Source: a virus
DNA length: 64,000 nt
Direction: 5' to 3' (one strand)
IMG/VR virus record: IMGVR_UViG_3300028146_000008
Coordinates: 30,369-94,368 of that record
The position numbers were made by a program, and so were the translations under genes. Below the pieces are notes generated by a model. That model worked only from the letters and a program-made list of their open reading frames with translations. It did no database searches and had not been told where the DNA came from. Of the stretch, positions 1 through 64,000 are shown piece by piece. Numbering within the stretch: the first letter of the stretch is position 1; each line of letters starts with the position of its first letter.

Positions 1-104
1 GCGTCTTCTCGCTTAGTCTCTCACGCTGCGATTTCTCGCTTGCGCCTCGTTGCCATTTCAGGGTTCGAGTCAATCAGAGAAGATTTTAGGAACACCGAGT
101 TTTA
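1..104 (-). ncRNA. Group I intron 3 of capsid gene (5' part, truncated by window edge)
   Basis: P1: exon GGAACAU pairs with GUGUUCC ending in U.G. P3 UCUUCUC/GAGAAGA, P4 CUCG/CGAG, P6a GCGA-GAAA-UCGC, R element GAGAGACUA. The 5' splice site could be after 105 or 104. Confidence 0.85.
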
Positions 105-1620
105 ATGTTCCGCCAGTTACCGTCTTCGATTGCATTGTCACCACGTCCGCCTAGGCGAATCGCTATGACTCCGTCTTTACCGAAGATGTAGGTACGGTAC
201 GCAACCACCGAAGCCGCCGAACCCTGATACGCCGTTGTGAGCGTAACCAAGTTCGACTGGAAGAACGCGACACCAGATGCTGGGAACTCCAGCGTGTCCG
301 CGAGGTCAACCGAGACCAAATCATCCATGCGCTGGAGTCCAGGCACGGTGTGCTTCAGTACGTCGATTGCTGAGTTGTTGCTGGAATCGTTCAAGAGGTC
401 GCCAACGGCGAACGGGTGAATGACGCCTGCGAAAAGTGCTTCCGCTTCGTTGAAGGGCTGCACTGCGCGGCCAGCCAGAGACTGGACCTGAGCGCGAATG
501 TTGGCGAGAGCCAACGAAGTACCACCAGTGATCTTGACCGACACGGAGCTGTCAACGCTGGAAGCGCCGTCAGCAACCGCACGGGTGATCGCGGACAGAG
601 ACTGTCCAAGGCGATACGAAAGTTCGCGACCGACGTTTTCAACAACCGGGTCGATTGCGGTAGCGAGGGAAAGGCTGGAGAAGTTCGCGTAGTCCGCGTA
701 CTCACCTATCGTGGCAGTCGTAGTTCCGACTGACGCGCTGATGCCCGTGGGCACCGTGCCTTCGGACACTTGGGCGGTGTTCGCGCCAAATGTGTTATTA
801 GTTGTGTTTAGGGTTTAAAGCGAGGCTTCCTGTGTCACCACAGGATCACTCTTACGGTCACCCGTAAGCTCGGACTCTATCTTCTCTTCGGTTTCCCGAA
901 GGTCTTGCGTATTAGTCTCTACGGAGTTATCTTGTCGATTCAGTAGGCGAATTTTATTGGCCAGTTCTTGGCGTTTCTGAGGACTACCATAAGGTAGCCG
1001 CAAAAACTCTAACGCAAGAATGGCTTGTTCTCTTTTCATTAGCAGGTATGGAACAATTGCGAGTAGAAAATTCTCTCGGTTCTTCTTGCCTGCGGGCATC
1101 CACATATACTGGGTACGCCCCGGTTTTCCGCCGTATCCGATTAGGGATCGAACGTAAAACCGCCCCCCGACATTTTTAACCAACCACTTCATCAGGAAGA
1201 GAGATGTATTGTAAATCGCTACTTGGAGTTGAAAGTCTCCTTGCGCTCTTTTGTTAGCGCAAATAGTTCCTTCTCCATCGACTATCCCGGCCAGATACGA
1301 CCATAAATGTTTTTCCATTTTAGATATTTCCTCGGTATTGTCTGATAATGATTGTATCAGAGATCCACCGATATAGCAAGATTTTTAATTCATGCATAAC
1401 TGTAGGTCTACATGAATAGTTCCAACTGATTACCGGAATTGAGAGGGAGTTCCCGACGTTCTGCACAACGAACGAAAGGAGTCTGCGCTTTCAAATTCTC
1501 AATAAAACGCTTCTTCTTTCAGTTGGTTTGATCTACGACAAGCGTTGTTTAATCGTAGTAAATTACTCGCGATTGCGGTAAGTTGGAAGTAGTGTTTGAA
1601 GCTGGATTAAATCCGGCCAT
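105..1620 (-). CDS. Major capsid protein (N4-gp56-like/HK97 fold), intron-split. Exon1 1620-1552, exon2 1512-1410, exon3 798-105; gene continues beyond the window start
   Basis: Joined exons read MAGFNPASNTTSNLPQSRVIYYD|KRFIENLKAQTPFVRCAERRELPLNSGNQLELFM-Y|NTFGANTAQVSEGTVP..., in frame with ORF 86..769. SD-like AAGGTAG upstream. Lies directly downstream of portal and scaffold. Confidence 0.85.
799..1409 (-). ncRNA. Group I intron 2 of capsid gene, carrying a LAGLIDADG homing endonuclease
   Basis: P1 UUCAUGU/GCAUGAA with U.G, P10 GUUAU/AUAAC, P3 UCUUGC/GCAAGA, P4 UCGGU/ACCGA, R GUAGAGACUA, S AAGAUAGAGUCC, P9 CUUACGG-GUGA-CCGUAAG. Removal restores the capsid frame. Confidence 0.9.
815..1318 (-). 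CDS. Intron-encoded LAGLIDADG homing endonuclease
   Basis: YLAGIVDGEGTI motif, 167 aa, inside intron 2. Confidence 0.9.
   Translation of the reverse strand: MEKHLWSYLAGIVDGEGTICANKRAQGDFQLQVAIYNTSLFLMKWLVKNVGGRFYVRSLIGYGGKPGRTQYMWMPAGKKNRENFLLAIVPYLLMKREQAILALEFLRLPYGSPQKRQELANKIRLLNRQDNSVETNTQDLRETEEKIESELTGDRKSDPVVTQEASL
1513..1551 (-). ncRNA. 39-nt core-less group-I-like mini-intron in capsid gene
   Basis: In-frame insertion with two stops between YYD and KRF. P1 CUACGAU/GUCGUAG, P10 AACGCUU/AAGCGUU, terminal G. Confidence 0.7.
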
Positions 1621-1663
1621 TGTACTACCTTTTAATTCTGTTTATTTGTACGATCCGAGATAT

Positions 1664-2584
1664 CTATTTTTTCTTCGCGTAGAGTTCTTCAACTGCTTTG
1701 CGGAAGTCAGGGTCTTTCAACTTCGCTTCGTACTCTGCCGCGCTCATTTTGTTGATATCTCTGTGAGTAATCCCAGCGGTCTTGGGCGCGGTCGCTCCAG
1801 GTACTGCGCTGGAATTACCTCGTCCCAATCCGGATGACGATTGCTGTGGTCGCACTTCTGTAGGCTCGCTCGGGATCGCCGGGGCCGAATTTGTCGCCGG
1901 TTCCGAGATCGTCGGAACCGTAGCAGGTGCGGCGGCAGCGGGTGCTGCCGGTGATACTGGTGTTTCCGCTTTTGGAGCCTGTAGCACTAACAAATCGTCA
2001 GCGGCTAAGTCTTCAAAAGCTAATCTCAAGTTTTGTGCGGTCCAGCGCCGATTGTTTTTCTCCATCCATTTCTGGATGTGATCTCGGTTGGACTCGCATT
2101 CCACATACTGTGGGGTGGCGGCGATGAATTCTCTAACCGCCTGTTGGATCTTTCCTACACGCTTATCAATATCAATGTCCCGGAGTTTTCCGCGAACTAC
2201 GTCTAGCGGGGCTCCGAGCTGGGCTTCGAGAAGGAGTTTTTGTCCTTCTGCCACCGTAGCGGGGTCTCTCAAGAGTTTTTCTATCTTGATCCGCTCATCG
2301 GCGGTAAGTGGCCGCTCCTCGTAGGAATAAAGCGGTTCTTCTTCCGGTTCGGGTTCCAGCATTTCGCCGAGCTTGGCTGCCCTGCGGGTTTCGTAAAGCT
2401 TCACTGCCGCGTTTCGGTGGGCAGCATCTTTCTTTTCCAGCAAGTCTTCGAGTGTGTCAGCTTCAAAGTACTGCAGAGGGCCGACTGGGAGGCCGTTGTT
2501 GTCGGTCAACTGAGTCTGGATTACAAACTTCTTTTTATCTTCATTCCAATACTTGGATTTAGGCGTAGCTACTGCTTCGGACAT
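1664..2584 (-). CDS. Capsid scaffolding protein
   Basis: Between portal and capsid genes; helical body, Pro/Ala linker, C-terminal INKMSAAEYEAKLKDPDFRKAVEELY. Confidence 0.7.
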   Translation of the reverse strand: MSEAVATPKSKYWNEDKKKFVIQTQLTDNNGLPVGPLQYFEADTLEDLLEKKDAAHRNAAVKLYETRRAAKLGEMLEPEPEEEPLYSYEERPLTADERIKIEKLLRDPATVAEGQKLLLEAQLGAPLDVVRGKLRDIDIDKRVGKIQQAVREFIAATPQYVECESNRDHIQKWMEKNNRRWTAQNLRLAFEDLAADDLLVLQAPKAETPVSPAAPAAAAPATVPTISEPATNSAPAIPSEPTEVRPQQSSSGLGRGNSSAVPGATAPKTAGITHRDINKMSAAEYEAKLKDPDFRKAVEELYAKKK

Positions 2585-2686
2585 ACTTGCTCCTTGCGCT
2601 TAATCGGCGCGTGGTTCGATACAAGTGGCCTGTTCAGTACAAAGAGTGTTTGTAGTGAGCGGTTTACTTGTAGTGTTTGATTTGTG

Positions 2687-3067
2687 TTATCTTTGATCGA
2701 GAATGATTGCTTCGATCACTTCTTGATCTTGTAATTCTTCTTGTGCGACTTTCAAACGGACATCGGCAAGATGATTCTGTTTTTCAAAAGTGACTTGGCC
2801 GCGAAGACTTTTGTAGAACTCGTTCATCGCATGGGCGATAGTCATGGATGTGGTTTGTTTCTTCTCTTCCGTGGGGTCGCACTCCATAGCGGCGTTTCGA
2901 GCTTTGACGATTTCAAGCTTCATCAGCTTGTCTAAAGCGCGTGCGTAGGGGGACTGATCCCCTGCCATCAAATCCATCTTCTCGGAGTCGGTTAGCTCAC
3001 TCGGAGGGCTGAACATTAGGCGTGGGTCGGTTTGTTGGGGTCGGGCGAATGCCTCGGATCCATTCAC
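2687..3067 (-). CDS. Hypothetical head-module protein
   Basis: 126-aa helical ORF with GGAG SD, between portal and scaffold. Confidence 0.6.
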   Translation of the reverse strand: MNGSEAFARPQQTDPRLMFSPPSELTDSEKMDLMAGDQSPYARALDKLMKLEIVKARNAAMECDPTEEKKQTTSMTIAHAMNEFYKSLRGQVTFEKQNHLADVRLKVAQEELQDQEVIEAIILDQR

Positions 3068-3082
3068 TTTGTGAAGTACTCC

Positions 3083-5209
3083 TTATCCAACCATCTGGCC
3101 GGAACCGAGGCCCATCGTTGGCGCGTTAGCACCTAGAAGGGCTTCTGGTTCGGCGGATTTTTCTGCGATGACTCGGAAGATGTCTCGAACCGCTCTGGCT
3201 TCGTTTTCCTGGTCAATTAGCTGTTGGCTCTCTTGCATCTTGCGGGCGTCCGCTTGCTGGTCTATTTGCGCCTTCATTTGCATTTGAGCGGCAGGCGAGT
3301 TAGCTTGCAGACGCTGAATTTCTTCCGCACTCATATCTTCAATAATGCTGTAGTAGTTCTTCCAGCCTGAGATGTCGTGAACCATGTGGAAGAGTTCTTC
3401 CACGTTCACTTTCTTCTGGTTCACTTCGTTCAACTGTTTCATCAGCGGTTGATTCTCGAATAGCTGCAGCATCATAAAGAGTGACTGCGCCATCTGAGAT
3501 TTCGCGGCTAGGTGGGACCCGGCCAATACTTCAAATTCCGCAGGCGAATTCAGGAAATCGCCGGAATCAAAAGTCGCCCATTCTTTTCCAAAATGCTCGC
3601 CGAGAAGTTGCTTGATATACGCCATCGGCATCTTCTCTTTGTTGAGAGTATGCATTTTGTAAATCAAGGGCTCGTAGACTTGGCGCACAAACGCTTCGGC
3701 GAATCCACCGATGCGGTTCATCGTGGCTTGGATGACGCCCGCTGCGCCCGTGCCGGTACGCATTGCGCCGCCACGAGTGGTGGAAGCGCCCATCGTAAGT
3801 TGCTGGTTTGCGCCCGAGGTCATTTCGACCCGGCTCTGGGAGAGAGCGATTTGCTGTACGACTTCCGCAGGAATGTTCGGCTGCTGCATTAAGGTCAGAG
3901 CCTTAGTGGTGTCGCCGTCTACCGCGATAATCCCGCCGATTCGTTGTCTGATTTGTTGTTCCTGAACGTTAGCCCCGCGAGAGCGAACGAACATAGGATT
4001 GACAATGAGATCAGCCAAATCCAGGCAGGCGTTGATGAGACCGGCTTGAACACGTTGTTCGACCCCGATAACGCGACCAAGACCCAGACCCCAAAAAGCG
4101 TTAGGTATGTTCCACCAGTTGACACTAAGGAATGGAATACATCCGAACTCGTTTGGCTCATTACGGATTACCTTGACGCGCTGGAGAACGGTGATTACTT
4201 TGTCGTTGTCCCAGCGTTCCAGAACTTCCAGCGGTTCATCGAGTGGATCCGCAGTAGATGCTTCAAACTGAGGCTTCGCGTGATGGACCTGGGTGGTTCC
4301 CTGGCTCCCCATCATTTCGGTGCTTCCACCGACCGTCGCAGCTTCCTTGGGCCTCTCGAACCAAGATTTAATCGTGGCTTCGCTCGGGAGGTCGTACCGC
4401 TTTTTCAGTACCTGTTTGCCGTTTTCGGTGGTGACGTACTCTTCATCCTTCAACTTAATGAGGTCTTTGTACGTCAGATACATTTTGTCGATAACAAACT
4501 TCGCTTTGCGAATGTCAGGGACTTTTAGTCCCGGATCGACGAGTGTGAACCGGATATCTTTTGCTTCAAATGTGGTGCGATGAACCTGTTTGTCTTTTTC
4601 TACTTTTTTGTACGTTTGGGAGTCTTTGGTTTCGATAACCGTGGGTTCGGCTCCGGGGACTGGGAGGGCGGCAATCTTAACCCCCTTCTCCAACGGTTCA
4701 TATTTCGTTTCTTTTTTGACAAAGCTTTCAAAGCCCCACTTCCAAATACCAGTGCCAAAGTTCAGGGCCGAGAAAAGGCCCCAATCGGTTTCTTGGCGGA
4801 AACCCATCTCATCTTGTTCGATTGAAATCAGCGACCGGATCGCTCGGGTTATGTTTTCGCTTCTGGACGGGCGTGGTCGCAGAATGAAGGCCGGTGTTTC
4901 GTAAAACAGACCGTTCATCACCTGGGGGTGGATGGAGTTAACTGTTTCGGCGACTACGAACCGGTTCACATTGGAACGGGGGACCGTAGTTTGCTCCCAC
5001 ATCCGGATAGACGGTGGGGATTGATACAGCCCATCGGCTTCGCGCCACCGCAGCGTCCAATAATTTGTTTGCAGCCAAGCCTCTGTGTTGATCGTATCGT
5101 TCACGCAGAGTTGAAGTGCGCCGTCCTTAGTTACTTCGCTAGGACTTTTAAATTGGCTTACTTCCGGCTGCTGATTAGGATTTGCTGGATCGGGCGTGAC
5201 GTGGGCCAT
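3083..5209 (-). CDS. Portal protein (P22-like)
   Basis: 708 aa, follows terminase; EVLERW, IPF...FWGLG segments and Q-rich C-terminus typical of P22-type portals. Confidence 0.8.
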   Translation of the reverse strand: MAHVTPDPANPNQQPEVSQFKSPSEVTKDGALQLCVNDTINTEAWLQTNYWTLRWREADGLYQSPPSIRMWEQTTVPRSNVNRFVVAETVNSIHPQVMNGLFYETPAFILRPRPSRSENITRAIRSLISIEQDEMGFRQETDWGLFSALNFGTGIWKWGFESFVKKETKYEPLEKGVKIAALPVPGAEPTVIETKDSQTYKKVEKDKQVHRTTFEAKDIRFTLVDPGLKVPDIRKAKFVIDKMYLTYKDLIKLKDEEYVTTENGKQVLKKRYDLPSEATIKSWFERPKEAATVGGSTEMMGSQGTTQVHHAKPQFEASTADPLDEPLEVLERWDNDKVITVLQRVKVIRNEPNEFGCIPFLSVNWWNIPNAFWGLGLGRVIGVEQRVQAGLINACLDLADLIVNPMFVRSRGANVQEQQIRQRIGGIIAVDGDTTKALTLMQQPNIPAEVVQQIALSQSRVEMTSGANQQLTMGASTTRGGAMRTGTGAAGVIQATMNRIGGFAEAFVRQVYEPLIYKMHTLNKEKMPMAYIKQLLGEHFGKEWATFDSGDFLNSPAEFEVLAGSHLAAKSQMAQSLFMMLQLFENQPLMKQLNEVNQKKVNVEELFHMVHDISGWKNYYSIIEDMSAEEIQRLQANSPAAQMQMKAQIDQQADARKMQESQQLIDQENEARAVRDIFRVIAEKSAEPEALLGANAPTMGLGSGQMVG

Positions 5210-5541
5210 TATCGAGTGATCTTTATTCCTGAGAAATCCGCTTTATTTGTGCATTGTTCACAAGGTGCGTATTTCTTCTTCAATTCGTAAAAGACGCTGC
5301 CTAGAAAACCTACGGCCAACGTTTGATAGATGTCGCCCTTACAAAGAATGAGCGAAATCCAAAATCCCGTGCATACGGGGCAATCCCACAACTCTTTAAG
5401 AAGATTTGGTAGCTTCGGCAGGCGGGACTTGAGCTTGTGGGCTAGGCTGCTGTCCACCGCCAAATAGACCGCTTGAGTTTGCGCCAACGAGATCAAAATG
5501 ATTTTTAGCAAGTCGTTCATACGCTTCCTGATTGAATCCAA
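5209..5541 (-). CDS. Small membrane protein (DUF1360-like); true start probably near 5410
   Basis: CPVCTGFWIS motif, hydrophobic segments, C-terminal CxxC. Confidence 0.45.
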   Translation of the reverse strand: MDSIRKRMNDLLKIILISLAQTQAVYLAVDSSLAHKLKSRLPKLPNLLKELWDCPVCTGFWISLILCKGDIYQTLAVGFLGSVFYELKKKYAPCEQCTNKADFSGIKITR

Positions 5542-5761
5542 TCACTATCTCGTTGCTGGCTCGGTGCCAAAGTACGGGATAGTTTTCTTGGCCGGTGACT
5601 TCCTTAATTCCTTTAATGATGATCGGATCGTTGTTGGCAATTACTAGAAGGGCGGGAATATTTCGGGCTCGCAAGAATGTCTCCGCTTGGGAGCAGTGCG
5701 GGCACCCGAGTAATCCGTAAAGCGTGAACTGCGGTATAGTGACTTGCTGTGTTTGTTCCAT
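5396..5761 (-). CDS. Glutaredoxin-like protein
   Basis: LYGLLGCPHCSQAETFL, plus cis-Pro segment YPVL and IGFN. Confidence 0.8.
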   Translation of the reverse strand: MEQTQQVTIPQFTLYGLLGCPHCSQAETFLRARNIPALLVIANNDPIIIKGIKEVTGQENYPVLWHRASNEIVIGFNQEAYERLAKNHFDLVGANSSGLFGGGQQPSPQAQVPPAEATKSS

Positions 5762-5783
5762 TGTTCCTCTTGGGAGCGTGTAA

Positions 5784-7640
5784 TCACGTTCCTAGTAACT
5801 GCTCGTCGTAATTTTTTATAATCGGCATCCCTTCCCAGTGAGTGGGAGGCGGGACCACGACTTCTTTCGGAAGATCGTAGCCGTCTGTTTTCCAGTGCTG
5901 GCCAGTCTCGTTTAGCGGATTCTCGCGGTGCCCGAACTGGCGCTCGCTTCTTTGCTTTTGCGCCAACACGTCCCAAGCCGCCGTGACTTTTTCTTGTTCC
6001 GTTTGCGGAATAGTTATGTCTTTCGGCAAGAATCGGCGAAGATGGCCAATCATGTCCACCGAATCATCTTTACGGTTGGTTCCGGCTTTGAACTGAACGA
6101 ACTCCCGAATGACTTGATTCATTACTTCTTTCGGAATCTGATCCGAGAAGAAGATTTGGTTATTCAGAAAGAGATTTTCAGTTCCTTCCGCGCGGGCGTT
6201 CTTAGCGCCTTTTTGGTTATCGACGGGGAACCATTCGATAGGCGGACAGTCGTGGTATCCGACCTTGGCCAATGCTCGGAGAATATCGTTCTCTAAGAAA
6301 TCAGCTCCTGGAGATTTTTCGACGCTTAATTTTTCTAGCGGACGCCACTGAACCGCTAAACCTGCAAACTGGTGGGGCAGATCGGACTTGCTGTACCGAC
6401 CGAGTTTAATCGCGGCTATGTACATCCGACCGGCGTATGGTCCTTTGTCTGTAAAGAACGCTACGCCGCCCGATGAACGGTCACTGTCCGGATTATCGGT
6501 TTTTGCGAAGTCCCATGCCATTCCGACAAAATAGGTTCCAGGTTGTGGGAACTGCTCGTGCGGAATAATCACCGCTTCGATCATTTCCTTAGTGAACTTC
6601 ACGACCTTGGTTAGAGTCGGGTTGATGAGGTACTGGCAACTGAAAATGTAGGCATCTACGTTGAGTTCGGTTTTTAGGTTCTTAAAAGACAACCGTTCAA
6701 CGCCGTCGCCATCTTTCTCAAACAAAAGGCTCGCGATATCGTCTTGCGTGATCTGGTCGAGCTGCTTATTCCATGCGGATTTCTTTAGAACCCAGGCGGC
6801 TGCTTTCAGCACCTTCAGGTCTACGATTGTTTCTTCCAGCGATGAGTAAGCATCCGAAATGTCATACGGAGTACCCACATAATCACGGTAGCCGTACAGA
6901 TCGACAATTGGACGAGCAAGCTTAATTTCAGCAGTAACTTTCTTGCGCGACTCTTCGTTGGCTTTAGGACCGGAGTTCGTGTTACTGACGCAATCATCGA
7001 ACTTACCTACGTCGGCGTGTTTACCTGCGGTGCTCATTCCCAGGGACAGGGCCAGCAGAGTAGGTTGGGGTTGCTGTTCTTTGCGAGACCGAGACATGAA
7101 TTCAAACTCGGACTCTTTTTTCTTCGCCGGTACACAATGGGCGAAGTACAACATTTGAAATCGAGTGAGTTGTTTGTCGTCTTCGACTTGGAAGTGGGAC
7201 TTGGTTTGCCGAACGAAATCGGCAGCCAATCCTTCTTCCGCCGTCATGTAGAAAACGCGAATGTTCGGAAAGCAGATGATCCACTGAATCGCATCCGCCA
7301 TGTCAATGGAGGATTTGAATGTGCCGCGCGGATAAAGAAGTAGGCGGTTCTTGATTGTGCTCTGCTTCGCTACCGCGTCTTTCCAGTTCTTCGCTTCGAT
7401 GTATGGGTTCTTTTTTACGAAAAAATCATCCGTGATTGGCCGGTGGGTTTCGTCAACGAGAGATAACCCGAGAAGGTCCGTACATAGCCAGTAAAGGTCT
7501 TGCTGGCCTCGGCGGAACTCCTCTTCCCAAACTTTCGGATCGTTGTAGCCGTATTTGAGCCAGTCCGTAGAACCCGTCTTTTCGGCAGCGCCTTTTGCTT
7601 CCTGGTAGAGCTTGTCGAAATCAAACGGGTTGTACGCCAT
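5784..7640 (-). CDS. terL: Terminase large subunit
   Basis: PRGTFKSS Walker A variant, GKHADVGKFDD Walker B, VGTPY motif III, nuclease AWDFA and KDDSVD. Confidence 0.88.
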   Translation of the reverse strand: MAYNPFDFDKLYQEAKGAAEKTGSTDWLKYGYNDPKVWEEEFRRGQQDLYWLCTDLLGLSLVDETHRPITDDFFVKKNPYIEAKNWKDAVAKQSTIKNRLLLYPRGTFKSSIDMADAIQWIICFPNIRVFYMTAEEGLAADFVRQTKSHFQVEDDKQLTRFQMLYFAHCVPAKKKESEFEFMSRSRKEQQPQPTLLALSLGMSTAGKHADVGKFDDCVSNTNSGPKANEESRKKVTAEIKLARPIVDLYGYRDYVGTPYDISDAYSSLEETIVDLKVLKAAAWVLKKSAWNKQLDQITQDDIASLLFEKDGDGVERLSFKNLKTELNVDAYIFSCQYLINPTLTKVVKFTKEMIEAVIIPHEQFPQPGTYFVGMAWDFAKTDNPDSDRSSGGVAFFTDKGPYAGRMYIAAIKLGRYSKSDLPHQFAGLAVQWRPLEKLSVEKSPGADFLENDILRALAKVGYHDCPPIEWFPVDNQKGAKNARAEGTENLFLNNQIFFSDQIPKEVMNQVIREFVQFKAGTNRKDDSVDMIGHLRRFLPKDITIPQTEQEKVTAAWDVLAQKQRSERQFGHRENPLNETGQHWKTDGYDLPKEVVVPPPTHWEGMPIIKNYDEQLLGT

Positions 7641-7648
7641 GTCTCCTC

Positions 7649-8296
7649 TTAGGGCATTGAAGGTGCGGCGGCTGCGGGGGCCGGTGCTGCGCTTGACGGG
7701 GCCGGGGCTGCTGGAGCCGCTTCGCCCGCGCCGAGCATCTGCTTTAGTTTCTCAACCAGATCGCCGCCATCTTTCACAGCGTAACTGTTTTCGTTATCGT
7801 CCATTCCGACCTTATCCGGACGGGTGTGCATCTGGTGCTTCACAGTGTGTGAACCATCGGAGTGGTGCTCGATGTGTGTATGCTTGATTCCGTGCTTCGG
7901 CTTCTTGCTGCCACCCAGACCGGAGGTTGCTTTGTCCATCACGGCTTTCTTCATTTCTGGCTTGGCTTCGGACTTCATCGCGGGCTTTGCTTCTTTGTTA
8001 TCTTTTGCGGGAATCACTTTTTCATCCTTATGTAATTCATATAAACCTGTTTTTGGAACCGTTCCGCCCTTTTTGAAACTTCCAAGGGCTTTCGCCTGTT
8101 CGCCGCGATACTTGATTCCAGCGGCGGCATCGCTTGCTTCTTTTCCGATTCCATTTGATGGAGCGGGAGAAGCAGGAGCGGCAGGTTTAGGAGACGGTCT
8201 TTCGGGTCCACGAACGGACGCTTGAAATCTGTTGGCATCAGCCAGTGTGTTCTTAGCAGAAGCTAAGGCGCGTTTGACAAAATCGTTATCCGGCAT
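7649..8296 (-). CDS. Hypothetical Pro/Ala/Lys-rich protein (start MPDNDF)
   Basis: ATG immediately after the upstream ORF stop; contains FKKGGTVPKTGLYELHKDEKVIP. Confidence 0.55.
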   Translation of the reverse strand: MPDNDFVKRALASAKNTLADANRFQASVRGPERPSPKPAAPASPAPSNGIGKEASDAAAGIKYRGEQAKALGSFKKGGTVPKTGLYELHKDEKVIPAKDNKEAKPAMKSEAKPEMKKAVMDKATSGLGGSKKPKHGIKHTHIEHHSDGSHTVKHQMHTRPDKVGMDDNENSYAVKDGGDLVEKLKQMLGAGEAAPAAPAPSSAAPAPAAAAPSMP

Positions 8297-8297
8297 G

Positions 8298-8477
8298 TTA
8301 GGTCTTCTTCGATCTGGCTCTAAAATCGGCTTCACGAAGAACGCGGCCGGGTGTTGCTTTCTCAGGCAAGTTTTTACCCTTGGCTTCTTGATCCCACTCT
8401 TTTACTTTTTCTTTTCCGAGTGCTTTGACTCCAGATGGAGAGTTCGCCCACCGAAGTTGTTTTTTACTTAGTGGCAC
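8298..8477 (-). CDS. Small basic protein (59 aa, MPLSKKQLRWANSPSG...), below the ORF-track cutoff
   Basis: GTG start with AAGGAGG SD; stop adjacent to the next gene's start. Confidence 0.65.
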   Translation of the reverse strand: MPLSKKQLRWANSPSGVKALGKEKVKEWDQEAKGKNLPEKATPGRVLREADFRARSKKT

Positions 8478-8566
8478 GGTTCCTCCTTAGACCGAAACGG
8501 GGCGGGGTGAGCCGCCCCTTCGGGTTACGTTGTGGGGATTTCACCCACACTCTTTTAATTGGTTGA

Positions 8567-9163
8567 TTAGGCTTCGAGAAGGAACTGAGTCAGAGTTACG
8601 GTCGCACCGCTAAGGTTGTTGGCGGCTGCCGAAACAACACCGACTGCAAACTGAACCGGGGGTTCAGCCGCGTAGTTGGCTGTGGTGAGCGGGTTAGTGA
8701 TGATGGCGCGGGCCACTGGAACGTTGGTTCCGCCGTTGGGTCCCAAACCTTCGTACCCTTGGAACACGCCCGTAAGAGCTTTGGATACGTTATCGCCTGA
8801 AAGTTCCGCTTCGATTTCCCACGGAATAGAAGCCGCAACAGCCGCTGCGTAGGTGAACACAGGCACGGCAGTTAACGCGCCGATCTGGTTACCAGCAGCC
8901 GCTGCGAAAGACGCGGTGTTGGACGCATACAGACCGATCTGAACCGGCGTGGCCGCGCTGGTATAAGTGCCCGCGCCGAACGTGATGTAGCCTGCGGCGC
9001 GAACAGTAAACGGTTGGCCGTTCAGTTTGTTTGAACCAGGGGCGTTGAGGTTAAGCTGCGTACCGGCTCCGGGTTCTCCGGCGATAACGGTAAAAGCGGT
9101 AGTAGCTGCACCTGCGGGAACTGTCAGAGAGGCAGCAGCCGGTGCTTGAGCAATAGTATACAT
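8567..9163 (-). CDS. Putative virion structural/decoration protein
   Basis: 198 aa, Ala/Gly/Thr-rich beta-type composition, AAGGA SD, GC-rich hairpin downstream (about 8499-8520). Confidence 0.55.
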   Translation of the reverse strand: MYTIAQAPAAASLTVPAGAATTAFTVIAGEPGAGTQLNLNAPGSNKLNGQPFTVRAAGYITFGAGTYTSAATPVQIGLYASNTASFAAAAGNQIGALTAVPVFTYAAAVAASIPWEIEAELSGDNVSKALTGVFQGYEGLGPNGGTNVPVARAIITNPLTTANYAAEPPVQFAVGVVSAAANNLSGATVTLTQFLLEA

Positions 9164-9249
9164 TGAGATTTTTTCCTTATTTGTTACTGATGTTTATTGG
9201 TGTTACGGAGACGTGCGCGAACGCGGACGTTTAAAACTGAGGAACTAAA

Positions 9250-10437
9250 CTACCAAGCCGATCCGTTGCGGATGGCCGAAATCAATTCAGAAATTGCGCC
9301 TTCAAAGCCGCGCGTTTCATTTCTGTAAAAAGTAGCGGACGGATACCACTTCAATTTTTTTCCCGTTCTTAGATACTTCCAGCAACTGTTTCCAGCGAGC
9401 AAGCAGGCAACGGGTTTTCCCATAGCCCCGGCTAAATGCAAAATGCTGGTATCAACGGTTACCACCGCGTCAAGATTCGCAATCAATCCTGCGGTGTCAT
9501 CCCATGTGTGAAACGGGAGATTTGAAACAGGATATGGAAGGTTTTCGCCGTGCTGTAGATTGACCCATTGTATTTTGTCGCCCGTCATGCAAACCAAACG
9601 CATGGCCTGCCCTTCGCTCAGAGAGCGAAACTTTCTTCCTCCCTGGTGATCCTCTCGGGCGGCATAACACAACCCGACAATAGGTAAACCTATGCGGGTC
9701 ATTTTATATTTTTCTACGGACTCCGGTTTGGCTGTAATCGGAAGCGGATCGGGAACTTCGTGCGGCCCGATATCTAATTTAGCGGGCAAGGAAAAAGCCG
9801 TACACCAGTGGGTGGCGTTTATCTGCTCCCCATCGGCGACCAACTTCTCTCTGGGAAACACTCTTTCAAAAAAAGAAAACAATTCGGCGTATGGATAGAA
9901 TTTCCAGTTGACGCCTTTCTTGTCTAGCTCGGGAAGCCACCGGGGATAGGATAGTCGGTCCCCCGCTCCACCTTCATTGATAACCAAAAGTTCGTGGCCA
10001 TCCGGCAGGGGTTCTCCATTCCATTCTTGGACAGCTCTCGGAAGGAGAAGGTGATGAGCTGCGCCTTGCTGAGACGGGCGGCAGTTATCATAGATCGACC
10101 ATGCTTGCTTCCATAGACCGGCTTTCAAAAGAGCTTCGCCGTACCCCATTCGGACATACATATCGCCGGGGTCAAGCCAGTAAGCCTGTTCGACTACCTG
10201 GGTAGATTCTTTATGTCGTCCTAGCTCCTTTAAAACCAAGGCCAGATTCATTCCGATGTCCGCTTGCTTATTCTTTCGCCAAGCTGCTTCGGCTAGAGGA
10301 AGAGATTTCTCTACGTCACCGAGGGTAAAATAGCAAGCAGACAGGTCTTTTAGTAATTCGGCGGTAGGCCGAACTTGGCAAATCGCGTCGAGACCTCGGA
10401 TTACTTGTTTAGCGGTTTCTACAGAAAGCGGCTGCAT
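9250..10437 (-). CDS. TPR-repeat plus GT9-like glycosyltransferase
   Basis: N-terminal TPR helices; EGGAGD; DTAGLIANLDAVVTVDTSILHLAGAMGKP. Confidence 0.85.
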   Translation of the reverse strand: MQPLSVETAKQVIRGLDAICQVRPTAELLKDLSACYFTLGDVEKSLPLAEAAWRKNKQADIGMNLALVLKELGRHKESTQVVEQAYWLDPGDMYVRMGYGEALLKAGLWKQAWSIYDNCRPSQQGAAHHLLLPRAVQEWNGEPLPDGHELLVINEGGAGDRLSYPRWLPELDKKGVNWKFYPYAELFSFFERVFPREKLVADGEQINATHWCTAFSLPAKLDIGPHEVPDPLPITAKPESVEKYKMTRIGLPIVGLCYAAREDHQGGRKFRSLSEGQAMRLVCMTGDKIQWVNLQHGENLPYPVSNLPFHTWDDTAGLIANLDAVVTVDTSILHLAGAMGKPVACLLAGNSCWKYLRTGKKLKWYPSATFYRNETRGFEGAISELISAIRNGSAW

Positions 10438-11027
10438 TATACTTTCTTAATGAACTTCATGTTTGGCGAGGTTTCATACCCGCCGAGTTCAATAAAATCT
10501 TCTTTCGGGATTACTTCGTTCACCGCTGCCTGAACTCCTGGAAAAGCCCAATCGTGGAATACCACGATCCCGTCATGCGACAGCATCGGCCAAAAATGAG
10601 TGAGCGCTACTTGGTGAGAACTGTAGTGGTCCGAATCCATGAAAATCAGGGATAGCGGACGTGGAGGGAAAGTCGGAATCGTGTCTTCGTGCTTTCCGCG
10701 AACTAAAACAATTTCAAAAGGTTTAACGGTTTCCTTTATTTCTTCCCAATCCGTGTTCGCGAAGTTCTCAAACCCGACTCCTTCGCCATAAGGCAAGCCG
10801 CCAAAAGTATCGAAGGCGTAAACTCTTTTTTCGACTCGGGGTGTTCTCTGATATTCGAGAACCGTCGCCGCCATCGCAATGGATGCTCCGCATTTGTAAC
10901 TTCCGACCTCAACGATATCCCCTGGGATATGCGTAACGTGGGAGACCGCCTTGGTTAGATCAATTATGTTATTTGGGTGGCAATCCGAACGGGACTTAGC
11001 GAGTTCTATGGCTTCTTGAAAATTCAC
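10437..11027 (-). CDS. TylF/MycF-family O-methyltransferase
   Basis: GDIVEVGSYKCGAS, YAFDTFGGLP, IFMDSDHYSS, VVFHDW. Confidence 0.85.
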   Translation of the reverse strand: MNFQEAIELAKSRSDCHPNNIIDLTKAVSHVTHIPGDIVEVGSYKCGASIAMAATVLEYQRTPRVEKRVYAFDTFGGLPYGEGVGFENFANTDWEEIKETVKPFEIVLVRGKHEDTIPTFPPRPLSLIFMDSDHYSSHQVALTHFWPMLSHDGIVVFHDWAFPGVQAAVNEVIPKEDFIELGGYETSPNMKFIKKV

Positions 11028-11488
11028 TCCGGTCTCCGAAGAATGTTAAAGTCTGAACGAAACCCGACGTATTTCCATCCGAGGTCTTTCGCTCGCTTGA
11101 TGGCTTGTGCGGATTTGGTTTGATAGTCTGACATCGCTATTACCTTAGCGCCTGTGGAACTAGCGATTAGAAATTCCGTAAGGCCTGTCTGCAGGTCCGG
11201 TGGGTCCAAGAAAACAGCGTCTACCCACGTTCTGGTGCTCAAGTACCGGATGTGGTCTTGAGTCAGGAAGCGGCAATACTTCGCTGTGTCTTCCCTTTCC
11301 AGTTCGCGGTGAGTGCGAAGTTGATTCTGGAAGTCCAGGTCCACTGAAATGAATTCACTTGTGAACTGCTGCTGTGCGACCCATTTTGCGATTGGCTGCG
11401 TAAACGCACTGCCAGTTTCTACAATCTGTAAACTCTTCTTATCGAACCCGTCTAGGAGTTCGGAGATTTCTGTTTGCAAGGGGTGCAT
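11024..11488 (-). CDS. SAM-dependent methyltransferase-like protein
   Basis: IVETGS, FISVDLD, DAVFLD motifs. Confidence 0.55.
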   Translation of the reverse strand: MHPLQTEISELLDGFDKKSLQIVETGSAFTQPIAKWVAQQQFTSEFISVDLDFQNQLRTHRELEREDTAKYCRFLTQDHIRYLSTRTWVDAVFLDPPDLQTGLTEFLIASSTGAKVIAMSDYQTKSAQAIKRAKDLGWKYVGFRSDFNILRRPE

Positions 11489-11859
11489 TCGATTGGCCCC
11501 GATTCCGTGATCCGAAAAACATCTGATTCCCGATGAGTTGTTGATATTTCGAGAATCACTGCCCCCTCTTTGCTAGAAAATCTGTGCAAAGTGTTTGGCT
11601 CGATGGTGCGCTTATCTCCGATACTTAAAAACTCTTCAAACGGGTTTCCGCGAACATCGCGTTGTTCCAGAGTCAGAGCCCCGCTAAGAATCAGAAAATC
11701 TTCCTTCTTTTGTTCGTGCCGATGCAGGGATGATTGAAACCCGGCGTTCAAAAACAAAATCTTGGCGCAATACGAATCCGTATTCGTCAGCCACCATTCT
11801 TCCCCGTAAACTTTCGGAACTCGGTGGATTGGCCGAAGATGATCTAGTTCGATCTTCAC
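11452..11859 (-). CDS. Cupin (sugar isomerase-like)
   Basis: KVYGEEWW, SLHRHEQKKEDF, HRF...ILEIST. Confidence 0.8.
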   Translation of the reverse strand: MKIELDHLRPIHRVPKVYGEEWWLTNTDSYCAKILFLNAGFQSSLHRHEQKKEDFLILSGALTLEQRDVRGNPFEEFLSIGDKRTIEPNTLHRFSSKEGAVILEISTTHRESDVFRITESGPIECTPCKQKSPNS

Positions 11860-12323
11860 AGAGTTATTCCAGAAATCGCGCTTACTTCGACTTCGAGGTG
11901 ATGAATCGTGGTGAGCGGGTAGATGTGAACCTTGCCGTTTGCATCGCGAAACGTCATTCCGCCATTGTTAGCGATCAAACTCCACGCTTGGGCCACGCTC
12001 ATTCTGTCAGCTTCGAGAGTGGGTAAACCTTTAGGCCGGTCCATCGGAACGATCTGTGGGGCGAGCGCGTAATAGCTGCCATCAGATGCTTTTTCGTTTA
12101 GAACCGCTGAGATCGTGATGTTGACGGTTTCTTTCGGGGTTGCCAGTCCGCTGGACCCTTGCGCTACTTTGGCAGCACTCGCTTCAGCCACTACTTGTGC
12201 TGCGATCTGTTCTTCCTGGGTTTTTGCTTTGCTCATGTTTTGATTATTTCCTTGACGCCGTTGTGCGGGGTCTAATCTTGGAGAAGCTTTTAACTTCTCC
12301 ATGCGTTTGCCTTTGCGCCACAC
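11856..12323 (-). CDS. Hypothetical protein (probable start MSKAK near 12236)
   Basis: ORF in operon; AAGGA SD before the internal ATG. Confidence 0.55.
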   Translation of the reverse strand: MWRKGKRMEKLKASPRLDPAQRRQGNNQNMSKAKTQEEQIAAQVVAEASAAKVAQGSSGLATPKETVNITISAVLNEKASDGSYYALAPQIVPMDRPKGLPTLEADRMSVAQAWSLIANNGGMTFRDANGKVHIYPLTTIHHLEVEVSAISGITL

Positions 12324-12416
12324 GCTCTACTTCCTTACGGTCATTGCACGACCTGTTGCACCAAATCGCGCTACGTAAGTTTTCATGCATGGTGGGAATC
12401 GAACCCACAGTTCTCT

Positions 12417-12620
12417 TTACGAATACCTAAAATCTACTGGCCTTTCGTTCACAAACTGATCTATTCGGGACTTCATCGTATCTGCCCACAATTGTTCATC
12501 CGTGGAAAAAGCGTGACCGGATAAAAGCCCCTGGCCGCGACGGTCGTAAACGTCGAAGAGGATTTGCCCATTTGGTTGAGCGTTCACTTCAATTTTAAAC
12601 GACCGATAAAATGTGACCAT
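12417..12620 (-). CDS. Hypothetical protein
   Basis: GGAG SD; sigma70-like promoter at about 12726-12698. Confidence 0.55.
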   Translation of the reverse strand: MVTFYRSFKIEVNAQPNGQILFDVYDRRGQGLLSGHAFSTDEQLWADTMKSRIDQFVNERPVDFRYS

Positions 12621-12868
12621 GATTCTCCGTTTTTAAAAGGCCGCCCCGGTTAAGAAGCGGCCCCAAGGAGGTGACTGCTATGCTGAACTACTAAGACAGA
12701 GTATCACTACTCCATCTTATTGTCAACCATTTACTTCAATTTATACTTTCTTTACGGCATTCACGACTGCGGAGGCTTTCTTTTCAACAGAAGCGCCCCA
12801 GCGGTAGCCACCATATCCACCGGCACAAACGCCGATTACAAAAGCAATGAAAGTGACCATTTATTCTC

Positions 12869-13075
12869 CTATGCGGGATTGTTTACCACAACTGATGTGC
12901 CAGAAACTTGTCCGCTTACAGAACCGTTCGGCTGGCCGACTGTTTTGGTTGTGGCCGCAACTGGTTGGCCTGCGCCCTTCGGGAGCGGGTGTACTGCGGG
13001 ATTTGAAAAAAGCACTTGACTGCCGGATTTGTTGAGGGTGATGGTAGCCATTGTTTGATTGGGTCCCTGTGCCAT
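12869..13075 (-). CDS. Small Gly/Pro/Thr-rich protein ending NPA
   Basis: GAGGT SD; C-terminus VVVNNPA. Confidence 0.7.
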   Translation of the reverse strand: MAQGPNQTMATITLNKSGSQVLFSNPAVHPLPKGAGQPVAATTKTVGQPNGSVSGQVSGTSVVVNNPA

Positions 13076-13085
13076 TTGTTACCTC

Positions 13086-13397
13086 TTAGGCGGGGTTGGC
13101 GAAGCGAACTTGAACCCCTGGGGCGTTGTTAAACGAGAAGTTGGTCCGGATCGGTACTAGAGCATTTCCGGAAATTGACGTTGGTGCGATGTTCGGATCG
13201 GAGAAGGGAGCATCAACCGGGGGAAGTGGGTTCACGCCGGTAGCGTAATCCCCTGCGCTAAAACTCGGGGGGTTGCCGGTGTGAATTTCCAGACCTGTAA
13301 CGACCGGGCCTCCGGGTAGTGAAAAAACTGTTTGGGGCTGGCCAGTGGCCGCTCCTGAATCGAAAGCCATAATGTTACTCTCCTGCCCTTCCGCCAT
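13086..13397 (-). CDS. Small Gly/Pro/Ser-rich protein ending NPA
   Basis: C-terminus VQVRFANPA; AGGAG SD before internal MAFDS. Confidence 0.7.
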   Translation of the reverse strand: MAEGQESNIMAFDSGAATGQPQTVFSLPGGPVVTGLEIHTGNPPSFSAGDYATGVNPLPPVDAPFSDPNIAPTSISGNALVPIRTNFSFNNAPGVQVRFANPA

Positions 13398-13584
13398 CTA
13401 GCGGACGGACGTTCCCGCCTCTGCGGGATTTAGTGGTTGCTTTTTCCCGAGCGGCATCGAGTCCTGCTTCTTTGGCGCTCAACATCTGTTTCTTTTTTGT
13501 CTGCATCGGGGTTGCGGTTGTAATGTAATCCGCGTCGTCTCGACTGGTTCCGAGAACCCGACAATTCGTTGGTTTGAGTTTCAT
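13375..13584 (-). CDS. Small basic hypothetical protein
   Basis: GAGGA SD; in operon. Confidence 0.55.
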   Translation of the reverse strand: MKLKPTNCRVLGTSRDDADYITTATPMQTKKKQMLSAKEAGLDAAREKATTKSRRGGNVRPLDGGRAGE

Positions 13585-13592
13585 ATTTCCTC

Positions 13593-13994
13593 TTAGGCTG
13601 GGTTCTTCCAGTTCACTGTCGCCGATAGCGCGTTTGTGAGTACCTTCGTTACCGTGGCGTATGTGGGTTGAACGTTGGAGACCGGATTCCCTTTTACTGT
13701 GGCCACTGCTGGGTCTGCGTAAACCGTGTCGTTTCCGGATGCGTCCACAAGGACCGAACCGGTATCTGCAAAAGGATTGGTTCCTTGGGATTGCGTTCCA
13801 CCTGATGTCAGATCGAACCCGCCCGAGGTTGCACCTGGGCCGGTCCAGTTTCCCGATCCGCCACCTGTTGGGGGTCCGCCCGAACCGGGGGAGTATGCCG
13901 CCCCGTTGGTCGAAGTGACTCCCGGAGTTCCATTGTCGATTACAATGAATCCGTTGTCAGGGAGAGTGAATTTTACTTGTTGCGCTTGAGCCAT
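13593..13994 (-). CDS. Small Gly/Thr-rich protein ending NPA
   Basis: AGGA SD; C-terminus TVNWKNPA. Confidence 0.7.
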   Translation of the reverse strand: MAQAQQVKFTLPDNGFIVIDNGTPGVTSTNGAAYSPGSGGPPTGGGSGNWTGPGATSGGFDLTSGGTQSQGTNPFADTGSVLVDASGNDTVYADPAVATVKGNPVSNVQPTYATVTKVLTNALSATVNWKNPA

Positions 13995-14076
13995 GTTGCT
14001 TTCCTAATTTCCTAATTTCCTGATTCCCTATTCACTTTGTGAACTACTGAGGGCAGGCAACGCTGGCCTTAGATGT

Positions 14077-14598
14077 TTATGCTGTTGCTTTGTATTCTTG
14101 CCGGATGCGGACACACGAAAAATAAAAACGATAAGCAACCCAAGCAAACGTTTCTCGGATGGGAGAGGTTGCAAGTGGCGGGTTGGTTGCGGCTAGCAAA
14201 TTCAGATTTCGCTTGCCTTCCCGCATTTCAAAGATGTCGGTGACGATTGTGTTCTTTGTGTCTCTGGGATCAGTCGAGTCGCGCTCTTTGGCGTTTTCTT
14301 TGCGGATCAGACCATCTACAAACGTTCCTGCGTCTCTCGCGAGCTTCTTTGTATATTCCAGAAATATCGAGTCCACGCCCATTTTGTTTAGCACTGCTTC
14401 GGACTCAGAGATCACTTTGTAATCTGAAATCAGTTCAACGATGTTTCCACACTCTTGAAGGCTGCCGCGATACATCACGAACTCGACCTTGGGTCGCAAG
14501 TCTTCCGAACCGAGTTGAATTTTTTTCGACGCCACGTAAAGAGGTGCGTTGTCAAGAAACTCGTTCTTGAAAACCGCCTCTAGGTATTCAACATCCAT
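14077..14598 (-). CDS. Hypothetical protein
   Basis: GGAGG SD, 173 aa. Confidence 0.6.
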   Translation of the reverse strand: MDVEYLEAVFKNEFLDNAPLYVASKKIQLGSEDLRPKVEFVMYRGSLQECGNIVELISDYKVISESEAVLNKMGVDSIFLEYTKKLARDAGTFVDGLIRKENAKERDSTDPRDTKNTIVTDIFEMREGKRNLNLLAATNPPLATSPIRETFAWVAYRFYFSCVRIRQEYKATA

Positions 14599-14617
14599 TG
14601 GGGTGCCTCCGCACGCC

Positions 14618-14956
14618 TTACAGTTCTCTTAGTTTGTGGAGCCTCCCATCTTTATCCAATCGGTAGATCGGCTTCGATGGGTCGGCAGAACGGTTGACTG
14701 CTTTTACTGCTTCCGCGACTGCGGGTTCGGGCGTAGGTATGCTTGTACGCTTCTGTGCATTTTGTAGAAATTGTACGGGATCATGCACCGGGCGCGGATC
14801 TTCGGAAACCTTGACTAACTTACCCGCGCGGTTAAGAGTGCAATCCACCCCATCATCGTCTTGGAAGATGAGGTGGCTGCTCAAGGAATTGCTTCCTTCG
14901 GAAAAGGTTATGGTTCGGTCTGTTGGTTTCATAAAATAGTTAGCGACGTGCCGCAC
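14618..14956 (-). CDS. Hypothetical protein
   Basis: ORF coupled to the upstream stop codon. Confidence 0.5.
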   Translation of the reverse strand: MRHVANYFMKPTDRTITFSEGSNSLSSHLIFQDDDGVDCTLNRAGKLVKVSEDPRPVHDPVQFLQNAQKRTSIPTPEPAVAEAVKAVNRSADPSKPIYRLDKDGRLHKLREL

Positions 14957-15807
14957 TGCGAGCAGAACTTCGCGTTTGCTTTATTCGTCTTGCTGCAGGT
15001 GACGCATTTGTTTTTTACGTCCACGGTTTTCGGCTGCTTGACTTCAACCTTTCCGTGTCGGCCAACGAGTTTGAGCACGATGACTTCGGTTTGGTTCTCG
15101 GTCTCAAATCCAGCAACGTTCTGAAATTGCTGGTTACTAACCGAACCCGGAACCGTGATGCCCGCGTCGTTCATGTTCTGCGGTGCCCAATCCATCGTTA
15201 CCGAGCCTTCGGATTTAGGCTGCGCCGAGCGCAACAGAGACTGGGCTTTCATTTGGCCACTGGATGTATTAACCGCGTTGGCGGAAATAGATCCTGAAGT
15301 TGAACTGTTTACGGTGTAGCTCGAATTCTGCAAGCCACCCGTCAGGGTCCAGGTCGTTTTCGGATACTTCGGCCAGTATGGATACCAATATCCATGTTGC
15401 CAGTCATAGTGATAGTGGTCGTAATGATGGGTTTCCGTGACCGTAACAATCGGCTGTTTCTTTTCAAATCTGTACTCGACGCGGATCAGACCGTCTTCGG
15501 CTTCGATGCCGCGCGTCTCTTCGATCTCGGATGTCCGCTCGATAAACTTAAACCGGTTGCCTTGGCTCAGGTTTCCGTTCTTCAGAAACCGCTCGATCTC
15601 CACACTCTGGTTCGGACCAACCACAAACCAAGTGCCGGAAGTATCTTTGCCGTCTATTTGAATCCGGAATTCGGCGCGGACTGAGTTCAGGTTCTTGACC
15701 AGAACCGAGTACTCCGAACCGAACGGTAATTCTACTCGGTCATTGGACTCGCGGAGAACCTTTCCATTCACTTTTAAACACACTACTAGATTCTTCTTGA
15801 ACATCAT
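14929..15807 (-). CDS. Hypothetical protein with C-terminal zinc ribbon
   Basis: AAGGAG SD; CVTC...FCSQCG at the C-terminus. Confidence 0.7.
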   Translation of the reverse strand: MMFKKNLVVCLKVNGKVLRESNDRVELPFGSEYSVLVKNLNSVRAEFRIQIDGKDTSGTWFVVGPNQSVEIERFLKNGNLSQGNRFKFIERTSEIEETRGIEAEDGLIRVEYRFEKKQPIVTVTETHHYDHYHYDWQHGYWYPYWPKYPKTTWTLTGGLQNSSYTVNSSTSGSISANAVNTSSGQMKAQSLLRSAQPKSEGSVTMDWAPQNMNDAGITVPGSVSNQQFQNVAGFETENQTEVIVLKLVGRHGKVEVKQPKTVDVKNKCVTCSKTNKANAKFCSQCGTSLTIL

Positions 15808-15880
15808 ACTATCTCCTTTTAACGACTCACCGACTAGGAGTCCATTGTTTAAAGTCGGTTGGTTTTTTACTTCTACAACA

Positions 15881-15955
15881 TGGGGCCCAGTGATGGATTT
15901 GAACCACCGACCCGCTGTTTACAAAACAGCCGCTCTGCCTCTGAGCTAACCGGGC
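15881..15955 (-). tRNA. tRNA-Thr(UGU)
   Basis: Cloverleaf; anticodon arm GCTGT-TTTGTAA-ACAGC; CCA encoded. Confidence 0.93.
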
Positions 15956-15961
15956 AAAACT

Positions 15962-16035
15962 TGGCGGGGTCGAAGGGAATCAAACCCTCGTTTTTCGAGC
16001 GACAGTCGAGCGTCTTGTCACTAGACGACGACCCC
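15962..16035 (-). tRNA. tRNA-Asp(GUC)
   Basis: Acceptor GGGGTCG/CGACCCC, loop CTGTCGC, G73-CCA; variant T-loop TTTGATT. Confidence 0.88.
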
Positions 16036-16041
16036 TAAATT

Positions 16042-16115
16042 TGGAGCGAGACGTGAGAATCGAACTCACTTCTTCAGTTTGGAAGACTGAGGCACTGCCA
16101 ATATGCCAGTCCCGC
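16042..16115 (-). tRNA. tRNA-Gly(UCC)
   Basis: TCAGT-CTTCCAA-ACTGA anticodon arm, GTTCGATTC, U73-CCA. Confidence 0.93.
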
Positions 16116-16121
16116 GAACTC

Positions 16122-16802
16122 TTAAAATTCTTCGTAAGTCAGTTTCAATTCCAGCGGGTGATGTCTACGGTGTTCGCGAACCATCGCAAGTCCGGGGTAC
16201 TCCCAGGAGGCTATCCGAGGTTCGTGCTGAACCGCGCGGCTACTGATACCAGGAACGTTGTTGGACTTAATCCCGGCGTTCTTCATTACCGTGGCGATCC
16301 ACCAGTCTTCCTGCATCAGCCTCCACCCTGGATTCGGGTTGCTGTGGAAGTACTTGTAGTGAAGTTTCTTGTCAGAGGTGACCACGGCTTTCAGAGCCCT
16401 GCGGGACAGCCAGTATCCACCACCGGAACAAATCTTGGATCCGAGCCCGTCGAACTCCCGAGCCTCCCCTGCGTAGTCGAACCGCTTCAGAGCGGCCAAC
16501 CTTTCGGGGAACAGGTAGGTGTCATCGTCGCACTTGAACACCGCGTCGAAACCTTCCTGGTACGCCCAGGTGAGCATCGCCCGAATCTTCAGAGCCAGAT
16601 TGTCGTAATCATCCGGAACATCCAATTGGACTTCATCAGGGTAGTTGAAGGGGTGTGACCCGGCACCGTAAAAGAAACGATGCTTATAGGGTCCCCCAAT
16701 TTTGGTAACCCAGGCTCCGCGCTGGTAGTTGCAATAGTCGGCCCGCTTATGGCAGGCGGTGATGGCGATTAGGATTTTCAAGGTTAGTGCTGGATGACGC
16801 AA
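16122..16802 (-). CDS. Glycosyltransferase (GT31/Fringe-like)
   Basis: DDYDNLALK, FKCDDDTY, CSGGGYWLS, ED motif. Confidence 0.8.
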   Translation of the reverse strand: MRHPALTLKILIAITACHKRADYCNYQRGAWVTKIGGPYKHRFFYGAGSHPFNYPDEVQLDVPDDYDNLALKIRAMLTWAYQEGFDAVFKCDDDTYLFPERLAALKRFDYAGEAREFDGLGSKICSGGGYWLSRRALKAVVTSDKKLHYKYFHSNPNPGWRLMQEDWWIATVMKNAGIKSNNVPGISSRAVQHEPRIASWEYPGLAMVREHRRHHPLELKLTYEEF

Positions 16803-17245
16803 ATATGAGGAATGTGGCCTTCGGGTGTGACTTTAAAAAACACACCCTCGGCTAAGAGCTGCCGGATCGCTTCGTCCTGGTCAAACCCTTGCTTCATGCG
16901 GGTGTCAAGTTTGAAAAAACACTCGGGAGCAATCCGCCACGCTATTCCGTCAATGATGGTTTCCATAGAAGGGTTCAGACCCCATTGTTCAGCAAATCGA
17001 CGGCGGGCAGAGAGTCCCAACTGTTACAAATCACGGTCGCCATTTCGGTGGGTTCGAGAAACCATTTCTGTTTGCCGTATACGATACGGGCCAGCTTCGG
17101 GGACATATTTCTAAAAGTCCAAGACAAGCCCGAGGGATCCATCGGACTCAATTGCTCGAACACTTCCACGCCATCTGGCAGAATTAATCTTCGGTGCGCC
17201 ATGTCTCTCTTTCATTTAGTTGTTCACTCAGCGGAGTACTGTACT

Positions 17246-17512
17246 TCACTGTGCGGAGTGACTTAGTTCTCGGCGGACAAGTTCCTGTGCTTCTTCGGTG
17301 TAATCGAACCACTCGTTGTGGCAGCGGATATGTTCTAGTTCACTGTGTAAACAACGTTCGTCTTCTATTTCTCCCGAAATGCGCCCGATCAAATCCAAGT
17401 CATCTGCGTTCTCTCGGAGAAGGAAGTTAAAGCGCCGGTCTACTTCGCTGGCTGATTTCGAGTAACCAATTTTCAAGCGGTTTGTTTTCTGGGCTAGGAT
17501 GAAATAGATCAC
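17246..17512 (-). CDS. GIY-YIG/T5orf172-like protein
   Basis: IYFI...LKIGYS...E..LH...EWF. Confidence 0.75.
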   Translation of the reverse strand: MIYFILAQKTNRLKIGYSKSASEVDRRFNFLLRENADDLDLIGRISGEIEDERCLHSELEHIRCHNEWFDYTEEAQELVRRELSHSAQ

Positions 17513-17961
17513 TAGTTCACTCAGTGAAGTGCTAGGGGACTTGATAATGAGAATTTTCCTTAAAGGTACTCGGGGGGCTCCACCCGGCTAGGCGTACTGG
17601 TACGAATAGGGTCCCCTATCTAATAGTACTAGAACTCTCAGTAGCTATATAACCGTCTGTAACTTACTGATTCAATTGAGCATACCTCGTCAGACGCGCG
17701 GGGAGTATGCAAGGGGTTTCGGATCTATGCGGGGGATTCGAGACATTGCGGCCATGCGAAGAGAATGCGATAAAATACACATAGAGTCGTATGGTAAGTT
17801 ATTGAAAACATTGGCCGATTGTTTTTGAAACCCGCTAACTAACTGATTCGGCGCAAGATGCGTTTATTCGCATGTTAAGTTATTGATAAGATTCGACTTA
17901 AAACTGCAAAAACCCGGCAATATGCGGTTACTTTTAGTAACTAGCTTACTTTGGCCGCGCC

Positions 17962-18357
17962 TTAAAAGCATTCGCCGCCTGGTTGCTCTGCCGTCTCTGA
18001 TTCCATTAGACTTATATCGCTAGTTCCCTGCCCTATTGTCTTCGGATCAAACACTTGCTCAAAAGCACGGTTTACAGCCTCGCTGACCTCTTCCTGTGTC
18101 GGGTTAGCTCGTTTCCTTAATCTCTCGTCCGATAACTCTCTATCAGTCACGTATTGCACGTCTACGGGTATTCCTGCTTTCCTCAGCATCTCGTGACATT
18201 CTGACTGGTGCGGTCGAACTGTATCAGGTCCGTATTTAACTTCTACGGCGATTACTCTGCCGTTCAATTCTACCAGTAGATCCGGCCATCCTTTATTCAC
18301 TACTCGGCAACCTGCCCGGATTAGGCGATTATAGACTACTTCCTCTGCAGGTGTCAT
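17962..18357 (-). CDS. VRR-NUC/PD-(D/E)XK nuclease
   Basis: GWPDLL...AVEVK...PHQ. Confidence 0.75.
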   Translation of the reverse strand: MTPAEEVVYNRLIRAGCRVVNKGWPDLLVELNGRVIAVEVKYGPDTVRPHQSECHEMLRKAGIPVDVQYVTDRELSDERLRKRANPTQEEVSEAVNRAFEQVFDPKTIGQGTSDISLMESETAEQPGGECF

Positions 18358-18623
18358 TCTGAGAATAGTCCTGTTTTCGCCTTAGCTCTTTTTGGCCGGG
18401 TTGCCTTAATGCTCGTTAGCTTTTCGAGTGTGGCCAAGAGCTTAATCCTATCTCCCATGCCTAGCGTGTCGGTTTCGAGCAATTCCATAATCTGCCGCGC
18501 GGCGTCCATCCTCATATCCTGCCGTTTGTAGCCTCTGCCGTCCTTGCCGGGTTTCGGGTTTGGTTCGACTACTTCACTAAGCGGAGTGCTTATCTCTTCC
18601 TTTATTTGTTCTATTTCGTCCAT
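18354..18623 (-). CDS. Hypothetical protein (possible terminase small subunit; weak)
   Basis: Small helical protein with basic tail near the putative genome-end region; apparently leaderless. Confidence 0.35.
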   Translation of the reverse strand: MDEIEQIKEEISTPLSEVVEPNPKPGKDGRGYKRQDMRMDAARQIMELLETDTLGMGDRIKLLATLEKLTSIKATRPKRAKAKTGLFSE

Positions 18624-18691
18624 GCAATTAGTCTACCATACTTCGCTTTATTCTGCCATCCATATTTTTAGTACTATCTGTATTTTGGTAC

Positions 18692-18719
18692 TTGACATTA
18701 TTTCTCTATGCTTTATAGT
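18692..18719 (+). promoter_or_regulatory. Sigma70-like promoter for the plus-strand small-gene cluster
   Basis: TTGACA-N16-TATAGT. Confidence 0.6.
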
Positions 18720-18762
18720 TGTCTACTGTAAGGCAGTTCACTAAGCGGAGTGAGGGATATAA

Positions 18763-21081
18763 ATGCAAAATGAATGGATTCGTACTAACCCGGCAATCCC
18801 CCGCGATTGTCTGACGCGCGGTTGCTTGATTACATATCTGGACGAAAATAAGGAATTTTGGCGTGCAGAAGTAGACGCGGTTTTGTCTGACCGCGTTCTG
18901 ACCGTTTATGGTCTCGAAATTCCGTTTTCCATGATTACTTTGGTTCAATCGTAAGACGAGAAGACTAAACCAGTTCACTCACTAAACAGGAGAATAGATA
19001 ATATGACTTGGAAACCGTTTATCGTAATTTGGGCCGTCGAGAAGGATTCTCCCGCGATAACCCGCCGATTGATCTTCTCTCTGCAGGATTTTGACTTCGC
19101 CTATGCCGCGTACAACTCATTCCGTGGCGACGTGGCTATCGGATCTAAGCTCGCTTGCGGGTTTTATCGTACACACCAATTGGTGACGAAAGGAAACTAA
19201 AATGCCCTCTATGCAACTATCATTCTGGCAGTGGTATCAGGTTCTAAGGTCTCATGGGCACTGGAGTATGCTTGAGTCTGTTTGGTACGCTTTGTACCTG
19301 AAAGGGTTAGTTCGATGATCACGAAACACACGCCCGGACCTTGGGAAACCGTATTTGAAGGGCATCGTCTATCCGTTTGGTCTGAAGGATACGGTTTCGT
19401 ACACTCGCATGAAGTACCGCAAGTAAACATAGGTGCCACACAAACCGCGAACGCTAACGCGCGTCTTATCTCTGCTGCGCCTGAATTGCTGCAGGCATTG
19501 CGCGACTTGCAAAAAGAGCTTCGCGACGCCATAAAACTAGACGTTAAAAAACACTATTCCTTAATGGTTGCCGATGCTTGTGCGAGTAAGGCAATCGCCA
19601 AAGCAGAAGGGAAAGACTAATGAAACGAACTGTTTGTATCACACTCCCCGACCTAGCATGGCCAGTTACACTCGAACAAACGGGAATAGACCGCTTTACC
19701 GTGACTTACGGGAAACAAGTCAAAAGCGGATTGCGGTATGGGCAAGCGGCAACAGAACTAGGTGCATGTATCATGCACGCTCTTGCTTGTGACGGAAAAT
19801 TAGACAATCGTGAGAAAGGCGAGAAGTAATGTCTAACCCCTATACCGTCGAATCCTTGCGCCAGTATGTAGGGTTAACTGGTTTGTTGTCTTCGGACAAA
19901 CTACAGTTTAACGTTTTGATTCTAGACGCGAAAGTCAGTTACGGGAATTCTAGGTTTCTTGTAATACCTGTAAGCGGATCCGGGGAAGTCTGGGTAGATT
20001 CTAGTCGGGTTTCGGTTTCGAGTACTTCACTTAGTGAACGGCTGTAAAATGTTTTCAATTCGTGCGGCCAGCACGTTAAACACGGAGGAAGTTATGTATA
20101 CGACTCAAAAGCAGGTTAGGGAAGCATTCTGGGATGCATGGCGCGATGGGCAGTTTAAGGGTATGAACGTCACACCTCGACTCATTACCGATTACAGCGG
20201 CAAAGGCAAAATGCACAACACAGACACGCGCACGGCATTTTGTGATTTCGTGGATATGCTTTTCAAGTCTGGCCAATTGGCTGAAGGTCTGGCGGAAAGA
20301 GTGACGCTATGAGCACGCGAAAAGAACGTCACGAATTCATTGCAATGCTTTATGAGCACTCACCGCACAAGTGGCAGGAATCTGACCCGCCGATGTTCAT
20401 TCAACGGCAAGCGGAATTGCTCATGCGCTACAGCGCGACGTTGCACCGTCTCGCGGAAGAACTGTGCAATGGCTATCAGGATTACAAAGGCAACTGGGAC
20501 GAAAAACGTACAACTTTGGCCGAAAAGAAGCAAGCTCGAATCGAACAACGTGCGGCAGAGGTAGCAGCGGCCATCGGCGGAAAAGTTATCACTGGCGGGG
20601 ATCCGCGCGGCTGTGTGCTCAAAGTTGTGTTCCCAGACGGCTATACAAATGACTGGGGGAGAGAAGGAATCTGCGTACCAGCCTAAGTATTCCACACTCT
20701 TACCCTATAGTGACAGGTAGGGTAAGTACGGGGAGTATTCAGTTCCCTTGTAAAATCAAACTGGAGGAAACGCTAATGGGCACTCAGAAACTAGGACGTA
20801 GCAGAGCGGCGAAGCGAGCAAAAGACATACACTTTCATAGTGACAATATGCTAGGTACTGACGGGCACCCGGCTATAAAGGTTAAGTACTATGGTTCAGC
20901 TCCGAGCGAATACGCTTGGGATGCAACCGTAGAGGATTTTTGGTTTAGCGCAAAGATGATCGCGCACGAACATGGATACTCAGGCGTTTTTAGCGAGGGC
21001 CGCTCCGGTGGCTGGCTTGTTCCCTTCTCTCAATATCAAAACGGCAAGCTCAAAACACGCGGCCAAAGGACAGGTACCTAA
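18763..21081 (+). other. Cluster of about 8 small plus-strand hypothetical genes (18763, 19003, ~19315, 19620, 19829, ~20094, 20309, ~20776), early/host-takeover type
   Basis: Tightly packed 60-125-aa ORFs with SD sites, opposite in orientation to the flanks; one has KHTPGPW...ANARLISAAPELL, common in phage early genes. Confidence 0.65.
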
Positions 21082-21459
21082 GTATCTCTGGCGCTATGCC
21101 CGCTGAATTGATCCGTGCCCGCTTACCTGGAGGTGTCTAACGCTGGCCGATAGCACAATTCGCGTGTACTCGCACGGCGGAATATGCTTGTGTTCGCGCG
21201 TGTCAGAATACGTGTAAGTATTACCGTGTCAAATATACACGTCCTATGCGTACTGGTGTACTAGAACTAAGAAATACCCTCGGCCATCGTCTGGAAAAAT
21301 TCCAAATCCTGAAAAACCTGGGCGCTCAAAAACACTTGCGCGATTGAATTCGGGGGAGCAAAAAGTCTTGCGCTTTGTTTTTAAGCCTACTTTATTAGGT
21401 TTTATATGCGAAAGTATATCTAATACCTAATATGATAGGTCTTAACATATCACGCGCGG

Positions 21460-21855
21460 CTATTCGGATTGCTCTTTGGAAACTCGGCGGGGCTTTGGGA
21501 CTTTGCGGCGTTGCCGCTTAAATCTTGTGATCTCATCCACCAGATAACCCAAGTGATACGCCACTACCTCGTTTTGCTTTTTCACGTCCATTACGTCGAA
21601 CATGCGTTTGATTGCGTGGTAGCTCTCATGCGCGATAGTTCCCGCGCTTGCGTTGGGTTTTAGAAATATGAAACTGCAATCTTCGTCGCTGTGTACGGTC
21701 AACGCTTCTGTGTATTCGAGACCATCTATGCACGCGGTCGGGGGGTATTTTTTCGTTGCCGCTGCGATGTCTGATGCGAACTCGACATGCACCCAGTAAT
21801 TCGAGAAAACGGGAAATTCAATTATTGTGAACCGGCTCCTCGGTTTTGACCTCAA
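21460..21855 (-). CDS. Zincin-like metallopeptidase domain protein
   Basis: IAHESYH...EVVAY. Confidence 0.65.
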   Translation of the reverse strand: MRSKPRSRFTIIEFPVFSNYWVHVEFASDIAAATKKYPPTACIDGLEYTEALTVHSDEDCSFIFLKPNASAGTIAHESYHAIKRMFDVMDVKKQNEVVAYHLGYLVDEITRFKRQRRKVPKPRRVSKEQSE

Positions 21856-22068
21856 TTGGAATCCCCTGGGCTATGCCGTTCTTTTCTACGATTGTTACTT
21901 TAACCGTTTTAAAACTGTATTTGTTCTCGTACCCGCGCAAACACAGACGTTGCTTCACTAAGTGAATAGCTTGCTCGGGATCGTCCGTGATGACGGTCCA
22001 AGTTATGAAATTCGTGGAGAATCGTTTACCGAGTGAAGTGATTGTGACCAGGTAGCCAGTTTCAGGAT

Positions 22069-22860
22069 CTACCGGCCTAACAAGTTCGTTACTGACAGGT
22101 ATCGGAACAACGCGGCCCCTCCGGTTAGAATCACGAGCACTAACACCGCGAGCAGCCATGATTTCCCCTCGGATTTGGGTTCTGAAATTACTGGAACCGA
22201 TTTCGGTTTATACAGAACATCTACCGCTTTGCGATTCGCCGGATCTTGAATGAAGTCCTCGAACTCTTTTGCGGTCATTGCTTGAATCGAAGAGAACGTT
22301 ACGGTCGGTGCTTTCGCGTCCGCGAAAAGGGGATACTCTGATTTCCAGCCAGTCAGTTTGACGAAATCTTCTACAAATTGAACCGCGTTAGATTGTGGCA
22401 GTCCATTCCATTGGAGTTCGGCAGCTCGGGCGGGCGGAACATCTAAACTCTTTTTGAGATCGTTTAGTTCTTTTTCTGTGTTCCAGAGTTTGCCGCGCAA
22501 TTCTTCAATAATATTGTTCTGGTTCAGTACGGATTGGAACAGACTCCCCCCGAGATCAAACAACATGCGGCCATTCGCGTCTCTGACTTCCGCAATTTGC
22601 TTCCAGTTATCGCTCGTAACCTTATACGTCGCTGCTTCATTCTCCGCGCGGGCAAGGTTTACATGAACTACTTCGAGCGTGTTCTTTAGGGATTCTACGT
22701 CTTTGCGTAGTTGCTCGACTTCGCGGCGCGTGATTGTGCGACCTGCGATTGTAGCGTCAACGAGTTCTGTCGCTTTTGCTACGATCCCCTCATCCGTGAG
22801 AATTTGTGAGGCGTCGAAACCCTGCAAAGCGGCGACGATCTCTTTAGCTATCTTGCTCAT
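22069..22860 (-). CDS. Coiled-coil protein with scaffold-like motif and C-terminal transmembrane anchor
   Basis: Heptad-rich body; IQAMTAKEFEDFIQDPANRKAVDVLY; WLLAVLVLVILTGGAALF. Confidence 0.7.
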   Translation of the reverse strand: MSKIAKEIVAALQGFDASQILTDEGIVAKATELVDATIAGRTITRREVEQLRKDVESLKNTLEVVHVNLARAENEAATYKVTSDNWKQIAEVRDANGRMLFDLGGSLFQSVLNQNNIIEELRGKLWNTEKELNDLKKSLDVPPARAAELQWNGLPQSNAVQFVEDFVKLTGWKSEYPLFADAKAPTVTFSSIQAMTAKEFEDFIQDPANRKAVDVLYKPKSVPVISEPKSEGKSWLLAVLVLVILTGGAALFRYLSVTNLLGR

Positions 22861-23695
22861 TGCTTTCCTTCTGTTGCTCGTTAATACGAGGAACGTATTC
22901 GATATGCTTCATTACAGTCAGGTCCGGGCAATTGTGCGTTTCGTCTTTGTAGAAAATCGTTTCGCACACTGGACAAATCAAATAATCCTTCAACTCAATC
23001 ATGCCCGACTGATCTCCTCTTGCCTGACTTGTTCTATTTCGTTCACTGAACAAAATGGCAAGAATTTGCGTCCGCCTTCGTAGACCAGCATCCCTGCTAC
23101 TAAATCCCCACCCTCGGGCTCCGGGACTTGTTCGAGGAATAGTGTTACCCGATTGTCCTCGAATAAATGTTTTTGAAGATTCCACTTCAATCCTGCAGAG
23201 CGAAGCGAGTGCTTAACTTTTAGCCACGCTTCACTCTCTGATTGGATCTCAATTATCATTTTTGAATCGTAGCACAATTCGTGAACTAATTCAAGAACTA
23301 ATTAGCTCGGAGATGTCATCGCGTAACCCCTGGAGGTCCACTTGCGCGGATTCTTCGGGACTTTGGGCATAGACTTAGGGATCGCACCCATTCCAGTCTT
23401 GGGCGATTCCTCGCTGCGCGTGCCGTTGTGCTTTAGCTGGCCTTCGCCTGTGCGGGATTTGCCGATTACTTCAAAGTACGTTGCGGGTGTTTGCCGCCAA
23501 CTCTTGTTTACGCCTTTGGGATTGCCACTTCCGGTTTTCGACTTCGGTACTGGTTTCATTGTGTTTCTCGTTTGTTTCTGTAATTTCGTTGCGTGGCACT
23601 TCACTTGTGAAGTGGCTTGTGGAATGACCTATTTCAGTAAATTGGCCAATTTCAGCAACTGTTGAAATGGCATGTTTTAGTGAAATTCATTGTAT

Positions 23696-24025
23696 CTAGC
23701 TTGGGTTTTTGAAACGGAACAGTTGCAAATTCGCCGTACCTTCTGGATTGGTCGGACCCGCTGCGCTCGTTCCACCTAGATTGAACTGAGGCGTGACCGC
23801 GCTGCCATCTGGTTTGGATCCGTATGCGCCTGGGTCGTAGCCAGAAAAATCGGTAGGCCCGAGATTGTTCAAACCTGCGGCTTGCCCTGCTAAACCACCG
23901 GGAACGCCCGTAGTAAGCGGCGTAGAAATGCTGTTCGCTGTGTGAACTTCTAAAAATACTGGAGCTGTAGCGTTCGCGCCTACTTGAAGTTCTGGTGTAT
24001 TGCTTGCCGGTCCAAAGTCTGCCAT
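23696..24025 (-). CDS. Small Gly/Pro-rich protein ending NPS
   Basis: GAGGT SD; N-terminus MADFGPASNTP; C-terminus FRFKNPS. Confidence 0.7.
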   Translation of the reverse strand: MADFGPASNTPELQVGANATAPVFLEVHTANSISTPLTTGVPGGLAGQAAGLNNLGPTDFSGYDPGAYGSKPDGSAVTPQFNLGGTSAAGPTNPEGTANLQLFRFKNPS

Positions 24026-24101
24026 TTGAATACCTCGGTGGTACTAATTAGGTGTACTATACGGCTGCTCCGAGGCAGGCGGAAATGATGCAAACTAATA
24101 C

Positions 24102-24130
24102 TTGACAAATGCGAATAAACGTTTTACAGT
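24102..24130 (+). promoter_or_regulatory. Sigma70-like promoter
   Basis: TTGACA-N17-TACAGT. Confidence 0.65.
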
Positions 24131-24930
24131 TCGCGTATGGAGGTGGTCAGTGCAACCGATCACAAAAGAACAAGGACTGGTTATCACGGGCTTTACGGGT
24201 GTTACGGCTGCGAACTTCGGAGATTTTCAACTCGATGTTGAAAAGAGACTTGGACGCCCCGTATTCACTCACGAACTGGCCGATAAAAATCTTTGGGAAG
24301 AAATTAAGGAACTTTACCGTGCGGACTTTCTCGATATGGTACGAGAAGCATGAACTCCCGAGAATCAGCATCACTAGACCGATACATCACTGGAAACTAC
24401 GGTGAAGATCAGTTCCATAATGAAGATGAAGTTATCTGTCAAGATTGCGGTTGCCCGCGCTCGATGCAACAGCGAAGAGACGCCCTACGATTGCTACGAA
24501 GACAATTGCGAGTGCAAAGGTTTTTCTTACATCCCGAGGAAACAAGCATGAGCTGGCAAACTCTACTAAACCAAACCGCTGATACTCTCTCCACTCGGGA
24601 AGAGTTGTTGCGGTCTTGCCGTGAGTTATTGGCGGTGGTTAAAACTATGCCACATCATGCTAAGACTCAAACCGCGCGTGAACTGATAGTATTGCGGGCA
24701 CAACAAAATATTGCCAAAGCTGCTCAAGAGAGCGGTTTAGAGATTGACTTCGGACATTTGGTGCGATGATGCGATTTATAGATTTGAATCCGGATTTGCA
24801 AGACGCGCCGCTGTTTCCAGAAATTTGGTATTACGTTCGGCGTTTTCAAAAATGGTATGCACTAAAACGCTACGGCGTTATGGTGCTGTACCCCGAGACT
24901 GATCGGATCGGTCGGCTGGGAGGCTAGCCT

Positions 24931-25512
24931 GTGCAATTCCTAACCACATCTGAACTGTTGGCCGTTCTTAAAGTTGCTCGCGACCGTTCGCTTCGAGATT
25001 GGCTGCTTATGGTCGTTCAGTTCAACCACGCTCTGCGGCCATCCGAGGTTTGTGCAATCAAGATGGACGATATCAAAAACGGTTCGCTTACTGTTCAACG
25101 TCGAAAGGGATCGAAGCTAACTTGTCAGCCGCTCCGGAAACATAAGGGCCAAACACTTCTGGACGAAGTTCGCGGATTGTCCGAGTGGGTTAAGGTTCGG
25201 CCCCGAGACTGTGGTTCAGCGTTGTTCTGTAGTGCAAAAGGTGGACCGATCACTGCGAAGCACTACAACTTTCTGTTTAAGAAGTACGCGCTGTTGGCGG
25301 GATTGCCACAATCTAAAGCTCATCCTCATGCCATACGCCACACGAGCGCCACGTTAATGGCTCGCCAGGGTATGGACATCGGATGGATTCAAACACATTT
25401 AGGCCATACCTCAATTACGAGTACGGCCATCTACACACATTTGAACTCAGAAGAAGTTTCTGCAAAAGCCCATGAAGCTTTCATGGACGCGTTTAAAGAT
25501 CCGACCACGTAA
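24931..25512 (+). CDS. Tyrosine recombinase, catalytic domain only (FimB/FimE-like)
   Basis: LRPSE, RRKGS, HPHAIRH, HLGH...TAIY catalytic set; 193 aa with no N-terminal arm/core-binding domain. Confidence 0.88.
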   Translation: MQFLTTSELLAVLKVARDRSLRDWLLMVVQFNHALRPSEVCAIKMDDIKNGSLTVQRRKGSKLTCQPLRKHKGQTLLDEVRGLSEWVKVRPRDCGSALFCSAKGGPITAKHYNFLFKKYALLAGLPQSKAHPHAIRHTSATLMARQGMDIGWIQTHLGHTSITSTAIYTHLNSEEVSAKAHEAFMDAFKDPTT

Positions 25513-25516
25513 ACTG

Positions 25517-25601
25517 CTGGGGCAGCAGGAGTCGAACCTGCAATGTCCTTTCGGACTGTCGCCTTAACGGGGCGATGCTGTGCCAGTTGAGCCACACCCC
25601 A
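25517..25601 (-). tRNA. Atypical tRNA with Asn (GUU) anticodon and long variable arm
   Basis: Acceptor TGGGGTG/TGCCCCA, G73; anticodon arm TCGCC-CCGTTAA-GGCGA; variable arm GTCC-GAAA-GGAC; T arm GCAGG-TTCGACT-CCTGC; no encoded CCA. Confidence 0.75.
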
Positions 25602-25770
25602 GCACTTGACGCGGTGTGTTATAATCCCGCCATGATTCTAATATGCGAACACTGTGCCTGTGGTTTGAATATTTCTGAACCTGCTGGATCACCGTTCGGC
25701 CAAGTTCAGCGCGGGGTTTGTCAGGTTTGCAGAGAAACGTGCGAGTGCTGGGAAGTAGAATTTGAACTGT

Positions 25771-26013
25771 CTAAGCTGGGTTCTTCAGATGCAGGCCCCC
25801 GCCTGCTGTAATTTTCACGTCCACTGGTTTAGCTGGCGGCGCGTTGAGAAATACTTCTTCCCTTCCTTCGGGTTCTGGTTCGCTAAAATCCTGTTCACTT
25901 AGTGAACGGTCGGGCGTCATGGGTGTTGCACCCGGACCCAGCGGACCCATAGGTGTGGATGTCTTCAAAACTTCTTTGTCAGACAATGCGCCGATTGCTC
26001 TGTTGAACATCAT
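25771..26013 (-). CDS. Small Pro-rich protein ending NPA
   Basis: C-terminus GLHLKNPA. Confidence 0.65.
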   Translation of the reverse strand: MMFNRAIGALSDKEVLKTSTPMGPLGPGATPMTPDRSLSEQDFSEPEPEGREEVFLNAPPAKPVDVKITAGGGLHLKNPA

Positions 26014-26437
26014 TTCCCCATTTCATACCGGACAAATTTAATTTTTGGCGGGTTCTTTCTCTGCGGGCACTTCTTTAGTGCTTCGATCAATACGTCAAGA
26101 AAATTCATTGCTGCTTGTTTAGATGTCAATTGAAGTACTCGCCACCGGGTTTGAGCCGGTTCATTTTCTTGTGTAAATCTTTCCACTCTTGGTGCGCTTG
26201 CCTTAGTCCTGGTTGCTGTTTAGCCGCGTCTTCCAGTGTGTGGCAGGCATCGCAAATCCGCGCTTCGGCGTATACGGAGTAAAAACCCCCACCTTCAAGT
26301 GCAGAAATTGGATACCCACAGTTCTTACACTTGTTCGAGCAATGCCTGAAATCGGCCATGTAGCTGCGAAGATTAGCGGCGCAAAGTATTTTTTCGCTGT
26401 GCAGGAGTGTCCGGGTGTCCACGATTACGCTTTCGAT

Positions 26438-27304
26438 TTAAGCTTTCAGTTTCTGGTCTTCGATCTCCTGCCATTCCATAGTCAAACGCCGCATTCTTTT
26501 ACGGTTTCCGTTTGCGCGGGAGTACCGTGTTGCTAGGCGGTTGTTGTCACCTGGATTGGTTTGGTTATCCCAGAGTCGTTTGTTCCAGGTCACCCATGAT
26601 TTCATTCCGGTTTTATGCCCCTCTTTACCCATCATTGGGTGCCAAAGATGGAGGATCTGACCGGGCAAGGTTTTATGCGGAGCGTACAAAGTATCCATTG
26701 CACGCATCGCTGAGTGGTCTTCGCCACCCCAACCCCGGAATCTTGTGTCCCAGCCGCCGACAATATCAAATGCTACGCGCGGGAAGATTTGCATCATCGC
26801 GCCGTACCAGTGTCCGCGTCCGGATCCTAGACGATTTTGAATATCGCAAGGATTAGGCGGCTCGGGAAAAACGTATGGGTCGCACGGTTTGGAATCTAGT
26901 ACGCGCTGCGAGGCTTCGTCTGTTAGCCGGTAGAATTGGCGATACGGAACGAACCACAGTTTGTGGCCACGTCTGATAGCTTTGCGGATTCGCTTCGCAC
27001 ACAGGAGTACTGCTTCTATTTCGATGTATCCGTCCGCGTCGGCCACTACGATAATATCGCCGTGGGATTTCTTCACGCCTGCATTCACCGCAGCGGACTT
27101 GGAGAATGGCAGCTTCTTATCCGGATCGGTGCCTACGATTATTTCCGCGCCCGGTAGCTGGCACTCCCAGTATTTCTGAACCCACTTGAAATTCTTAGCT
27201 TGCCGTTTGTAGTGCTTGGACGGCTTGAACGGAATTACGATGCTGATTCCTTCGCCCTTTTTGTGCTTCTTTCTCAGCTTCTTCAGAAGTTTGAGTGATT
27301 TCAT
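26438..27304 (-). CDS. Glycosyltransferase (GT2/GT7C-like)
   Basis: ISIVIPF, FSKSAAVN, VADAD, GGWDTRFRGWGGED, LHLWH. Confidence 0.85.
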   Translation of the reverse strand: MKSLKLLKKLRKKHKKGEGISIVIPFKPSKHYKRQAKNFKWVQKYWECQLPGAEIIVGTDPDKKLPFSKSAAVNAGVKKSHGDIIVVADADGYIEIEAVLLCAKRIRKAIRRGHKLWFVPYRQFYRLTDEASQRVLDSKPCDPYVFPEPPNPCDIQNRLGSGRGHWYGAMMQIFPRVAFDIVGGWDTRFRGWGGEDHSAMRAMDTLYAPHKTLPGQILHLWHPMMGKEGHKTGMKSWVTWNKRLWDNQTNPGDNNRLATRYSRANGNRKRMRRLTMEWQEIEDQKLKA

Positions 27305-28059
27305 CGGGCAGGCTCCAGAATGATATTTTCAAGAGCCTGATACGCATCGTAGATTTCAAACTTAGCGTCTTCGACATGGCCGCGAACTGGGTGAACCATT
27401 ATTCCTGGTTCAAATGGTGTGTGGATCGACGCGCTGTAATCGCGAAACTTGAAATCGCCGCCTTCAGTGCGGTTATCCAACGCTTTTGCTAGTTCCACGC
27501 GGCGTGGCAGTCCGAATGCGTCGGCCACGATCATGCCATGCAGCGATGATGTAACAATCCTCTCGCACGCGCCGATTTGCCGGATTACGGTGATCGGATC
27601 TTCTTGCGGGTCGATAACCCGTAGCTTTGCTTTACTCTTTTTGAACAGTTCTAAAAATCTAGGCGCGAGTTCTTTGTCTTTCCAGTGCGGAACGATGCCG
27701 AGGTCCCACTGTTTATCTTGTGGACCAACCAGCTCGTCGGCCAATAGTCCGGGATCGCCGAGTGCGTAATCTCCCTTGATTCCCTTTGCGGAGAGTGGGC
27801 CGCGTAATGCTAAAATTGTTGCGTCGGGCAAATTGATTGTGCTCGACTCGCGGATTTTCCCGGAACCGAGTATGTAGCCACTGTAATCGGACGGGATGTG
27901 TTCAAGAACTGAACCGACCGAAACTACTTCGGCTTCTGCAGCGGGTGTCCATTCAACTTTGGCATTCGCAAATCTTTCCAGCAGAAACGGGGCAAGGGCA
28001 TCGCCAAAATTAGAAACTCCCCGCCACCAGTAGCCCTTTACTTCGCCCATTTCTTCCAT
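27301..28059 (-). CDS. Polysaccharide pyruvyltransferase (ExoV-like)
   Basis: NFGDAL, LRGPLS, GDPGLL, GIVPH, TSSLHGMIVADAFG. Confidence 0.88.
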   Translation of the reverse strand: MEEMGEVKGYWWRGVSNFGDALAPFLLERFANAKVEWTPAAEAEVVSVGSVLEHIPSDYSGYILGSGKIRESSTINLPDATILALRGPLSAKGIKGDYALGDPGLLADELVGPQDKQWDLGIVPHWKDKELAPRFLELFKKSKAKLRVIDPQEDPITVIRQIGACERIVTSSLHGMIVADAFGLPRRVELAKALDNRTEGGDFKFRDYSASIHTPFEPGIMVHPVRGHVEDAKFEIYDAYQALENIILEPAR

Positions 28060-28082
28060 TGGCCCGGATCCTCAGTTAGTCT

Positions 28083-28379
28083 TTACTGTCCTCCAGAATG
28101 CGAATCGTCGCTCTGGTTGTTTCTCTCGTGGTAGTCCTGCCCGAGCGAGTGCGCTAAAATTATGGCTTGGAGCGCGGTGATTACTTCTGCGTATGCGCTT
28201 GTCAATTTTCCGAACCACGCTAAAATGGTCGCGGACAAACTAAAGAACACGGCGAACGCTACGGTGCGCCCGCTTAATTCATCGGTGAGTAGAGTTAGTA
28301 GCGGTTTTTCTGGAAACTTTTTTCTTAGTTTTTTTAGGAGTCGAAACATCGCGGGGTCCGAACGCGCGATCCCAAACAT
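28083..28379 (-). CDS. Small two-TM membrane protein (holin-like)
   Basis: Basic N-terminus and two hydrophobic helices; near the endolysin. Confidence 0.4.
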   Translation of the reverse strand: MFGIARSDPAMFRLLKKLRKKFPEKPLLTLLTDELSGRTVAFAVFFSLSATILAWFGKLTSAYAEVITALQAIILAHSLGQDYHERNNQSDDSHSGGQ

Positions 28380-28788
28380 CCTGCGCGATATGACTGTTTG
28401 ATGGAAATGTTACCGAGCGGGCTCCTCTTGCGAGCGCGTCATTGGCTGCCATATCTATACCTTCCAGTATTTCTTTGCTTCTTCTGTTGCGGGAACACTT
28501 GGGTCTTGAATGTAGCTTTTACCGTCGATATTGTAGATATCTGTAGAGGCGGCCCTGTCAACCAGGTTCTCGCTAAATACTTTTTCTAGAGGCATCCTGG
28601 TAAGCAGCATCCCGAAGTCGTATGGGTGAATTTTAATTGGATCGGTCATGCGATCTTCCTAATTACTTTAGTTGGTCCACACTTCTGGCACCGCCAGCCG
28701 TGGAGACCAGCTTTAACTTTTCCTTCGGTGGATCCTGTGGGTGGTTTACGAACGCCTTGTCCGCATGTGGCGCACTGGTAGGAATAGT

Positions 28789-29034
28789 TCACTTCTGGTT
28801 CTCCGGCAAAATAGCCATTGCTTTTTTGGAGAAGAACGAGGCAATTTCTAAATGCGTGCGGACAATGGCTAGTTCCCGGCCATTGGTCCCGCCAGGGAGC
28901 AGAATGTCCCCTCTTGGCCGCGCGGTTAGTGTTTCGATCTCAGTCAAAGCGCGGTCGAAAACTTCGGCCAGCTTCTTAGCCTTCTCGATGCCGCCTTCGT
29001 TCAATATATGAACTGCAAACTCTTTGTGGCTCAT
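28789..29034 (-). CDS. Acb2/Tad1-like cyclic-nucleotide sponge candidate
   Basis: 81 aa; F.VH...GRELAIVRTHLEIASFFSKKAMA fits the family helical-hairpin pattern. Confidence 0.65.
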   Translation of the reverse strand: MSHKEFAVHILNEGGIEKAKKLAEVFDRALTEIETLTARPRGDILLPGGTNGRELAIVRTHLEIASFFSKKAMAILPENQK

Positions 29035-29227
29035 ACCGCGTGCTTACTCTGAAACACGATTGCCTTGGCCGGATCCGAATCTTGCACTCGGATAGTGGCT
29101 TGGATATTCAGGTTTACGAACCCCCGAATCTTACGGAGATTAGCCACTTGTGTTTGGAACGCTTTTTCTACTTGTTCGCGGGTGAGCAATTTCTCAGTCG
29201 CTTTCTTCATTTTCCACCTTAAAATTT

Positions 29228-29369
29228 CTAGATAGGGACGGGGTTTTCGAGGCCCCGTCCAGTCATATCAATTCGCTTCGGACTTAGCACGTCGCCCGAT
29301 CCCGTCATAAAAGCACTTTTTCAAATGCGCTTATGACCGTGATCGGGAGATATGAAAGACCCCATCTAG
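29228..29369 (-). ncRNA. Structured intergenic RNA of unknown class
   Basis: Nested stems; two positions pair as G.U only on the minus strand. Confidence 0.5.
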
Positions 29370-29930
29370 CCTATAGGACTTCGTTTGTTCACTAAGTGAA
29401 CGGAATATTTGCCGGATCTCTCTCACGAGCCCACCGGCTGGGGTCCATTGGCATCGCTGTAGCTACGAGCGATACCCCTATCACGGACAAGTGAACTTTC
29501 TAAAATTTGGGGTTACTTATTTGCTGCGGCTATCATTGACCGTTGCGCGAACCCCGCGCCCAAGACTCTCTAAACTTTAATCATCCGGCCCAGCGCCATT
29601 TGGCTGAACCTTGCCCGTTTCTCGGGTGTACTCTAATTCTTCGATAATTACTAACTCTTTGACTCCACCGCGTAAACTTGCCTTAGTGGACTCCCCTTTT
29701 CGCATTCCAAGTCCATGACTTAAAAGGACTTTTTCCCAATACTCAGCAGACTCATTTTGTACATCCGGATCGGTAATAGGCTTCACTCTATTTCTTAGCC
29801 CGAAATGGGTATCCCCTGAGACGCGCCAAAATGTTACATCGGTACTAGTATTTTCTTCCAACTGCTTGAAAACACACCTACTTACTCCGAGAAAAGGTAA
29901 CTATAACAAAATAAAGCACTTAGAAAAACC

Positions 29931-30395
29931 CTAATTGTTATTCCCAAAATACTGATTGTGTATACTTAAAACTTTCTCCGCTCGGGTCGGATCAGTGGAC
30001 CATGTGGCACTCACTTCTGTCACGTAAATACTTCCATTTAAAGCGTTTAGAGCTAATCCATAATGCGGGTAGGCGTGCTGTAGCCGTTGGAGTGTAGCCA
30101 TCCGGTCCTTGAAGCAGGTAGCCACATCCGGATATGCGATCCAGTGCGCTGTGATTGTTACCCACTGGCCGTTCAAGAACTCTTGTGTGGGTAGGTCTAG
30201 TTCACCATACGGGCACCCCTGGCGATACTTCTGGCCGAATAGGTTGTTTGCCTCACGCGCGAGCTTGGACTGGCCCCAATTGCTCTCTAATGCGGCTTCG
30301 CTGGCCGCGTATTCTGGGAAGATGTGGCCCCCCGCTCGGGCTTGGTTTGCTATATCCTGGATCCAACTTTGCCGTTCACTTTGTGAAGTACTCAT
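29931..30395 (-). CDS. Endolysin, GH73 glucosaminidase/FlgJ-like
   Basis: AALESNWGQS...NNLFGQK...WSTDP. Confidence 0.85.
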   Translation of the reverse strand: MSTSQSERQSWIQDIANQARAGGHIFPEYAASEAALESNWGQSKLAREANNLFGQKYRQGCPYGELDLPTQEFLNGQWVTITAHWIAYPDVATCFKDRMATLQRLQHAYPHYGLALNALNGSIYVTEVSATWSTDPTRAEKVLSIHNQYFGNNN

Positions 30396-30624
30396 GCTTC
30401 TTTACTGGTCCCCTTTTCCGGTTCAACCCAACTGCGGGGGATCAAAAACGGGGAGATCAAAACCACCCCCAGGGTTAAATAATTAACCCCAAACCCCGAA
30501 ACTAAGACAATCAACAAACAAAAAGCAGCAAACGCTAGTCTAACGATCCATAAACGATTCATCGTCAGTCCTTTCCAGGTAAAGTGGAAATTTAAGGGGG
30601 TGCTTTCACACCCCCTGGTTGGTG

Positions 30625-31320
30625 TTACTGGACGGGTGGAGTTTTCGTACACGCGAATCGAGTGTTATCAGTTACGACGACTGCCGGTCCTGGGGAACAA
30701 TGCCATCCGTAAGGCAAGAAATTTGCGCTAACACAGATCGCATCACCCAGAGTGTAGGACGGAGACGGTTCGCGGCCAAAGTAGACGACCGGTTGGAAGT
30801 TTGGCGGCGTCGTTGTGGGAGTACAAAACGGCGTAAGTACCCACGATCCGACGCTACCACCCACAACTTGGCTTTTAGTGACGGACAAACTTATGTCAAT
30901 TTCCGCGTTTGGCCAGCTAAAGAACAGACCGGCCACGCTGCACGAAACCTGTGAACCAACCGTCGCTTCGATTGCCGTAGAGACGAAAGGTTGCACGGGC
31001 AGGGACAGGGTGTTCGTCACGGAGATATTGCAACTAGGGCAACCCGGCGTGCCGCTGTAGTACTGCCCACCGACCGCCGCGCCGGTTCCCATGTTCTTCA
31101 TGTAGTTATACGCTTTTGGCGTGTGCGTAACGTTTGGTGGGCAACTCCCCATCATGGTTGCATAGCCGGAAGTCTGCACGGTGCTGTAAACGGTCGTTCC
31201 GTCTATGCTTAGGGTTTGCGAGTTGTAATTTGCGTAGTGCAGACCTGTCGGAACGCACTGCGCCCACGCTCCTCCTGCGAATAGCGCCAGGACTGCGAGA
31301 ATTAAGAGTGCTCTTTTCAC
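30625..31320 (-). CDS. Secreted Cys-rich protein
   Basis: Signal peptide MKRALLILAVLALFAGGAWA; multiple Cys. Confidence 0.7.
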   Translation of the reverse strand: MKRALLILAVLALFAGGAWAQCVPTGLHYANYNSQTLSIDGTTVYSTVQTSGYATMMGSCPPNVTHTPKAYNYMKNMGTGAAVGGQYYSGTPGCPSCNISVTNTLSLPVQPFVSTAIEATVGSQVSCSVAGLFFSWPNAEIDISLSVTKSQVVGGSVGSWVLTPFCTPTTTPPNFQPVVYFGREPSPSYTLGDAICVSANFLPYGWHCSPGPAVVVTDNTRFACTKTPPVQ

Positions 31321-31850
31321 AGATCACCCCCGATTTCAAGAGTCATGCCTTTCTTCTCGCTCTTGACGTATGCAGCGAGGAGACTAGCACCGTCCTCGGA
31401 AACACTCGCTTCAATCGCGCTCCACGCCGTTTCCACTAGTTTGTTAAGCCGCTTTTCAAACGCGTTCCGGTCGTAATACGCGCCTTCAAAGTCATGCTTT
31501 GCGGCAGCCTCGTGTTGGTCGCGATTGTACGCAGCATAACCGGCCCCGAAGTAATCCACGCCATTCAGAAAAATGCGCGAATCTTGTTCATTGAGACCGA
31601 TCTTGTGTAAAAATGCAGCACGGCGATCTGAATCAGCTACGTCCTTTGGGTTGCGCTGAAACTGCTCAAGGATTAGCTGCTTCGCCAAAACATCGGGGAT
31701 GTTGTCGGGGTTATTGGACCCCTTCAACTCCCTGGTGTTGTTTAGCTGGTGTTGATGACCCTGTGGCCCCTGTTGCGCCATACACGGCGTGATGCACGCC
31801 AGCATGAGCAACAGTTGTAACATTAGTGTTGCTTTTATTACTTTCCTCAT
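31317..31850 (-). CDS. Secreted/periplasmic helical protein
   Basis: N-terminal signal peptide; coupled to the downstream gene. Confidence 0.65.
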   Translation of the reverse strand: MRKVIKATLMLQLLLMLACITPCMAQQGPQGHQHQLNNTRELKGSNNPDNIPDVLAKQLILEQFQRNPKDVADSDRRAAFLHKIGLNEQDSRIFLNGVDYFGAGYAAYNRDQHEAAAKHDFEGAYYDRNAFEKRLNKLVETAWSAIEASVSEDGASLLAAYVKSEKKGMTLEIGGDL

Positions 31851-33118
31851 TGTTGCTTTCCTTTCGTTGTTAGACTTTGGCCTAAAAACCTAAAACTCGT
31901 TGCTTTTGCCCGGTTCGAGTGGTACGTTAGATACGGGGTGACTTATGGACGAAGCGGAAAATTCCGACCGGGCTGTAGCCGCGAAACTGCGTGCGAGCTG
32001 GACGCCTGAAATGTTCGACAATTTCGAGGCGGATGTGCGATGGCTGTTAGAGAATAGCTCTGACTTCCGCGATCTACCGGAAGCGCGTGAAGAGATAGTC
32101 AACGCACTCAAAGCGAAGGCGATTCTTGCCATGAACGCAGGCAGCGTTCTGTAATAACATTTCCCGCTCATGTCCCTTCCTTCCTCTCTTGGCTGGCCAG
32201 CCCGCGCAAGTCCCCACACGGCGCATACACATTCTCTAGGCTCGGCTGAACCCTATGCTTCGTTCCATCTACTCCTGTTACTTCTAGTTCAAACGGCTGA
32301 CCTTCTTGCTCGACCATTACTTTGGCTTTCAGCAGAACATATTTGCTCGTGTCACTCACTTGCCTCCACCTCCAGCTTCGCGCTGCTCCATGCGCTCAAG
32401 CAAACGACTCATCCAACCTGCAATGACATGTGCTGCGATACCAAGCAGCGACACCGCAATAACTAGAATCCAAAGTTGTCTCACGTCCGCTCCTTTTCTG
32501 CTGGTGGCTGGGAGGGGCGCAGGAAATTGATGGACAGCTCTACCACGCACAACGCTCCGAATGCGTTGGCCAAGCAGCGCATTTTGTTGCTTCCTTCGAC
32601 AGGAGAAGGCTCTCCGATTAGCACCACACCAGGCTTAATCTCGCGCCCGTCCATCTTCGGCATGTTGACGATTCCTTCGATCATTGCGTCTCCTCCCTCC
32701 CCGGCTGCACGCGCACGGGCTGTTCGACTGAAAGCACTAAGTGATAATTTACGCTCTCGTTTTCTGCTACTTTGCAGCACTCCAAATACTCAGTGCGAAG
32801 CCGCTCGATTGCTTCAAAGAACGCGCCATAGTCCGTACGGTTCTTTCGGCAGACTGGCGTGATAATCGCGTGCTTTGCGGTAATTCCAGGTATTTGGCTC
32901 ATCGCGGTTCCTCCACCATGTACCCGCCGCAATCCGGCTCAGGACAGCCGAAGCCAGTTCCTTCGCTGCCATCAGGCGCAATGCACGGTTCGCAATCGCC
33001 TAAGCGGTTCACTTTTCCGCAGCGCAGGCAGAGCATCAACGCATCAAAAATACTTTGCTTCATGCGACTTCACAAGAAGTATTTGACATAAACAGCACCA
33101 TTGGTGTATAAAGCCTGT

Positions 33119-33259
33119 ATGCCTACCAAAAAGCGCCTCGTCTGTGTCTGCTCCCGTTGCGGCCATGAATGGCTCCCTGAATCCCCCAAAGTACTGCCTA
33201 AGCGGTGCGGCAGGTGCAAAAGCCCTTACTGGAACACTCCAAGGCGCAAAAAGAGTTAA
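33119..33259 (+). CDS. 46-aa zinc-finger protein (CSRC...CGRC), apparently leaderless
   Basis: MPTKKRLVCVCSRCGHEWLPESPKVLPKRCGRCKSPYWN...; TTGACA-N18-TATAAA ends 6 nt before the ATG. Confidence 0.7.
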   Translation: MPTKKRLVCVCSRCGHEWLPESPKVLPKRCGRCKSPYWNTPRRKKS

Positions 33260-34106
33260 ACCGCGCTCCTTTTTGCCCCACAAAGCCGAGAATCAGCCAC
33301 TTCACTTGTGAAGTAGTTTATCTCAGCTTCCTTTTCTCTTCGGCCAGTTGTTCGACCAGTTGTCCGTGTAGTCTTATTAGCTGGCCTATATTACCTATCA
33401 GGTTGTTTCGATCATCACCATAGTATTCTTGTATGATTTTGTCAAGCTCTAAATCTATGGCTTCGAGTTGATTTTCTAACTGGAGGATTCTTTTTAAAGT
33501 GAGCGCCATTTAGTTCTCTTGTTCACCATGTCGGATTCGGATCGGTCGGGTTGTGCAGGTTGTTCACTGAGTGAAGTACTGTGGGGTCGTGTTCTGGGAT
33601 CATGTCCAAGTTTAAGGCTACCCTGTTTATGGCGTTTTCCCGATCTTGAGCGTTTTCTATGATGGCGCGGCCATGATCTGCGTCGAACCGGTTTTTCGAG
33701 GTTCCTAGTACCCGGCCATCAATAAAGAGACCCCAGAGCTTGGGTTCTAGCTGTTTTACTTCGATATACACTCAGTGGTCCCCATTCCCGAGGTTGTAAC
33801 CGTAATCCCACTCTTGAAAAAGATAGTCAATAGCGTCGTATTCGCGCACGGTCGGCTTATACTTCGGGTCCCGTTTTCGGATGACGCCACCCCGATCCAC
33901 GAGAAAGTTGGTGGCTATGACCTCTAGCGCCTCACTATCGCTTCCTGGGAACTTCTCTCTCAGTTCATCTGTCGCTTGTGGCATTTTTCCTCCATTAATA
34001 CCCTACCATATTTACGTTTATTAGTCAATGTTATTCTGTTCGTTGTTTTCTTCTTGACATGGTACTGGACTTGGTGTATGTTTAAACTGCGCTCGGGAGG
34101 TGAATT

Positions 34107-34409
34107 ATGGCAATTTGGTATCGGGTGTGGTATTCGGGGTCAAAGATAACTCCTGTCGAAGTTGAGAGAGAAACTAAGGACTACGTTTTTGTAAAAAGCA
34201 CGAATATTTATCGCGGTACGACCTCCCTGCGAGAGAAAAAATCATCCGAGTATGAATCCGTCCACCCATCTTTTCGCGCGGCCAAGTTAGAACTGATCGC
34301 TCATCTGAGTAAAAAGCTTCAAAATGCAAAAGACACTGTTTCCCACCTCGAACAACGAGTTCGCGAAGCCAACGAATACCCCGAACCCGCCCAAGAAACC
34401 ACGGCGTAA
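34107..34409 (+). CDS. Hypothetical protein
   Basis: GGAGGT SD; TTGACA-N17-TATGTT promoter. Confidence 0.65.
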   Translation: MAIWYRVWYSGSKITPVEVERETKDYVFVKSTNIYRGTTSLREKKSSEYESVHPSFRAAKLELIAHLSKKLQNAKDTVSHLEQRVREANEYPEPAQETTA

Positions 34410-35349
34410 AGGTGTTCACAAAACTACTATGGAACGTCTAAACAAAATGTTAGAATCTATGCCAGTATCAAACTATGTGGCCACCGACGATGACCTTCCT
34501 GTTTCGTTGTGGCCGGATCCGGAGTTCTAACATGAAAAGCGGGCGCAAAAAACCCAAATGGCGCAAGAAGCTTGGTTCCATAACTCGGGATGGCCAGATA
34601 CGGTGGGTGTGTGTAGGAAAAGTGAGGAAAATCCGATGACCAAAATAATCACTTGGGTTTTCTTCGTCTGGGTTTGTTACAAATTGTATCGTGTCGTTAA
34701 AAAAGGGGGTCGTTCACTTAGTGAATGGGCTCGGGACCGCCAGTTGAGAAAATCGGACGAAAGATACAAAAAGTGGGAGAAAGAAGTACTGGCCGATCCT
34801 GTGGCCAAGAAAATGATTATGGAAGATGCAGATTGGTTGAGGTCGCGATGACTTGGCAAAGAAGGTTGTTCCTGGAACTTGAAAAATTCGTGATTGGCGC
34901 AGGGGTTCTGGCGCTTGCGGCTCTGTTTATGGTTTTAGTGTATGGCGCACTACGCCGTCCTATCTATTTGTTCGTGTTTTTAGCGGGATTCGTTGCTTGG
35001 GCGATTGGAAACATTCTATTGGACTAGGAGGCCCTGTGGCTCTATGCGAAGTATGCGGTCTGCAGAAAACCTTGATGGTTGATGAAATGATTTGTGTTGA
35101 CTGTTTTGAAGAACTCCCTCACGAAAAAGAAGAAGCAGTATGCTCCGATTTCGAACAATCCCTGGTCTATAACCTAGAAGATACCCCCTAAACCCTGCAA
35201 AACCCACAGTGTGTAAAAGATTTCTACTTTTAGGCAAAATAGTACAAAATAATCCAAAATAATGCTTGACAAATAACAGGCGTTTTGTAGAATGGTCTCG
35301 CTAAAGGGGCAATCTTAGAACGTCGTTAAAAAACTAATTGGAGGCAGCT

Positions 35350-35748
35350 ATGTCTGCTCGTAAGGCTCAAACTATCGAGTCAGTGGTCAAACCGGACAAA
35401 ACCCTGGGCGTCGAGATTCTTCGGAGATCGGAAATCCCTTCTCCGACAGGTCGAGGCCGCATCGCTAAGATGCCTGAATTGACTGTAGTAAAAGAAGTAG
35501 TTCTTCCCGCTCTGAGAGTGATTGAGGAAAATGGCGGTCTCTCGGCTGCGGAAGAAGGGTTCGGAATTAACCTGGACGCGGACATCACTAGAAAAGAGGC
35601 CGCGAAACTAGGGATCAAGGATCTTGCTTCTTCGTTCTTCCGGTGGTTGAGTACGCAGCTCGAAAATCAAAAGCTGAAAAGCAAAGTCGAGATCATCCGC
35701 CGCGCGAAGGGCAAGAAAGTCTTCTTAGTGGGTCCGGTCGAGGACTAG
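35350..35748 (+). CDS. Hypothetical protein, own transcription unit (possible DNA-binding protein)
   Basis: TTGACA-N16-TAGAAT promoter, GGAGG SD, downstream terminator. Confidence 0.65.
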   Translation: MSARKAQTIESVVKPDKTLGVEILRRSEIPSPTGRGRIAKMPELTVVKEVVLPALRVIEENGGLSAAEEGFGINLDADITRKEAAKLGIKDLASSFFRWLSTQLENQKLKSKVEIIRRAKGKKVFLVGPVED

Positions 35749-35793
35749 CGCCCCTGAGCGTTTGCTGATCCGAGATCGTACTTCACTAAGTGA

Positions 35794-35834
35794 ACGGGCG
35801 AGAGGGACGCGGAACCTCTTGCCCGTCTTTTTTT
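35794..35834 (+). terminator. Rho-independent terminator
   Basis: ACGGGCGAGAGG...CCTCTTGCCCGT followed by a T-run. Confidence 0.75.
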
Positions 35835-36847
35835 TGGCTAATTCCCTAGTACTCGCGTAGGACTTCCATTTTCGCCTTGACTTCGACAAAAATTCATTTA
35901 CCCTAGCTGTCAGCGGGCGTGCGTAACTTTTTGTGGCAAGTACGTACTATAACTTATGAGACGCACTAGTACCGAAGATGGAGGACAGAAGTTCCTTAGT
36001 CTTCGTCACAAAGTACCATTTGCGTCTCTTGCCCGTACCTTCACTCTGGAGGCGGGCCAATGTGTAGTCACAATGATTCTCGTAATCCGTTCTTGGGCCA
36101 GTCAAAGGGCCAGCTTCAGAGCGCCCTGTTGCAGCGTCTAGCAGCATTGGCTGATCTACGTTCCGAGTCCCGCCGATATAGGGACCGGTTATCCTCGGTT
36201 CGTTCAAAACTCCAAGAGACTCAGCATGAGATTGAGCAGATCCAGTTTTCCTTGGAGCAAGAAAAAGTCGTCGTTTTCCCTCTTCCTCTGAAAGTTCCTG
36301 AATCCGAGGAGCGGGGTGAACGAATCCTTGGTCGCTGGGGGCAAGTGACTTATCAGACTCAAGAATCCCCAAAGCCCAAATCGCAACGTCCGCCAACCAA
36401 GATAAGAAGCCTTTCACGATGAAGTACGCCAGTCCTAAGCAAATCGCCAGAGTTGGCCCGGAGCCCATTTTTTCAATCCTCCCGTTAAGATATCGGGGAC
36501 ATTTCGTTAGTGATATAACCGTAGTCTAGTACCTACACGGTGTCAAGGAAATAAATGTCTTTAGTGTCCCTTTAATAAGTACTGTTCTTTCGCAAACTTG
36601 TAGTACTAACGTTACTCCCTTCCGCGCATCCCAAAAAGTTTCGCGATTAAGTAAGCTAAGATCGCTACCAATACCGCGAAATGTGTCCACATCGGGTAAC
36701 CTTCCAACGCCGCGCCGATTACTGTCACCACGAGCGCCAAAAGCAATGTGAGTTGTATTTTACCCATCGTCTTTGTTTCCTTCATCTACCGCCGCGTCAC
36801 GAATATCAGCAAGTTCAGCCTGACTGTCTTCTAATACTTCTTTCTGT

Positions 36848-37330
36848 TCACTCAGTAAACGGATCATCGCTTCCTGAACTGGCCGGTCCTGAATCCTCCA
36901 GTAAATCATCAGGGATATTTCCGAGAGCAGGGCTAATAGGATCAGGATTTCCACTACTTGCATCAGGAGTTGCATCTTGGGCCTCGGGTAGCTGGGGTTG
37001 GTCCATGTTCTCGATAATGTGTTGAATCTGGTTCGGATCGGCGGGCAGTATTTCAAATGAAACCCGGTTAATCGGGGCGGGCATGGTAAAGTTCTTGACT
37101 GGAACATTCGCGCGGAGAAAGATTTTCACTTCTTGGCCGATTCCGATGGTGTAGGTCCCGATGGTCCGGAGTCCGTCTCGCTTACCGCTCAAAGCGTATA
37201 TTCCGAAACCTTGGGGAACTAGCTTCCCGCGCTCTACTACTTCGCTGTTCTCGATCCGTACCCAATCCAGGTCCTTGGTATCGGTGATGTACAGATTTCC
37301 GTTATCCTCTGTTTGAAACTGTAGATGCAC
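36848..37330 (-). CDS. Hypothetical protein with acidic tail
   Basis: 160-aa ORF in operon. Confidence 0.55.
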   Translation of the reverse strand: MHLQFQTEDNGNLYITDTKDLDWVRIENSEVVERGKLVPQGFGIYALSGKRDGLRTIGTYTIGIGQEVKIFLRANVPVKNFTMPAPINRVSFEILPADPNQIQHIIENMDQPQLPEAQDATPDASSGNPDPISPALGNIPDDLLEDSGPASSGSDDPFTE

Positions 37331-38771
37331 GAAACTTCCTTTCGGCTACTGAAATCTCTATTTGCGCTTTTCCGGCCAAGTGTTTCAGCCACTCCAGCTT
37401 TCTTTCCAGGTCGAACGGCCCATCGGCTATTTCTTCTATCGTTTGTCGAGCTACGTTTACGAGTCGGATGAGAGGGTCTTTAACTTCGCTCTGCACTGGT
37501 GCTCTCCTTCTCTTTCACGGATCCCGCACAGTTTGCATTTACGCATTTTGCCTAGTGTCGGGTTTCGATCTGAAAAACTGCCGTACTTTTGTGTGTCGGC
37601 TTTTTTGTCCACTAGTTCGGTGACTAGCATGGCTTCTTGGACTAATCTTTGAATTTCGCTCAATATTCACCCCAGACTTCGACTTGCCCGAACTCGTGAA
37701 TTTTGTTTATTAAATTTTCGTAAGGATTTGGCTTGTACTCATACATAGTGGCCATTCCCTCCAGTTTAGGGATTTGGGATACACTCAACTTTACAGGTAT
37801 TGGCCCAAACGCGCGTCCCAGAGCACTAATGAAAGAAGATGTTGCTGCTTCCAAGTAGTGTTTTTGCGGGTCCACCGGTCGCCAGTAAACTGTTACGCTC
37901 ACTTCACGTTCCAGGCGACCAGTAATATGTAGCCGGTCAGAATTCCGAAAAATGCGATGATTGACTTCGTGCGTTCGCTCATTCCGATTTTATTTTCACC
38001 CCGCTGAGAAAAATCACGGCCAGAATACTTCCCGTAATCCAGTGGCCGCTGTGAATGAGTCCTATGCACACCGCCGCGCCGAATGATAGCCATACCAGTG
38101 CTAAAATGAATTCTTTCATGTTTCCTTTTTTTAGTACCCCGCCTCAAAGTGCCAGCCGAGAGGCGGGGCGGTTATGCTGTTTTTCAAAAAATTCCACTAC
38201 CCGTATTGTGATTGGTCAAGTTGCGTTCGATTTCCTCCTTTAGTTCGGAGATTCGTACTTCAACTTCTTCATTGGTTGGAAGGGCCGAGCTTGTCTTGGC
38301 TTCGTACTCCCCTTTCATCCAAAGACTCAACAAATTCACCCGCAGCGCCTGCTCGGTTTCGATCTGTGCTAATAGACGGCGGCAGCACTCGAATAGAAGT
38401 TTCTCCCTGTTCATCCGTTTCCTTGGGTTCCCAACTGTAGCTGTTCCAATTGTCCACTCTGCTTCTCCTTTTCTACGAGTAGATCAGTGAGCTGGTCGTT
38501 CAGGCGGCGAATCTCGGCGTTTGCTTCCATGAGTTGTTCACTAACTGAACTAAGCCGTTCCTTGGTTTGCAGTTCCGATTCTCGGGAAATCTGGAGAGCT
38601 GCTTCCAGTCCTTCGTACTTGACTTTTAATAGTTCATATAATACTTCCGCGTCTTCGTAATCCGCTCTCATGCGGGCCTCCCTGATCCTGGGCCTAGTTC
38701 GTCGTCGTTAAGAATTTTCCAAAGTACAAACACCAGCACGAAAATTGGCAGCCAACCTAACAATGACGAAA

Positions 38772-39281
38772 TCACCACAAACCCTCAAAGGCACCGTGGA
38801 CCGCTAAGTTCACCATGCACTTTTGAAATTCCAGACCGTCTTCGAGACTTTTATCCCAAGTGGCTAAATGGCATTGCTCGTGAAGGAGTGTCTGCCGCGC
38901 CTGTTTCCCTGTCGGGTGGGTGTCTCGGTCAATTAAAATTTCGTACCGATTCTCGTGCTTTATGGTGTAACCCATGTTGTGCAGCGGCGTTAAATCCGCC
39001 CAGTGAACTTCGGTGTTTGCAGGCAACTGGTTCAGAAAATATTGTTCGTTGTACCCGGCGTACCACTTAGCCCAGTCTTCTTCCGGAAAAGGTGTCTCGG
39101 TTTTCTTGCGGGCGACGTGACGCCCTTGTTGTTCACAAACTGAACTACCACAGCAAGACACTGCTTTAAACGCGGCCATGGCATCCGAGTGCAGCGCGAC
39201 CAACAGTGCGCCGGTCAGCATAATCAGCAGAACCCCGAATACGAATAACCAGAAGCTCAGTTTTTGACGTGTGACGGGCAT
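38772..39281 (-). CDS. SprT-like metalloprotease with N-terminal TM segment
   Basis: YNEQYF, TLLHEQCH, FQKCM. Confidence 0.7.
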   Translation of the reverse strand: MPVTRQKLSFWLFVFGVLLIMLTGALLVALHSDAMAAFKAVSCCGSSVCEQQGRHVARKKTETPFPEEDWAKWYAGYNEQYFLNQLPANTEVHWADLTPLHNMGYTIKHENRYEILIDRDTHPTGKQARQTLLHEQCHLATWDKSLEDGLEFQKCMVNLAVHGAFEGLW

Positions 39282-39609
39282 ATTTAATCGTTCGCCGCGC
39301 ATGTAGCTATAATCAGGAACAAAAACGCTGCAGCAAGCGGTACAGGCCACGGATTCTGAATTTTGGCGGCATACGCGGAAATCAGTCCTATGAAGAAAAT
39401 GAAGACCCGGCACGGACGATCTTCCAGATACCAGAAAATGCTTTTAATCGCGCTCCATGCTTCCTTAACAGAAACAAGGAACAGAGTTGTAAGCGCCCCG
39501 AGTATGAACGATATTGCTATCCAGTGTGCCATGATTTAATACTATCATTGATTCTGTTATTTGTCAACACTATTTAATTCATTTATTTCCCGTTAAGCCA
39601 GCTAACAGA

Positions 39610-39642
39610 AAAAACAAGCGGGGTTTTTAGGCCCCGCTTTTT
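39610..39642 (-). terminator. Rho-independent terminator closing the pentamer array (likely bidirectional)
   Basis: AAGCGGGG-CCTAAAAA-CCCCGCTT-GTTTTTT. Confidence 0.8.
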
Positions 39643-39990
39643 AGCGGTTCGGTTCCAATCCAGTCCGCGCTAGACCCGACCTCTGCTCACCCCGCCCCGC
39701 CTTGCCTGCCGTGCCCCGCCTAGTCGAACTATGCTATGTCGTACCTTTCCTCACCTGCATTGCCTCGCCTGACCGCGATCAACCGCACTATGTCACGCCT
39801 CTCCTCGCCTGCGCTACCTCACTAAACCTCGGCTCGCTCGGCCAGACCAGACCGTCCCTAGCCTGCTTCGCCTTGCTGTATCACACCGCATCGTACCCGG
39901 CCTTCCCTAGCCTGCCCTACTGTTCCGGACCTGTTCGGGTCATGCCGCTCCTCGCCTGCATTACAATTCCACGCCCAGCTCCACCGTGTG
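39643..39990 (-). repeat. Non-coding array of GGY-NN pentamers arranged in 44-54-nt units; candidate guide-RNA array
   Basis: GCAGG junctions (plus-strand CCTGC at 39705, 39754, 39808, 39862, 39911, 39955; spacings 49, 54, 54, 49, 44 = 5n+4); strict 5-nt periodicity. Confidence 0.9.
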
Positions 39991-40003
39991 GAGAAAGTTG
40001 AGA

Positions 40004-40567
40004 TTATGCCGCTGCGGCGGTTCTTCCGTCAACAGCGGCTTGAAGTTTGCGGGCAAGAATGGTTTGCTCCCCCCGCGCCAATTCCGATATGGATTTCTTT
40101 CCTAGTTTGGTTAGCCGTTCTTTCGCATACTCCATAACCTGGAGATGTCGGCGGTGTCCTTCGATCTGTTGTTCGTAACGGTTGATGGTGTAGTTTAGGT
40201 CGAATACTGTGAAAGTGATGAATTTTTTTCTCCGGCCATTGATATCGTAACTGGCGTGGAGCACGCTGATCTCGATGTCAATCGTCTCTTCTTTTGGGCG
40301 CTCGATGGATATAGATCCTGTATATGAAGCTATTGGCTCTGTGTAGGATCTTGCTGGTATTCTCTCAACTCTGCTTTCTGGCTCGGGACGACGTTTTCCA
40401 ACCATCACAGAGCTAAGATGGCTCGCAAGTGCTTGTTGGGCCAGCGTTTTTATATCCGAGTCTGAGAGCGAAAGATCATCCCAGAATTTTCGGACGAGTT
40501 TGATTGCAGCCTCGTCCGAATTCCGAGCGTTTTTCAAAATGTAGTTAACTGACTGAGGAATGCTCAA
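40004..40567 (-). CDS. Hypothetical partner protein between the Cas7-like gene and the array
   Basis: GGAG SD, TTG start, 14 nt after the upstream stop. Confidence 0.7.
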   Translation of the reverse strand: MSIPQSVNYILKNARNSDEAAIKLVRKFWDDLSLSDSDIKTLAQQALASHLSSVMVGKRRPEPESRVERIPARSYTEPIASYTGSISIERPKEETIDIEISVLHASYDINGRRKKFITFTVFDLNYTINRYEQQIEGHRRHLQVMEYAKERLTKLGKKSISELARGEQTILARKLQAAVDGRTAAAA

Positions 40568-40581
40568 GATTTATCTCCAAG

Positions 40582-41229
40582 TTACTTCAATTCAAACAAA
40601 CCCCAGCCCATGCCAGCGGAGTTCTTGCTGTCGGGTCGGCCTTCGCCGATTCCGACTTGCTGGCCCACGCGCATCAGAAGGTTGGAAATATCTGCTGCCG
40701 TGAATTGGTCGCCATCCCAACGGATTTTAATTTTCGCGGACCAATCGTAATATGCGGGCCGAACACACAGATACGGCTGACCGGTTTCAACACGGGCAAC
40801 ATCTTCCTGCTTCGTCGGCTTCCCATAAATCCTGATGAGCGGGATTTGCGGTTCTTTGGCGTCCCGACCGTCCGCCAGCACGAAAATCGAGAGCTTGGCC
40901 AATGTCATTTTGAAGTTCACTAAACGGCAAGCTGAAATCATGGCGTTGCGAACGGATGCCGCGTGGAACCCATCCCATCCTTCTTCCGAGATGTATCGGG
41001 CTTCGTTGTAAATCTCGTTCGTATCTTTTGCTTCCCGATTTTTCTTGCTACCGGCAGCCTTTCCTGTTTCCATCTTCTGTTTGAACTGTTCTTTGAGCTT
41101 TTGGCTCATGCGGTGGATCACCAGCGGAGCGATCCCTTTAACTTCAAACATTCCATTCTGGAATTTTGGAGCTGGGATAGTTACGCGGGTCTTTGATTCA
41201 GATGTGGTGATTGTATTTGTCGTTGCCAT
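40582..41229 (-). CDS. Stand-alone Cas7/Csm3-like RAMP-fold protein
   Basis: FEVKGIAPLVIH (beta1), FHAASVRNAMISA (RAMP helix motif), C-terminal glycine-rich loop GIGEGRP...GMGWGLFE; AGGAG SD and TTGACA promoter near 41319. Confidence 0.7.
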   Translation of the reverse strand: MATTNTITTSESKTRVTIPAPKFQNGMFEVKGIAPLVIHRMSQKLKEQFKQKMETGKAAGSKKNREAKDTNEIYNEARYISEEGWDGFHAASVRNAMISACRLVNFKMTLAKLSIFVLADGRDAKEPQIPLIRIYGKPTKQEDVARVETGQPYLCVRPAYYDWSAKIKIRWDGDQFTAADISNLLMRVGQQVGIGEGRPDSKNSAGMGWGLFELK

Positions 41230-41627
41230 TGCTATTCTCCTGTTCAGCTAGTAGGCGGTTGTGTGTGCCTTTGGTGCCGAACAGTTCACACACTAACAGA
41301 GCTTAAATAGTCCTGTCAAGTGCTATTTTGTTTGATAATTCTGAATGTATTCGATTTCGACGTGCTTTTGGAGTTTTACTGCGCCGTTTTGGTTGGTCAC
41401 TGTGCGCGTCTATAACCTCTTGTCTTGGCAGTTCCCCAAAAGAAACTCCTGTTAGACCCAGTTTGTCCTCCGTCCGAAGAACAGGTAGGATGTGTTTCCC
41501 CATTTTCCCCTGCAGCGTGGTTAGAACTTTTAAAAATTCAGATTCATGCCACTTTACTGTTTCGGTTTCGATGATGTATCCGTTATTGATTTGTTCGATT
41601 GTTATTTTCATTTTTTCTCCTGTAAAA

Positions 41628-42200
41628 CTATTTTGTATATCTAGTTCTCGGGTCCCATCCGAACGGAACACTGATTACTGGTTTGCCTTCGGTTGGGTCA
41701 TGGATATGTTCCACGGTTACGGTCAAATCCCGAATGACGCCCCGAGCGAGGTCGCCCCAAATCTCGATACGGTCAATCTCGTCTTGTTGGCCGTCCAGAT
41801 ACGCCCTTTGAATATTGGCCTTTTCGATGGTCATCACGCGCGGCGTTTTCTGGGCCTTGGAAGATCGAACCAACCCCAGGTCTTCCGCCTGTTTGCCGCC
41901 CCATACTAGGTTCGGGTTCGGGGCGGGGAAGAATCGTTTCTTTTCTTCATTGAACCGCCACTCCGTAATCAGATAGTCCGCGATACCATGTTTCACCAGA
42001 ATTTCGGCTTCGTCGGTGGTCACGCGGTAACTACACCGGCAGTTTGGTTTGCGAGTCTCCCCTAGAACCTTGGCGGCGTCTTTCCAGAGTTTGTTGAAAT
42101 CTTCCTTAGTGAGATGACCGTCTTCGAGCCAGGGCTGGACAAATCGGAGCACCTTCTGTTGATCGGTACAAGCGTGAACGAGCGACGGGCGCAAACTCAT
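41628..42200 (-). CDS. Hypothetical protein
   Basis: 190-aa ORF coupled to its neighbours. Confidence 0.55.
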   Translation of the reverse strand: MSLRPSLVHACTDQQKVLRFVQPWLEDGHLTKEDFNKLWKDAAKVLGETRKPNCRCSYRVTTDEAEILVKHGIADYLITEWRFNEEKKRFFPAPNPNLVWGGKQAEDLGLVRSSKAQKTPRVMTIEKANIQRAYLDGQQDEIDRIEIWGDLARGVIRDLTVTVEHIHDPTEGKPVISVPFGWDPRTRYTK

Positions 42201-42844
42201 GCTGCCGCCTTCTGATACGCGGTTAGTTGTGCGATCCAGTCATAAAAATCGGCCACCGTTAAATTGGACTTTGCTCGATTGCAAACGGTACAGCACGGAA
42301 CTACGTTATCGAGTGTATAGTGCTTTGAACTGTCTACTCGATCCAAGCCGTTGTACCAGAATTCTGAATTCTTAATACCACGGCGGGCATAGGAATACAC
42401 GCTGCGCGGCCTCCCACCGCAATACACGCAAGGTTTCTGCGTAAGGGCTAGAAAAATGTCCTTTTCGATGTGCCACTCTAACCCACGTCTTTTTGCGGTT
42501 GTTTGGTAAACTTTATATACCGCATTTTTTGACGCTTCGCCAGGAGGCAGACTGCGCAGTTGTCTCAGTTTTTCTCTCCCTGCGGCGGTCGTTTGCCATT
42601 TTCGGTTTGCCATACATCCGCAACTAATCGGCGCGGTTGGCTTCAACATTATCATTCTCCAAAAGGTTCTCTCTTTCCCACAAACACACCGACATTTCAC
42701 TAAATAGCGACCTCGTGGGTCTTTAAATTCCTCCAGAATTTCGAGGTTGTTTATCTTTTTCCCAGTTAGCGTGATCTTGTTCCACGGTGTACGACCTTTT
42801 CGCGAAGATGTTAGTTTTCTAATAAAGAGAAACTTCCTTTCCAC
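42197..42844 (-). CDS. HNH-type homing endonuclease-like protein
   Basis: CRCVCG, SCGC, CVYCG, GLDRVDSSKHYTLDNVVPCCTVCNRAK. Confidence 0.8.
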   Translation of the reverse strand: MERKFLFIRKLTSSRKGRTPWNKITLTGKKINNLEILEEFKDPRGRYLVKCRCVCGKERTFWRMIMLKPTAPISCGCMANRKWQTTAAGREKLRQLRSLPPGEASKNAVYKVYQTTAKRRGLEWHIEKDIFLALTQKPCVYCGGRPRSVYSYARRGIKNSEFWYNGLDRVDSSKHYTLDNVVPCCTVCNRAKSNLTVADFYDWIAQLTAYQKAAA

Positions 42845-43230
42845 CTATTTCAATCACGTCTGCTGGCGAGGCTACCTCGGTCGTGTAATTATTTGGTTTT
42901 TCCAGTTCACTTTGTGAGGTAACGAACTTGGAGTGTTTTTCAAAAGGGTGGCCGTGGGTCGGGCAAGAGAGTCTTCGCGGCCAGCGTTTGGAACCAGGGA
43001 CGGGTTCGATTTTTAATTCGCATTGATCCGTGCATTCACTTGTGAACCGGAATTGGCTCATGGTCTTCCGTCCTCCCAACCTGCGGCGCGGCCCGCCTCC
43101 CACGCTTTGAATAGTGCATAGATAGTTCCTGAGTATTCAGAATCCCAACCGTCCGGATCGAATCGCTTGTACCAAAAAAGAAACTCATCACAGACTTCGA
43201 TGTTTTCGTTCTTCCACTCCAGAAATCGGC

Positions 43231-43620
43231 TCATACCACCACCTCCACTGTTTCACCGAACCGAAGTTGTTTCTCAGGATGGACGCTTCTTTTACCTAAA
43301 TGGCAGGCATAGCAAAGTCCGATGCTGTTATCTAAGGAATACAGACCGCCGCGTCCGCGATGAACCCGCTCGTGCATGTGAAACCCCGGTTTCGTGATTA
43401 TTTCCCCGCACCGGAAACACTCACCATCTTGGCGAAACCAAATGTCATCTCTGATGGATCTTACTGCGTCTGCTTTTTCCATCAGGATTACTTCCACGTT
43501 TAGTGGTACGGATTTCTCCGTTTTAAAGATTGTATATGGTTTGCCGAAACGGAGTTCCACCAGGACTTGGCTCATGTTTACGCTCGCCTTTCGCTTTGAC
43601 GAATCAACCGAACCACGCAT
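43231..43620 (-). CDS. HNH nuclease
   Basis: CFRCG...HMHE...GG.YSLDNSIGLCYACH. Confidence 0.75.
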   Translation of the reverse strand: MRGSVDSSKRKASVNMSQVLVELRFGKPYTIFKTEKSVPLNVEVILMEKADAVRSIRDDIWFRQDGECFRCGEIITKPGFHMHERVHRGRGGLYSLDNSIGLCYACHLGKRSVHPEKQLRFGETVEVVV

Positions 43621-43947
43621 GTTGGCGGAAAGCGCTCGTCAATGGCCGTAATACGCACCGCCTTGATTGGTTCACCAGCAACCCACACTTGCATGTTGCC
43701 GTGATACTTTTTCAAGCTTTTGCGAAGTTGCGCGACGGTGATCGAAGCCTGTGGTTTCATGCTGCGATCCGCATCCCTTTCAGAAGTTGTTTGTCATATT
43801 TACTGAGAACCAGAACGGAAGGGTCGAGCGCCTTAGCCACCGCATAGTGGGATTCGAGCAATCGTTTCTGGGCGGCTCGGATTTTAGCGCGATGAATTTC
43901 TTCTTCGTCGTTCCGCCATTTATTGAACTTGTTGATTTCTTCGTACA

Positions 43948-44643
43948 TCACTCCTCCTCTTGGTGCGTGGCCAAGTATTCCATGCTGAGTCTCAGCAACG
44001 CTTCCTTGGTTCTCACGGATTCTTTGACGCCTTTTTCAACCACGGGGTCGGTTCTTAGTGCTGCGCTAAAAGCCCCGTTTATTACTTGGCGTTCTTCGTT
44101 CGTTACAAAGAACCCTGATAGTTCATACCAAGTACCACTTTGTTCTTCCTGTGTCAAGTTATGATTTTGTGCTACGGACTTCCGTACATCAGAAACCGTC
44201 TTTGTCGGGTCCAATGCTTCCTTGATTACTTCGCTATTTGGCGGGAATCCGAGTTGCTGGGTTGCTTTTTTAAGCACATCCAGTTTAGAAATCCCCATTT
44301 GGTTCATTTGTTCTTCTTTTAAGTATGGCCGCATTTCGCGGACACTCGAAAAATACCGCCAGAGCTGGGTCTTGCCCCGATGGTACTTCGCCTGCAGGGA
44401 CTCCATGTATTTGCTCCAGCTCGGAAAGCCTGCTTCGCGCCAGAGTTCTTTTTCGCTCACCTCGGTCAGAAGCAACCCGAGCTTGGCGTAGCCGTGCTCC
44501 AACTTGTCCTCGGCGGCCAGCAGTTTTTGGATCAGATCGTCAATTTGGTCGAAAATAGTAATTGCCTCGGTTTCTAGGATTTTTGTCAATCCCGGTCCAT
44601 AAAAAGTCGGTTCACTTTGTGAAGTACTCAATTCCGTGCTCAT
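43948..44643 (-). CDS. Hypothetical helical DNA-binding-like protein
   Basis: AAGGAGG SD; LWREAGFPSWSKY, MGISKL. Confidence 0.55.
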   Translation of the reverse strand: MSTELSTSQSEPTFYGPGLTKILETEAITIFDQIDDLIQKLLAAEDKLEHGYAKLGLLLTEVSEKELWREAGFPSWSKYMESLQAKYHRGKTQLWRYFSSVREMRPYLKEEQMNQMGISKLDVLKKATQQLGFPPNSEVIKEALDPTKTVSDVRKSVAQNHNLTQEEQSGTWYELSGFFVTNEERQVINGAFSAALRTDPVVEKGVKESVRTKEALLRLSMEYLATHQEEE

Positions 44644-45143
44644 TCCAAATCCTCCTTATTAAAACTCCATCCACACTCATCGCACTCCCAGCCGCTCTTT
44701 CGGTTCAAAGGATTCACAAACGGGTACATCAAACCCCCGCATTCGTCACAGATCGGTCTTCCTTCGTCCCATTCGATGTCGTCATCTAGTTCAAGTCCGA
44801 ACATTCTTCACCTCTGTAGATCATTTCGTCACTGTGTGCATCTTTTATCCAGTTGCAGCGATACTTTTCATATTTTCCGCAATCGCCATAGCTTTCTTCT
44901 TTGCTCGGGTCTAATGCATCAATCTCAGCCTCAGTTTTTCCGAGTGCCCGTTCAAAAAAGAGAAACCGGTTACAGTTGCAGGAATAGTTCCCGTCTTCCC
45001 AGAGAAACCGGGTCGTTTCTTTCCAGCTATTCGGCTCCTTAAACCACACATCAGAGTCGGCGTGAACATCGAAATCTTCCTTCCAAACCACCGTGACGCC
45101 ATCCCGAACGCGGGTCAGAGAGACAAGGTAACTGCCTAGAATT

Positions 45144-47030
45144 TTAGTCGCTGTATTCGTCATATTTCCTTTCCAATAAACCAAAAGTGCATCGGGCACC
45201 GTCAAAATAAAGCTTTGTTGCTCTGGGTTCTGATTCTCGGGATTTGTCCAGCTTGACCGTTGTGACTGGATCAAAAATCGGAACGTTCGCGTCTTCGCCT
45301 GTGCTTTTACGATCCCGGTGCAGCAGAAAAACTTGGCTGGCATCGGAACCGAACGCTTCGGAGCCCTTCAAATCCTGAGTCACCATCTGCCGTCCCCGGT
45401 GCTGCGGCAATGCTTTGCGCGGCTGGCCAACCACGATAGCGATCACGTTGTAATCGAGCGCCATGTCCTTAATCATTCGCATAGCGTCCGCTTGGGCTTT
45501 GTTTTCGTCGCGCTCGTTACGGGTCAGAAAGTGCAAGTGGTCGATCACCACGATGTCCGCACCTAACCGGCGTTTCGCCCAGATCAGAAGTTCAACAACT
45601 TCTTTCCAGTTCGCGCCCGGTTTGTAGCCAACGTAAAATCGGGAATCCCCCATCAGCGCAGCGGCTGCGTCGAAATCTTCCTTTGCAATGTCGTCTTTGG
45701 GTTTGTTCAGTAAGTAAGCTGCCGCTCGGCGTGCGTACTGTGGCGGGAGAACTTCACCGGAGTAGTTCGCGGGGATCCGGCCAAACTTTACGGCGTTGTA
45801 GAGCAGTACATTCATCAACCAAGAGGTCTTCCCTGCCCCGGTCTCGGTCGCGGATATAGCAACCACATCCCCTGGTACGATAGAAGTCCAGCCGTCCACT
45901 TGTGGCCAAGGGAACCGTAACCGGTCGGCCCGCTCCATCGGCTTAGTGGAGTCCGCCTGCCGGAATGACTCCCGAATATCGAACATAAACGGCATGGGTT
46001 GCTCCAACCCACGCGCCATTGCGGTCTCGACCGTCGCTTTAAATACCCCTAGATCGCTATTAGCGCCCCGTAGGAAGGTTTCATTGGCATCCTTCATGCC
46101 GAGAGGCCAATCGACCTTAAAAGTCCTCTCCCGTAGCTCGTTCCAGAGTTTTGTCATTGCTGTCTGACCTGGAACGTCCGAGTCCCCTGCTAGGAAGATC
46201 CGGTTCGCAGCCAGCAGTTTGTCTTTTTCGTCGGCAGTCGGGTTGTAGCTGGCGCTCGGGTAAGCCACGGCGGTAAACCCGGCCTGGGTCAGAACCATCG
46301 CGTCCGGTTCGCCTTCGACCACGAACACGTCCGAGAAAGGGTCCACGCTCCGAAGATTGAACAAAGAGGGTTTCATTCCCTTTTTGTACAGAAACCCTTC
46401 TTCACCGGTTTCGGGGTGTTTCTTGCCTTGAATCGAGCGATACTTCAGTGCCGTGATTTGGTCGCCGTCGATGGTGGGAAAAACAATCCAACCTTGGTCA
46501 ACCCAGATGTGGTGCGGATTTACCGCTTTAGCTGACTGGACAAACCCAAGCCTAAACTTTTTTGCAGTTTCGAGACTGATTCCTCGTCCAGCGAGCCATT
46601 GTAGTGCAGCGGGTGTGTTTTCAAGGGCTTTTTCAGCGGGCAGGAGTTGTTCAACCGGAATAGTAACCGCTTCTTCCTTTTTAGCGATGCTCTTAAAAGT
46701 CTTTTCAACCTTTTCACTGCCTTCTCTCCACCCTAGAAATTGCTGGCACTTCTCCACGGCTTGCGGCCAACTCAAGTTGTTCGCTTTCTGAATGACTTGG
46801 ATTAAATTTCCCGAAAACTGGCAGCCGAAACAGTGCGCCATCAGAACCCCATCGTCTTCCTGACGGATCGTGAAACTCGGCGTTTTCTCGGAGTGGAGCG
46901 GACAATTTCCCTTGAACTCCGCGCCTTGTTGTTCCAGGCTCGGGACGAACTCTTGGACCAAGGAGACTAGGCCGCGCTCGCGCTTTAAGGATTCGATTTG
47001 TTTACTGGGGATCACAGTTCGTTTTTCCAA
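45144..47030 (-). CDS. DNA primase-helicase (CHC2 zinc finger, Toprim, SF4 helicase)
   Basis: CPLHSEKTPSF...CFGC; VVEGEPDA; GDSD; ETGAGKTS; VIDHLH; LKGS; KSR. Confidence 0.92.
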   Translation of the reverse strand: MEKRTVIPSKQIESLKRERGLVSLVQEFVPSLEQQGAEFKGNCPLHSEKTPSFTIRQEDDGVLMAHCFGCQFSGNLIQVIQKANNLSWPQAVEKCQQFLGWREGSEKVEKTFKSIAKKEEAVTIPVEQLLPAEKALENTPAALQWLAGRGISLETAKKFRLGFVQSAKAVNPHHIWVDQGWIVFPTIDGDQITALKYRSIQGKKHPETGEEGFLYKKGMKPSLFNLRSVDPFSDVFVVEGEPDAMVLTQAGFTAVAYPSASYNPTADEKDKLLAANRIFLAGDSDVPGQTAMTKLWNELRERTFKVDWPLGMKDANETFLRGANSDLGVFKATVETAMARGLEQPMPFMFDIRESFRQADSTKPMERADRLRFPWPQVDGWTSIVPGDVVAISATETGAGKTSWLMNVLLYNAVKFGRIPANYSGEVLPPQYARRAAAYLLNKPKDDIAKEDFDAAAALMGDSRFYVGYKPGANWKEVVELLIWAKRRLGADIVVIDHLHFLTRNERDENKAQADAMRMIKDMALDYNVIAIVVGQPRKALPQHRGRQMVTQDLKGSEAFGSDASQVFLLHRDRKSTGEDANVPIFDPVTTVKLDKSRESEPRATKLYFDGARCTFGLLERKYDEYSD

Positions 47031-47223
47031 GCACCCTCAAAAATGCAGCCAATCAGCAAAGGAGCGCACACAAACAACAGCCCAGCCCCGGCAACGGGAT
47101 ACCAGGGAACCATCCCCAGTAACCCTAAAACTCTTACAAGCCGAAACCGAGAATCCCCGGTCAGTTTTAACGGGAGCGCCACAATATTCTCAAAACTCCA
47201 CTCTAGCCACTCTTCACAGTAGA

Positions 47224-47845
47224 TCATATTTCGTACCTATGTGCTTCCTCGAATTCTTTCTCTTTAGCGATACGAGTCAGTTCTTTTTGAACGTTTTCAG
47301 TTGCGACGGCATTATTTTCGGCCATAACACTCTCTACAACTTGATCGGGTATCCTTGACGCCGCCGCTTTCGTTCTTACACCGATCACAACTTCCGCGCC
47401 GCCATCGGAGTAGAAATTCCGGGTTGCGTATTTCAATTCACGTTCTTCCAACCCACCCACATACTCCGCAAAAGCGTCGAACAGATCGTCTCCAGAAAAA
47501 CTCTGTAGGTTCTTGATAACGTCTGCTCGGATAGGCACGCGGCCCGTCAGAGTAAACGCCTGCGAAGAGAGTCGAACGATTTGTGGATTGTCCTGTTCTT
47601 CGGCAACCCCTCCTGGAACGGTGTTTGTCCGGAACCGGCTATCTACAACTTTTAAATATTCGGAAATTGGGTAAGCAAACCCTCGTTCTTTGACTGAAAC
47701 CGCCCAATCTAAAAAGTCTGCTCTGACCGCCTCCGTCCCATACGCGGCTTCCACGAGCTTCAGTCGATCCTTGTACTGCGGATGCACCCCTCTCGTATTC
47801 TTTAATTCCTTGGCTGCGATACGTTCCAAATCTTTAATCAGCATT
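47224..47845 (-). CDS. Hypothetical replication-region protein (start MLIKD)
   Basis: AGGAG SD; same frame as the upstream gene. Confidence 0.55.
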
Positions 47846-47857
47846 GCGCTCGCGCTC

Positions 47858-47955
47858 CTAACCAACACCAAACCTATCCAATACCAAACCAATACCAAAC
47901 CAATACCAAACCAGTGGGGACTCGTCCCGGACTATCCCGGATCAGTCCGGGATAA
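47858..47955. repeat. CCAATACCAAA x3 and TCC(C)GG repeats; possible replication origin
   Basis: Tandem 11-mers and short repeats at the end of an initiator-like gene. Confidence 0.55.
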
Positions 47956-48336
47956 ATCCTGTCTTTCTCCCATGAACAATTCTGAAGGCGGGTTCGGGGG
48001 CAGATTCTTGTACCGTGCTAAGTGCTTGGTAGAAGGCAACCTACCTTCTTTTTCGATTCCGATAAAATATCCCCAAGTCTTTCCTTCAGCCTCCCAGACT
48101 TGAACTAAACCCGCCTGAACCATAAGGTCTAGCAGTTCCTTAACCCGTCGCTTGGGCATCGCAGGGCACAAAAACGAGTAGACCTTCGTGAAAATGCGGT
48201 CTGGATCGGCCTCGAAGACCCCGTTTGCCTCAGCCAGTGGCAGCCAGTTGGCATAGTGCATCCGATACGTTTCGGGTAACTTCTTAACTTTATCGGACAG
48301 CCACAACGCATCCCCATCCACCACCCTTTTAGGCAT
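47932..48336 (-). CDS. Replication initiator-like N-terminal (winged-helix) protein
   Basis: MPKRVVDGDALWLSDKVKKL...AEANGVFEADP...LLDLMVQAGLV pattern; upstream of primase-helicase. Confidence 0.6.
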   Translation of the reverse strand: MPKRVVDGDALWLSDKVKKLPETYRMHYANWLPLAEANGVFEADPDRIFTKVYSFLCPAMPKRRVKELLDLMVQAGLVQVWEAEGKTWGYFIGIEKEGRLPSTKHLARYKNLPPNPPSELFMGERQDLSRTDPG

Positions 48337-48883
48337 AGGCGTCTGCCTCTTTTTCAGCTTCTTCTTCCGCCCAGTTAATGAGGATTAGCTGACTTTTGAA
48401 GGAGAACCAACCACTCCATGCTATATCTATAAGATCCTCCAGAACTGCAATCTTCCCGATCTCTCTTTCATAAGAAATGGGATCGAATTCTGTCTTTAAC
48501 TCTTCAAGGGTGCGCTTGGCTGAGTTAATCCGAGAGGCGATCAGGTTGTTAAAGTTACATTGCACCATGTTGATATAGTGTTCTTGCGCCGCTTGACGGG
48601 CGTCACTACTCAACTTAAAGCATTCTGGGCATTCCGCGCCGTGGCTGTGATCGGGGCACTCGACTACCTCCAACACCCCCTTGCCTAGATTACAGTCCTT
48701 GCAGGAAGTTATAAGGTTTTCTTCTTCGTCTTTCCCGCCTTTAGATCGGGCCTGAACATGATCTAAATGAAGACGAACCTCCGGGGCTTTCCGGCCACAG
48801 TATTGGCAGGTGTAATTATCCCTTTTGAAAACCAAAAATCTTAATCTAGGCCCGATAGCCACTTTTAATTTTCCCTGAACCAA
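48329..48883 (-). CDS. HNH endonuclease
   Basis: RDNYTCQYCG...LHLDHV...GG...NLITSCKDCNLGK. Confidence 0.88.
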   Translation of the reverse strand: MVQGKLKVAIGPRLRFLVFKRDNYTCQYCGRKAPEVRLHLDHVQARSKGGKDEEENLITSCKDCNLGKGVLEVVECPDHSHGAECPECFKLSSDARQAAQEHYINMVQCNFNNLIASRINSAKRTLEELKTEFDPISYEREIGKIAVLEDLIDIAWSGWFSFKSQLILINWAEEEAEKEADAYA

Positions 48884-49009
48884 AACACCGAGCGCACTTC
48901 AATAATACCCACACAGAAGGGAAGTCAATCCATCCAGAACCGTTGCAAAGGGTGCATTTATGTTCACACTGTTTCATTTTGGTTATTATACCATGTTTAG
49001 TGGATTTTT

Positions 49010-50305
49010 TCAATCCTCCTGATTGTCCCACTCATCGTCTGTTCTAAAAATCAACTTATCTCGTAGATCATTATTGTTCAAACACAGGCCGCGCATCTGG
49101 CAGTTCAGACATTTTTTGTCCATTCCTCGGATCGAGCCGACTTGGGGCCAGAAATTCTCTTCGTTGGAGTCAAGAATCGCGGCCACGTCTCTTTTTACCA
49201 GTTGCGCGGCTTCGGCTTGTTCGGCCAGTCCGATGTGGGCGTGGACGAACTGGATCCGCTGTTTAGTTAGTGAACTCTTCGGAACCAGTGTTGCGTTTTC
49301 CCGGATGAACAGGTTCCGGGCGTCTTTTTCTGCGTTGGTTTGGCCGGTCCCGCAGCTTTTTTCCATCTGTTCGATGATCGAATCATTTTCGACAATCCAA
49401 ACTTCTTCCGGAACCGCTTCTTTAGGTTTGGACTTCGGCTTGAACGGATCGGCAGGTTCGGCTTCCTTCTCCGCTTGGAACTTGATTACTACAGCCTCGG
49501 ACCCCGCCCAGAATTTGCCCGCATCTTCCAGGAGTGAAATTCGGGACCCTTTTTCCAGAGTGCGCCCGACTTTCTGGAACCATTTGAAAAACCAGTCCGG
49601 AATCGCGGTCGCCCATGCGTAAGTGCGTAGCTGCTGGTCCAGAGCTAAAATTCCAGGTGTAGTGTCCAAACCTACGCTCGCGGTCTTGATGTCAACCCCT
49701 GCTAGACCGCTCACAGCGGCTGCATACGGGGCGATCAGGTCAATGTAGGCTACAAACTCCACACCGGCCCATTCGGTGCCTGGAAACAGCTCCTTGCTGT
49801 ATTTAAGCTGGAACGCTCGATTCTTTCTAACCAGTTCCTGGAATCGAGGGCTAGATAGATCAATCGGCCATGTTTTGTGGCGGACATGGTAAAGCCGAAG
49901 CATTTCTTCCCCGCTCGCCCGCAGCGCACTCCAGCTTCCTTCGGTTTGGGTGTACTTCACCCCAAATCCTGGCCGGAAACTTCTCAACCCCGCATTTTTG
50001 AGATAGGCGAGCGTTTCATTAGAGAACTGGGGCGCAATCGCAAGTTCCTTAGCGTGGTCCCAACGGTCCCGAAAATACTGAACTGTTTGCCCAAGGTCTT
50101 TTTCGTTCTCGTGGTAGAAACGGATGGCCGCTTCGAGATCCATTCCGAACAGTCGCGCCGCGCTGGTTTCTTTTTCGTTCCAGCCGTTGATTTTCTGCAA
50201 CTTATATTTCTGCGGACAGAACCGGTAGACTTCACCCGCTGAAAACGAATGCGACCAGACCTCAGAACCCTTAGAATTTATGTACAAATACTTTTTACTC
50301 ATCAA
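49010..50305 (-). CDS. PD-(D/E)XK RecB/Cas4-like exonuclease
   Basis: SFS...CPQKY; YIDLI; VDIKT; QLRTY; C-terminal CLNC...C. Confidence 0.8.
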   Translation of the reverse strand: MMSKKYLYINSKGSEVWSHSFSAGEVYRFCPQKYKLQKINGWNEKETSAARLFGMDLEAAIRFYHENEKDLGQTVQYFRDRWDHAKELAIAPQFSNETLAYLKNAGLRSFRPGFGVKYTQTEGSWSALRASGEEMLRLYHVRHKTWPIDLSSPRFQELVRKNRAFQLKYSKELFPGTEWAGVEFVAYIDLIAPYAAAVSGLAGVDIKTASVGLDTTPGILALDQQLRTYAWATAIPDWFFKWFQKVGRTLEKGSRISLLEDAGKFWAGSEAVVIKFQAEKEAEPADPFKPKSKPKEAVPEEVWIVENDSIIEQMEKSCGTGQTNAEKDARNLFIRENATLVPKSSLTKQRIQFVHAHIGLAEQAEAAQLVKRDVAAILDSNEENFWPQVGSIRGMDKKCLNCQMRGLCLNNNDLRDKLIFRTDDEWDNQED

Positions 50306-50991
50306 CTCGGCCTCGATAGTGAAATAGACTGTTTTTGATCTGGTTCAATGTCATCGTAAAGAATAGGGATTCGTTCCTTGAATTCTTTGAGCATCGGGAT
50401 AGAAATTTTCTTCATGTCGGGGTGAGTTTCCTTTGTGGTCCTCATCAGAAAAAACCAACGCCATGCTCTTAAATTCCCACTCATCGCGATTGTGGCTGCA
50501 GTGCAAGTAGGCAGAACCGACCGCGCGGCTTGCGGGGGTTGGCCGTTTTTCAAAAGGTCCAGATAAGTCTGTTCACTTGTGAACATGGTGTGCTCCCAGT
50601 CGTACCTTGGGTGGCCAATCTTCACGGATTCCATGTTCCAGGTTGGTTCCACGAATTCGATTTCCCGTTTCCCGTAGTTCACGAACCGAGTCGATTCCTG
50701 GGTGAACGAAAAATGCCGGTGGCGCACGATTTCATGGGTGATGCCCCGATCCGTGCGGATAATTACGCTGGCGGATGCGTGCTCTGTGACGCTCCAATCG
50801 CCCTTAGTTAGCACGACCGCGTGGATGAACCGTTTCCAAGAATCTTCCGTCTGGGCATCTTCGGAGCGGTGCGAGATCCGGGCAAAATGCTCGATCTTTT
50901 TCAAGAGCGCGATTCCACCCTCATTATCACCAGGGTCTAGGAACTCGAAACTAGGGCTGATTATTTTCACGCGGGCAAGTCCCCCATGCAC
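50302..50991 (-). CDS. thyX: Flavin-dependent thymidylate synthase
   Basis: HEIVRHRHFSFTQESTRF; ARSVLP; NLRAW. Confidence 0.93.
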   Translation of the reverse strand: MHGGLARVKIISPSFEFLDPGDNEGGIALLKKIEHFARISHRSEDAQTEDSWKRFIHAVVLTKGDWSVTEHASASVIIRTDRGITHEIVRHRHFSFTQESTRFVNYGKREIEFVEPTWNMESVKIGHPRYDWEHTMFTSEQTYLDLLKNGQPPQAARSVLPTCTAATIAMSGNLRAWRWFFLMRTTKETHPDMKKISIPMLKEFKERIPILYDDIEPDQKQSISLSRPS

Positions 50992-51510
50992 CTAAGACAA
51001 TACCTAATATTTTCTCCACTTATAAGTTTGTAGCAGACGCGTTTTGTTTCCGTGCAGGCGCACACTTTTTTCGCGCGAATCACGTTCCGTTCATTTTTCA
51101 ATTCCGCGAAAAGTTCTTCTTTTTTGAAAAAGATATCCGTCGCGAACTGGTACATCACGTCCACCCGCTCGGGTTCTTTATCGAACAAAATGTATCCAGG
51201 TTTACCGAGACCGCGCACGTAGCCTAATTCGAGGTGTCCACTCTTCCCTGCGGGCATGAGCATGATGGCCGCGTCACAGCGTTTGATGTGGTGTAGATCG
51301 AACTCAAAAATATGGCGGGCAGCGTGGCTCTGAAGGGTTTGTTTGTAATCCCGTCCCCGAGCCTTGGAATAATCCCGTAAGAAATCGTCCGCGTCTGGTC
51401 CGGGAGATTGCCAGTCCGCGAAGGCTTCAAAACCTTGCAGCTCAAGTTCGTTCGCAAACTGAACTACTTCAGGGTTGCGGAGAGAACCGATTATGTAGAT
51501 AGATTTAATC
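50967..51510 (-). CDS. Nucleoside 2-deoxyribosyltransferase-like protein
   Basis: IYIIGS...FEFDLHHIKRCD...GKSGHLELGY. Confidence 0.75.
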
Positions 51511-51511
51511 A

Positions 51512-51955
51512 TTAGTCGCAATTGTCCTGTGTTAAAATAAAACCCCTCTTTCCGATAACCCAATTCGTAAGCGGAGCGATCTCGAAATCTCGCAATTTCC
51601 TTTTCCCAGGTTGGATAATAACTGGAATTAAGGCCTCTTCCCCCTCACCCATGCGAAGATAGTCCAACGCGATGTAATATGTTTCATACTCTTGCGTTGG
51701 CCACACTTTCTGTAGTTTCTCGTAAGTTTCGAGGGACAGCCCTTTTTGGCAACACCCGTCCGGGCATGTAGATGGCAGATCCATCCATGTAGTGTTCCCG
51801 AAATCTGATAGCGGTATTGCCACACCCTCGATCTCGGGGTGGTTGCACGCCATTCCTTGAGTTTGGCCGGTATGAAAAACGCCGCACTTATGCTCAATAA
51901 TCAAAATTGGTCCGATACGCTCTGAGTACCACTCCACTAGCGGATACGATTTCAC
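51512..51955 (-). CDS. Hypothetical protein
   Basis: GQTQGMACNHPEIEG...NCD. Confidence 0.55.
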   Translation of the reverse strand: MKSYPLVEWYSERIGPILIIEHKCGVFHTGQTQGMACNHPEIEGVAIPLSDFGNTTWMDLPSTCPDGCCQKGLSLETYEKLQKVWPTQEYETYYIALDYLRMGEGEEALIPVIIQPGKRKLRDFEIAPLTNWVIGKRGFILTQDNCD

Positions 51956-53646
51956 TGGAACATCACCATCTGTCGTTGTAGTTTTTCCACTTGCTCCGAT
52001 CCTTTCGTTAGTTGTGCTTTAATTTCTGGTGTTAGGTGTGGTTCCACGAATTGACTTGGGGACCCTGCGAAAGAAATCCGAAGACGGGTTTTTGGCCTAG
52101 TAATGGCTACGTACCAAATTCTGGACTCCTCGGCTAAGTCCCCTTTTTTGTGTGGCAGTAATCCGTTCTCTACTCCGATTACGAATACGTTAGACCATTC
52201 AAGGCCCTTCGCAGAGTGAATTGTGCACAGCGTTAGTGCATTTTTATTCTTACGTGAGGCGTGGGCAGCTTTGCGGGCATGGTTTAGGAATTCACCGAGT
52301 GAACTGAATTTTTTGGCTATTCCGATCACCGTTTTGATGTTGGTCAGTGCAAAATTCTCGTCATCTGAAAAATCATCGTTGCTGTAGAGTTCGTCCAGTT
52401 TGGCGTGCCGCACAATCATGTCGAGAGCCTTTTCTGGTGGCTGCGAGCGGATCGCGCGGCGATATGGTTCTACTAATTTCTGGGGGTACTTCTCGGGCGT
52501 CTGATTTCCCATGCAGAACGCCGCGAGACTTGTGAGCGAGTTTATTTCCGGTTTTGTCCAGAGCCCGGATTTCCCGAGCAACTGAAAACGAATGTTGTGG
52601 GAGAGAGCTAGGGATTCGTAAATCCCAATCTGATCGTTAGTGCGGGCTAAAATTGCAGAATTCCCCGCGTCCGTTGCGGCCACTGATAAAGTTGCTTCGG
52701 CTTCTTCGGCGCTGTTTGGATACATCCGGAACTCGATCTCGGGACCGACCGGATTGCTGGTGCGAATGTTTTTAGTTAGTTCGTTTTGAATCGGCGCGTT
52801 TAGGCGTGAGAACTCCACCACGTTTTTCTGGCTGCGAAAGTTTTCCGGTAAAATCAGGGTCGTAGCTCCTGGAAAATGCTTCGCGAAGTCCAAAAGAATG
52901 TGCGGATGCGACCCTCTAAATGCGTAAATGCATTGTGAAAAATCCCCGACAACGAAGAGATTTTTATGACGTTCGGTGATTAGTTGGAGCAACCGAACCT
53001 GTAACTCGTCTGTATCTTGAAACTCATCAACCATGCAGAATTTTATCTGCCAACGGTCTCGGACTTCCGCGCTCTTTTCCAAAATGTCCACAGATCGCGC
53101 AATAAAATCATCGAAATCGAGCATCCCGCCGTCATGCAGCAGTGACTCGTATTTTTCAAAAACGGCGGCATATAGCGGATCGTTCAAAGGGTCATCTTGC
53201 GCTTGTGCGGGAGAAATTCTTAGTCGCTTCCACTGCGAAATCGCTGCTTTCACTTCGTCAAATTGTTTTCGGCGGACGCCATTCTCTTTCATGGCTTGGA
53301 GAAGTAGTTTGTATAGAACTGGTCCGTCTGGAAAAGGTTCCGAAGATAGGCCGTAAGGCAGAAACCGAGCTTCTTTTTTAATCAAGTTGAGGCAGAAAGA
53401 GTGGAACGTTCGGAACCCGCCTCTGATGCTCTTATCGGGATCGAGTTTGAGACGGCGCACTAGGTTTTCAGCCGCTTCCCGAGTGAAACTCAGAACGAGT
53501 AGTTCGTCTTGCGGGCACCCCTCGTCCAGAATCTGACGGGTTCGTTGTTCCAACACGGTCGTTTTCCCGCTGCCCGCCGTAGCTTGTAGGCACCAGTAGC
53601 CCGTTCGCGTTGTTATGGCTTCAAGTTGTTCTTTGTTGAGATTCAA
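51952..53646 (-). CDS. UvrD/Rep/PcrA helicase
   Basis: ATAGSGKT, VDEFQD, VGDFSQCIYAFRG, TIHSAKGLEW, YVAITR. Confidence 0.95.
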   Translation of the reverse strand: MNLNKEQLEAITTRTGYWCLQATAGSGKTTVLEQRTRQILDEGCPQDELLVLSFTREAAENLVRRLKLDPDKSIRGGFRTFHSFCLNLIKKEARFLPYGLSSEPFPDGPVLYKLLLQAMKENGVRRKQFDEVKAAISQWKRLRISPAQAQDDPLNDPLYAAVFEKYESLLHDGGMLDFDDFIARSVDILEKSAEVRDRWQIKFCMVDEFQDTDELQVRLLQLITERHKNLFVVGDFSQCIYAFRGSHPHILLDFAKHFPGATTLILPENFRSQKNVVEFSRLNAPIQNELTKNIRTSNPVGPEIEFRMYPNSAEEAEATLSVAATDAGNSAILARTNDQIGIYESLALSHNIRFQLLGKSGLWTKPEINSLTSLAAFCMGNQTPEKYPQKLVEPYRRAIRSQPPEKALDMIVRHAKLDELYSNDDFSDDENFALTNIKTVIGIAKKFSSLGEFLNHARKAAHASRKNKNALTLCTIHSAKGLEWSNVFVIGVENGLLPHKKGDLAEESRIWYVAITRPKTRLRISFAGSPSQFVEPHLTPEIKAQLTKGSEQVEKLQRQMVMFQ

Positions 53647-53945
53647 TCTATCTCTCGGGCGTGCATAACGTCGGCTTTGAAATCCATTGAGTTTTGCGAA
53701 GCTATATCGAGCGCTTTTTCAATTGCTTCATCTTCGGTTTCAGCTTCTACACTGATATAGTCTTCTGCTTCGACGTGTACGAGAAAATCTTTCATACTCG
53801 TTTCTCCTCCACTAATTTCGCCTTCCCGCCCCAAAGCTTCGGGTTCCCTGTCCAGCCACGGTTTATTCTTTCCTGGTAGGACAGGGTTTCTCGAAGGTGT
53901 TCACGTTCTATTTTTAACTTTGGTTTCTTTTTTACTGGAAACAGA

Positions 53946-54314
53946 CTAAAAAGGCGGATCATCGTCACTTGGTGTTTCATCGAATTCACTTTGTGAAGTG
54001 CTTCTCTCAACCTTACTGAGAAGGTCCACCTTATCGGCCACGACTTCCAGAACCGAGCGGGTGTTTCCATCGCGGTCTTCCCAGCTACGTTGTTGCAGCC
54101 GCCCGGTAACGGCTACCTGTGACCCCTTAGCGGTGTATTTCTGGACGATCTCGGCGGTTTTTTCCCACGCTTGGACCGGGATCCAAGAAGTTGTTTTACG
54201 GTCCCCGTAGCCAAAATCCACGGCGATGGTGAAGTTAGCTACGGTTTTGCCCGAGGTCGTGTTGCGAACTTCGGGGTCCTTACCAAGACGGCCAATTAAA
54301 CTGACAGAATTCAC
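53946..54314 (-). CDS. ssb: Single-stranded DNA-binding protein
   Basis: LIGRLGKDPEVR...DDDPPF tail. Confidence 0.95.
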   Translation of the reverse strand: MNSVSLIGRLGKDPEVRNTTSGKTVANFTIAVDFGYGDRKTTSWIPVQAWEKTAEIVQKYTAKGSQVAVTGRLQQRSWEDRDGNTRSVLEVVADKVDLLSKVERSTSQSEFDETPSDDDPPF

Positions 54315-55234
54315 TTCACTCCTCCTTCAATAAGTTCGACCACGTTCTGGGGTTCGGTTTGGACCAAGGGTTCGTACTTAGCAAAAAAGCCTTCCCATTC
54401 GGCTACAGTTAGTTCTGTTAATTCTTTCCTGTTTACTGTAGACAAAAGGAACTGCTTTAGTTTCGCGCCTACTTGGAGACCCTTGGATGCCCGGAGTCCT
54501 GCTTTTTCGAGTGGGATTTTCAGGTTCACGGCCCGAGCGGTGTACTGGTCGAATACGGACTTGTCTGGAACATCCCCAGAACTGGCTACAGGGGCGCTGG
54601 CAGGGATTTGGGCCTTGGGTATGCCGTTATCCTTAACCGGTGCCGGATCGGGGCTAGAATCGGCTGGGGGCGCGTTCTGGATAGGTTTAGCAGCAGGTTT
54701 GGACTCCCCTTGCTTCGCTGGAGCTGTGTCCATCTTGGGGGGTTTCGGACGCCGTACTTCACTTTGTGAAGCACCCTGATTCTCACGTTGAGACTCGGCT
54801 GCCGCGTTTCCGTCGTCATCTTCTTCGGCTACTGCGCCGACTTGAGGGCCGTAGGCATAACGGCGGGCATAGGTGATAGCCGAACCGATACTCTGAGCGT
54901 CGAACTTGTCCGCGCGTCCGGGCATCCCCGTGGGTAGCAATAACTCAACTTCCGCGAACTCCCCGGATTTGTGGGCCAACCGCGATACCACCCCGGCCAA
55001 CCGATCCCGCACGATAGGTAGCTGAATTACGGCCAAACCGTGCTTTGCGAGCGCCGGTTGGGTGGCCGCCACAACGTTCTGCAAATCTGCGTATTTTGAG
55101 CTGGTGTGCGGGTTCGTCTTGTCCTTCTTGATCGGCGTGTATTCCTGAGTCGCCGACGCCAATGCTCCAAAAAGCTCCCCCGTCGTCGGGCTGAACTTCA
55201 CTGACTGAACCACTGGTGCCAGTTCTTCACTCAC
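54311..55234 (-). CDS. ERF-family ssDNA annealing protein
   Basis: KYADL, QSIGSAITYARRY, EDDDG. Confidence 0.9.
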   Translation of the reverse strand: MSEELAPVVQSVKFSPTTGELFGALASATQEYTPIKKDKTNPHTSSKYADLQNVVAATQPALAKHGLAVIQLPIVRDRLAGVVSRLAHKSGEFAEVELLLPTGMPGRADKFDAQSIGSAITYARRYAYGPQVGAVAEEDDDGNAAAESQRENQGASQSEVRRPKPPKMDTAPAKQGESKPAAKPIQNAPPADSSPDPAPVKDNGIPKAQIPASAPVASSGDVPDKSVFDQYTARAVNLKIPLEKAGLRASKGLQVGAKLKQFLLSTVNRKELTELTVAEWEGFFAKYEPLVQTEPQNVVELIEGGVK

Positions 55235-55801
55235 TCGGGGTCTCCTTCTTTGTGACTTCGATTCCCGAAACTTCGTAGAAAATCCCGTTTTTCAGGTTCT
55301 TCTCGAACGTTTCCCGGTCGTAGTTTCCGATTTGCAGACCCGAACTGAGTTCAAAAACGACCACCATATTCGGCTCGTGTTCAAAAGGTCGGTAGTACGC
55401 CGCGACTTTGCGGTTCAATGTAATATGCTTGTTCTCTTCCATTCAATCCTCCACGAACAAGCCTAGCACTAAAGATTCTAAATGTCAATCTTGTTTTTTC
55501 ATCTTATTTGTGCTATTATTTCTGCATGGAAGATACCTGCTATTTCTGTGGTGCCGAGAACGCTCAATATGCCCGCCGAGAAGACGGGGGATCAAAGCAG
55601 TACTTTCCCGCGTGCGAAAAATGCGCCCGCAAACCTTATTCACACAGTGAACAGGAGAGCCATGAAAAAGTTTAGTTTCTATTTTTGGGCGTCACTGATC
55701 TGTTTTGTTGCGGTTTGGTTTTCTCAGAAAGACGAGATTAGACAAGTTGGCCTCCTTCTTCTGGGATGGCAGTTCGCGATAGCAGACGATCTCAAAAATA
55801 A

Positions 55802-57991
55802 GTGAATCTCCTTTTCATCGACTACGAAAGCCGATCTGAGCTCGACCTGAGAGTGGTCGGTTTGGACCGGTACATCAAGCACCCCACAACTCAAGTGCTG
55901 ATGATGTCCTACGCCTTCGGTGACGGTCCTATCGAACGCTGGGAGCCGCACACAGGACCAATGCCCGCAAAGTTGTGCGCCGCGCTCCACGATCCGGATA
56001 CCGTGAAGTTGGCTTGGAATTGGCCCTTCGAGCACGGAATTTCGCTCCACGTACTCGGAATCGAAATTCCACACGAACAAGCCGTGGACATCATGGTTTT
56101 GGCGAGGCATTTGTCCCTTCCTGGAAAACTGGAACTCGCCGGTCCAGCCATCGGTTTGCTTTACGACGAGTTGAAAAAAGCCGAAGGTAAGCGGCTGATC
56201 GAACTTTTCTCGAAACCTTTTAGACTTGGCGGAAAAGCCACGCTATTCGGTACCACGGAACCGGAATTTCACGGCCCGCACGACCGTCCAAAAGAGTGGG
56301 CACAGTTCGGAGAGTATTGCGATGCCGACGTGATTTCGGAACGGGCGATTTACAACATCGTTTCGCAAATCAAATTCCCTGAAAAAGAACGTCGCGCGTG
56401 GTTGCTCGATCAAAAAATCAATGAGCGCGGGATTCCTGTAAATCGCGTCTTCGCGGAGAAAGCTCTTGCACTGTGTCTCAAGTCCAAGGAACGGCTTGTT
56501 CACAAATTAAAGGAAGTCACGCAACTCAAAAACCCTAACTCTCGGCCTCAGTTTTTACCTTGGGCGCAACAACGCGGATTCCCGTTTCTGTCGCTTGGTA
56601 AGGAATTTGTCCGCGCGGCTCTGCAGCCTGATTCTGGAATAGACGATACTTTACGATCCGCGCTGAAACTTCGTCAGCAGGCATCGCGCACTTCATATAC
56701 GAAATTCGAGAAATTGTTGGACCTGCTCAGTGACGACGACCGTCTGCGCCATCAGTTCGCGTTTATGGGTGCGGCCAGAACTGGACGTTGGGCAGGTAAA
56801 GATTTTCAGGCTCAAAACCTCCCGCGTCCGGTCAAAGCGGTCGAAAAGAATTACAACAAAGCGTTGCAGTTTATCGAGAATTGCCCGCTGCCGGTCACGG
56901 ATGCATATCTCGACTTAGTTGAATCCGAATGCAAGAAATGGGATCCGACTCTAACCGTAATGGGTATGGTGATTTCGTGCGTTCGCTCGGCGTTCCAAGC
57001 TCCCGCAGGCAAGAAACTGGTTGTTTGCGATTTGTCGAGTATTGAGAACCGAGTTTTAGGTTGGCTGGCGGGGTGTGACGCAATTGCGAGGGTGTTCAGA
57101 GAAGGGCGAGACGCATACATAGACTTTGCTTCCAAAATCTACAATCGTGCATACCAGACGATGATTCAGATTGTAGAAGGGAAACACAAAGCTAAGGATA
57201 AAGAAGTAGAAGAACAACGGCAGATAGCCAAACCCGGGTCACTTGGCTGCGGCTACGGTTTAGGCCCTGGAGTGATTAAACATCCGGACGGCACTTATGA
57301 AGCGATCCGTGTCAAAGACGCTTATGGCAATGAAGTTTTAACCGGTTTGATGGGGTATGCCGCCAACATGGGAGTTCAGCTTACTCCCGAGCAAGCGTAT
57401 TTAGCGTGGGAAACTTTCCGAAAATCCTATCCAGAAGTGGTCGAACTCTGGAGCAAATACGAAAAAGCCTGCATCAAGGTTCTTGAGACTGGCCGCGCAG
57501 TCCGGGTTGGGCCGATTATTTTTTCTCGGAGAGCTAGGAAGGATGGGAGCGTAATTCTTCGGATCGAACTTCCGTCTGGGCGCGGGCTGCACTACCTCGC
57601 GGCACGGGTGCAAGAAGAAACGGCATATCGTAAATCAGATAAGTCGGAATATAAGAAAAAACTCGTCATATACGATGGCATCGGGCACGGTGTAGGGAAG
57701 ATTGGAAAGGGTTCGGCCTGGGGGCCAGTGAAAACCTACGGGGGGAAAACCACAGAAAATGTGGATCAAGGCCTATCGAGGGACGTTTTAGTTGAGGGGT
57801 TGTTAAGTGCGGACGACGCGGGAGCAACTGTAATTATGCACGCCCACGACGAGATTGTTTGTGAAGAATACGATGATCCTTTCGCTTTCGGGATCATGGA
57901 CTTAAAACGGATTATGGAGTCTCCGATAGATTGGGCTCCAAACTTGACTCTGGGAGCGGAAGGGTTCGAGACCCGTTGTTACAGGAAGTAA
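55802..57991 (+). CDS. DNA polymerase family A with 3'-5' exonuclease
   Basis: IDYE exonuclease motif, RTGRW, motif A DLSSIENR, motif B RQIAKPGSLGCGYG, motif C HDE. Confidence 0.93.
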   Translation: MNLLFIDYESRSELDLRVVGLDRYIKHPTTQVLMMSYAFGDGPIERWEPHTGPMPAKLCAALHDPDTVKLAWNWPFEHGISLHVLGIEIPHEQAVDIMVLARHLSLPGKLELAGPAIGLLYDELKKAEGKRLIELFSKPFRLGGKATLFGTTEPEFHGPHDRPKEWAQFGEYCDADVISERAIYNIVSQIKFPEKERRAWLLDQKINERGIPVNRVFAEKALALCLKSKERLVHKLKEVTQLKNPNSRPQFLPWAQQRGFPFLSLGKEFVRAALQPDSGIDDTLRSALKLRQQASRTSYTKFEKLLDLLSDDDRLRHQFAFMGAARTGRWAGKDFQAQNLPRPVKAVEKNYNKALQFIENCPLPVTDAYLDLVESECKKWDPTLTVMGMVISCVRSAFQAPAGKKLVVCDLSSIENRVLGWLAGCDAIARVFREGRDAYIDFASKIYNRAYQTMIQIVEGKHKAKDKEVEEQRQIAKPGSLGCGYGLGPGVIKHPDGTYEAIRVKDAYGNEVLTGLMGYAANMGVQLTPEQAYLAWETFRKSYPEVVELWSKYEKACIKVLETGRAVRVGPIIFSRRARKDGSVILRIELPSGRGLHYLAARVQEETAYRKSDKSEYKKKLVIYDGIGHGVGKIGKGSAWGPVKTYGGKTTENVDQGLSRDVLVEGLLSADDAGATVIMHAHDEIVCEEYDDPFAFGIMDLKRIMESPIDWAPNLTLGAEGFETRCYRK

Positions 57992-58391
57992 GATAGTGCG
58001 CCGCAGCAATGAGAATTTCGGGAGCATCTTTGAAAGCACCTAGCCCAGTATTACAGCGCCCACAGAGGAGACCTCGAACTTTTCCTGTCTTGTGGTCATG
58101 GTCCACGTTATATCGGTCTGCAGGTTTTGTTTTGCAGATAGCGCACAAGTCACCCTGTTGGGCCACCATTCCTTCATATTGGTCTACAGTTAGATTAAAC
58201 TTTGATTTAATATGATAAAAATATCCTCGGGAACGCTTATAACGCTCTCTTTGATACTTATTCCAATCCTCTCGATTTTTGGCTCTCCACTCTCGCATAT
58301 ATTTAGTTTCTCTTTTTCGATATTTATTCGGGTTTTTAGCCCTCCAGCGTCTCATGTACGCGCGTTTATCTTCTGGATTTTTATGAGGCAT
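57912..58391 (-). CDS. Endonuclease VII-like homing endonuclease
   Basis: CAIC...VDHDHKTGKVRGLLCGRCNTGLG. Confidence 0.88.
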   Translation of the reverse strand: MPHKNPEDKRAYMRRWRAKNPNKYRKRETKYMREWRAKNREDWNKYQRERYKRSRGYFYHIKSKFNLTVDQYEGMVAQQGDLCAICKTKPADRYNVDHDHKTGKVRGLLCGRCNTGLGAFKDAPEILIAAAHYLTSCNNGSRTLPLPESSLEPNLSETP

Positions 58392-58421
58392 TGCCTTTCT
58401 CTAACGGGGATTTGAAGGAAG

Positions 58422-58862
58422 TTATTTCGTGGCGGTGCCCAAGGGTACTTCACTTGCGGAGTGCTCAGATTTCGCTTTAACTTTGGAGTTCAATGCGTCC
58501 ATCAATAGCGCGTGCGCCCCAACATTTTTTGGCCGGTCGTCAATTAAACCGTCGTTAGCTTGGGCGTCCAGAATGATCGCCATGCACGCCATAGCGTGGC
58601 CAAGATGATGAACTCCGCTGTCGGATGCGGTTTCTTCCCCCTCGAACCATGCATCTAGGTGGCGTTTTGCCGCATCAATGTAGATGCTCGCCTGAACTGC
58701 TTTTTCCCGCCAGTTGTAGGGACCGTATTTATTCGCGCCGTCCATCATAGCGTGGGCACCGTGAGCTAAACCGATGGCCGGGAATTTGGAGAGGGAAACT
58801 TTTTTTGCGCCGATCAAATCTTTAGGGTTGGGACCAGTAGCTTTCGAGAACGAACCGGACAT
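58422..58862 (-). CDS. dATP/dGTP diphosphohydrolase domain protein (DUF5664-like)
   Basis: GANKYGPYNW, AAKRHL, DSGVHHLGHA. Confidence 0.8.
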   Translation of the reverse strand: MSGSFSKATGPNPKDLIGAKKVSLSKFPAIGLAHGAHAMMDGANKYGPYNWREKAVQASIYIDAAKRHLDAWFEGEETASDSGVHHLGHAMACMAIILDAQANDGLIDDRPKNVGAHALLMDALNSKVKAKSEHSASEVPLGTATK

Positions 58863-58869
58863 TATATTT

Positions 58870-59283
58870 TCAAATCTCCAAAGTTTTCAGGGTATTTTTT
58901 ACTTGTTCAAAATTGTCAAAATGGGTGATTTCGGGAAGGTTGTGAAAAATGTTCTCGATGGGGCCGACCACTAAAATGGTTTTGTTCTCGGCCAGTGCGT
59001 AGCCAAATTCAACATGGCGTCCGCCTCGGCGAGGTTGATTTTCCGGATCCTCGGCAAAAAATACCAAAACGTCGGCATCTTCTACGTCCTGGAGATCGGT
59101 TCTTGCGAACATCACAAGTTCGTTGTACGGAACCTCGCCCATTTGGGTGTTAGGCGAATATTTCTCTTCTAACCAGCGCGAAGTTACTTCGATTCCTTCG
59201 GCCCGGAGTTCCGTCGCGTACACTTTTAGCTGTTCCTTTAGTGAATAGCGGGCGGCAAGATAGACTCTCAAGACATCGCTCCT
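58870..59283 (-). CDS. Nucleoside 2-deoxyribosyltransferase-like protein (start uncertain)
   Basis: VYLAARY, VTSRW, DLQDVEDAD, GGRHVEFGYA. Confidence 0.75.
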   Translation of the reverse strand, partial: RSDVLRVYLAARYSLKEQLKVYATELRAEGIEVTSRWLEEKYSPNTQMGEVPYNELVMFARTDLQDVEDADVLVFFAEDPENQPRRGGRHVEFGYALAENKTILVVGPIENIFHNLPEITHFDNFEQVKNTLKTLEI

Positions 59284-59699
59284 GCCCCAGAGTTTTGTTT
59301 TACGTACTCCCAATACGGCGTTGTCGGCCCAGCGGTGCGGTCGCATGGTTTAAATCCCCACTCCCGGCTTTTTGGGCCTGTAAAAATAATCGACCACGAA
59401 GTTCCGTAAGGAGTGATGACGTTGTGGGCGAAAGTTGCGGGACGCCACAGAATACTTCCTACTCGACGCCGGTAATCCTTAGTTCCAACTCTTTCCAGAT
59501 ATCCGTTCTTCAGAAGAATGGCTAAAAAACTCCACGGATGGTCGTGGCACTCTGGGTGCCAAGCTGGAGCCCATAGTTGATGGAGGTAAATGTTCAGCCA
59601 ACGAGATTTGAACAGTTGATATCGGGTAAACCGCTCTCCGATGTCATACCAACCGATTTCTTTGAAAGCAAAATGCTTCCGTAGAAATGCTTCAAACAT
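59268..59699 (-). CDS. Cupin-like protein
   Basis: IYLH...HDHPWSF...GYLE...H. Confidence 0.7.
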   Translation of the reverse strand: MFEAFLRKHFAFKEIGWYDIGERFTRYQLFKSRWLNIYLHQLWAPAWHPECHDHPWSFLAILLKNGYLERVGTKDYRRRVGSILWRPATFAHNVITPYGTSWSIIFTGPKSREWGFKPCDRTAGPTTPYWEYVKQNSGAGAMS

Positions 59700-60028
59700 T
59701 AGAACTTTTTCCCTCCGTGTTTATAGGACCGAGTTTGGTTGTAAGCATCCTTTGCCAAAATCGCCTCTCCGATCCGGAAACCGTTCCTCTCCGCGTAGTG
59801 CATGATTCGGATAACCGCATCAGCCATCTCTTCCTCCGCGAGCGAGAAGTTGGGGATTTTGAGGGACTGAGGGTTATTTGTTCTTAATGCTTCCAGAGCC
59901 TCACTAATTTCGCTGTGGATCAAAGCCATGCTGGTGCCGTCTTCGCAGGGTTCTTCGTTCCACCCTTTTTCGGTGGCTGTCTGGAATACTCGGAACTGGA
60001 CTTTATCGAATTCTTCAACGAATGACAT
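59699..60028 (-). CDS. MazG-like NTP pyrophosphohydrolase
   Basis: LIHSEISEALEA...EEEMADAVIRI. Confidence 0.82.
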   Translation of the reverse strand: MSFVEEFDKVQFRVFQTATEKGWNEEPCEDGTSMALIHSEISEALEALRTNNPQSLKIPNFSLAEEEMADAVIRIMHYAERNGFRIGEAILAKDAYNQTRSYKHGGKKF

Positions 60029-60047
60029 GCTTTATACTGTACACCAA

Positions 60048-60803
60048 TTACTTCACTTTGTCAAGCTCATTTAGAGAGACTACTTTAGTGCCTACGTATT
60101 CCACGGATATTCCAGCGACATGGTTTGCAAACTCAGCGGATCGGATAAGTCTGGTATTGGAATCGACGTTTGGAGTTAGCAGCCACCAGTGAACGAATGC
60201 AGCCATAAAAATGTCCCCGGCCCCGGAAACGTCCATCACAGCATGGGGGTGATTTTGAGGAACCGGCACTCCGTCCACTAAACAGCCTTTGGCCCCAAGT
60301 TTTTGGATCACATGCTTAAAGTTGAAGGTTGCGAACTCTTTCTCGTTCGGAAACGCGGCATACGCGCCTGAGTAATCCAGCCAGTTGTTTTTAGCGTCTA
60401 CGAATACCGGCAGATTAGCTTTTTCCGCATACTCCATGAGCGATTCGGAGTGCTTCGCGGTTCCCTTCCCGTAGTCAGAAATCACCATCGCGTCGAATTT
60501 GTTGACTCCTGGATCGGGCCATTCCAGATCGGTCGGTACAAAATTGGCGTCCGTGTCAATCCGGAGCATCAACCGGTCATCAGAAAAAATTCTCTCTTTT
60601 CGCGAGATCGTGATTGGAATGAAAAGAACATTCACTCCCAGAGCGGTCAGTTGGGCATCCACTAAACCCGCCCCGCCCGATGTGGAATATGTGTCCTTAG
60701 TCGATTTCAGGATCAGCGCGGGCGCTTCGGGACAGATGCGAGTCGCCGTAAAGTGGCGGTACTCGTCAACAATCAAATCCCCGAATAACAGAACATTGCT
60801 CAC
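60048..60803 (-). CDS. PfkB-family sugar kinase, RfaE/HldE kinase-domain-like
   Basis: GDLIVDEY, RICPEAP, GGAG, ISDYGKG, DVSGAGD. Confidence 0.85.
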   Translation of the reverse strand: MSNVLLFGDLIVDEYRHFTATRICPEAPALILKSTKDTYSTSGGAGLVDAQLTALGVNVLFIPITISRKERIFSDDRLMLRIDTDANFVPTDLEWPDPGVNKFDAMVISDYGKGTAKHSESLMEYAEKANLPVFVDAKNNWLDYSGAYAAFPNEKEFATFNFKHVIQKLGAKGCLVDGVPVPQNHPHAVMDVSGAGDIFMAAFVHWWLLTPNVDSNTRLIRSAEFANHVAGISVEYVGTKVVSLNELDKVK

Positions 60804-61150
60804 TTCACAGCCTCCTGGGTTTTAGCGAGAGCATCTTTAGCGCGTTGTTTTAGCTCGGCTAGTTTGCTCTCTAAGGCTTTTACGGTTTCCCGAGCTTCGT
60901 TCAGATGTGAAGTAGTCACAGCCACGGCTTGGATCGAGTCTGAGTAAATTATGGCTGCGTCGATTACTTGTTGCTGCGCGGGATCCGAAACTTTTAGGGG
61001 TTCGGGGGCTGAGATAACAGGAGAAGAAACCTCAACCCCCTTGCTTGCGCTAGTGGGGGAAGTTGTTTTAACCGGTGGTGGTGGCTCCAGAGGCGCGTCT
61101 TTCTTACAGAGCGGGCAACTTTCCTTCATGTGGGTGTCGCAACGAGCCAT
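60800..61150 (-). CDS. Hypothetical protein
   Basis: N-terminal CxxH...CxxC and coiled-coil tail. Confidence 0.5.
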   Translation of the reverse strand: MARCDTHMKESCPLCKKDAPLEPPPPVKTTSPTSASKGVEVSSPVISAPEPLKVSDPAQQQVIDAAIIYSDSIQAVAVTTSHLNEARETVKALESKLAELKQRAKDALAKTQEAVK

Positions 61151-62136
61151 TACAAAGCCTCCGGAAAGTAAATCTGGCGCAACTGGGTTTCGATCTTCGC
61201 GGTGATTTCGGGGTGTTCTTTCAGGAATATGCGGGTGTTCTCCGCGCCTTGGCCTAGCCGCTCACCTTTAAAACTGAACCAAGTTCCGGATTTCTCAATC
61301 AGGTTGTTATCGACACCGAACGCAATGAGTTCAGATTCCTTAGAAATCCCCTCACCATATACAATGTCAAACTCAGCTTCGCGAAACGGGGCCGACACTT
61401 TATTTTTTACGATCTTAGCTTTTGTTGGGGACCCTGTTTTCACGCCATCCGTTTCATTTGGTCTACCGGTTCGGCGGATATCCACGCGCATGGAAGCGTA
61501 AAATTTCAAAGCGCGGCCACCCGTTGTAGTTTCGGGATTGCCGAACATCACGCCGATCTTGTCGCGAACTTGGTTGATGAAGATTAAAATTGTGCCGCTT
61601 TTTAGAGTAATGGCGGTTAGTTTGCGGAGTGCTTGCGACATGAGGCGGGCTTGCAATCCCATTTGCGGATCGCCCATCTCCCCCTCCAATTCAGCTTTAG
61701 GGACTAGTGCGGCTACTGAGTCGATTACGATCACGTCCACCTGTTTGGACTTAATCAAGGTTTCTGCAATTTCAAGTGCCTGCTCGCCATTGTCTGGTTG
61801 GGAGACGAGAAGATTATCTATGTCCACACCGAGTTTTCTGGCGTATGCCGGATCCAGAGCGTGTTCGGCATCAATGAATGCCGCCTGACCCCCGAGTTTT
61901 TGAGCCTCGGCGATTACGTGCAAAGTGAGCGTTGTTTTTCCACCCGATTCCGGGCCATAGATTTCAATCACACGCCCGCGCGGAAATCCGCCAACTCCAG
62001 TGGCCACGTCTAGGGCAAACGAACCCGTGCTAACTACGTCGCACTCTAATTTCTCCTTTGAGTTCAAAGGTAAAATCGAGGTTTTTCCATATCTCTTCTG
62101 TATGGTTTCGATAGCCGCTGCTAAGTCCTTATTCAA
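61150..62136 (-). CDS. recA: RecA recombinase
   Basis: [43 protein letters not shown]. Confidence 0.97.
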
Positions 62137-63431
62137 TTCGCCTCCACGATGCTGGGTGTTTCTGATGCTCGGTCAATTTTTCCGTCGCTGTCGGTGTAAA
62201 TAATGGTTCCGATCAGTCCTTCTTCGCGATCCCACACAAACGATTCAGAACTCCGCAGGTTTCCTACGTATCCGTTTTCCGCGTGCCATGCGTCGGGTGG
62301 GCATAGCGCGGGCAAAACTCGAATCCGGATACCGTGTTTTTCTTCGAGACGAGTCTGGTGTGTGTGGCCGGTGTGGATTTCGTGGAACCGAGTCGCGCCA
62401 AAGAGAGCCGGTTTCTCGGCGGCCATCAGCAAGGGAAGATCGGCACGTTTTCCCTTGTCCCCGTGCGTGTACATAATCAAAGTTTGGCCGAACTGGTGAT
62501 ATTTTCTCGGGCTCGGTTGGTTGTCTACTTCCACGTCGTCGTAGTTCGTAAAGTAAACTTCAAGCGAATCCCCTAGGTGCCATGTAGCGTTGTGGTCGTG
62601 ATTTCCCGGCACCACGATTACCCGAACTTTGTCGGTCAGGTGCCGCAGTTTTTCAATCGCCTGGATGAGAAGAGTCCGCACAGTGACATAGGTTTTCTCA
62701 TGGCGGACATCGCTTTCGACTTGAGTTCCTGCGGTTGTACGACCCTGCGTATCGTCGGCGTTGAACAAATCGTTTCCGACGATGAACCAGATTTCGTCAT
62801 AGTAAGAGAATGGCGACCGATCCAGTGTGGTATCCAGAGCGCGGTGAAAAACGTGGGTGGCGATTTTCACATCGTAATTCGCCCAGCCGGTTTCGAGTCC
62901 CCACGCCAGCTTGCCGAAATGGTGATCGGTGAAGTTGATTTCCAGCATTCCGCCTTTATGTTTGACGGACTTTTTAATAGGTTTAGGAAACGAAGACGTG
63001 GTTTTGGCGATCTTTTTCAGTTCTTCGATTTCGTTCTTGGCCGCAGCGATGTTCTTTTTACGGCGCAGAAACGCTTTGACTTGGTATAGTTCTTCGACTT
63101 TTGCTTCCTTGTCGGTATTCTTGTAGCCCATCTCCCATTTGTTGGCTACGAAGCGTTCAACTTCCCAAATGTCCTGATCTACTTCAAAGTACGCCAGAAG
63201 CTGGTCCAGAGTGTGTATTCGCGTCTTTGGGAGCGTAATGTTCCAAGCATCGCCGCGCACTTCATTTTGTTCCACTAATCCTGAAGCCGGAATCGGATCC
63301 GTTCCGCCGCCCTTCTTGCAGCACGTTTTGTAGTCGTTACGAAACTTTGACGTTCTCCCGCAAGCGGGGCATAGTCGAGTGGAATATCCGGCCATGTTTC
63401 TCCTGTTAGAATTTCGCTCTGTCGAATACAA
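62133..63431 (-). CDS. Calcineurin-like metallophosphoesterase
   Basis: TDHHFG, GNDLF, PGNHD, HGD, GHTH. Confidence 0.85.
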
Positions 63432-64000
63432 CGCCCGCCGCGAATCCGATAATTGCTAAAATAATGTTTCGTTTGCGGTTCTGGGCTTTCACGTCTTTTA
63501 GTTGTGCGTTCGCTGATTTCAAATCCGCTTGGCAAGAAGTGTTGTCCGAAACGTGTGCTTTTACTTCCAGATCGTACTTAGACTCGGAGTTAGCAACTTG
63601 ATTGGTTAAATTCGCGTTAGCGGTTTGCAGATCGTGTTTGTCCTGCTCTAAAACGGGAACGGATTCTAGGGCTTGGACGGTCGCCACTGCCGCAGCTTGG
63701 TCGGCGGTGTAGCCATTTGGGGTGGGAGTTATCTTGCCCGCGTTTTTGATGCGGGTGGACCATTCTGCGGAGAGCTGGTCCGGTGTTAGGGTGGGAACTT
63801 GCTGTTGGGTTTTTTGGAGCTGGGAGTCGCGCGTAGCGATAGCGTTGGCCAATGAGCCAATTTCCTGCTGCAGCGCGAGATTGGTTTGGGTAAGGGAGTC
63901 TATCTGAGCCTTGGTTTGTTGCTGGAGGGTTTGGTTCTGCTGGGCAATTTGTTGAGCGATAGATTGGAGTTCTATCGCTCGCTCGTGGTCATGGTCAGCG
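63406..64000 (-). CDS. Coiled-coil protein with C-terminal TM segment (5' end outside window)
   Basis: Q/A-rich coiled coil ending [14 protein letters not shown]. Confidence 0.55.
   Translation of the reverse strand, partial: ADHDHERAIELQSIAQQIAQQNQTLQQQTKAQIDSLTQTNLALQQEIGSLANAIATRDSQLQKTQQQVPTLTPDQLSAEWSTRIKNAGKITPTPNGYTADQAAAVATVQALESVPVLEQDKHDLQTANANLTNQVANSESKYDLEVKAHVSDNTSCQADLKSANAQLKDVKAQNRKRNIILAIIGFAAGVVFDRAKF

Follow-up and report, generated by a model that had tools for sequence, protein, structure and literature searches.

The DNA analysed here (the window, 64,000 nt) comprises bases 30369-94368 of a linear viral contig of 94,368 bp that is estimated to be 85% complete, and whose nearest cultured relative is the podophage Tunturi_3, a phage of Tunturiibacter (Acidobacteriota). 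The window opens within a capsid gene that is encoded on the minus strand, is assigned to PHROG 1357 (major head protein), and is divided into four exons by a 39-nt insert (hereafter the mini-intron, or mini) and by introns 2 and 3; exon 4 lies beyond the window. The major head protein of Tunturi_3 is an uninterrupted protein of 343 aa with 64% identity to the largest capsid exon of the window, and the publication on the Tunturi phages makes no mention of introns (PMC11924767). Searches with Pfam returned no match for the capsid and none for the intron ORF, while PHROGs matched both. A second intact capsid gene was sought across the 94-kb contig and none was found, such that the capsid gene is single. 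Gene callers fragment capsid genes of this kind, and in this instance a 227-aa ORF stands in place of a 340-aa protein. Elsewhere in the window, four tRNA genes were found on the minus strand at the Rfam gathering score (15884-16115 and 25517-25601), and a match to CcsR1 on the plus strand (1889-1956), antisense to the ORF that precedes the capsid gene, falls below the Rfam gathering score (27.6 bits, where 65.3 are required) and is probably due to chance. The features of the capsid gene are given below in window coordinates and in the order of transcription.

1552..1620, minus strand: capsid exon 1, 23 codons (MAGF...VIYYD), with the ORF start at 1620
1558..1552, minus strand: P1 exon strand of the mini-intron, CUACGAU, the last 7 nt of exon 1
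1513..1551, minus strand: mini-intron, 39 nt, core-less, with two in-frame stops
1551..1547, minus strand: loop of the mini-intron, UAAAC
1546..1540, minus strand: P10 guide of the mini-intron
1539..1533, minus strand: P1 guide of the mini-intron
1532..1527, minus strand: linker of the mini-intron
1526..1519, minus strand: Px strand of the mini-intron, CCAACUGA
1518..1514, minus strand: AAGAA of the mini-intron
1513, minus strand: terminal G of the mini-intron
1410..1512, minus strand: capsid exon 2, 103 nt, the frame resuming at 1512 with KRFIENLKAQ
1512..1506, minus strand: P10 exon strand of the mini-intron, AAGCGUU, in exon 2
1429..1422, minus strand: Px exon strand, UCAGUUGG, in exon 2
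1417..1410, minus strand: P1 exon strand of intron 2, AUUCAUGU, in exon 2
799..1409, minus strand: intron 2 (proposed helper), a group I intron of 611 nt that contains an endonuclease ORF
1400..1396, minus strand: P10 guide of intron 2, GUUAU
1395..1388, minus strand: P1 guide of intron 2, GCAUGAAU
1318..815, minus strand: ORF of intron 2, an endonuclease of 167 aa with a LAGIVDGEG motif (PHROG 5046, labelled HNH)
about 1065..851, minus strand: core of intron 2
105..798, minus strand: capsid exon 3 (PHROG 1357)
1..104, minus strand: 5' half of intron 3, an ORF-less group I intron of 205 nt in total, 101 nt of which lie past the window start

The 39-nt insert with two in-frame stops that the earlier note had described at 1551..1513 is real: the sequence ...VIYYD is followed at once by a TAA and ten codons later by a TGA, both in frame, and the frame is back at KRFIENLKAQ. 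Across this same site the major head protein of Tunturi_3 (FYDKKFRENLKAQ) and the capsids of seven close relatives in IMG/VR (L003-L007, L009 and L011; YYDKRFIENLKAQ) are uninterrupted, and the insert amounts to exactly 13 extra codons with unique boundaries, since other boundaries fail to restore the conserved sequence. All three of the splice-site determinants that had been claimed for it (a 7-bp P1 with a U.G pair, a 7-bp P10 and a terminal G) are present. CUACGAU (1558..1552) pairs with GUCGUAG (1539..1533) to form a P1 of 7 bp with the U.G at the junction, AACGCUU (1546..1540) pairs with AAGCGUU (1512..1506) to form a P10 of 7 bp, and the insert is bounded by a U at position -1 and by a last base, at 1513, that is G. 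Nucleotides 1546..1533 constitute an unbroken guide of 14 nt that, but for the U.G wobble, is antisense to the ligated junction, its 3' half forming P1 with exon 1 and its 5' half P10 with exon 2; when the insert was shuffled 2000 times, a P1 and P10 of such length were never recovered. Only 20 nucleotides follow the guide, and the absence of a P3-P9 core, likewise claimed, is borne out by Rfam and by the family alignment. An Rfam search at the insert returned no match and thus no group I (RF00028) core, and in an alignment with the ORF-less introns of 197-237 nt, which are the smallest full introns of the family and approximately five times longer than the mini, P3', P4-P6, P7, P8 and P9 are without counterpart in it. 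The distance to intron 2, put previously at about 100 nt, is the 103 nt of exon 2.

In order to place the insert among its relatives, capsid loci were gathered from IMG/VR and from the JGI metagenomes, interrupted genes were aligned to the nearest intact gene, and mini junctions were refined by the protein that they restore. Full-length introns of 197-1202 nt were found, at many sites, in 36 of 118 distinct loci, and mini-inserts of 33-94 nt in 17, the latter amounting to 18 different sequences at 7 sites. Every one of these 18 distinct minis is preceded by a U at -1 and ends in G, as established by script for 16 of them and by hand for L253 and L057, and a contiguous P1+P10 guide is found in 15 by script (shuffle p <=0.014) and in both of the hand-read minis, the sole mini with an imperfect guide being L008. 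At the gathering score, Rfam detected two of the relatives' introns and none of the minis. An apparent 81-nt insert in L222 was considered as a further mini and rejected, as the sequence represents the 3' end of a full intron and carries the P7 motif.

The alignment of capsid homologues, which the earlier note had proposed as a means of learning whether full introns occupy the site of the mini-intron, was run, and full introns do occupy that site in other phages (L055, L077/79, L086, L247, L248 and L288/289). The first ~30 nt of these same-site introns, including CUUGUCGUAG and the AAACC that follows it, are homologous to the mini of the window, and the homology runs to the P1 guide and past it. 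The segment AAACCAACU had been likened to the tail of intron 2; it is homologous instead to the nucleotides that come immediately 3' of the P1 guide in the same-site full introns L247 and L055, where they lead into a conserved CUCUGAUUGAC block. A related candidate, AAACCAAC of the mini as a copy of the intron 2 tail, was rejected in light of both the homology with same-site introns and its pairing with exon 2. At capsid nt 940 the minis constitute a deletion series of 94 nt (L033/L038/L051), 71 nt (L013) and 45 nt (L240), the last of which is the 94-nt form without an internal 49-nt hairpin. The homologous 5' ends and the deletion series together argue that minis are full introns minus their middle.

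Two homologues of the mini of the window itself were recovered, both from JGI soil assemblies (L206, 40 nt; L216, 43 nt). P1 is identical in all three, and in P10 an exon change of CGU to CGG is matched by a guide change of A to C, which amounts to one compensatory change from an A-U to a C-G pair for which the shuffle control, among three sequences, is not significant. Compensatory changes in P1 are also seen between L021/L057 and L013/L033 (junction table, read by hand). Intron-less contigs near-identical to mini-bearing loci were sought, and the best identities were 72-98% (77-93% for the mini-bearing loci). A scan of IMG/VR with a 14-base pattern fell on a capsid locus in 2 of 119 stretches, nearly all matches being due to chance; a scan with a 17-base pattern gave 44 matches, none in a capsid context; and a related-locus search from a distant capsid query returned mostly uninterrupted genes, two more same-site full introns and no new minis.

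The minis are rarely alone. A mini and a full intron occur together in 16 of the 118 distinct loci; one locus holds a mini alone, 20 hold a full intron alone and 81 are free of both (Fisher p=4e-9, with shared ancestry ignored). Of 20 mini placements, 18 are followed by a full intron at a distance of 24-105 nt, and only two have a full intron as close upstream too; the exceptions are L240, in which the end of the contig cuts off the downstream sequence, and L206, in which the mini stands by itself. Several of the mini/full pairs match full/full tandems found elsewhere (L269 matches L054, and L051/L229 match L052/L046), and it is always the upstream member of the pair that has shrunk. Two loci, L038 and L229, each carry two minis and two full introns in a single capsid gene, with each mini 36-96 nt upstream of a full intron.

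A further relationship between the mini and the downstream intron emerged when the tail of each mini (the nucleotides after the guide) was searched for complementarity with the exon up to the next intron, with equal-sized windows tiled over the whole coding sequence as a control. The best tail-exon helix, which we term Px, falls in one place in 13 of 16 cases, namely an exon segment whose end lies 6-13 nt short of the 5' splice site of the next intron and which immediately precedes the P1 strand of that intron, and in short minis the helix has a length of 8-11 bp. In the window, CCAACUGA (1526..1519) pairs with UCAGUUGG (1429..1422), 4 nt before AUUCAUGU, with a shuffle p of 0.003 and with 0 of 187 control windows along the CDS reaching the score. 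The Px helices of L216, L008, L051, L229, L021 and L057 are equalled in 0 of 187-192 control windows, that of L052 in 4 of 190 and that of L253 in 7 of 190, and the set of Px-bearing minis represents at least six mini lineages and five sites. L008 targets the same exon segment as the mini of the window, and L253 the same as L021, and the Px strands of L008 and L253 are matched to their own synonymous codons. In the long minis (70-94 nt) there are only helices of 6-7 bp at the Px place, and these are not significant. The minimum-energy fold of 1575..1380 sets side by side the P1 of the mini, Px enclosing exon 2 and the P1 of intron 2 (z=-2.1), and a fold with both P1 helices and Px is common to most relatives; so arranged, both P1 hairpins would hang from one end of Px, beside the strand that leads into the core of intron 2. 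The location of Px favours intron 2, over intron 3, as a putative helper in cis.

Intron 2 is matched by Rfam RF00028 at 20.2 bits (E=0.035) and by a small-intron nhmmer profile at genome positions 31203-31293 (E=1e-6), the usual GACU/AGUC of P7 is kept, and in a DNA contig from an intron-less relative the sequence is joined from 1409/1410 to 797/798. Its last base is A and not G (...CAACUA, followed across the junction by AUAAC), an assignment that agrees with the restored frame FMYNTFG, with P10 (GUUAU with AUAAC), and with the DNA joint of the intron-less relative. Five other large introns, in relatives, have ends of the form ...AAACA..A(A/C)UA: L019, L046 and L052 (all at nt 93), L086 (nt 567) and L210 (nt 57). 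The ORF of intron 2 crosses the ribozyme core, shares the frame of exon 3 and terminates 16 nt short of the 3' splice site. The low Rfam score and the terminal A make the competence of intron 2 itself, and with it the predicted helper role, less certain.

Taken together, we favour, at a probability of about 0.58, the reading in which the mini is a degenerate group I intron, stripped of its ribozyme, and is spliced by the core of intron 2, docked through Px; that is to say, it would probably be excised by the complete intron 103 bases downstream. The proposal of the earlier note, a non-autonomous intron of group I descent that relies upon a neighbouring core, gains support from these comparative and structural tests because 18 minis follow the same splice-site rules, full introns occupy the same site, a full intron lies downstream, Px is present, and the interrupted exons are under purifying selection (see below). 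We infer that splicing occurs, that the core of intron 2 is its agent, and that events would take the following order. The mini appears to retain what a substrate would need: a P1 hairpin with its U.G, an adjoining P10 guide, a terminal G and the 8-nt Px strand. Through the formation of Px most of exon 2 would be looped out into a three-way junction, and the P1 of the mini would be set beside the P1 of intron 2 at the entrance of the catalytic core, which could then take the P1 of the mini instead of its own. In the first of two transesterifications guanosine would attack after ...CGAU, and in the second the last G of the mini would be bound and exon 1 would attack after it with P10 as guide, thereby joining YYD to KRF. 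The core of intron 2 may splice itself out before the mini or after it, or alternately. A helper that is always downstream and close would be expected because in the native connectivity P1 lies 5' of the core. This model would account for nearly every base of the short minis, and a diffusible helper fits them less well. To our knowledge, no case of a natural group I core serving a second P1 has been described, and two observations stand against the predicted cis helper, namely that L206 is without a helper and that the long minis are without a significant Px.

It is possible, though unlikely, that the chemistry is that of a group I intron and that the catalyst acts in trans, in which case the candidates would be intron 3, excised intron RNAs, or a core located in the missing 15% of the genome, and Px would serve as a stabiliser of the fold only. 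A P1 substrate can be supplied to a group I core in trans (PMC4094466, PMC2532722), and only two such cores are detectable in the 94-kb contig, those of introns 2 and 3. Intron 3 is detected by nhmmer at E=7e-45 (genome 30267-30477), and the cores of the full introns that relatives carry at the site of the mini are most similar to it (blastn, genome 30295-30456); since these same-site introns have cores of the intron 3 type, intron 3 is a possible trans helper. The locus L206 speaks in the same direction, as it has a mini and no full intron over capsid nt 37-1016, and Px is absent from it. In this contig (Ga0181505_10329218) the mini lies at nt 30-71 and the Px strand is degraded. This contig of 1 kb may combine different variants from the population; if it is not such a mosaic, a trans route would be needed because there is no full intron there, and a cis helper would not be universal. 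However, a trans catalyst predicts neither the full intron within 105 nt downstream nor a position-specific Px beside the P1 of that intron, both of which are features that docking of the mini on intron 2 would explain.

We regard as improbable an autonomous mini, be it a minimal ribozyme in its own right or a segment removed by a protein factor of the host or the phage with the aid of exon pairing. A precedent exists in fungal nuclear SSU rDNA, which harbours degenerate group I introns of 56-81 nt (Phialophora PaSSU, Arthonia and Porpidia) that keep P1, P7 and P10 and whose middle pairs with the 3' exon, and one of which, PaSSU (67 nt), reportedly splices itself in vitro (PMC3160393). The phage minis are similar to these in size, in the retention of P1 and P10, and in the exon pairing (Px), and the capsid gene of L206, again, has a mini and no helper. 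Unlike the fungal introns, which reside in rRNA genes, have P7, and for which no helper is described, the phage minis interrupt a protein-coding gene, and their exon pairing adjoins the P1 of a neighbouring full intron. Furthermore, the 20-nt tail of the mini in the window differs from the PaSSU type in that it has no second strand for P7: with 8 of these 20 nt taken by Px, none are left for a P7 or a guanosine pocket. Minis are, moreover, nearly never found without a full intron nearby.

It is very improbable that the insert has no function, whether as part of a dead capsid gene in a defective genome, as an artefact of assembly, or because the capsid start lies downstream of it, even if the window is a metagenomic contig without an isolate. 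The exon pieces that are cut off by minis differ from the nearest intact genes by 144 synonymous and 13 non-synonymous codon differences. For exon 1 of the window, the 22 codons after the start show 10 synonymous differences and 1 non-synonymous difference from the nearest intact gene, L004, and a comparison with L003, read by hand, gives 8 and 0, respectively. As the differences are mostly synonymous, the capsid is translated on both sides of each insert, and this in turn excludes a downstream start and a decaying pseudogene. A capsid start downstream of 1512 had been offered earlier as an alternative and is contradicted by this purifying selection on exon 1 of a capsid gene that has no second copy; the other alternative offered, the deletion of a full-length intron during assembly, is contradicted by the homologous minis in the separate assemblies L206 and L216. 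The 18 different minis, moreover, lie within otherwise intact genes. Two further runs on the window, which are probably DNA, represent relatives without intron 2 or without the insert, and contigs of a further study span the insert with small indels. We also considered, and rejected, translation of the insert in frame, as stops are present and the lengths of the minis modulo 3 are distributed 5/7/6.

Last, ribosomes might hop over the 39 nt in the manner of the translational bypass of T4 gene 60, where an essential phage gene is likewise interrupted by a short gap that contains a stop and opens with a hairpin, and the UAA directly after the last sense codon, which sits in the 5' arm of a hairpin, is in line with this, but we consider hopping barely credible given that matched take-off and landing codons are found in 0 of 18 minis (GAU versus AAG in the window), that a stop directly follows the junction codon in only 2 of 18 (the window and L206; in L216 the first stop is the 6th codon), that the junctions are spread over all three reading phases (14 minis in phase 0, 3 in phase 1 and 1 in phase 2), which, like the gap lengths, is inconsistent with hopping, and that the features that are conserved are those of group I introns.

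A degenerate intron served by the core of intron 2 is best viewed against the introns that are known. Self-splicing group I introns are well established in phages, including those of T4 td, nrdB and sunY and of Twort orf142. As in these phage introns, the mini has a P1 with U.G, a P10 guide directly 5' of the P1 guide, and a terminal G, and it has in-frame stops at its start and resides in a highly expressed phage gene; unlike them, it is without P3-P9 and without the guanosine-binding P7, and so cannot be a ribozyme alone. The capsid gene of the phage LittleE is interrupted by an ordinary group I intron of 819 bp (PMC3706429). Nor does the arrangement resemble a discontinuous, trans-spliced group I intron, for introns 2 and 3 are both complete, down to a P1 and a P10 for each, and the mini adds no element of a core. 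Engineered group I ribozymes, or 'spliceozymes', excise internal segments bounded by U and G and join the flanks, including in E. coli (PMC2532722, PMC4094466); in engineered trans-excision-splicing the guide is on the ribozyme, whereas here guide and tether are on the segment to be excised, in a natural system. The closest conceptual parallel is offered by the group III introns found in the plastids of Euglena, themselves degenerate forms of group II introns (PMC8393795). In these, too, splice-site elements are kept, catalytic domains are lost, and full-size relatives are thought to supply the rest, although the minis belong to another intron class with another chemistry (group III introns form lariats) and to a phage and not an organelle. 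Full-text literature searches returned no description of helper-dependent group I mini-introns.

More broadly, we would put at even odds the proposition that Tunturi_3-like soil phages harbour a natural 'one ribozyme, two introns' system, in which upstream introns would have been reduced to guide-plus-tether cassettes of 33-53 nt, each docking its P1 beside that of the full intron that follows, by way of the three-way junction at Px, and being spliced by the core of that intron. If the splicing proposed here is true, it would be the first natural case known to us of a group I ribozyme that serves another intron, and it would come with a docking design that can be read directly, in which the guide lies in the substrate and the tether helix lies beside the P1 of the helper; such an architecture could inform the design of RNA-excision tools. 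It would also mean that self-splicing introns could decay into helper-dependent ones while an essential gene continues to work, a course generally considered for group II introns and the spliceosome alone, and would provide, within group I, a parallel to the division into degenerate introns and a shared catalytic RNA by which group II introns are believed to have given rise to the spliceosome. For the phage itself, capsid production would be tied to the neighbouring intron, and the helper could no longer be lost.

Follow-up and report, generated by a model that had tools for sequence, protein, structure and literature searches.

A short DNA palindrome, TTCAC-N2/3-GTGAA, that recurs within genes as well as between them was analyzed in IMGVR_UViG_3300028146_000008, a 94,368-bp record of an uncultured soil phage. 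Positions 30369-94368 of this record form the window of 64,000 nucleotides, whose coordinates are used throughout. The original prediction, made by eye, had listed at least 19 perfect copies; all 19 were perfect, and two more, at 52291 and 55639, had been overlooked. The 21 perfect copies in the window (about 0.2 expected) comprise 16 with a 3-bp spacer (N3; 0.10 expected from shuffles) and 5 with a 2-bp spacer (N2; 0.08 expected), and neither count was reached in any of 100 shuffles. The whole contig contains 25 perfect copies (6 N2 and 19 N3) versus about 0.2-0.4 expected, a single N5 copy, and none with spacers of 0, 1, 4, 6, 7 or 8. Also, one-mismatch copies were in excess (22 versus 8.5 ± 3.1 under a third-order Markov null), as were matches with at most two mismatches to the 12-position model GTTCAC..GTGAAC (N3: 37 versus about 4; N2: 14 versus about 5). 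With the weaker copies, the number of sites rises to about 40 per genome. The nine near-copies suggested before are all present: four are one-mismatch sites, and five (17223, 17245, 18573, 18737, 58449) represent a recurrent two-base variant with the right half GCGGA. If near-copies are counted, the suggested density peak at 17.2-18.8 kb holds as well (six sites in 1.5 kb).

A lack of enrichment over a codon-aware null model had been named as one result that would speak against the palindrome. Synonymous-codon shuffling within each gene (500 runs) gave a mean of 0.51 and a maximum of 3 in-gene sites, versus 11 observed. Otherwise the genome purges palindromes: 15 of 64 palindromic hexamers do not occur at all (about 23 copies expected each), whereas every non-palindromic hexamer is represented, so that a palindrome with 25 copies must be retained on purpose. 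The palindrome is retained across a clade of uncultured phages that probably infect Acidobacteria and was not present in the more distant relatives examined. In a 95.5-kb relative, G006, the sites number about 50, of which 23 are perfect, and follow the consensus GTTCAC-WWW-GTGAAC; 14 of the 23 read GTTCAC..GTGAAC on both sides. Nine site contexts are common to the studied phage and the deeply diverged G006 (3.1 expected, P<0.001). At 14031, 53985 and 54758, cores are identical at 9-10 of 10 positions while flanks are only 57-65% identical. Lineage-specific gains or losses of sites alter amino acids (11354 and sites in G001), which shows that the demands of the DNA word and of the protein sequence conflict. 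These sequence comparisons argue strongly for purifying selection at the DNA level, acting on the word itself.

The half-site reads (S-Y-N-V)TTCAC in the phage studied and GTTCAC in the relative, which corresponds to about 6-9 bp each. Both halves prefer the same flanking bases, with a pyrimidine at position -3 in 45 of 50 half-sites and no T at all at position -1. The predicted GTAC flanks were found in 8 of 50 half-sites (TAC in 10 of 50), and the recurring peptides S-Q-S-E, F-T-S-E and S-L-S-E are likewise present. The spacer is W-rich yet variable between orthologues (TT>TG, ACA>ATA, and N2<>N3 at one same site). No base-pair covariation was seen in the flanks, where Watson-Crick pairs at offsets 1-6 did not exceed expectation, and compensated arm variants were not enriched. 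In-gene copies of the phage studied all use the AGT-GAA frame with A-rich spacers on the sense strand. The claim that all asymmetric forms face the same way is correct for the window but does not extend to the motif in general: orientation is reversed at -2635, and G006 shows no orientation bias in its sense-strand spacers (AAA 9 versus TTT 6) and has in-gene sites in either open frame (SxSEQ and VHxVN). Therefore, the word is read independently of the direction of transcription or translation.

Intergenic DNA harbors 17 of 38 sites versus 15% non-coding sequence (Table 1). Constrained coding sequence is avoided; examples are the sites in the linker of SSB, at the border of the ERF domain and in the disordered N-terminus of a 231-aa protein. 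Many sites coincide with a start codon or lie close to one (3063, 34713, 55639, 30375, 44611 and -20682). Of 13 strong sigma70-like promoters, no more than 2 are close to a site, so that a simple repressor-operator logic is not evident.

Table 1. Palindrome sites and associated features in window coordinates.
Position	Feature	Strand	Context	Relatives
3063..3075	Perfect N3		Between portal stop codon and next gene; site GTG is start codon of next gene	10/10 kept in G001 and L015; synonymous substitutions start right after GTG; indel or homology break alongside
11354..11365	Perfect N2		Mid-gene, F-T-S-E	Specific to the phage's lineage; G001 orthologous position only 5/10 despite 72% identical flanks
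14031..14043	Perfect N3		Intergenic	G001 core 9/10, flanks 57% identical
17223..17257	Two tandem TTCAC-N3-GCGGA variants, 22 bp apart		3' end of T5orf172/MUG113-like gene (Pfam)	
17339..17351	One-mismatch site			
17516..17528	Perfect N3		Immediately upstream of T5orf172-like gene	G001 core 9/10
18573..18585	GCGGA variant		5' part of 89-aa gene, S-T-P-L-S-E	
18692-18719	Strong sigma70-like promoter TTGACA-16-TATAGT	+	Followed by GCGGA variant 18737-18749 in leader of + strand early operon	G001 orthologue of 18737 is a perfect copy; contig ends 1 nt beyond
20026..20038	Perfect N3		Intergenic, within + strand gene cluster	
21954..21966	Perfect N3		Intergenic	
23600..23611	Perfect N2		Intergenic	
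25894..25906	Perfect N3		Inside small ORF	
29388..29400	Perfect N3		Intergenic	Same context occupied in G006
30375..30387	Perfect N3		Endolysin gene codons 3-7, M-S-T-S-Q-S-E	
33301..33312	Perfect N2		Intergenic	
33563..33575	Perfect N3		Near 3' end of 82-aa gene	Context common to G006
34713..34725	Perfect N3		Last A is A of + strand ATG	
35782..35794	Perfect N3		Between stop codon of 35350-35748 and its intrinsic terminator	
36847..36859	One-mismatch site			Context common to G006
38537	One-mismatch site			
43035..43046	Perfect N2		One-mismatch site 42906-42918 close by	
43948..44643	Gene of 231-aa protein, tentative candidate binder	-	Site 44611-44623 in disordered N-terminal 24 residues	
50572..50583	Perfect N2		Mid ThyX, F-T-S-E	L026 core 10/10, synonymous change in spacer
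52291..52303	Perfect N3, atypical CGA spacer		Helicase gene; may be chance or recent	L026 core 5/10, not conserved
53985..53997	Perfect N3		SSB disordered C-terminal linker, S-T-S-Q-S-E-F	Core 10/10 in L026 and L028, flanks 63% identical; same context occupied in G006
54758..54770	Perfect N3		ERF domain end; conserved/diverged sequence junction	Context common to G006; ERF versus L026: N-terminal part ~42% aa identity, C-terminal part nearly identical, HSP stops at site edge
55197..55209	One-mismatch site		5' end of ERF gene	Context common to G006
55639..55651	Perfect N3		10 nt upstream of Shine-Dalgarno and ATG heading + strand PolA operon	Kept in L026 and L028 with spacer change; homology ends 2 bp past site
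58449..58460	GCGGA variant, N2			
60036..60064	Sigma70-like promoter TTGACA-17-TACAGT	-	-35 hexamer is left half of one-mismatch site TTGACAAAGTGAA; ATG 7 nt past -10 hexamer	92% conserved in L026

To explain these observations, we give somewhat better than even chances to the palindromes being places across the whole genome at which a DNA-binding protein of two-fold symmetry docks, comparable to KorB operators or the Cluster O repeat. The putative binder, dimeric or a dimer of dimers, would recognize sequence-specifically on double-stranded DNA two half-sites held apart by a W-rich spacer of 3 bp, or of 2 bp in the lineage of the studied phage. The roughly 40 sites per genome would then form one genome-wide set. 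A subset would occupy regulatory positions (-35 hexamer, early leader, on or beside start codons), and the remainder would lie wherever the sequence tolerates it, such as in intergenic DNA and in disordered protein tails and linkers. The role may be global control or organization of the phage chromosome; that the sites are bound by protein, by which one and with what effect is in each case what we infer. Sites spread over genes and intergenic DNA, and not at ordinary promoters, fit a genome-wide DNA-binding protein better than classical operators. Thereby, the part of the original prediction that preferred a DNA-organizing protein to ordinary operators is consistent with dispersal, two-fold symmetry and the promoter count, the binder itself being putative. 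Dispersed palindromes of this docking type have precedents in a small number of other phages and plasmids. KorB of plasmid RK2 exerts genome control via 13-bp operators, to which the phage sites can be likened. The published parallel is the 17-bp palindrome (7-3-7) of Cluster O mycobacteriophages, present in 34 copies with mostly TTT/AAA as spacer and a third of the copies inside genes; its function is unknown, with a dimeric protein predicted to be involved (PMC4351075). Against docking count the use of both 2-bp and 3-bp spacers, which a rigid dimer usually does not accept, the GCGGA variant, which docking leaves unaccounted for, and contig ends and homology breaks at sites, which suggest that a physical or recombinational event takes place there too.

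Such events would be expected if the DNA is broken at the sites, by nicks (for example opposite-strand nicks flanking the palindrome) or cuts, or if related phages recombine there by preferential initiation or resolution; module borders would in that case be marked by the word, which would also feed recombination-dependent replication. We consider this unlikely. The contigs of two independent relatives terminate precisely 1 nt beyond a complete site (5' end of G001, 3' end of L015), and by symmetry both read as 1 nt, full site and rest of contig. Between G000 and four relatives, 10 of 70 homology-block ends lie within 15 bp of sites (1.1 expected), with breaks at 3063, 14031, 53985, 54758, 55639 and -2635; at site 54758, ERF changes from 42% identity to near identity. 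The phage also encodes RecA, ERF, SSB, an Mre11-like nuclease, VRR-NUC and HNH proteins. However, the ends of homology blocks are not independent of one another, alignment ends are anchored by a conserved island in diverged DNA, and gene and domain borders are favored by sites and mosaic junctions alike. Where inverted repeats break a contig, the cause can be technical (fold-back chimeras, graph branching at strain variation), and contigs of 94 kb and 95.5 kb were assembled across 23-25 sites. The nick sites known from phages are asymmetric and located on a single strand, which counts against breakage. Breaks could also arise secondarily, from microhomology that a conserved protein-binding word supplies.

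Distinctly less probable is that a global regulator of the (probably acidobacterial) host binds the sites, either timing phage genes or being titrated. Bacterial dimeric regulators typically have motifs of this architecture (an inverted pentamer or hexamer with a 3-bp spacer), family scans detected no phage-encoded regulator, and links to the SOS response are conceivable for a phage with its own RecA. However, three MAGs with related phage contigs, which are not proven hosts, have 7-18 copies per 4.6-6.1 Mb (1.4-3x a reversed-pattern control), a density about 100-fold below that of the phage. Forty sites, some of them mid-gene, are far above known cases of phages borrowing host regulators, and the palindrome is confined to a single narrow clade of phages and missing from relatives on similar hosts.

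We rate a little lower still L5-type stoperators, i.e. about 30-40 dispersed sites at which the immunity repressor of a temperate phage blocks elongating RNA polymerase and silences the prophage. The dispersed 13-bp sites are found in early and late regions, for the most part in gaps between genes or close to gene starts, and in this resemble those of Cluster A mycobacteriophages (PMC9283540, PMC6550527). A tyrosine recombinase gene (24931-25512) adjoins a tRNA-Asn gene, and the A-rich spacer faces the sense strand in the studied genome. However, stoperators of the Cluster A/L5 type are asymmetric and oriented with transcription, whereas the phage sites are palindromic and unbiased in G006 (9:6), so that the strict roadblock model of the original prediction is not supported. 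A repressor-like gene was not found, and among 185,579 genomes no prophage copy was detected beyond MAG-binned phage contigs. Moreover, Tunturi 3, the nearest cultured relative, also has a small 'integrase' yet its infection is lytic (PMC11924767).

It is quite improbable that the word acts in mRNA as a hairpin for processing, stability or translational control, as the many sites on or near start codons and the uniform AGT-GAA frame with A-rich sense-strand spacers might suggest. The isolated hairpin is weak (-1.8 kcal/mol for N3; 0.0, i.e. unfolded, for N2), its stem is not extended by the flanks, and neither covariation, a G-U-tolerant pattern nor enrichment of compensated variants was observed. 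G006 uses both frames and orientations, site 35782 follows a stop codon, and several sites are mid-gene. Early promoters of N4 have a 5-bp stem and a 3-nt loop, a geometry shared by the N3 form. The least credible reading, phage-specific promoters (including N4-style hairpin promoters for an unrecognized phage or virion RNA polymerase), has in its favor this geometry, a lineage of the large podovirus type (Tunturi 3), two virion-module proteins that are giant and unannotated (1495 and 1401 aa), middle and late regions without sigma70-like promoters and several sites 10-36 nt ahead of genes, but is opposed by the lack of an RNA polymerase in PHROGs, Pfam and simple catalytic-motif scans, of a conserved element at a fixed distance and of orientation bias in G006, by symmetric flanks, by many mid-gene sites and one between stop codon and terminator, and by an N2 form unable to make a hairpin. 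Weak hairpin, missing covariation, missing strand or frame polarity in G006, missing RNA polymerase gene and missing spacer 0 thus leave RNA hairpin, promoter and true parS unsupported. For partition as suggested originally, CACGTG is also absent from the genome and neither ParA nor a ParB N-terminal domain was detected; nothing supports a role in packaging either.

For the favored docking protein, searching about 100 proteins against Pfam and PHROGs revealed no repressor, helix-turn-helix regulator, ParB or ParA. The products of 35350-35748 and 18354-18623, proposed earlier as binders, are poor candidates, lacking homologues in G006 with its many sites, and the recombinase, also proposed, recognizes a different site architecture. 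The 231-aa protein (Table 1) is a tentative candidate for the palindrome binder. Its AlphaFold2 model (pLDDT 83.6) matches with residues 47-162 the DNA-binding domains of the ParB family (KorB 8qa8, Z 6.4; ParB 6s6h, Z 6.3; Spo0J, 5.5; SopB, 5.1; VirB, 5.0). The matches of Z 4.6-6.4 are middling, in a range that helical proteins can reach by chance, and the likeness to ParB/KorB has no sequence-level support. Homologues with 36% identity occur in phages G010 and G011, both without the dispersed palindrome. A ParB/KorB-type fold ranked top in two independent structure searches, and in G006 the protein is 68% identical and its gene has a site at the same 5' position.

In the window, TTCAC-NN-GTGAA was found in 5 and TTCAC-NNN-GTGAA in 16 exact copies, while dinucleotide shuffles gave expectations of 0.08 and 0.10, respectively; the whole 94,368-bp contig contains 25 perfect copies. 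All 19 copies that the original prediction had picked out by eye were perfect, and two more (52291 and 55639) had been overlooked. A scan of spacers of 0–8 nt in the contig showed that only lengths 2 and 3 (N2 and N3) are used, save for one N5 copy. Copies with one mismatch numbered 22 (8.5 ± 3.1 expected under a Markov null), and with the longer model GTTCAC..GTGAAC about 40 sites stood above background in the contig. An identical two-base variant with the right arm GCGGA occurs in 5 copies (17223, 17245, 18573, 18737, and 58449); in a relative, the orthologue of the variant at 18737 is a perfect copy. The enrichment also persisted over a codon-aware null, named in the original prediction as a refuting test, for which synonymous codons were shuffled inside every gene in 500 runs: 11 in-gene sites were present, compared with a mean of 0.51 and a maximum of 3 in the runs. 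Chance or codon bias as origin of the word was thus ruled out by dinucleotide shuffles, the Markov null, and synonymous-codon shuffling.

The IMG/VR contig, of which the window is the right-hand 64 kb, is ~85% complete and carries nearly all genes on the minus strand. Recognisable genes include those for the portal, large terminase, T7-type primase-helicase, ThyX, a helicase, SSB, ERF, and a family A DNA polymerase, as well as a bacterial-type RecA, an Mre11-like nuclease, an endolysin, glycosyltransferases, and nucleotide-metabolism enzymes; tRNA genes are a tRNA-Asn beside a tyrosine recombinase and three more. Pfam and PHROGs searches of ~100 proteins, with many small ORFs giving no match, recognised neither an RNA polymerase nor a repressor, ParA, or ParB. 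By portal, the nearest cultured phage (36.5% identity) is Tunturi_3, a 97.6-kb podovirus of Tunturiibacter (Acidobacteriota) that showed lytic infection, and related portals were found on contigs that had been binned into MAGs of Bryobacteraceae and Sulfotelmatobacter. Therefore, an acidobacterial host is likely.

Coordinates of selected genes in the window
Feature	Position	Strand	Remark
RecA, full-length bacterial-type	61150-62136	-	Pfam RecA, 437 bits
Mre11-like nuclease	62133-63395		adjoins RecA gene
ERF	54311-55234		
SSB	53946-54314		
VRR-NUC	17962-18357		
HNH	48329-48883		
231-aa protein	43948-44643	-	tentative candidate binder

The background against which the word is kept is poor in palindromes. 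From the contig, 15 of the 64 hexamer palindromes are missing, among them AGATCT, CACGTG, CTCGAG, GTCGAC, and GCATGC, although ~23 copies would be expected for each one, and a further 11 are present just a single time; not one non-palindromic hexamer is missing. The interrupted palindromes CAC-N4-GTG, CCTNAGG, GCTNAGC, and GAG-N3-CTC are missing as well. Overlapping but different sets are avoided in the related phage contigs G001, G006, and G007 and in Tunturi_3, while the more distant G009 shows almost no avoidance. This purge is classical restriction-site avoidance, and a palindrome kept in 25 perfect copies in such a genome is clearly selected for.

Close relatives were gathered by protein and pattern scans. 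These were G001 (34 kb, 70–90% nucleotide identity), L015 (6.3 kb), L026 (a 15.2-kb locus out of a 17.2-kb contig), L028 (2.5 kb), and, at 73% portal identity, G006 (95.5 kb, 97% complete), G008, and G007. The word is present in every one of them. G006 contains 23 perfect cores, all N3, with the consensus GTTCAC-WWW-GTGAAC, and at up to two mismatches ~50 sites were counted where ~3 are expected. Neither the word nor any other enriched palindrome was present in G009 (43% portal identity), Tunturi_3, G010, G011, or the MAG-binned contigs, and a different dispersed palindrome was also sought in distant relatives and not found in Tunturi_3, G009, G010, G011, L027, or L031-L034. G007 was rejected as a lineage with a degenerate motif, since what its contig spans is largely the structural region, and there the contig under study has few sites as well. 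A host regulon was dismissed because the word occurs at just 7–18 copies per genome in three MAGs.

Site conservation among orthologues is bimodal. Some sites are islands of identity: site 53985 retains 10 of 10 core positions in flanks of 63% identity, sites 14031 and 54758 retain 9 of 10 in flanks of 57–65%, and at site 50572 in ThyX the core is complete (10/10) and the spacer change is synonymous. Lineage-specific sites (11354 and three in G001) have 5–7 of 10 core matches in flanks that are 72–85% identical, so that the word must have been written or erased by several clustered, protein-altering changes. At the orthologous site −2635 (upstream of the window), N2 and N3 interchange. Between the contig under study and G006, whose DNA is no longer alignable, 9 site contexts are common, compared with 3.1 expected (P<0.001), including the SSB tail, two places in ERF, and the 5′ end of the 231-aa protein's gene.

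For placement of the sites, own gene calls (85% coding) were used. Of 38 sites, 17 are intergenic, 5 lie at most 60 nt from a gene 5′ end, 3 near a 3′ end, and 13 mid-gene. At site 3063, translation of the gene that follows portal starts with the GTG, and the synonymous-change pattern relative to a related phage begins there; the final A of site 34713 is the first base of an ATG, site 55639 is located a few bases ahead of the Shine-Dalgarno sequence of the polymerase operon, and site 35782 is preceded by a stop codon and followed by an intrinsic terminator. The near-copy at 60052 is also the −35 hexamer of a promoter-like site, and the variant at 18737 is located in the leader downstream of the strongest early promoter. 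In-gene copies occupy tolerant spots, namely the endolysin N-terminus (MSTSQSE), the disordered SSB linker, the place where the ERF domain ends, and the 231-aa protein's first 24 residues, which are disordered.

Outside the ten core letters, both half-sites share the same preferences: S at −4 and, in 45 of 50, a pyrimidine at −3; T never occurs at −1. GTAC is a frequent flank, and the spacer is W-rich (AAA/TTT and TAA/TTA, or AA/TT in the N2 form). Within 45 nt on either side no further conserved element was found, so a −10-like partner element is lacking. Flank-to-flank pairing did not go beyond composition and at offset 3 was even below expectation (5 vs 10), no arm variants with compensating changes were enriched, and the calculated RNA folding energy of the N3 form alone was −1.8 kcal/mol, the N2 form remaining unfolded at 0 kcal/mol. 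These results indicate that a sequence, not a structure, is recognised in duplex DNA, with two-fold symmetry, and on the same energies, chance-level flank pairing, and missing compensatory variants a stable RNA or ssDNA hairpin was rejected.

The asymmetric forms had been seen to face all the same way. This holds for the window, where the A-rich spacer is on the sense strand, but not for G006. The in-gene copies of the present genome all read ..AGT GAA.. in frame, whereas in G006 both open frames, SxSEQ and VHxVN, are used about equally, and the sense-strand spacers are AAA 9 vs TTT 6, ATA 4 vs TAT 2, and ATT 4 vs AAT 3. The orientation bias in the present genome is best explained by gene strand, composition, and tolerated peptides. 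The motif itself is without transcriptional or translational polarity, which argues against promoters, oriented stoperators, and RNA elements.

Taken together, the palindrome is a real, strongly selected, clade-wide DNA word, and on balance a symmetric DNA-binding protein that acts genome-wide probably docks on it. Dispersed dyad repeats of this kind have been known in phages for a decade, e.g. in Cluster O, with neither function nor binder assigned, and the present clade is a second, independent example. The closest published parallel is the 17-bp repeat 5′-TGTTCGG-NNN-CCGAACA of the Cluster O mycobacteriophages (Corndog and relatives; PMC4351075). In both cases inverted arms stand exactly 3 bp apart around a spacer that is mostly TTT/AAA, at least 30 copies are present per genome of 70–95 kb, and about one third each are intergenic, near gene 5′ ends, and mid-gene. 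Also shared are the higher density in the small-gene (early) arm, the lack of a clear polarity, a phage that is not obviously temperate, sites without known binder, and the outer arm letters TGTTC...GAACA, which are found in the G006 sites. In contrast, the inner arm is CAC/GTG here and CGG/CCG there, the arms are shorter here (5–6 bp), this lineage has a stable class of sites with 2-bp spacers, and lineage and host (here probably Acidobacteriota) are unrelated; the Cluster O sequence TGTTCGG-N3-CCGAACA was not matched, and judged by its portal Tunturi_3 is the closest isolate. A further difference is that conservation, turnover, and amino-acid cost have been measured for the present sites. 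Inside the SSB, ERF, ThyX, and endolysin genes selection keeps the word at an amino-acid cost in a palindrome-purged genome, which makes the reader of the sites a directly testable question. By portal similarity, with 450 portal hits, several hundred uncultured relatives provide a graded series in which the word is present, changed in spacer class, or absent, and a cultured distant relative on an Acidobacteriota host exists.

Mechanistically, the best model would be KorB, the ParB-family global repressor of the IncP plasmid RK2, on its dispersed operators, with binding in the phage being putative. KorB operators are 13-bp palindromes of 6+1+6 geometry (TTTAGC-S-GCTAAA) in promoter-proximal, distal, and intragenic positions. 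The phage sites share the 13 bp, the 6+1+6 geometry (TTCACT-W-AGTGAA), and the dispersal over the replicon, and they occur at promoters (on the −35 at 60052, in the leader at 18737), between genes, and within genes. In addition, the top structural matches of the predicted model of the 231-aa candidate are KorB and ParB DNA-binding domains. Differences are the number of sites (~40 vs 12), the lack of a known KorA-like partner, a candidate model without the ParB/Srx CTP-binding N-terminal domain, and the fact that most sigma70-like promoters here have no site.

The half-site letters TTCAC/GTGAA are also the core of parS (TGTTNCACGTGAAACA), a 16-bp site with contiguous half-sites and no spacer; Noc-NBS is grouped with ParB-parS. 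In G006 the resemblance extends to (T)GTTCAC, and the reading is two-fold symmetric in both systems. Unlike in parS, a spacer is always present (TTCAC-N0-GTGAA and CACGTG have 0 copies in 94 kb), and the sites are spread along the whole genome and not clustered as a centromere. Neither ParA nor the ParB N-terminal (ParB/Srx) domain was found with Pfam and PHROGs among ~100 proteins of the ~85% complete contig. It is on spacing that membership in ParB-parS fails, and the partner domains may be missing as well. The stoperators of Cluster A mycobacteriophages (L5 gp71) comprise ~25–35 dispersed 13-bp sites in both arms, mostly in short intergenic gaps, which are asymmetric, monomer-bound, oriented with transcription, read by one phage protein, and subject to turnover between relatives (PMC9283540, PMC6550527). 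Approximate number, 13-bp length, dispersal over both genome arms, a preference for short intergenic gaps, and turnover between relatives are shared, as would be the reading by one phage protein, but the phage sites are palindromic and those of G006 have no polarity, so that an L5-type stoperator was rejected on symmetry and polarity. As to a temperate lifestyle, a tyrosine recombinase lies beside the tRNA-Asn gene, no repressor was found, and the related isolate showed lytic infection. The omega repressor of inc18 plasmids reads WATCACW heptads in arrays of 7–10 at a few promoters, and ribbon-helix-helix dimers on adjacent sub-sites are positioned 7–8 bp centre-to-centre. The sub-site TTCAC(W) resembles ATCAC(W) and its centres are 7–8 bp apart, and this spacing could explain why both N2 and N3 are tolerated. 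Unlike for omega, the phage has single inverted pairs genome-wide and no heptad arrays, and no ribbon-helix-helix gene was recognised in it.

As possible binders, the products of 35350-35748 and 18354-18623 had been proposed, but neither has a homologue in G006, and both were rejected; for the former, Pfam, PHROGs, and the ESM Atlas also gave no match. The present contig and G006 have several non-structural proteins in common, of which the 231-aa protein (68% identical) stands out. Others in this set are encoded at 41628-42200, 33523-33771, 36848-37330, 22069-22860, 21460-21792, and 60800-61150, and at 35036-35191 there is a 51-aa zinc-ribbon protein. Its gene adjoins the primase-helicase operon, one small ORF away from the primase-helicase gene, a neighbourhood that also holds in distant relatives, and carries a site inside its own 5′ end in both phages. 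An AlphaFold2 model was built with 28 homologues as input (pLDDT 83.6), and Foldseek gave weak matches to it, several of which are the DNA-binding domains of P1 ParB, SopB, and VirB. In an independent all-against-all structural search with this model, ParB/KorB-type structures took 7 of the top 10 places (Z scores: KorB 6.4, ParB-parS 6.3, Spo0J 5.5, SopB 5.1, VirB 5.0, KorB domain 4.9, P1 ParB 4.6). The matches to ParB-family DNA-binding domains (Z 4.6–6.4, rmsd 3.4–5.3 Å, 90–107 aligned residues) lie within chance reach of helical proteins, profile searches against PDB and Pfam gave no match, and homologues with 36% identity are present in two phages without the dispersed palindrome. Therefore, the 231-aa protein as predicted binder is a lead and not a finding.

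Another reading regards the palindromes as programmed DNA breakage or recombination sites whose nicked ends feed replication and module swapping. At different loci, two independent metagenomic assemblies terminate with a complete site and just 1 nt beyond it: G001 starts with C followed by TTCACTAAGTGAA (positions 1–14 of its locus L024), and L015 ends in TTCACTTAGTGAA followed by A (positions 6282–6295). Furthermore, 10 of 70 ends of homology blocks shared with four relatives fall within 15 bp of a site, compared with 1.1 expected, and ERF is a clear mosaic with a junction at site 54758. In this case, paired nicks just outside the 13-bp word would leave cohesive overhangs of ~15 nt, each fragment would retain a full site after repair, in line with both contig ends, and RecA, ERF, SSB, and Mre11 would use the ends for recombination-dependent replication and module swaps between related phages. 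The homology breaks at site edges would thereby be explained, and module exchange would have a new kind of signal in this word. The contig ends and homology breaks could reflect real breaks, recombination at a common word, branch points of strain variation, or technical effects such as inverted repeats in assembly and alignment anchoring, and we regard programmed breakage as improbable.

Further explanations were discarded. A bipartite sigma70-type or activator-dependent promoter would call for an element at fixed distance, which is missing within 45 nt, and of 13 strong promoter-like sites just 2 are close to a copy of the word, the other 11 sigma70-like promoters having none. N4-type hairpin promoters (5–7 bp stem, 3-nt loop), which are oriented, lie ahead of early genes, and are read by a phage (virion) RNA polymerase, match the geometry of the N3 form only; RNA polymerase was not found among the ~100 proteins scanned, polarity is absent, and sites also occur mid-gene and in the late region. 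For a restriction-type site (DraIII-like CACNNNGTG), CAC-N3-GTG, with 38 occurrences in total, shows no depletion outside the motif and thus gives no hint of restriction at these sites. A REP/MITE-like mobile element, for which a repeat unit exceeding the core would be inserted as a block together with common flanks, is contradicted by information content that is at background past ~4 bp on each side and by orthologue comparisons showing substitutions and not insertions. An intrinsic terminator does not fit a stem of 5 bp generally lacking a T-run, and known RNA families are excluded as the only Rfam matches are the four tRNAs. An apparent doublet of the word in contig L035 turned out to be an unrelated 505-bp tandem repeat. 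In this 4.9-kb contig (G004:C6) of a Sulfotelmatobacter MAG, each repeat unit carries the extended palindrome AGACG-TTCACTTTGTGAA-CGTCT, and blastn gave no nucleotide similarity to the phage.

Several additional features were observed. At 24931-25601, the tyrosine recombinase catalytic domain (193-aa ORF, plus strand) abuts the opposite-strand tRNA-Asn gene, which is unusually long (86 nt); upstream, in another frame, is a 139-aa ORF (24350-24769), and a small ‘integrase’ is also present in Tunturi_3. An 81-aa protein (28789-29034, minus strand) scored 26.4 bits against the Acb2/Tad1 hairpin domain (cut-off 27) and may be an anti-CBASS or anti-Thoeris nucleotide sponge. Genes at 58422-59346, 50967-51512, 60048-60803, 16122-16781, 26438-28059, and 10437-11027 are suggestive of nucleotide-pool editing or DNA/virion modification; this set includes a dATP/dGTP diphosphohydrolase N-terminal domain, two nucleoside 2-deoxyribosyltransferase-like proteins, a PfkB-like kinase, glycosyl and galactosyl transferases, a pyruvyl transferase, and a TylF-like methyltransferase. 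In G001, a 2.1-kb insertion with a 594-aa ORF (L024:12168-13952), missing from the contig under study, separates the terminase gene from the portal gene. Around site −2635, a stretch of 370 bp without coding sequence (contig 27381-27751, window −2987 to −2617) is ~95% identical in G001, well over its neighbours, and may contain a structured RNA or control region. The early promoter-like sites at 60036-60064 (minus strand), 18692-18719, 35266-35293, and 39539-39567 share an extended −35 of TTGACAAA; at 60064, an ATG follows just 7 nt past the −10 hexamer, so that the mRNA may be leaderless. A T5orf172/MUG113-type gene (17246-17528) is bracketed by a perfect site, 3 nt upstream of it, and by a tandem pair of variant sites at the stop codon, and with ~68% identity to G001 it is more diverged than its neighbours.

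Follow-up and report, generated by a model that had tools for sequence, protein, structure and literature searches.

How does the C-terminal domain of a phage scaffolding protein come to be carried by a membrane protein, and what could it do there? The question is raised by an ORF on the minus strand of a viral contig, in which an earlier note had recognized a membrane-anchored coiled-coil protein bearing a scaffold-like motif. The stretch of DNA analysed (the window) is 64,000 nucleotides in length and corresponds to bases 30369-94368 of a 94,368-bp viral contig which is ~85% complete.

Architecture of the target protein

The target protein (P0001), defined from the ORF list and its translation, was found to consist of a helical N-terminal part with heptad repeats, a copy of a scaffold tail and a single C-terminal transmembrane helix. 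Its gene is divided as follows:

22069-22860 (minus strand): target gene P0001, encoding a tail-anchored membrane protein of 263 aa; an ORF with intact homologous ORFs in four database proteins and five metagenome loci
22741-22836 (minus strand): variable cassette V1 (~aa 9-40); DNA unalignable to locus L002, with flanks >90% identical; same V1 type in the homologue P0003
22621-22740 (minus strand): conserved helical block 1 with heptad repeat (~aa 41-80); 55-56 of 60 nt identical to L002, invariant columns from I43 to A77, predicted helix 45-95
22501-22620 (minus strand): variable cassette V2 (~aa 81-120); 22-30 of 60 nt identical to L002, which is near-random; at least three sequence types among homologues
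22306-22500 (minus strand): conserved block 2 (invariant LWNTEKELNDLKK) and the first half of the insert, this half being common to L002 and partly to P0005
22201-22332 (minus strand): copy of the scaffold C-terminal mini-domain (aa 177-220), filling cassette V3; identified by a foreign-tail HMM, alignment and an AF2 model; unrelated sequence in L002
22090-22164 (minus strand): C-terminal transmembrane helix (aa 233-257), followed by 6-11 residues; from hydropathy, a predicted helix and a hydrophobic stretch in all homologues

The transmembrane helix reported after the motif is confirmed by a hydrophobic 19-mer at aa 233-251 (Kyte-Doolittle mean of 2.01) and by a helix predicted at aa 234-257. 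This anchor starts ~15 residues past the scaffold-tail copy, with 43 residues in total following the copied domain. On inspection of the sequence the N-terminus was not hydrophobic and a signal-like segment was absent. P0001 thus has one transmembrane helix within ~30 residues of its C-terminus and no signal sequence, as is characteristic of tail-anchored proteins, and because of the missing signal sequence the scaffold-tail copy is predicted to lie on the cytoplasmic side. Spanin, holin and secreted-protein readings of the protein were rejected, as no lipobox, N-terminal transmembrane segment or signal peptide was present.

The description of the N-terminal part as a coiled coil holds to a degree. 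A clean 3-4 hydrophobic repeat (V48, L51, V55, L58, L62, V65, L69) is present and long helices are predicted, with low confidence, at 45-95 and 100-138, whereas matches to Pfam coiled-coil families stayed below threshold. The AF2 model of the full-length protein was poor (pLDDT of 42.5).

The resident scaffold gene and its superfamily

The protein whose tail resembles the P0001 segment is encoded in the head gene region of the same window:

1664-2584 (minus strand): resident scaffold-position gene P0002 (306 aa), between the portal and capsid genes; 47 homologues; member of the superfamily of gp4 of phage Tunturi 3
1667-1798 (minus strand): its C-terminal mini-domain, of type A (KLKDPDFRKAV), from tail alignment and HMM

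The neighbours of P0002 are the portal gene (3083-5209; Pfam SU10_portal, E 4e-24) and the major capsid gene, with the large terminase gene lying upstream of the portal at 5784-7640. P0002 itself gave no match in Pfam, PHROG or NCBIfam and has no relative in the PDB, which places it outside the curated scaffold families. It is called a scaffold because of its position, its A/P-rich linker and its family. Across the 47 homologues the last ~35 residues are the most conserved (G-I-T-I-R-D-I-N-K-M-S-A-x-E-Y-x-x-x-L-K-D-P-E-F-R-K-x-V-x-x-L-Y-A-K-K).

When a profile of eleven tails was compared with 1.84 billion representative proteins (E <= 1e-3), 90 proteins were found to carry this mini-domain, nearly all of them full-length scaffold homologues. 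The domain lies at the extreme C-terminus in almost all 90, a subset of 360-440 aa having a second, N-terminal copy. Since 68 of the 72 carriers with sufficient length for comparison group with P0002 in one superfamily by similarity of their bodies, the mini-domain is regarded as the hallmark of a single scaffold superfamily. Among the 90, it is in P0001 alone that the domain precedes a transmembrane segment and belongs to a protein whose body is not that of a scaffold. In 13 related viral contigs the capsid gene comes straight after the domain-bearing scaffold gene; viral-contig searches for the context of two distant domain carriers found nothing.

Tunturi 3 is a 97.6-kb podovirus of a tundra-soil acidobacterium (PMC11924767), and the major head protein of the present phage group is 65% identical to its counterpart in that phage. 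Tunturi 3 gp4 (PP885686.1, 4786-5817) is annotated as hypothetical; its gene is flanked by those for the portal and the major head protein, and in the body comparison it matches many of the same domain carriers. From its position, full-length similarity and C-terminal domain, gp4 belongs to the same scaffold superfamily and could be labelled a putative scaffolding protein. The mini-domain, which is newly defined and very specific and previously had neither a name nor a Pfam entry, could serve for scaffold annotation in a large group of soil phages, including the cultured Tunturi 3, in which these proteins are listed as hypothetical.

A third carrier of the mini-domain was observed outside the window:

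G000:C1:27755-27949 (minus strand): conserved structural-module protein of ~55-60 aa, beginning with a divergent copy of the mini-domain (M-T-A-S-E-Y-K-x-W-L-x-N-P); orthologues at L011:14098-14277, L007:6117-6278, L008:14238-14402 and L014:13747-13935

It sits downstream of the capsid gene (~1.8 kb in L014), and profile-profile comparison with the scaffold tail gave an hhalign probability of 94.9% (E 4.5e-8).

Interruptions in the major capsid gene

The major capsid gene of the window (86-1620, minus strand) has two interruptions relative to the intact 340-aa genes of L013, L014 and L016. Comparison with relatives divides it as follows:

1552-1620 (minus strand): capsid codons 1-23
1513-1551 (minus strand): in-frame insert of 39 nt with two stop codons (TAA, TGA), absent from the closest relative, L007
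1411-1512 (minus strand): capsid codons 24-57
797-1410 (minus strand): insert of ~610 nt with a LAGLIDADG-type endonuclease ORF at 815-1318 (labelled HNH in PHROG)
from there down to 86 (minus strand): rest of the capsid gene

The ~610-nt insert gave a weak match to a group I intron (Rfam RF00028, 20 bits, E 0.023), and endonuclease inserts are found elsewhere in the capsid genes of relatives. At 39 nt the other insert falls below the size of a group I intron; it may reflect translational bypass or an unusual mini-intron, or else be an assembly or pseudogene artefact.

Homology of the P0001 segment to the scaffold tail

A 27-aa string of P0001 (22210-22290, minus strand) was aligned with its counterpart at the C-terminus of the 306-aa scaffold ORF (1679-1759, minus strand). 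The gapless alignment that had been reported was reproduced, with 13 of 27 residues identical, and BLASTP of P0001 against P0002 gave 32 bits (E 6e-6) over 50 aa. An HMM was then built from 44 scaffold tails of other phages, both window sequences being left out. Among the 1326 six-frame ORFs of the window this foreign-tail HMM matched P0001 with 40.4 bits and an E-value of 1.3e-11, the next ORF having an E-value of 0.55; rescaled to 1.84e9 proteins, the value for P0001 is ~2e-5.

All five invariant columns of the tail (M19, D30, K35, L40 and Y41) are kept in the P0001 copy, in register and without gaps. Most of the near-invariant positions are kept as well (P31, V37, E23 and K44), Y24 being replaced by F. 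The copy spans the whole domain, a unit of 41-44 aa with which every scaffold protein in this phage group terminates, from the "APK..T" lead-in to the final "LY.K". Judged by the HMM and the invariant columns, the match is far beyond chance and is one of true homology, in agreement with the earlier note, which had taken the motif for a copy of the scaffold C-terminal domain. In P0001 the domain is not at the extreme C-terminus, and the body of the protein has no similarity to scaffolds.

AF2 modelling of aa 177-220 returned three short helices (13-17, 21-27 and 31-41) with a pLDDT of 77; the underlying alignment of 29 rows consists mostly of scaffold tails, so the model is not independent evidence. 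With this 44-aa model, Foldseek found no PDB match and viral models only at E > 4, the domain being very small. All VIA-align matches had Z <= 3.2, with the Ku70 SAP domain among the weak ones (Z 2.3), and nothing rose above noise in the ESM Atlas. The net charge of the copy, as read from its sequence, is ~+1.

Homologues, mosaic structure and distribution

Homologues of P0001 were found in four database proteins (209-217 aa) and five metagenome loci (L002-L006), and it is from these short loci that the genomic context of the family was read. The N-terminal helical blocks and the C-terminal anchor are common to all complete homologues, the anchor having diverged in the more distant P0005. The scaffold motif, whose conservation among homologues the earlier note had made decisive for its functional proposal, is absent from every one recovered, L006 ending at a contig edge before this region. 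By the standard set in that note, its absence counts against the proposal. The architecture of domain plus anchor was thus seen in one sequence only in the databases searched.

At the DNA level, the P0001 gene and L002 alternate between blocks of 90-93% identity and three near-random blocks (~aa 9-40, 81-120 and 183-225). The scaffold tail occupies the third of these variable cassettes, adjoining the anchor, and the mosaic junctions are abrupt. V3 of L002 follows that of the window for its first half, as far as E-Y-P-L-F-x-D-A, beyond which unrelated sequence stands in place of the tail; in the other alleles V3 holds unrelated sequences of 50-87 aa. The window and P0003 share V1 and not V2, while L002 and L003-L005 share both. 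These patterns of sharing indicate that the cassette types recombine freely. A diversity-generating retroelement was rejected as the source of this variability, as the changes are wholesale replacements and indels and not point changes. Comparison of the variable cassettes of other alleles with phage proteins gave no match better than E 0.3, and a general "mimic library" in these cassettes is therefore not supported.

The P0001 family is small and comes from uncultured soil phages with kinship to Tunturi 3, a podophage of Tunturiibacter (Acidobacteriota). Its members are tail-anchored proteins of the inner membrane, having a helical heptad-repeat stalk, predicted to be cytoplasmic, and one transmembrane helix at the C-terminus. 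Searches for the family drew a blank in Tunturi 3 and in five related phage records, of which one is 97% complete, and IMG/VR contigs yielded no relatives. With this distribution and its swapped cassettes, the P0001 gene is hypervariable, mosaic and accessory. GTDB species genomes contained no relatives of the family (185,579 bacterial species genomes) or of the scaffold, and 50,697 cultured or deposited phage records showed no DNA or protein similarity to the target, the scaffold or the HExxH neighbour described below.

The gene belongs to a cassette of small genes delimited by comparison with L002-L006:

21460-23604 (minus strand): conserved small-gene cassette encoding a basic protein of 85-100 aa, a 92-aa protein, a CxxC protein of ~53 aa, the target, a 113-aa protein and a 131-aa HExxH protein

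The neighbours in this cassette have 59-90% protein identity to their counterparts in L002-L006, compared with 43-56% for the target. The 131-aa HExxH protein (21460-21855, minus strand) lies downstream of the target, a single ORF of 113 aa separating the two, and is better conserved than any other member of the cassette (90% identity in L005). It matches phrog_1365, of unknown function (E 1e-10), and, weakly, the DUF5700 peptidase family.

On the plus strand at 24931-25512, 2 kb from the target, is a gene for an integrase-family recombinase of 193 aa comprising the catalytic domain only (Pfam E 4.6e-31). A tRNA-Asn gene (25516-25601, minus strand) abuts it on the opposite strand, and three further tRNAs (Thr, Asp and Gly) are located at 15881-16115.

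Origin of the copy

The tail closest to the P0001 copy is that of the scaffold homologue P0030 (20 of 38 residues identical; BLOSUM62 score of 110). The resident tail ranks only 41st of 133 (16 of 38 identical, or 42%; score of 71), and no sampled tail exceeds 53% identity. A recent intragenomic duplication was consequently rejected, since foreign tails resemble the copy more than the resident one does and the DNA of copy and resident tail has diverged to about the same extent as the protein.

Two tail types were distinguished among the scaffolds, namely type A (L-K-D-P-E-F-R-K) and a minority type B (F-I-x-D-P-E-N-R-K); the scaffold homologues listed for the tail types are P0009, P0023, P0030, P0034 and P0044. 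The P0001 copy carries a type-B-like signature (F-I-x-D-P-x-N-R-K). Type-B tails occur at no fewer than three separate, well-supported places in the tree of scaffold bodies, a scatter which implies tail exchange among scaffolds or repeated convergence. Because of this scatter, and because a third, small protein family also carries it, the mini-domain is considered to be a mobile module. By these sequence comparisons the copy is an old or rapidly diverged capture from the scaffold gene of a related phage. The capture was precise, taking in the whole domain and setting it ~15 residues from a C-terminal anchor.

Possible function

In P22 gp8, 80alpha gp46 and SaPI1 CpmB the C-terminal helical element of the scaffold contacts the capsid protein at its inner face and N-arm (PMC5644958). 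By analogy with these proteins the copied domain would also dock on capsid protein, and P0001 would display a capsid-binding module on the cytoplasmic side of the membrane, ~15 residues away from it. Since scaffold tails bind inside the shell, one that is anchored in the membrane would have no place in a closed procapsid. Only free capsomers or shells still open could be held, their inner face turned to the membrane. The result may be sequestration of coat protein or interference with capsid assembly, acting on co-infecting relatives and possibly on the phage's own excess coat protein. Domain capture followed by such sequestration or interference is the reading that we tentatively favour. The same geometry makes productive head building less likely than sequestration.

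The earlier note had proposed, as one of two roles, a decoy for the capsid protein of related phages. A decoy fits a hypervariable, mosaic and accessory gene better than a tether does, but a specificity for relatives only is unlikely. The N-terminal 70 residues of the capsid protein are nearly identical in phages with either tail type, so P0001 would probably bind the capsid protein of its own phage too, which is awkward for a pure anti-rival decoy.

It is also possible, if somewhat unlikely, that the scaffold tail is a neutral passenger, brought by recombination into a linker cassette that tolerates such exchange and having no specific role there. The abrupt junctions, the single occurrence of the tail in the P0001 family and the unrelated sequences that fill V3 in other alleles, none of which matches another phage protein, are in keeping with this. 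A passenger fits less well with the precise capture of a whole domain, with the retention of the five invariant and most near-invariant positions in a copy so distant from any sampled tail, and with the fact that the copy is predicted to fold and lies in frame within an intact ORF. If the donor was an unsampled tail nearly identical to the copy, no function would be needed to account for the intact conserved residues.

The other role put forward earlier was that of a tether, by which P0001 would nucleate or hold procapsid assembly of its own phage at the inner membrane. For SPP1, procapsid precursors are documented as membrane-associated, and T4, in which the portal initiator is at the membrane, is cited alongside (PMC13212656). 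The copied tail should moreover recognize its own capsid protein, the N-terminal 70 aa of which are nearly invariant across the group. However, the motif is missing from all recovered homologues, and the lack of a family match in the five related records and in Tunturi 3 indicates that assembly in this group does not need P0001, so that a core role as procapsid tether is excluded. In addition, the gene is 20 kb away from the head genes, in a variable cassette of small genes, and a tail which binds the inner face cannot stay bound in a closed shell when it is 15 residues from the membrane. A productive tether is therefore judged doubtful.

A different client for the mini-domain, such as the portal, the prohead protease or DNA (as in SAP/HeH-like three-helix domains), which P0001 would bring to the membrane, is thought to be quite improbable. 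Phage phi29 p16.7, which organizes replication at the membrane, offers a comparison for such a role. The capsid partnership of this scaffold tail is proposed by analogy, there being no Pfam, PHROG or PDB scaffold match for the family; the small three-helix fold is generic, with the Ku70 SAP domain as a weak match; and a small protein of the structural module carries the mini-domain as well. Against this, the structural matches are all at noise level, a net charge of ~+1 is weak for DNA binding, and in every structurally studied scaffold the C-terminal element contacts the capsid protein (PMC5644958).

Least probable by our estimate is a sensor-effector device for abortive infection or exclusion, in which the variable cassettes would sense phage proteins (here the coat) and clustering of the helices would damage the membrane: variable cassettes with conserved helices and an anchor do resemble variable-sensor/constant-effector designs, one related phage record is classed as a provirus and the integrase-family gene is close by, but PADLOC gave no meaningful match (only a 13.7-bit coiled-coil match to LmuB, and nothing for the neighbours), the bacterial species genomes held no relatives, the anchor diverges in P0005 and Tunturi 3 behaves lytically (PMC11924767).

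A further observation was made near the target. A 109-aa protein rich in G, P, S and T (23696-24025, minus strand) begins M-A-D-F-G-P-A-S-N-T, and the capsid protein begins M-A-G-F-N-P-A-S-N-T. In a six-frame scan of the 94-kb contig (~189,000 windows), a 7/10 match to the capsid N-terminus was seen in this protein only, exactly at the start of its ORF. Compared with the capsid gene, the DNA is identical at 12 of 60 positions upstream (unrelated) and at 18 of 33 in the coding part, and because the DNA has diverged and the upstream region is unrelated, the likeness is considered to be kept at the protein level. The gene is on the same strand as the target, three genes upstream of it, and outside the cassette conserved in L003. 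This N-terminus could be a capsid-targeting signal, a processing signal or a partner for scaffold-type tails.

The sequestration reading may be extended, as an idea which we regard as unlikely in its full form, to the P0001 family as a set of membrane "baits" shuffled by cassette, of which the present member would capture the coat protein of co-infecting or superinfecting relatives on the membrane, inner face down, in an assembly-level exclusion between phages; the 109-aa protein may then be a cognate partner, the two forming a mini scaffold-capsid pair at the membrane. If true, exclusion of this kind through a membrane bait would be a form of phage-phage exclusion without earlier description.

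Comparison with known systems

An assignment of P0001 to a family beyond the statement that it carries a scaffold tail domain is not justified. Tunturi 3 gp4 resembles the resident scaffold in superfamily and position and has the same C-terminal mini-domain in divergent form; it differs in that Tunturi 3 has no match to the membrane protein family of P0001. As an accessory membrane protein encoded by a phage in a variable region, P0001 may also be likened to SieA of P22. SieA and similar inner-membrane proteins of superinfection exclusion work from the periplasmic side, on the entry of DNA. P0001, in contrast, copies a piece of a protein absent from the virion, is predicted to face the cytoplasm and has no sequence similarity to SieA.

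P22 gp8 likewise has a small helical domain at the extreme C-terminus of the scaffold, with a flexible region before it and conserved R/K residues preceding a hydrophobic helix. The earlier comparison with P22-like phages is sound as a functional analogy only. Neither P0001 nor P0002 matches any Pfam scaffold family or has a PDB match, and no sequence relationship to gp8 was found. In SPP1 and T4 the attachment to the membrane is proposed to occur via the portal, and no scaffold-tailed membrane protein is described there (PMC13212656). If the tail copy does bind coat protein, P0001 would be the first known membrane-anchored protein to use a scaffold docking domain, and this would bear on how, and whether, phage heads start or stay at the membrane, as discussed for T4 and SPP1. 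It would likewise bear on rivalry between phages at the level of capsid assembly, as known from satellites with CpmB.

The premise of a non-scaffold protein with a borrowed capsid-binding tail has a firm precedent in SaPI1 CpmB (Dearborn et al. 2017, PMC5644958). In CpmB the C-terminal helix-and-hook is nearly the same as in the 80alpha scaffold, and it competes for the site by the N-arm of the capsid protein (PMC5644958). In both cases a protein other than the resident scaffold carries the scaffold tail, capsid binding by P0001 being proposed by analogy. The two differ in that CpmB is a soluble internal scaffold of a satellite with the motif at its very C-terminus, whereas P0001 is encoded by a phage, has an anchor after the domain and has a non-scaffold body; the 94-kb contig has its own terminase, portal and capsid genes and is thus not a satellite. 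CpmB is nevertheless the closest known case to P0001, the same trick being played with another carrier.

What the first reader, a model, noticed from the sequence alone, without database searches (positions are those of the whole stretch)
39610..41320. Candidate non-CRISPR RNA-guided system: stand-alone Cas7/RAMP-like gene, partner gene and GGY-NN pentamer array
Seen: one minus-strand unit, TTGACA promoter > 215-aa ORF > 187-aa ORF > ~350-nt non-coding array > intrinsic terminator. The array parses exactly into a conserved trinucleotide (mostly GGY; variants AGY, GAY, GGR) plus a variable dinucleotide, punctuated by NGC-A|GGY-NA-GG junctions. U1: GGC GA GGA GC GGC AT GAC CC GAA CA GGT CC GGA AC AGT AG GGC A. 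U2 NN = TA AA CG AC GC GT AC AA GA. U3 = TA AC CT CT CG GA GA TT GA AG. U4 = GA GA GT AT GC TG GC CA GA AA. U5 = GA AA AC AT AT TC TA GG AC. U6 = AA GG GG GA GA CG CT GC CT TT AC AC. A short leader unit precedes U1. Unit lengths are 44, 49, 54, 54, 49 (5n+4). Established: Cas7/Csm3 RAMPs polymerise on guide RNA with a fixed step per subunit, and this ORF shows the RAMP beta1, helix and glycine-rich-loop motifs. No cas1, cas3, cas5, cas6 or repeat-spacer array is visible in the window. Inference: each unit is a guide RNA, one subunit binds per pentamer, and the NN pairs spell a discontinuous target code (e.g. NNxNNx), used to silence or interfere with rival phages or host genes. From memory this resembles recently reported phage VIPR-type loci, which I cannot verify here. 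I found no convincing self-target by eye.
Basis: partly seen in the sequence, partly recalled or inferred. Interest (0 to 1): 0.96.

Follow-up and report, generated by a model that had tools for sequence, protein, structure and literature searches.

The report
Phage VIPR locus, staggered guide array
An uncultured 94-kb soil-type phage carries a genuine VIPR system: a small Cas7-like protein, an unusual partner gene and six or seven guide RNAs written in five-base units. VIPR is an RNA-guided DNA-silencing system first published in 2026, so this is a good new example of a known kind.

Summary
On the minus strand lie a 215-aa gene (41229-40582), a 187-aa gene (40567-40004), a ~340-nt array of GGY-NN pentamers (39985-39647) and an intrinsic terminator.

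- **Array:** with a 1-nt overlap it parses exactly into units of 9-12 pentamers, separated by an invariant GCA|GG step.
- **Relatives:** 71 of 74 related loci carry the same same-strand arrays. These include cyanophage Cy-LDV1 and Gordonia phages.

This matches the VIPR systems of bioRxiv 10.64898/2026.04.26.720920, specifically their "staggered vrRNA array" architecture. It is therefore a new member of a known kind. This scan has already noted VIPR loci on DNA from more than 100 other genomes.

Particular to this locus:
- The usual ~150-aa accessory gene is replaced by a rare, unrelated 187-aa gene.
- A Trp that stacks on G2 in SUSP1 Vipr is an invariant Gly in this clade.
- There is a possible separate promoter for the array.

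No natural target was found: self, viral, metagenome and Acidobacteriota searches under the 1-nt-skip rule all gave chance-level hits.

The parts
41314..41319 (-). TTGACA hexamer, a possible -35 box of the operon promoter (weak)
   Evidence: Read directly. No acceptable -10 box follows, so the consensus scan did not list it. Its role as a promoter is inferred only.
40582..41229 (-). vipr: 215-aa Cas7-like RAMP (Vipr). Thumb hairpin at about residues 139-160 with R157. G-loop at 193-210 (GIGEGRP...GMGWG).
   Evidence: - ORF; phrog_4652 at E 7e-14 and no Pfam family.
- PDB sequence search: the best hit is SUSP1 Vipr, E 0.005 with the single sequence and 3.2e-6 with profile A1.
- AlphaFold2 pLDDT 93.9, pTM 0.86.
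- 6215 homologues at 90% clustering and 2032 representative clusters.
40004..40567 (-). Accessory gene in the vap position: 187 aa, function unknown, from a rare family
   Evidence: - ORF with a TTG start, 14 nt after the vipr stop.
- No hit in Pfam, PHROG, NCBIfam or PADLOC.
- Only 3 homologues among 5.8 billion proteins, at 52-54% identity. One lies on a contig whose listed length (33,138 nt) equals that of the contig bearing the closest Vipr homologue.
- One further homologue sits in the same position in L011.
- Unrelated to the common ~150-aa accessory family of this clade (hhalign probability 0.2%).
- AlphaFold2 pLDDT 56, so the model is not usable.
40003..40032 (-). Promoter-like site (TTGACG, 18 nt, CATAAT) just upstream of the array
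   Evidence: Consensus scan, 10 of 12 matches. The region as a whole has no more such sites than shuffles do (2 against 1.6), so this is a candidate only.
39956..39985 (-). Leader unit U0: 6 degenerate pentamers ending in the GCA|GG junction
   Evidence: Parse.
39912..39956 (-). vrRNA unit U1, 9 pentamers (45 nt including the shared G)
   Evidence: Parse.
39863..39912 (-). vrRNA unit U2, 10 pentamers
   Evidence: Parse.
39809..39863 (-). vrRNA unit U3, 11 pentamers
   Evidence: Parse.
39755..39809 (-). vrRNA unit U4, 11 pentamers
   Evidence: Parse.
39706..39755 (-). vrRNA unit U5, 10 pentamers
   Evidence: Parse.
39647..39706 (-). vrRNA unit U6, the last unit, up to 12 pentamers, running into the terminator
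   Evidence: Parse. The last two pentamers (CGA-AC) are doubtful.
39606..39639 (-). Intrinsic terminator: 8-bp stem with 6 G-C pairs, then a T-run
   Evidence: sequence.

Best explanation
This is a phage-encoded VIPR (Viral Interference Programmable Repeat) system with a 'staggered' vrRNA array.

**Proposed mechanism.**
1. The operon, possibly helped by a separate promoter at 40032-40003, is transcribed through the array to the terminator.
2. Vipr protomers bind the RNA one per GGY-NN pentamer. They sequester the GGY and present the NN dinucleotides.
3. The invariant 4-nt step GCA|GG shifts the pentamer register by one base. This ends one filament and starts the next, giving six guides of 9-12 repeats plus a short leader.
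4. Each filament reads double-stranded DNA by the 1-nt-skip rule (NNxNNx...), so it recognises a 26-35-bp site and blocks transcription there. The likely target is a competing mobile element, less probably a host gene.
5. The 187-aa neighbour occupies the place of the accessory (vap) gene. It probably modulates or strengthens the effect, but its activity is unknown.

**Shown here:** the fold, the sequence link to SUSP1 Vipr, the array anatomy, its family-wide co-occurrence and strand linkage with vipr, and the absence of CRISPR parts.

**Taken from the preprints on SUSP1 and P. fulva systems:** one protomer per repeat, the NNx code, and repression.

**Inferred:** that the register break delimits guides, and the role of the 187-aa gene.
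For: **Protein.**
- AlphaFold2 pLDDT 93.9.
- The best PDB sequence match is SUSP1 Vipr, at E 3.2e-6 with a 74-sequence profile. It aligns the thumb Arg (SUSP1 R138 to R157) and the G-loop (D177/R179 to E196/R198).

**Array.**
- It parses exactly into 5-nt steps with a 1-nt overlap.
- Repeats per unit number 9-12, within the published 9-16.
- The transcribed strand has no ORF of 40 aa or more across the array.
- The RNA has no fold beyond shuffles (z 0.19), as expected for a protein-coated guide.

**Family.**
- 71 of 74 related loci have arrays on the vipr strand, against 4 of 74 on the opposite strand and 1 of 74 in shuffles.
- The junction G-C-A|G-G is 95-100% conserved in 244 unique junctions. 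N4 and N5 carry about 0.05-0.3 bits, against 1.1-1.6 bits for most G1 and G2 positions.
- Unit sizes peak at 9-12 pentamers.
- The published legend of fig. [quoted passage not shown]

**Context.**
- The record is a tailed phage with portal, terminase, primase-helicase and DNA polymerase genes.
- It has no Cas1 and no CRISPR-like repeats.
- No self-target exists in the 94-kb record, as the preprint reports for its systems.
Against: - There is no direct evidence of transcription, processing or RNP formation for this locus. Staggered arrays are also the one architecture the preprint does not report confirming by small-RNA sequencing.
- The sequence link to SUSP1 Vipr covers only the C-terminal ~55 residues.
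- The Trp that stacks on G2 in SUSP1 (W178) is an invariant Gly here.
- Only half of the pentamers are strict GGY. Twelve of 63 have a purine at position 3, which the SUSP1 pocket excludes.
- The type II 3' tail/pseudoknot is absent.
- No natural target stood above chance in any search.
- The accessory gene is unrelated to the clade's usual one.
Confidence: 0.86

Rival explanations
1. This is a genuine VIPR locus that is aimed at host genes, such as anti-phage defence genes, rather than at rival phages. The guides would spell conserved coding motifs, with the skipped base on the wobble position.
For: - Earlier notes of this scan report such matches for other VIPR arrays (unchecked).
- In frame, each guide reads as a degenerate peptide.
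- All 9 exact hits of the first 10 NN pairs of unit U4 lay in the NNx codon frame of an open frame, though one of those frames is only 23 aa long.
Against: - The 9 hits fall in unrelated proteins, so they look like codon-bias chance matches.
- In 301 Acidobacteriota genomes, unit U3 gave 3 matches against 4 in the reversed-pattern control.
- The host is unknown, so the relevant genomes may not have been searched.
Confidence: 0.15
2. The locus is a decaying or inactive VIPR remnant. The protein is intact, but the array is too degenerate to load properly.
For: - Only 50% of pentamers are strict GGY and 65% start with GG.
- In SUSP1, perturbing the GGY motifs abolished silencing.
- No target was found.
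Against: - The array sits within the family's range: rank 17 of 72, with a family interquartile range of 51-83%.
- The preprint notes frequent internal degeneracy of vrRNAs.
- All six junctions, the exact 5n registers, both ORFs and the terminator are intact.
Confidence: 0.08
3. The array is not a guide RNA. It would instead be a DNA-level element (iterons, a G-quadruplex tract, a recombination site) or a coding repeat that merely neighbours a RAMP-like gene.
For: - The tract is G-rich and could form two-tetrad quadruplexes (inference).
- A 99-aa ORF exists on the opposite strand at 39702-40001.
Against: - A period of 5 with 4-nt register breaks cannot be a conserved reading frame.
- The arrays are co-oriented with vipr in 71 of 74 loci and are bracketed by a promoter-like site and a terminator.
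- Homologous systems yield vrRNAs that co-purify with Vipr.
Confidence: 0.02

Closest known systems
VIPR systems with staggered vrRNA arrays (bioRxiv 10.64898/2026.04.26.720920, text and fig. S18 legend)
   Same: - A stand-alone Vipr RAMP with one accessory gene.
- A same-strand array of GGY-NN pentamers in which adjacent guides overlap by 1 nt.
- Phage-borne, with no cas genes or CRISPR array.
   Different: - The accessory gene is a rare 187-aa family, not the ~150-aa gene found in 46 of the related loci.
- I could not assign one of the seven published types, because the supplementary tables are not held.
- The preprint does not report experimental confirmation of staggered arrays.
Type II VIPR of Escherichia phage SUSP1 (the same preprints; PDB chain 36pp_D)
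   Same: - A homologous protein (profile E 3.2e-6), with the thumb Arg and the G-loop Asp/Glu-x-Arg conserved.
- GGY-NN repeats, 9-16 per guide.
- The array lies downstream of vipr and vap.
   Different: - SUSP1 vrRNAs are about 100 nt with an invariant 3' tail/pseudoknot. Here the units are 45-60 nt with no tail and no significant fold.
- SUSP1 W178 is a Gly here.
- Overall identity is too low for a full-length alignment.
Cas7 backbone subunits of class 1 CRISPR effectors (Csm3, Cmr4, type VII Cas7, Cas7-11 domains)
   Same: - Polymerise on a guide RNA with a fixed step per subunit.
   Different: - The step is 5 nt with only 2 nt exposed, rather than 6 nt with 5 paired.
- There is no crRNA repeat handle, Cas5, Cas6, Cas10/Cas11, Cas1 or repeat-spacer array.
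- Sequence identity is 7-13%.
TIGR-Tas (tandem interspaced guide RNA systems; from my own knowledge, not tested here)
   Same: A non-CRISPR, often phage-borne, RNA-guided DNA-targeting system whose guides come from tandem repeat arrays.
   Different: Tas proteins have a Nop/box C/D-type RNA-binding domain, not a RAMP fold. TIGR guides use two contiguous spacer halves, not a pentamer code.

Membership tests
[not shown]
   - pLDDT 93.9.
- The model has a beta-hairpin at 139-160 and an unstructured Gly-rich stretch at 193-211.
VIPR | Sequence homology to an experimentally characterised Vipr | tested here: met
   SUSP1 Vipr (36pp_D) is the top PDB hit, at E 0.005 with the single sequence and 3.2e-6 with the profile. 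The match covers only residues 145-198.
VIPR | Conservation of the GGY-contacting residues of SUSP1 Vipr (R138, D177, W178, R179) | tested here: inconclusive
   R157 and R198 are conserved and (nearly) invariant in the clade. Asp becomes Glu at 196. Trp becomes an invariant Gly at 197. H17 and K33 could not be aligned.
VIPR | YNNGG/GGY-NN tandem repeats (at least 4) next to vipr, with 9-16 repeats per vrRNA | tested here: met
   There are 63 pentamers in six units of 9-12, on the vipr strand, starting 19 nt (leader unit; U1 48 nt) after the accessory gene. The same holds in 71 of 74 relatives.
VIPR | Conserved GGY with hypervariable NN | tested here: met
   Family-wide junction-anchored logo: most G1 and G2 positions carry 1.1-1.6 bits, Y3 0.5-1.1 bits, and N4/N5 0.04-0.3 bits.
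VIPR | Minimal locus without cas genes or a CRISPR array; mostly viral | tested here: met
   The record is a virus record with portal, terminase and replication genes. There is no Cas1 and no CRISPR-like tandem repeat.
VIPR | Accessory vap gene of one of the six published families | not testable with these tools
   A gene occupies the vap position, but the published vap sequences are not held. It matches no family and is unrelated to the clade's common accessory gene.
VIPR | vrRNAs are expressed and co-purify with Vipr | not testable with these tools
This needs bench work.
VIPR | Natural targets matching under the 1-nt-skip rule at 80% of NN or better | tested here: inconclusive
   - Own genome and 74 related loci: no better than shuffled guides.
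- IMG/VR exact scans: 0-2 hits per guide, as expected by chance.
- Metagenome scan: 8 hits in unrelated genes.
- The host is unknown.
VIPR type II (SUSP1 / P. fulva) | ~100-nt vrRNA with an invariant structured 3' tail (pseudoknot) | tested here: not met
   Units abut directly at GCA|GG. There is no conserved tail, the fold z-score is 0.19 and Rfam has no hit.
CRISPR-Cas class 1 (type III/VII-like) | Repeat-spacer array plus further cas genes (Cas5, Cas6, Cas10/Cas11, Cas1-Cas2) | tested here: not met
   TRF finds no repeat of 25-80-nt period. Cas1 is absent. The neighbouring genes are an HNH endonuclease, a SprT-like protein and unknowns. Only Cas1 was searched as a family.

The most novel reading that the evidence does not exclude
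The locus may be an undescribed VIPR sub-variant with three features.
- A new accessory protein family (187 aa, five known members) has displaced the clade's usual ~150-aa partner.
- The invariant GCA|GG one-base register break, rather than a structured tail or a ribozyme, would be the signal that delimits or processes guides.
- G2 would be recognised without the SUSP1 Trp.

If its guides also prove to target host genes rather than phages, that would widen the known biology of VIPR.
Probability: 0.3. Interest if true: 0.45.

Novelty: new member of a known kind. Interest (0 to 1): 0.3.

Why it matters
VIPR is a very recent discovery (preprints of April to June 2026) and is proposed to be older than CRISPR. 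Well-documented natural loci help to chart its diversity. This one adds four things:

- A clean, compact example of the staggered array type, which the preprint does not report confirming by small-RNA sequencing. Six guides fit in 340 nt, small enough for direct small-RNA and reporter tests.
- Family-wide statistics, from 244 junctions, showing that GCA|GG is the invariant punctuation mark.
- Evidence that the accessory gene slot is exchangeable.
- Unannotated VIPR loci in cultured phages (cyanophage Cy-LDV1 and Gordonia phages Ecliptus, ODay, Pipp and UmaThurman) that could serve as tractable models.

It does not change the concept of the system.

Tried and rejected
**Target searches**
- **Self-targets.** I searched the 94-kb phage record with skips of 0, 1 and 2 nt against 100 shuffled-order controls per guide. 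Nothing stood above the controls.
- **Targets in 74 related VIPR loci (0.44 Mb).** Nothing stood above the controls.
- **Exact NNx scans of IMG/VR for five guides.** These gave 1, 2, 0, 1 and 2 hits, about what 18 fixed bases yield by chance.
  - The best was U4 at 21 of 22 in a 559-aa phage protein of L079 (GC 60%), which shares no similarity with this phage.
  - U5 matched 20 of 20 in L082 and L083, but those phages have 32% GC against 50.5% here, and the guide is AT-rich. I judged this to be chance.
- **Metagenome scan with U4.** It gave 8 hits in unrelated proteins.
- **U3 in 301 Acidobacteriota genomes.** It gave 3 hits against 4 in the control.

**Accessory gene (187 aa)**
- The AlphaFold2 model had pLDDT 56, so I did no fold search.
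- The ESM Atlas gave no usable hit.

**RNA families**
- Rfam found no ribozyme or other family in the locus.

**Tools and steps not available or not used**
The closest relative's contig and any RNA reads could therefore not be examined.
- I did not run complex prediction, because I make no claim that the two proteins bind.
Full report
**What is there.** On the minus strand, window 41320-39600 holds two adjacent ORFs: 41229..40582 (215 aa) and 40567..40004 (187 aa, TTG start). After them comes a G-rich non-coding tract and then a strong intrinsic terminator, with its stem at 39639..39616 followed by a T-run. The transcribed strand has no ORF of 40 aa or more across the tract. The window is part of a 94,368-bp IMG/VR virus record, estimated 85% complete, with GC 50.5%. 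The record encodes portal, large terminase, primase-helicase, helicase and DNA polymerase, so it is a tailed phage. The locus sits among early/replication genes, between a SprT-like gene and an HNH endonuclease gene.

**The array is real.**
- Autocorrelation of the tract peaks at lag 5 (0.49) and at lags 44, 49, 54 and 59.
- Splitting at the six GCAGG sites and letting neighbouring units share one G gives units of exactly 45, 50, 55, 55, 50 and 60 nt, that is 9 to 12 pentamers. A 6-pentamer leader precedes them.
- Within pentamers, positions 1 and 2 are G in 79% and 84%, and position 3 is a pyrimidine in 81%. Positions 4 and 5 are mixed.
- A simple chain score for such arrays is 98.5 here. The next best place in the whole phage scores 9.0, and 74 shuffled loci reach at most 21.
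- The TTGACA at 41319 lacks a convincing -10 box. A better promoter-like site (TTGACG, 18 nt, CATAAT; 40032..40003) lies just before the array. It is a candidate only, because the region has no excess of such sites over shuffles.

**The 215-aa protein is a Vipr.**
- No Pfam, NCBIfam or PADLOC model matches it. Only phrog_4652, of unknown function, does.
- Its best match among all PDB sequences is 'SUSP1 Vipr protein' (36pp_D), at E 0.005 with the single sequence and 3.2e-6 with a profile of 74 diverse homologues.
- The alignment covers the thumb and the G-loop. SUSP1 R138 aligns with R157, D177 with E196, W178 with G197 and R179 with R198. These SUSP1 residues contact G1 and G2 (R138, D177, W178) and Y3 (R179) of the GGY motif in the cryo-EM structures.
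- R157 is nearly invariant, and G197 and R198 are invariant, in this clade. The Trp that stacks on G2 is thus replaced. A conserved GxGWGxF motif follows and might substitute for it (inference).
- AlphaFold2 gives pLDDT 93.9 and pTM 0.86.
- The family is large: 6215 clusters at 90% identity and 2032 at 50%.

**Homologues carry the same arrays.**
- I fetched 69 viral and 5 MAG loci encoding relatives at 46-78% identity.
- 71 of 74 have a pentamer array on the vipr strand (median score 111), against 4 of 74 on the opposite strand and 1 of 74 after shuffling.
- Arrays lie directly after vipr, after the next gene, upstream, or in two of these places.
- Units between 4-nt steps peak at 9-12 pentamers.
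- In 244 unique junctions the bases G-C-A|G-G are 95-100% conserved, while the N4 and N5 positions carry almost no information.
- Cultured phages have it too. Cyanophage Cy-LDV1 g34 (48% identity) has arrays on both sides of g33. Gordonia phages Ecliptus, ODay, Pipp and UmaThurman (about 30% identity) also encode a homologue, and the array directly after it was read in Ecliptus.

**Comparison with the literature.**
- Two 2026 preprints describe VIPR systems as a stand-alone RAMP (Vipr), an accessory gene (vap) and vrRNAs of 9-16 GGY-NN repeats. One Vipr protomer binds per repeat, and the NN pairs read double-stranded DNA with one skipped base (NNx), which causes transcriptional repression. Natural targets are mostly competing phages and satellites. 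Seven types are defined.
[quoted passage not shown] That is exactly the 5n-with-1-nt-overlap anatomy found here.
- By their own wording, only the ribozyme-interspersed and single-vrRNA architectures were confirmed by small-RNA sequencing.
- The present array has no tail, no fold beyond shuffles (z 0.19) and no Rfam match. It is therefore not type II.
- I could not assign a type, because no supplementary files are held.
- This scan has already logged 187 VIPR-like notes in at least 123 genomes.

**The accessory gene.**
- In 46 related loci the gene next to vipr belongs to one ~150-aa family, with conserved motif SPLHxxFxWDD...QARxLIR and no Pfam family.
- The 187-aa protein here is unrelated to it (hhalign probability 0.2%).
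- It has only three homologues among 5.8 billion proteins. One of these lies on a contig whose listed length (33,138 nt) equals that of the contig bearing the closest Vipr homologue (83% identity). One more homologue occupies the same position in L011.
- Its model is poor (pLDDT 56) and the Atlas gave nothing. Its function stays unknown. The slot appears to be exchangeable.

**Targets.**
- Using the published NNx rule I found no self-target in the 94-kb record and none in the related loci. Both searches were compared with shuffled guides.
- Exact scans of IMG/VR gave 0-2 hits per guide, the number expected for 18 fixed bases.
- The two best hits (U4 at 21 of 22 in L079; U5 at 20 of 20 in L082 and L083) lie in phages of very different GC content, and no other guide converges on them.
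- A metagenome scan with U4 found 8 sites in unrelated proteins. All were in the NNx codon frame, which I attribute to the G-first codon bias of the pattern.
- 301 Acidobacteriota genomes gave control-level hits. I chose that phylum because the terminase's nearest cultured relative is an acidobacterial phage at 28% identity.
- The host and the targets therefore remain unknown.

**Caveats.**
- Only 50% of pentamers are strict GGY. That is the lower quartile of the family (median 65%) but within its range.
- Five of six units have GGR as their second pentamer, which is not a family-wide trait.

**Verdict.** The locus is a new member of a known kind, a VIPR system with a staggered array. Its own modest points of interest are a rare accessory gene, the Trp-to-Gly change in the G-loop and a possible promoter for the array.

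Noticed in passing
L001 (BK059895.1, Cyanophage Cy-LDV1) 2977-4560: A published cyanophage has an unannotated VIPR locus. It consists of g34 (a Vipr homologue at 48% identity), a pentamer array at 3626-3812, g33 (the common ~150-aa-type accessory family) and a second array at 4433-4556. The locus lies between the cI-like repressor region and an excisionase.
   Followed up: partly
L002 (OP820472.1, Gordonia phage Ecliptus) 2447-3300; also ODay, Pipp, UmaThurman: Cultured Gordonia phages encode a Vipr homologue, annotated as a hypothetical protein (gp19 in Ecliptus and ODay; gp42 in Pipp; gp39 in UmaThurman). In Ecliptus, the only one whose DNA I read, a ~220-nt GGC-NN array with GGCA junctions directly follows gp19, and the locus sits between the tail assembly chaperone genes and the tape measure gene. 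These phages could serve as tractable models.
   Followed up: partly
46 related loci, e.g. L005:3624-4100, L014:3627-4079: A conserved ~150-aa accessory protein family lies next to vipr. Its motif is SPLHxxFxWDD...QARxLIR. It has no Pfam, NCBIfam or PADLOC family and no significant PDB sequence match.
   Followed up: partly
L082:1420-1594 and L083:1340-1514: Two AT-rich (32% GC) viral contigs share a 175-nt island at 96.6% identity amid much lower similarity elsewhere. The island contains a perfect 20 of 20 NNx match to guide U5, at the start of a 182-aa ORF. I judged the match to be chance because of the GC mismatch, but the island itself is unexplained.
   Followed up: partly
window 42197-42844 (-) and 38772-39413 (-): An HNH/endonuclease VII-like gene (phrog_1035, E 5e-16) lies two genes upstream of the locus. 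A SprT-like metalloprotease-domain gene (below the Pfam cut-off) lies downstream.
   Followed up: no
window 39539-39567 (-): A good sigma-70-like promoter (TTGACA, 17 nt, TAGTAT, with a TG extension) lies right after the VIPR terminator. It probably drives the small membrane-protein gene at 39532-39284.
   Followed up: no
window 15881-16115 and 25516-25601 (-): The phage carries four tRNA genes: Thr-TGT, Asp-GTC, Gly-TCC and Asn-GTT.
   Followed up: no
window 5784-7640 (-): The nearest cultured relative of the large terminase is Tunturiibacter phage Tunturi_3 (97.6 kb, acidobacterial host), at only 28% identity. The phage lineage is therefore poorly sampled and its host is unknown.
   Followed up: partly
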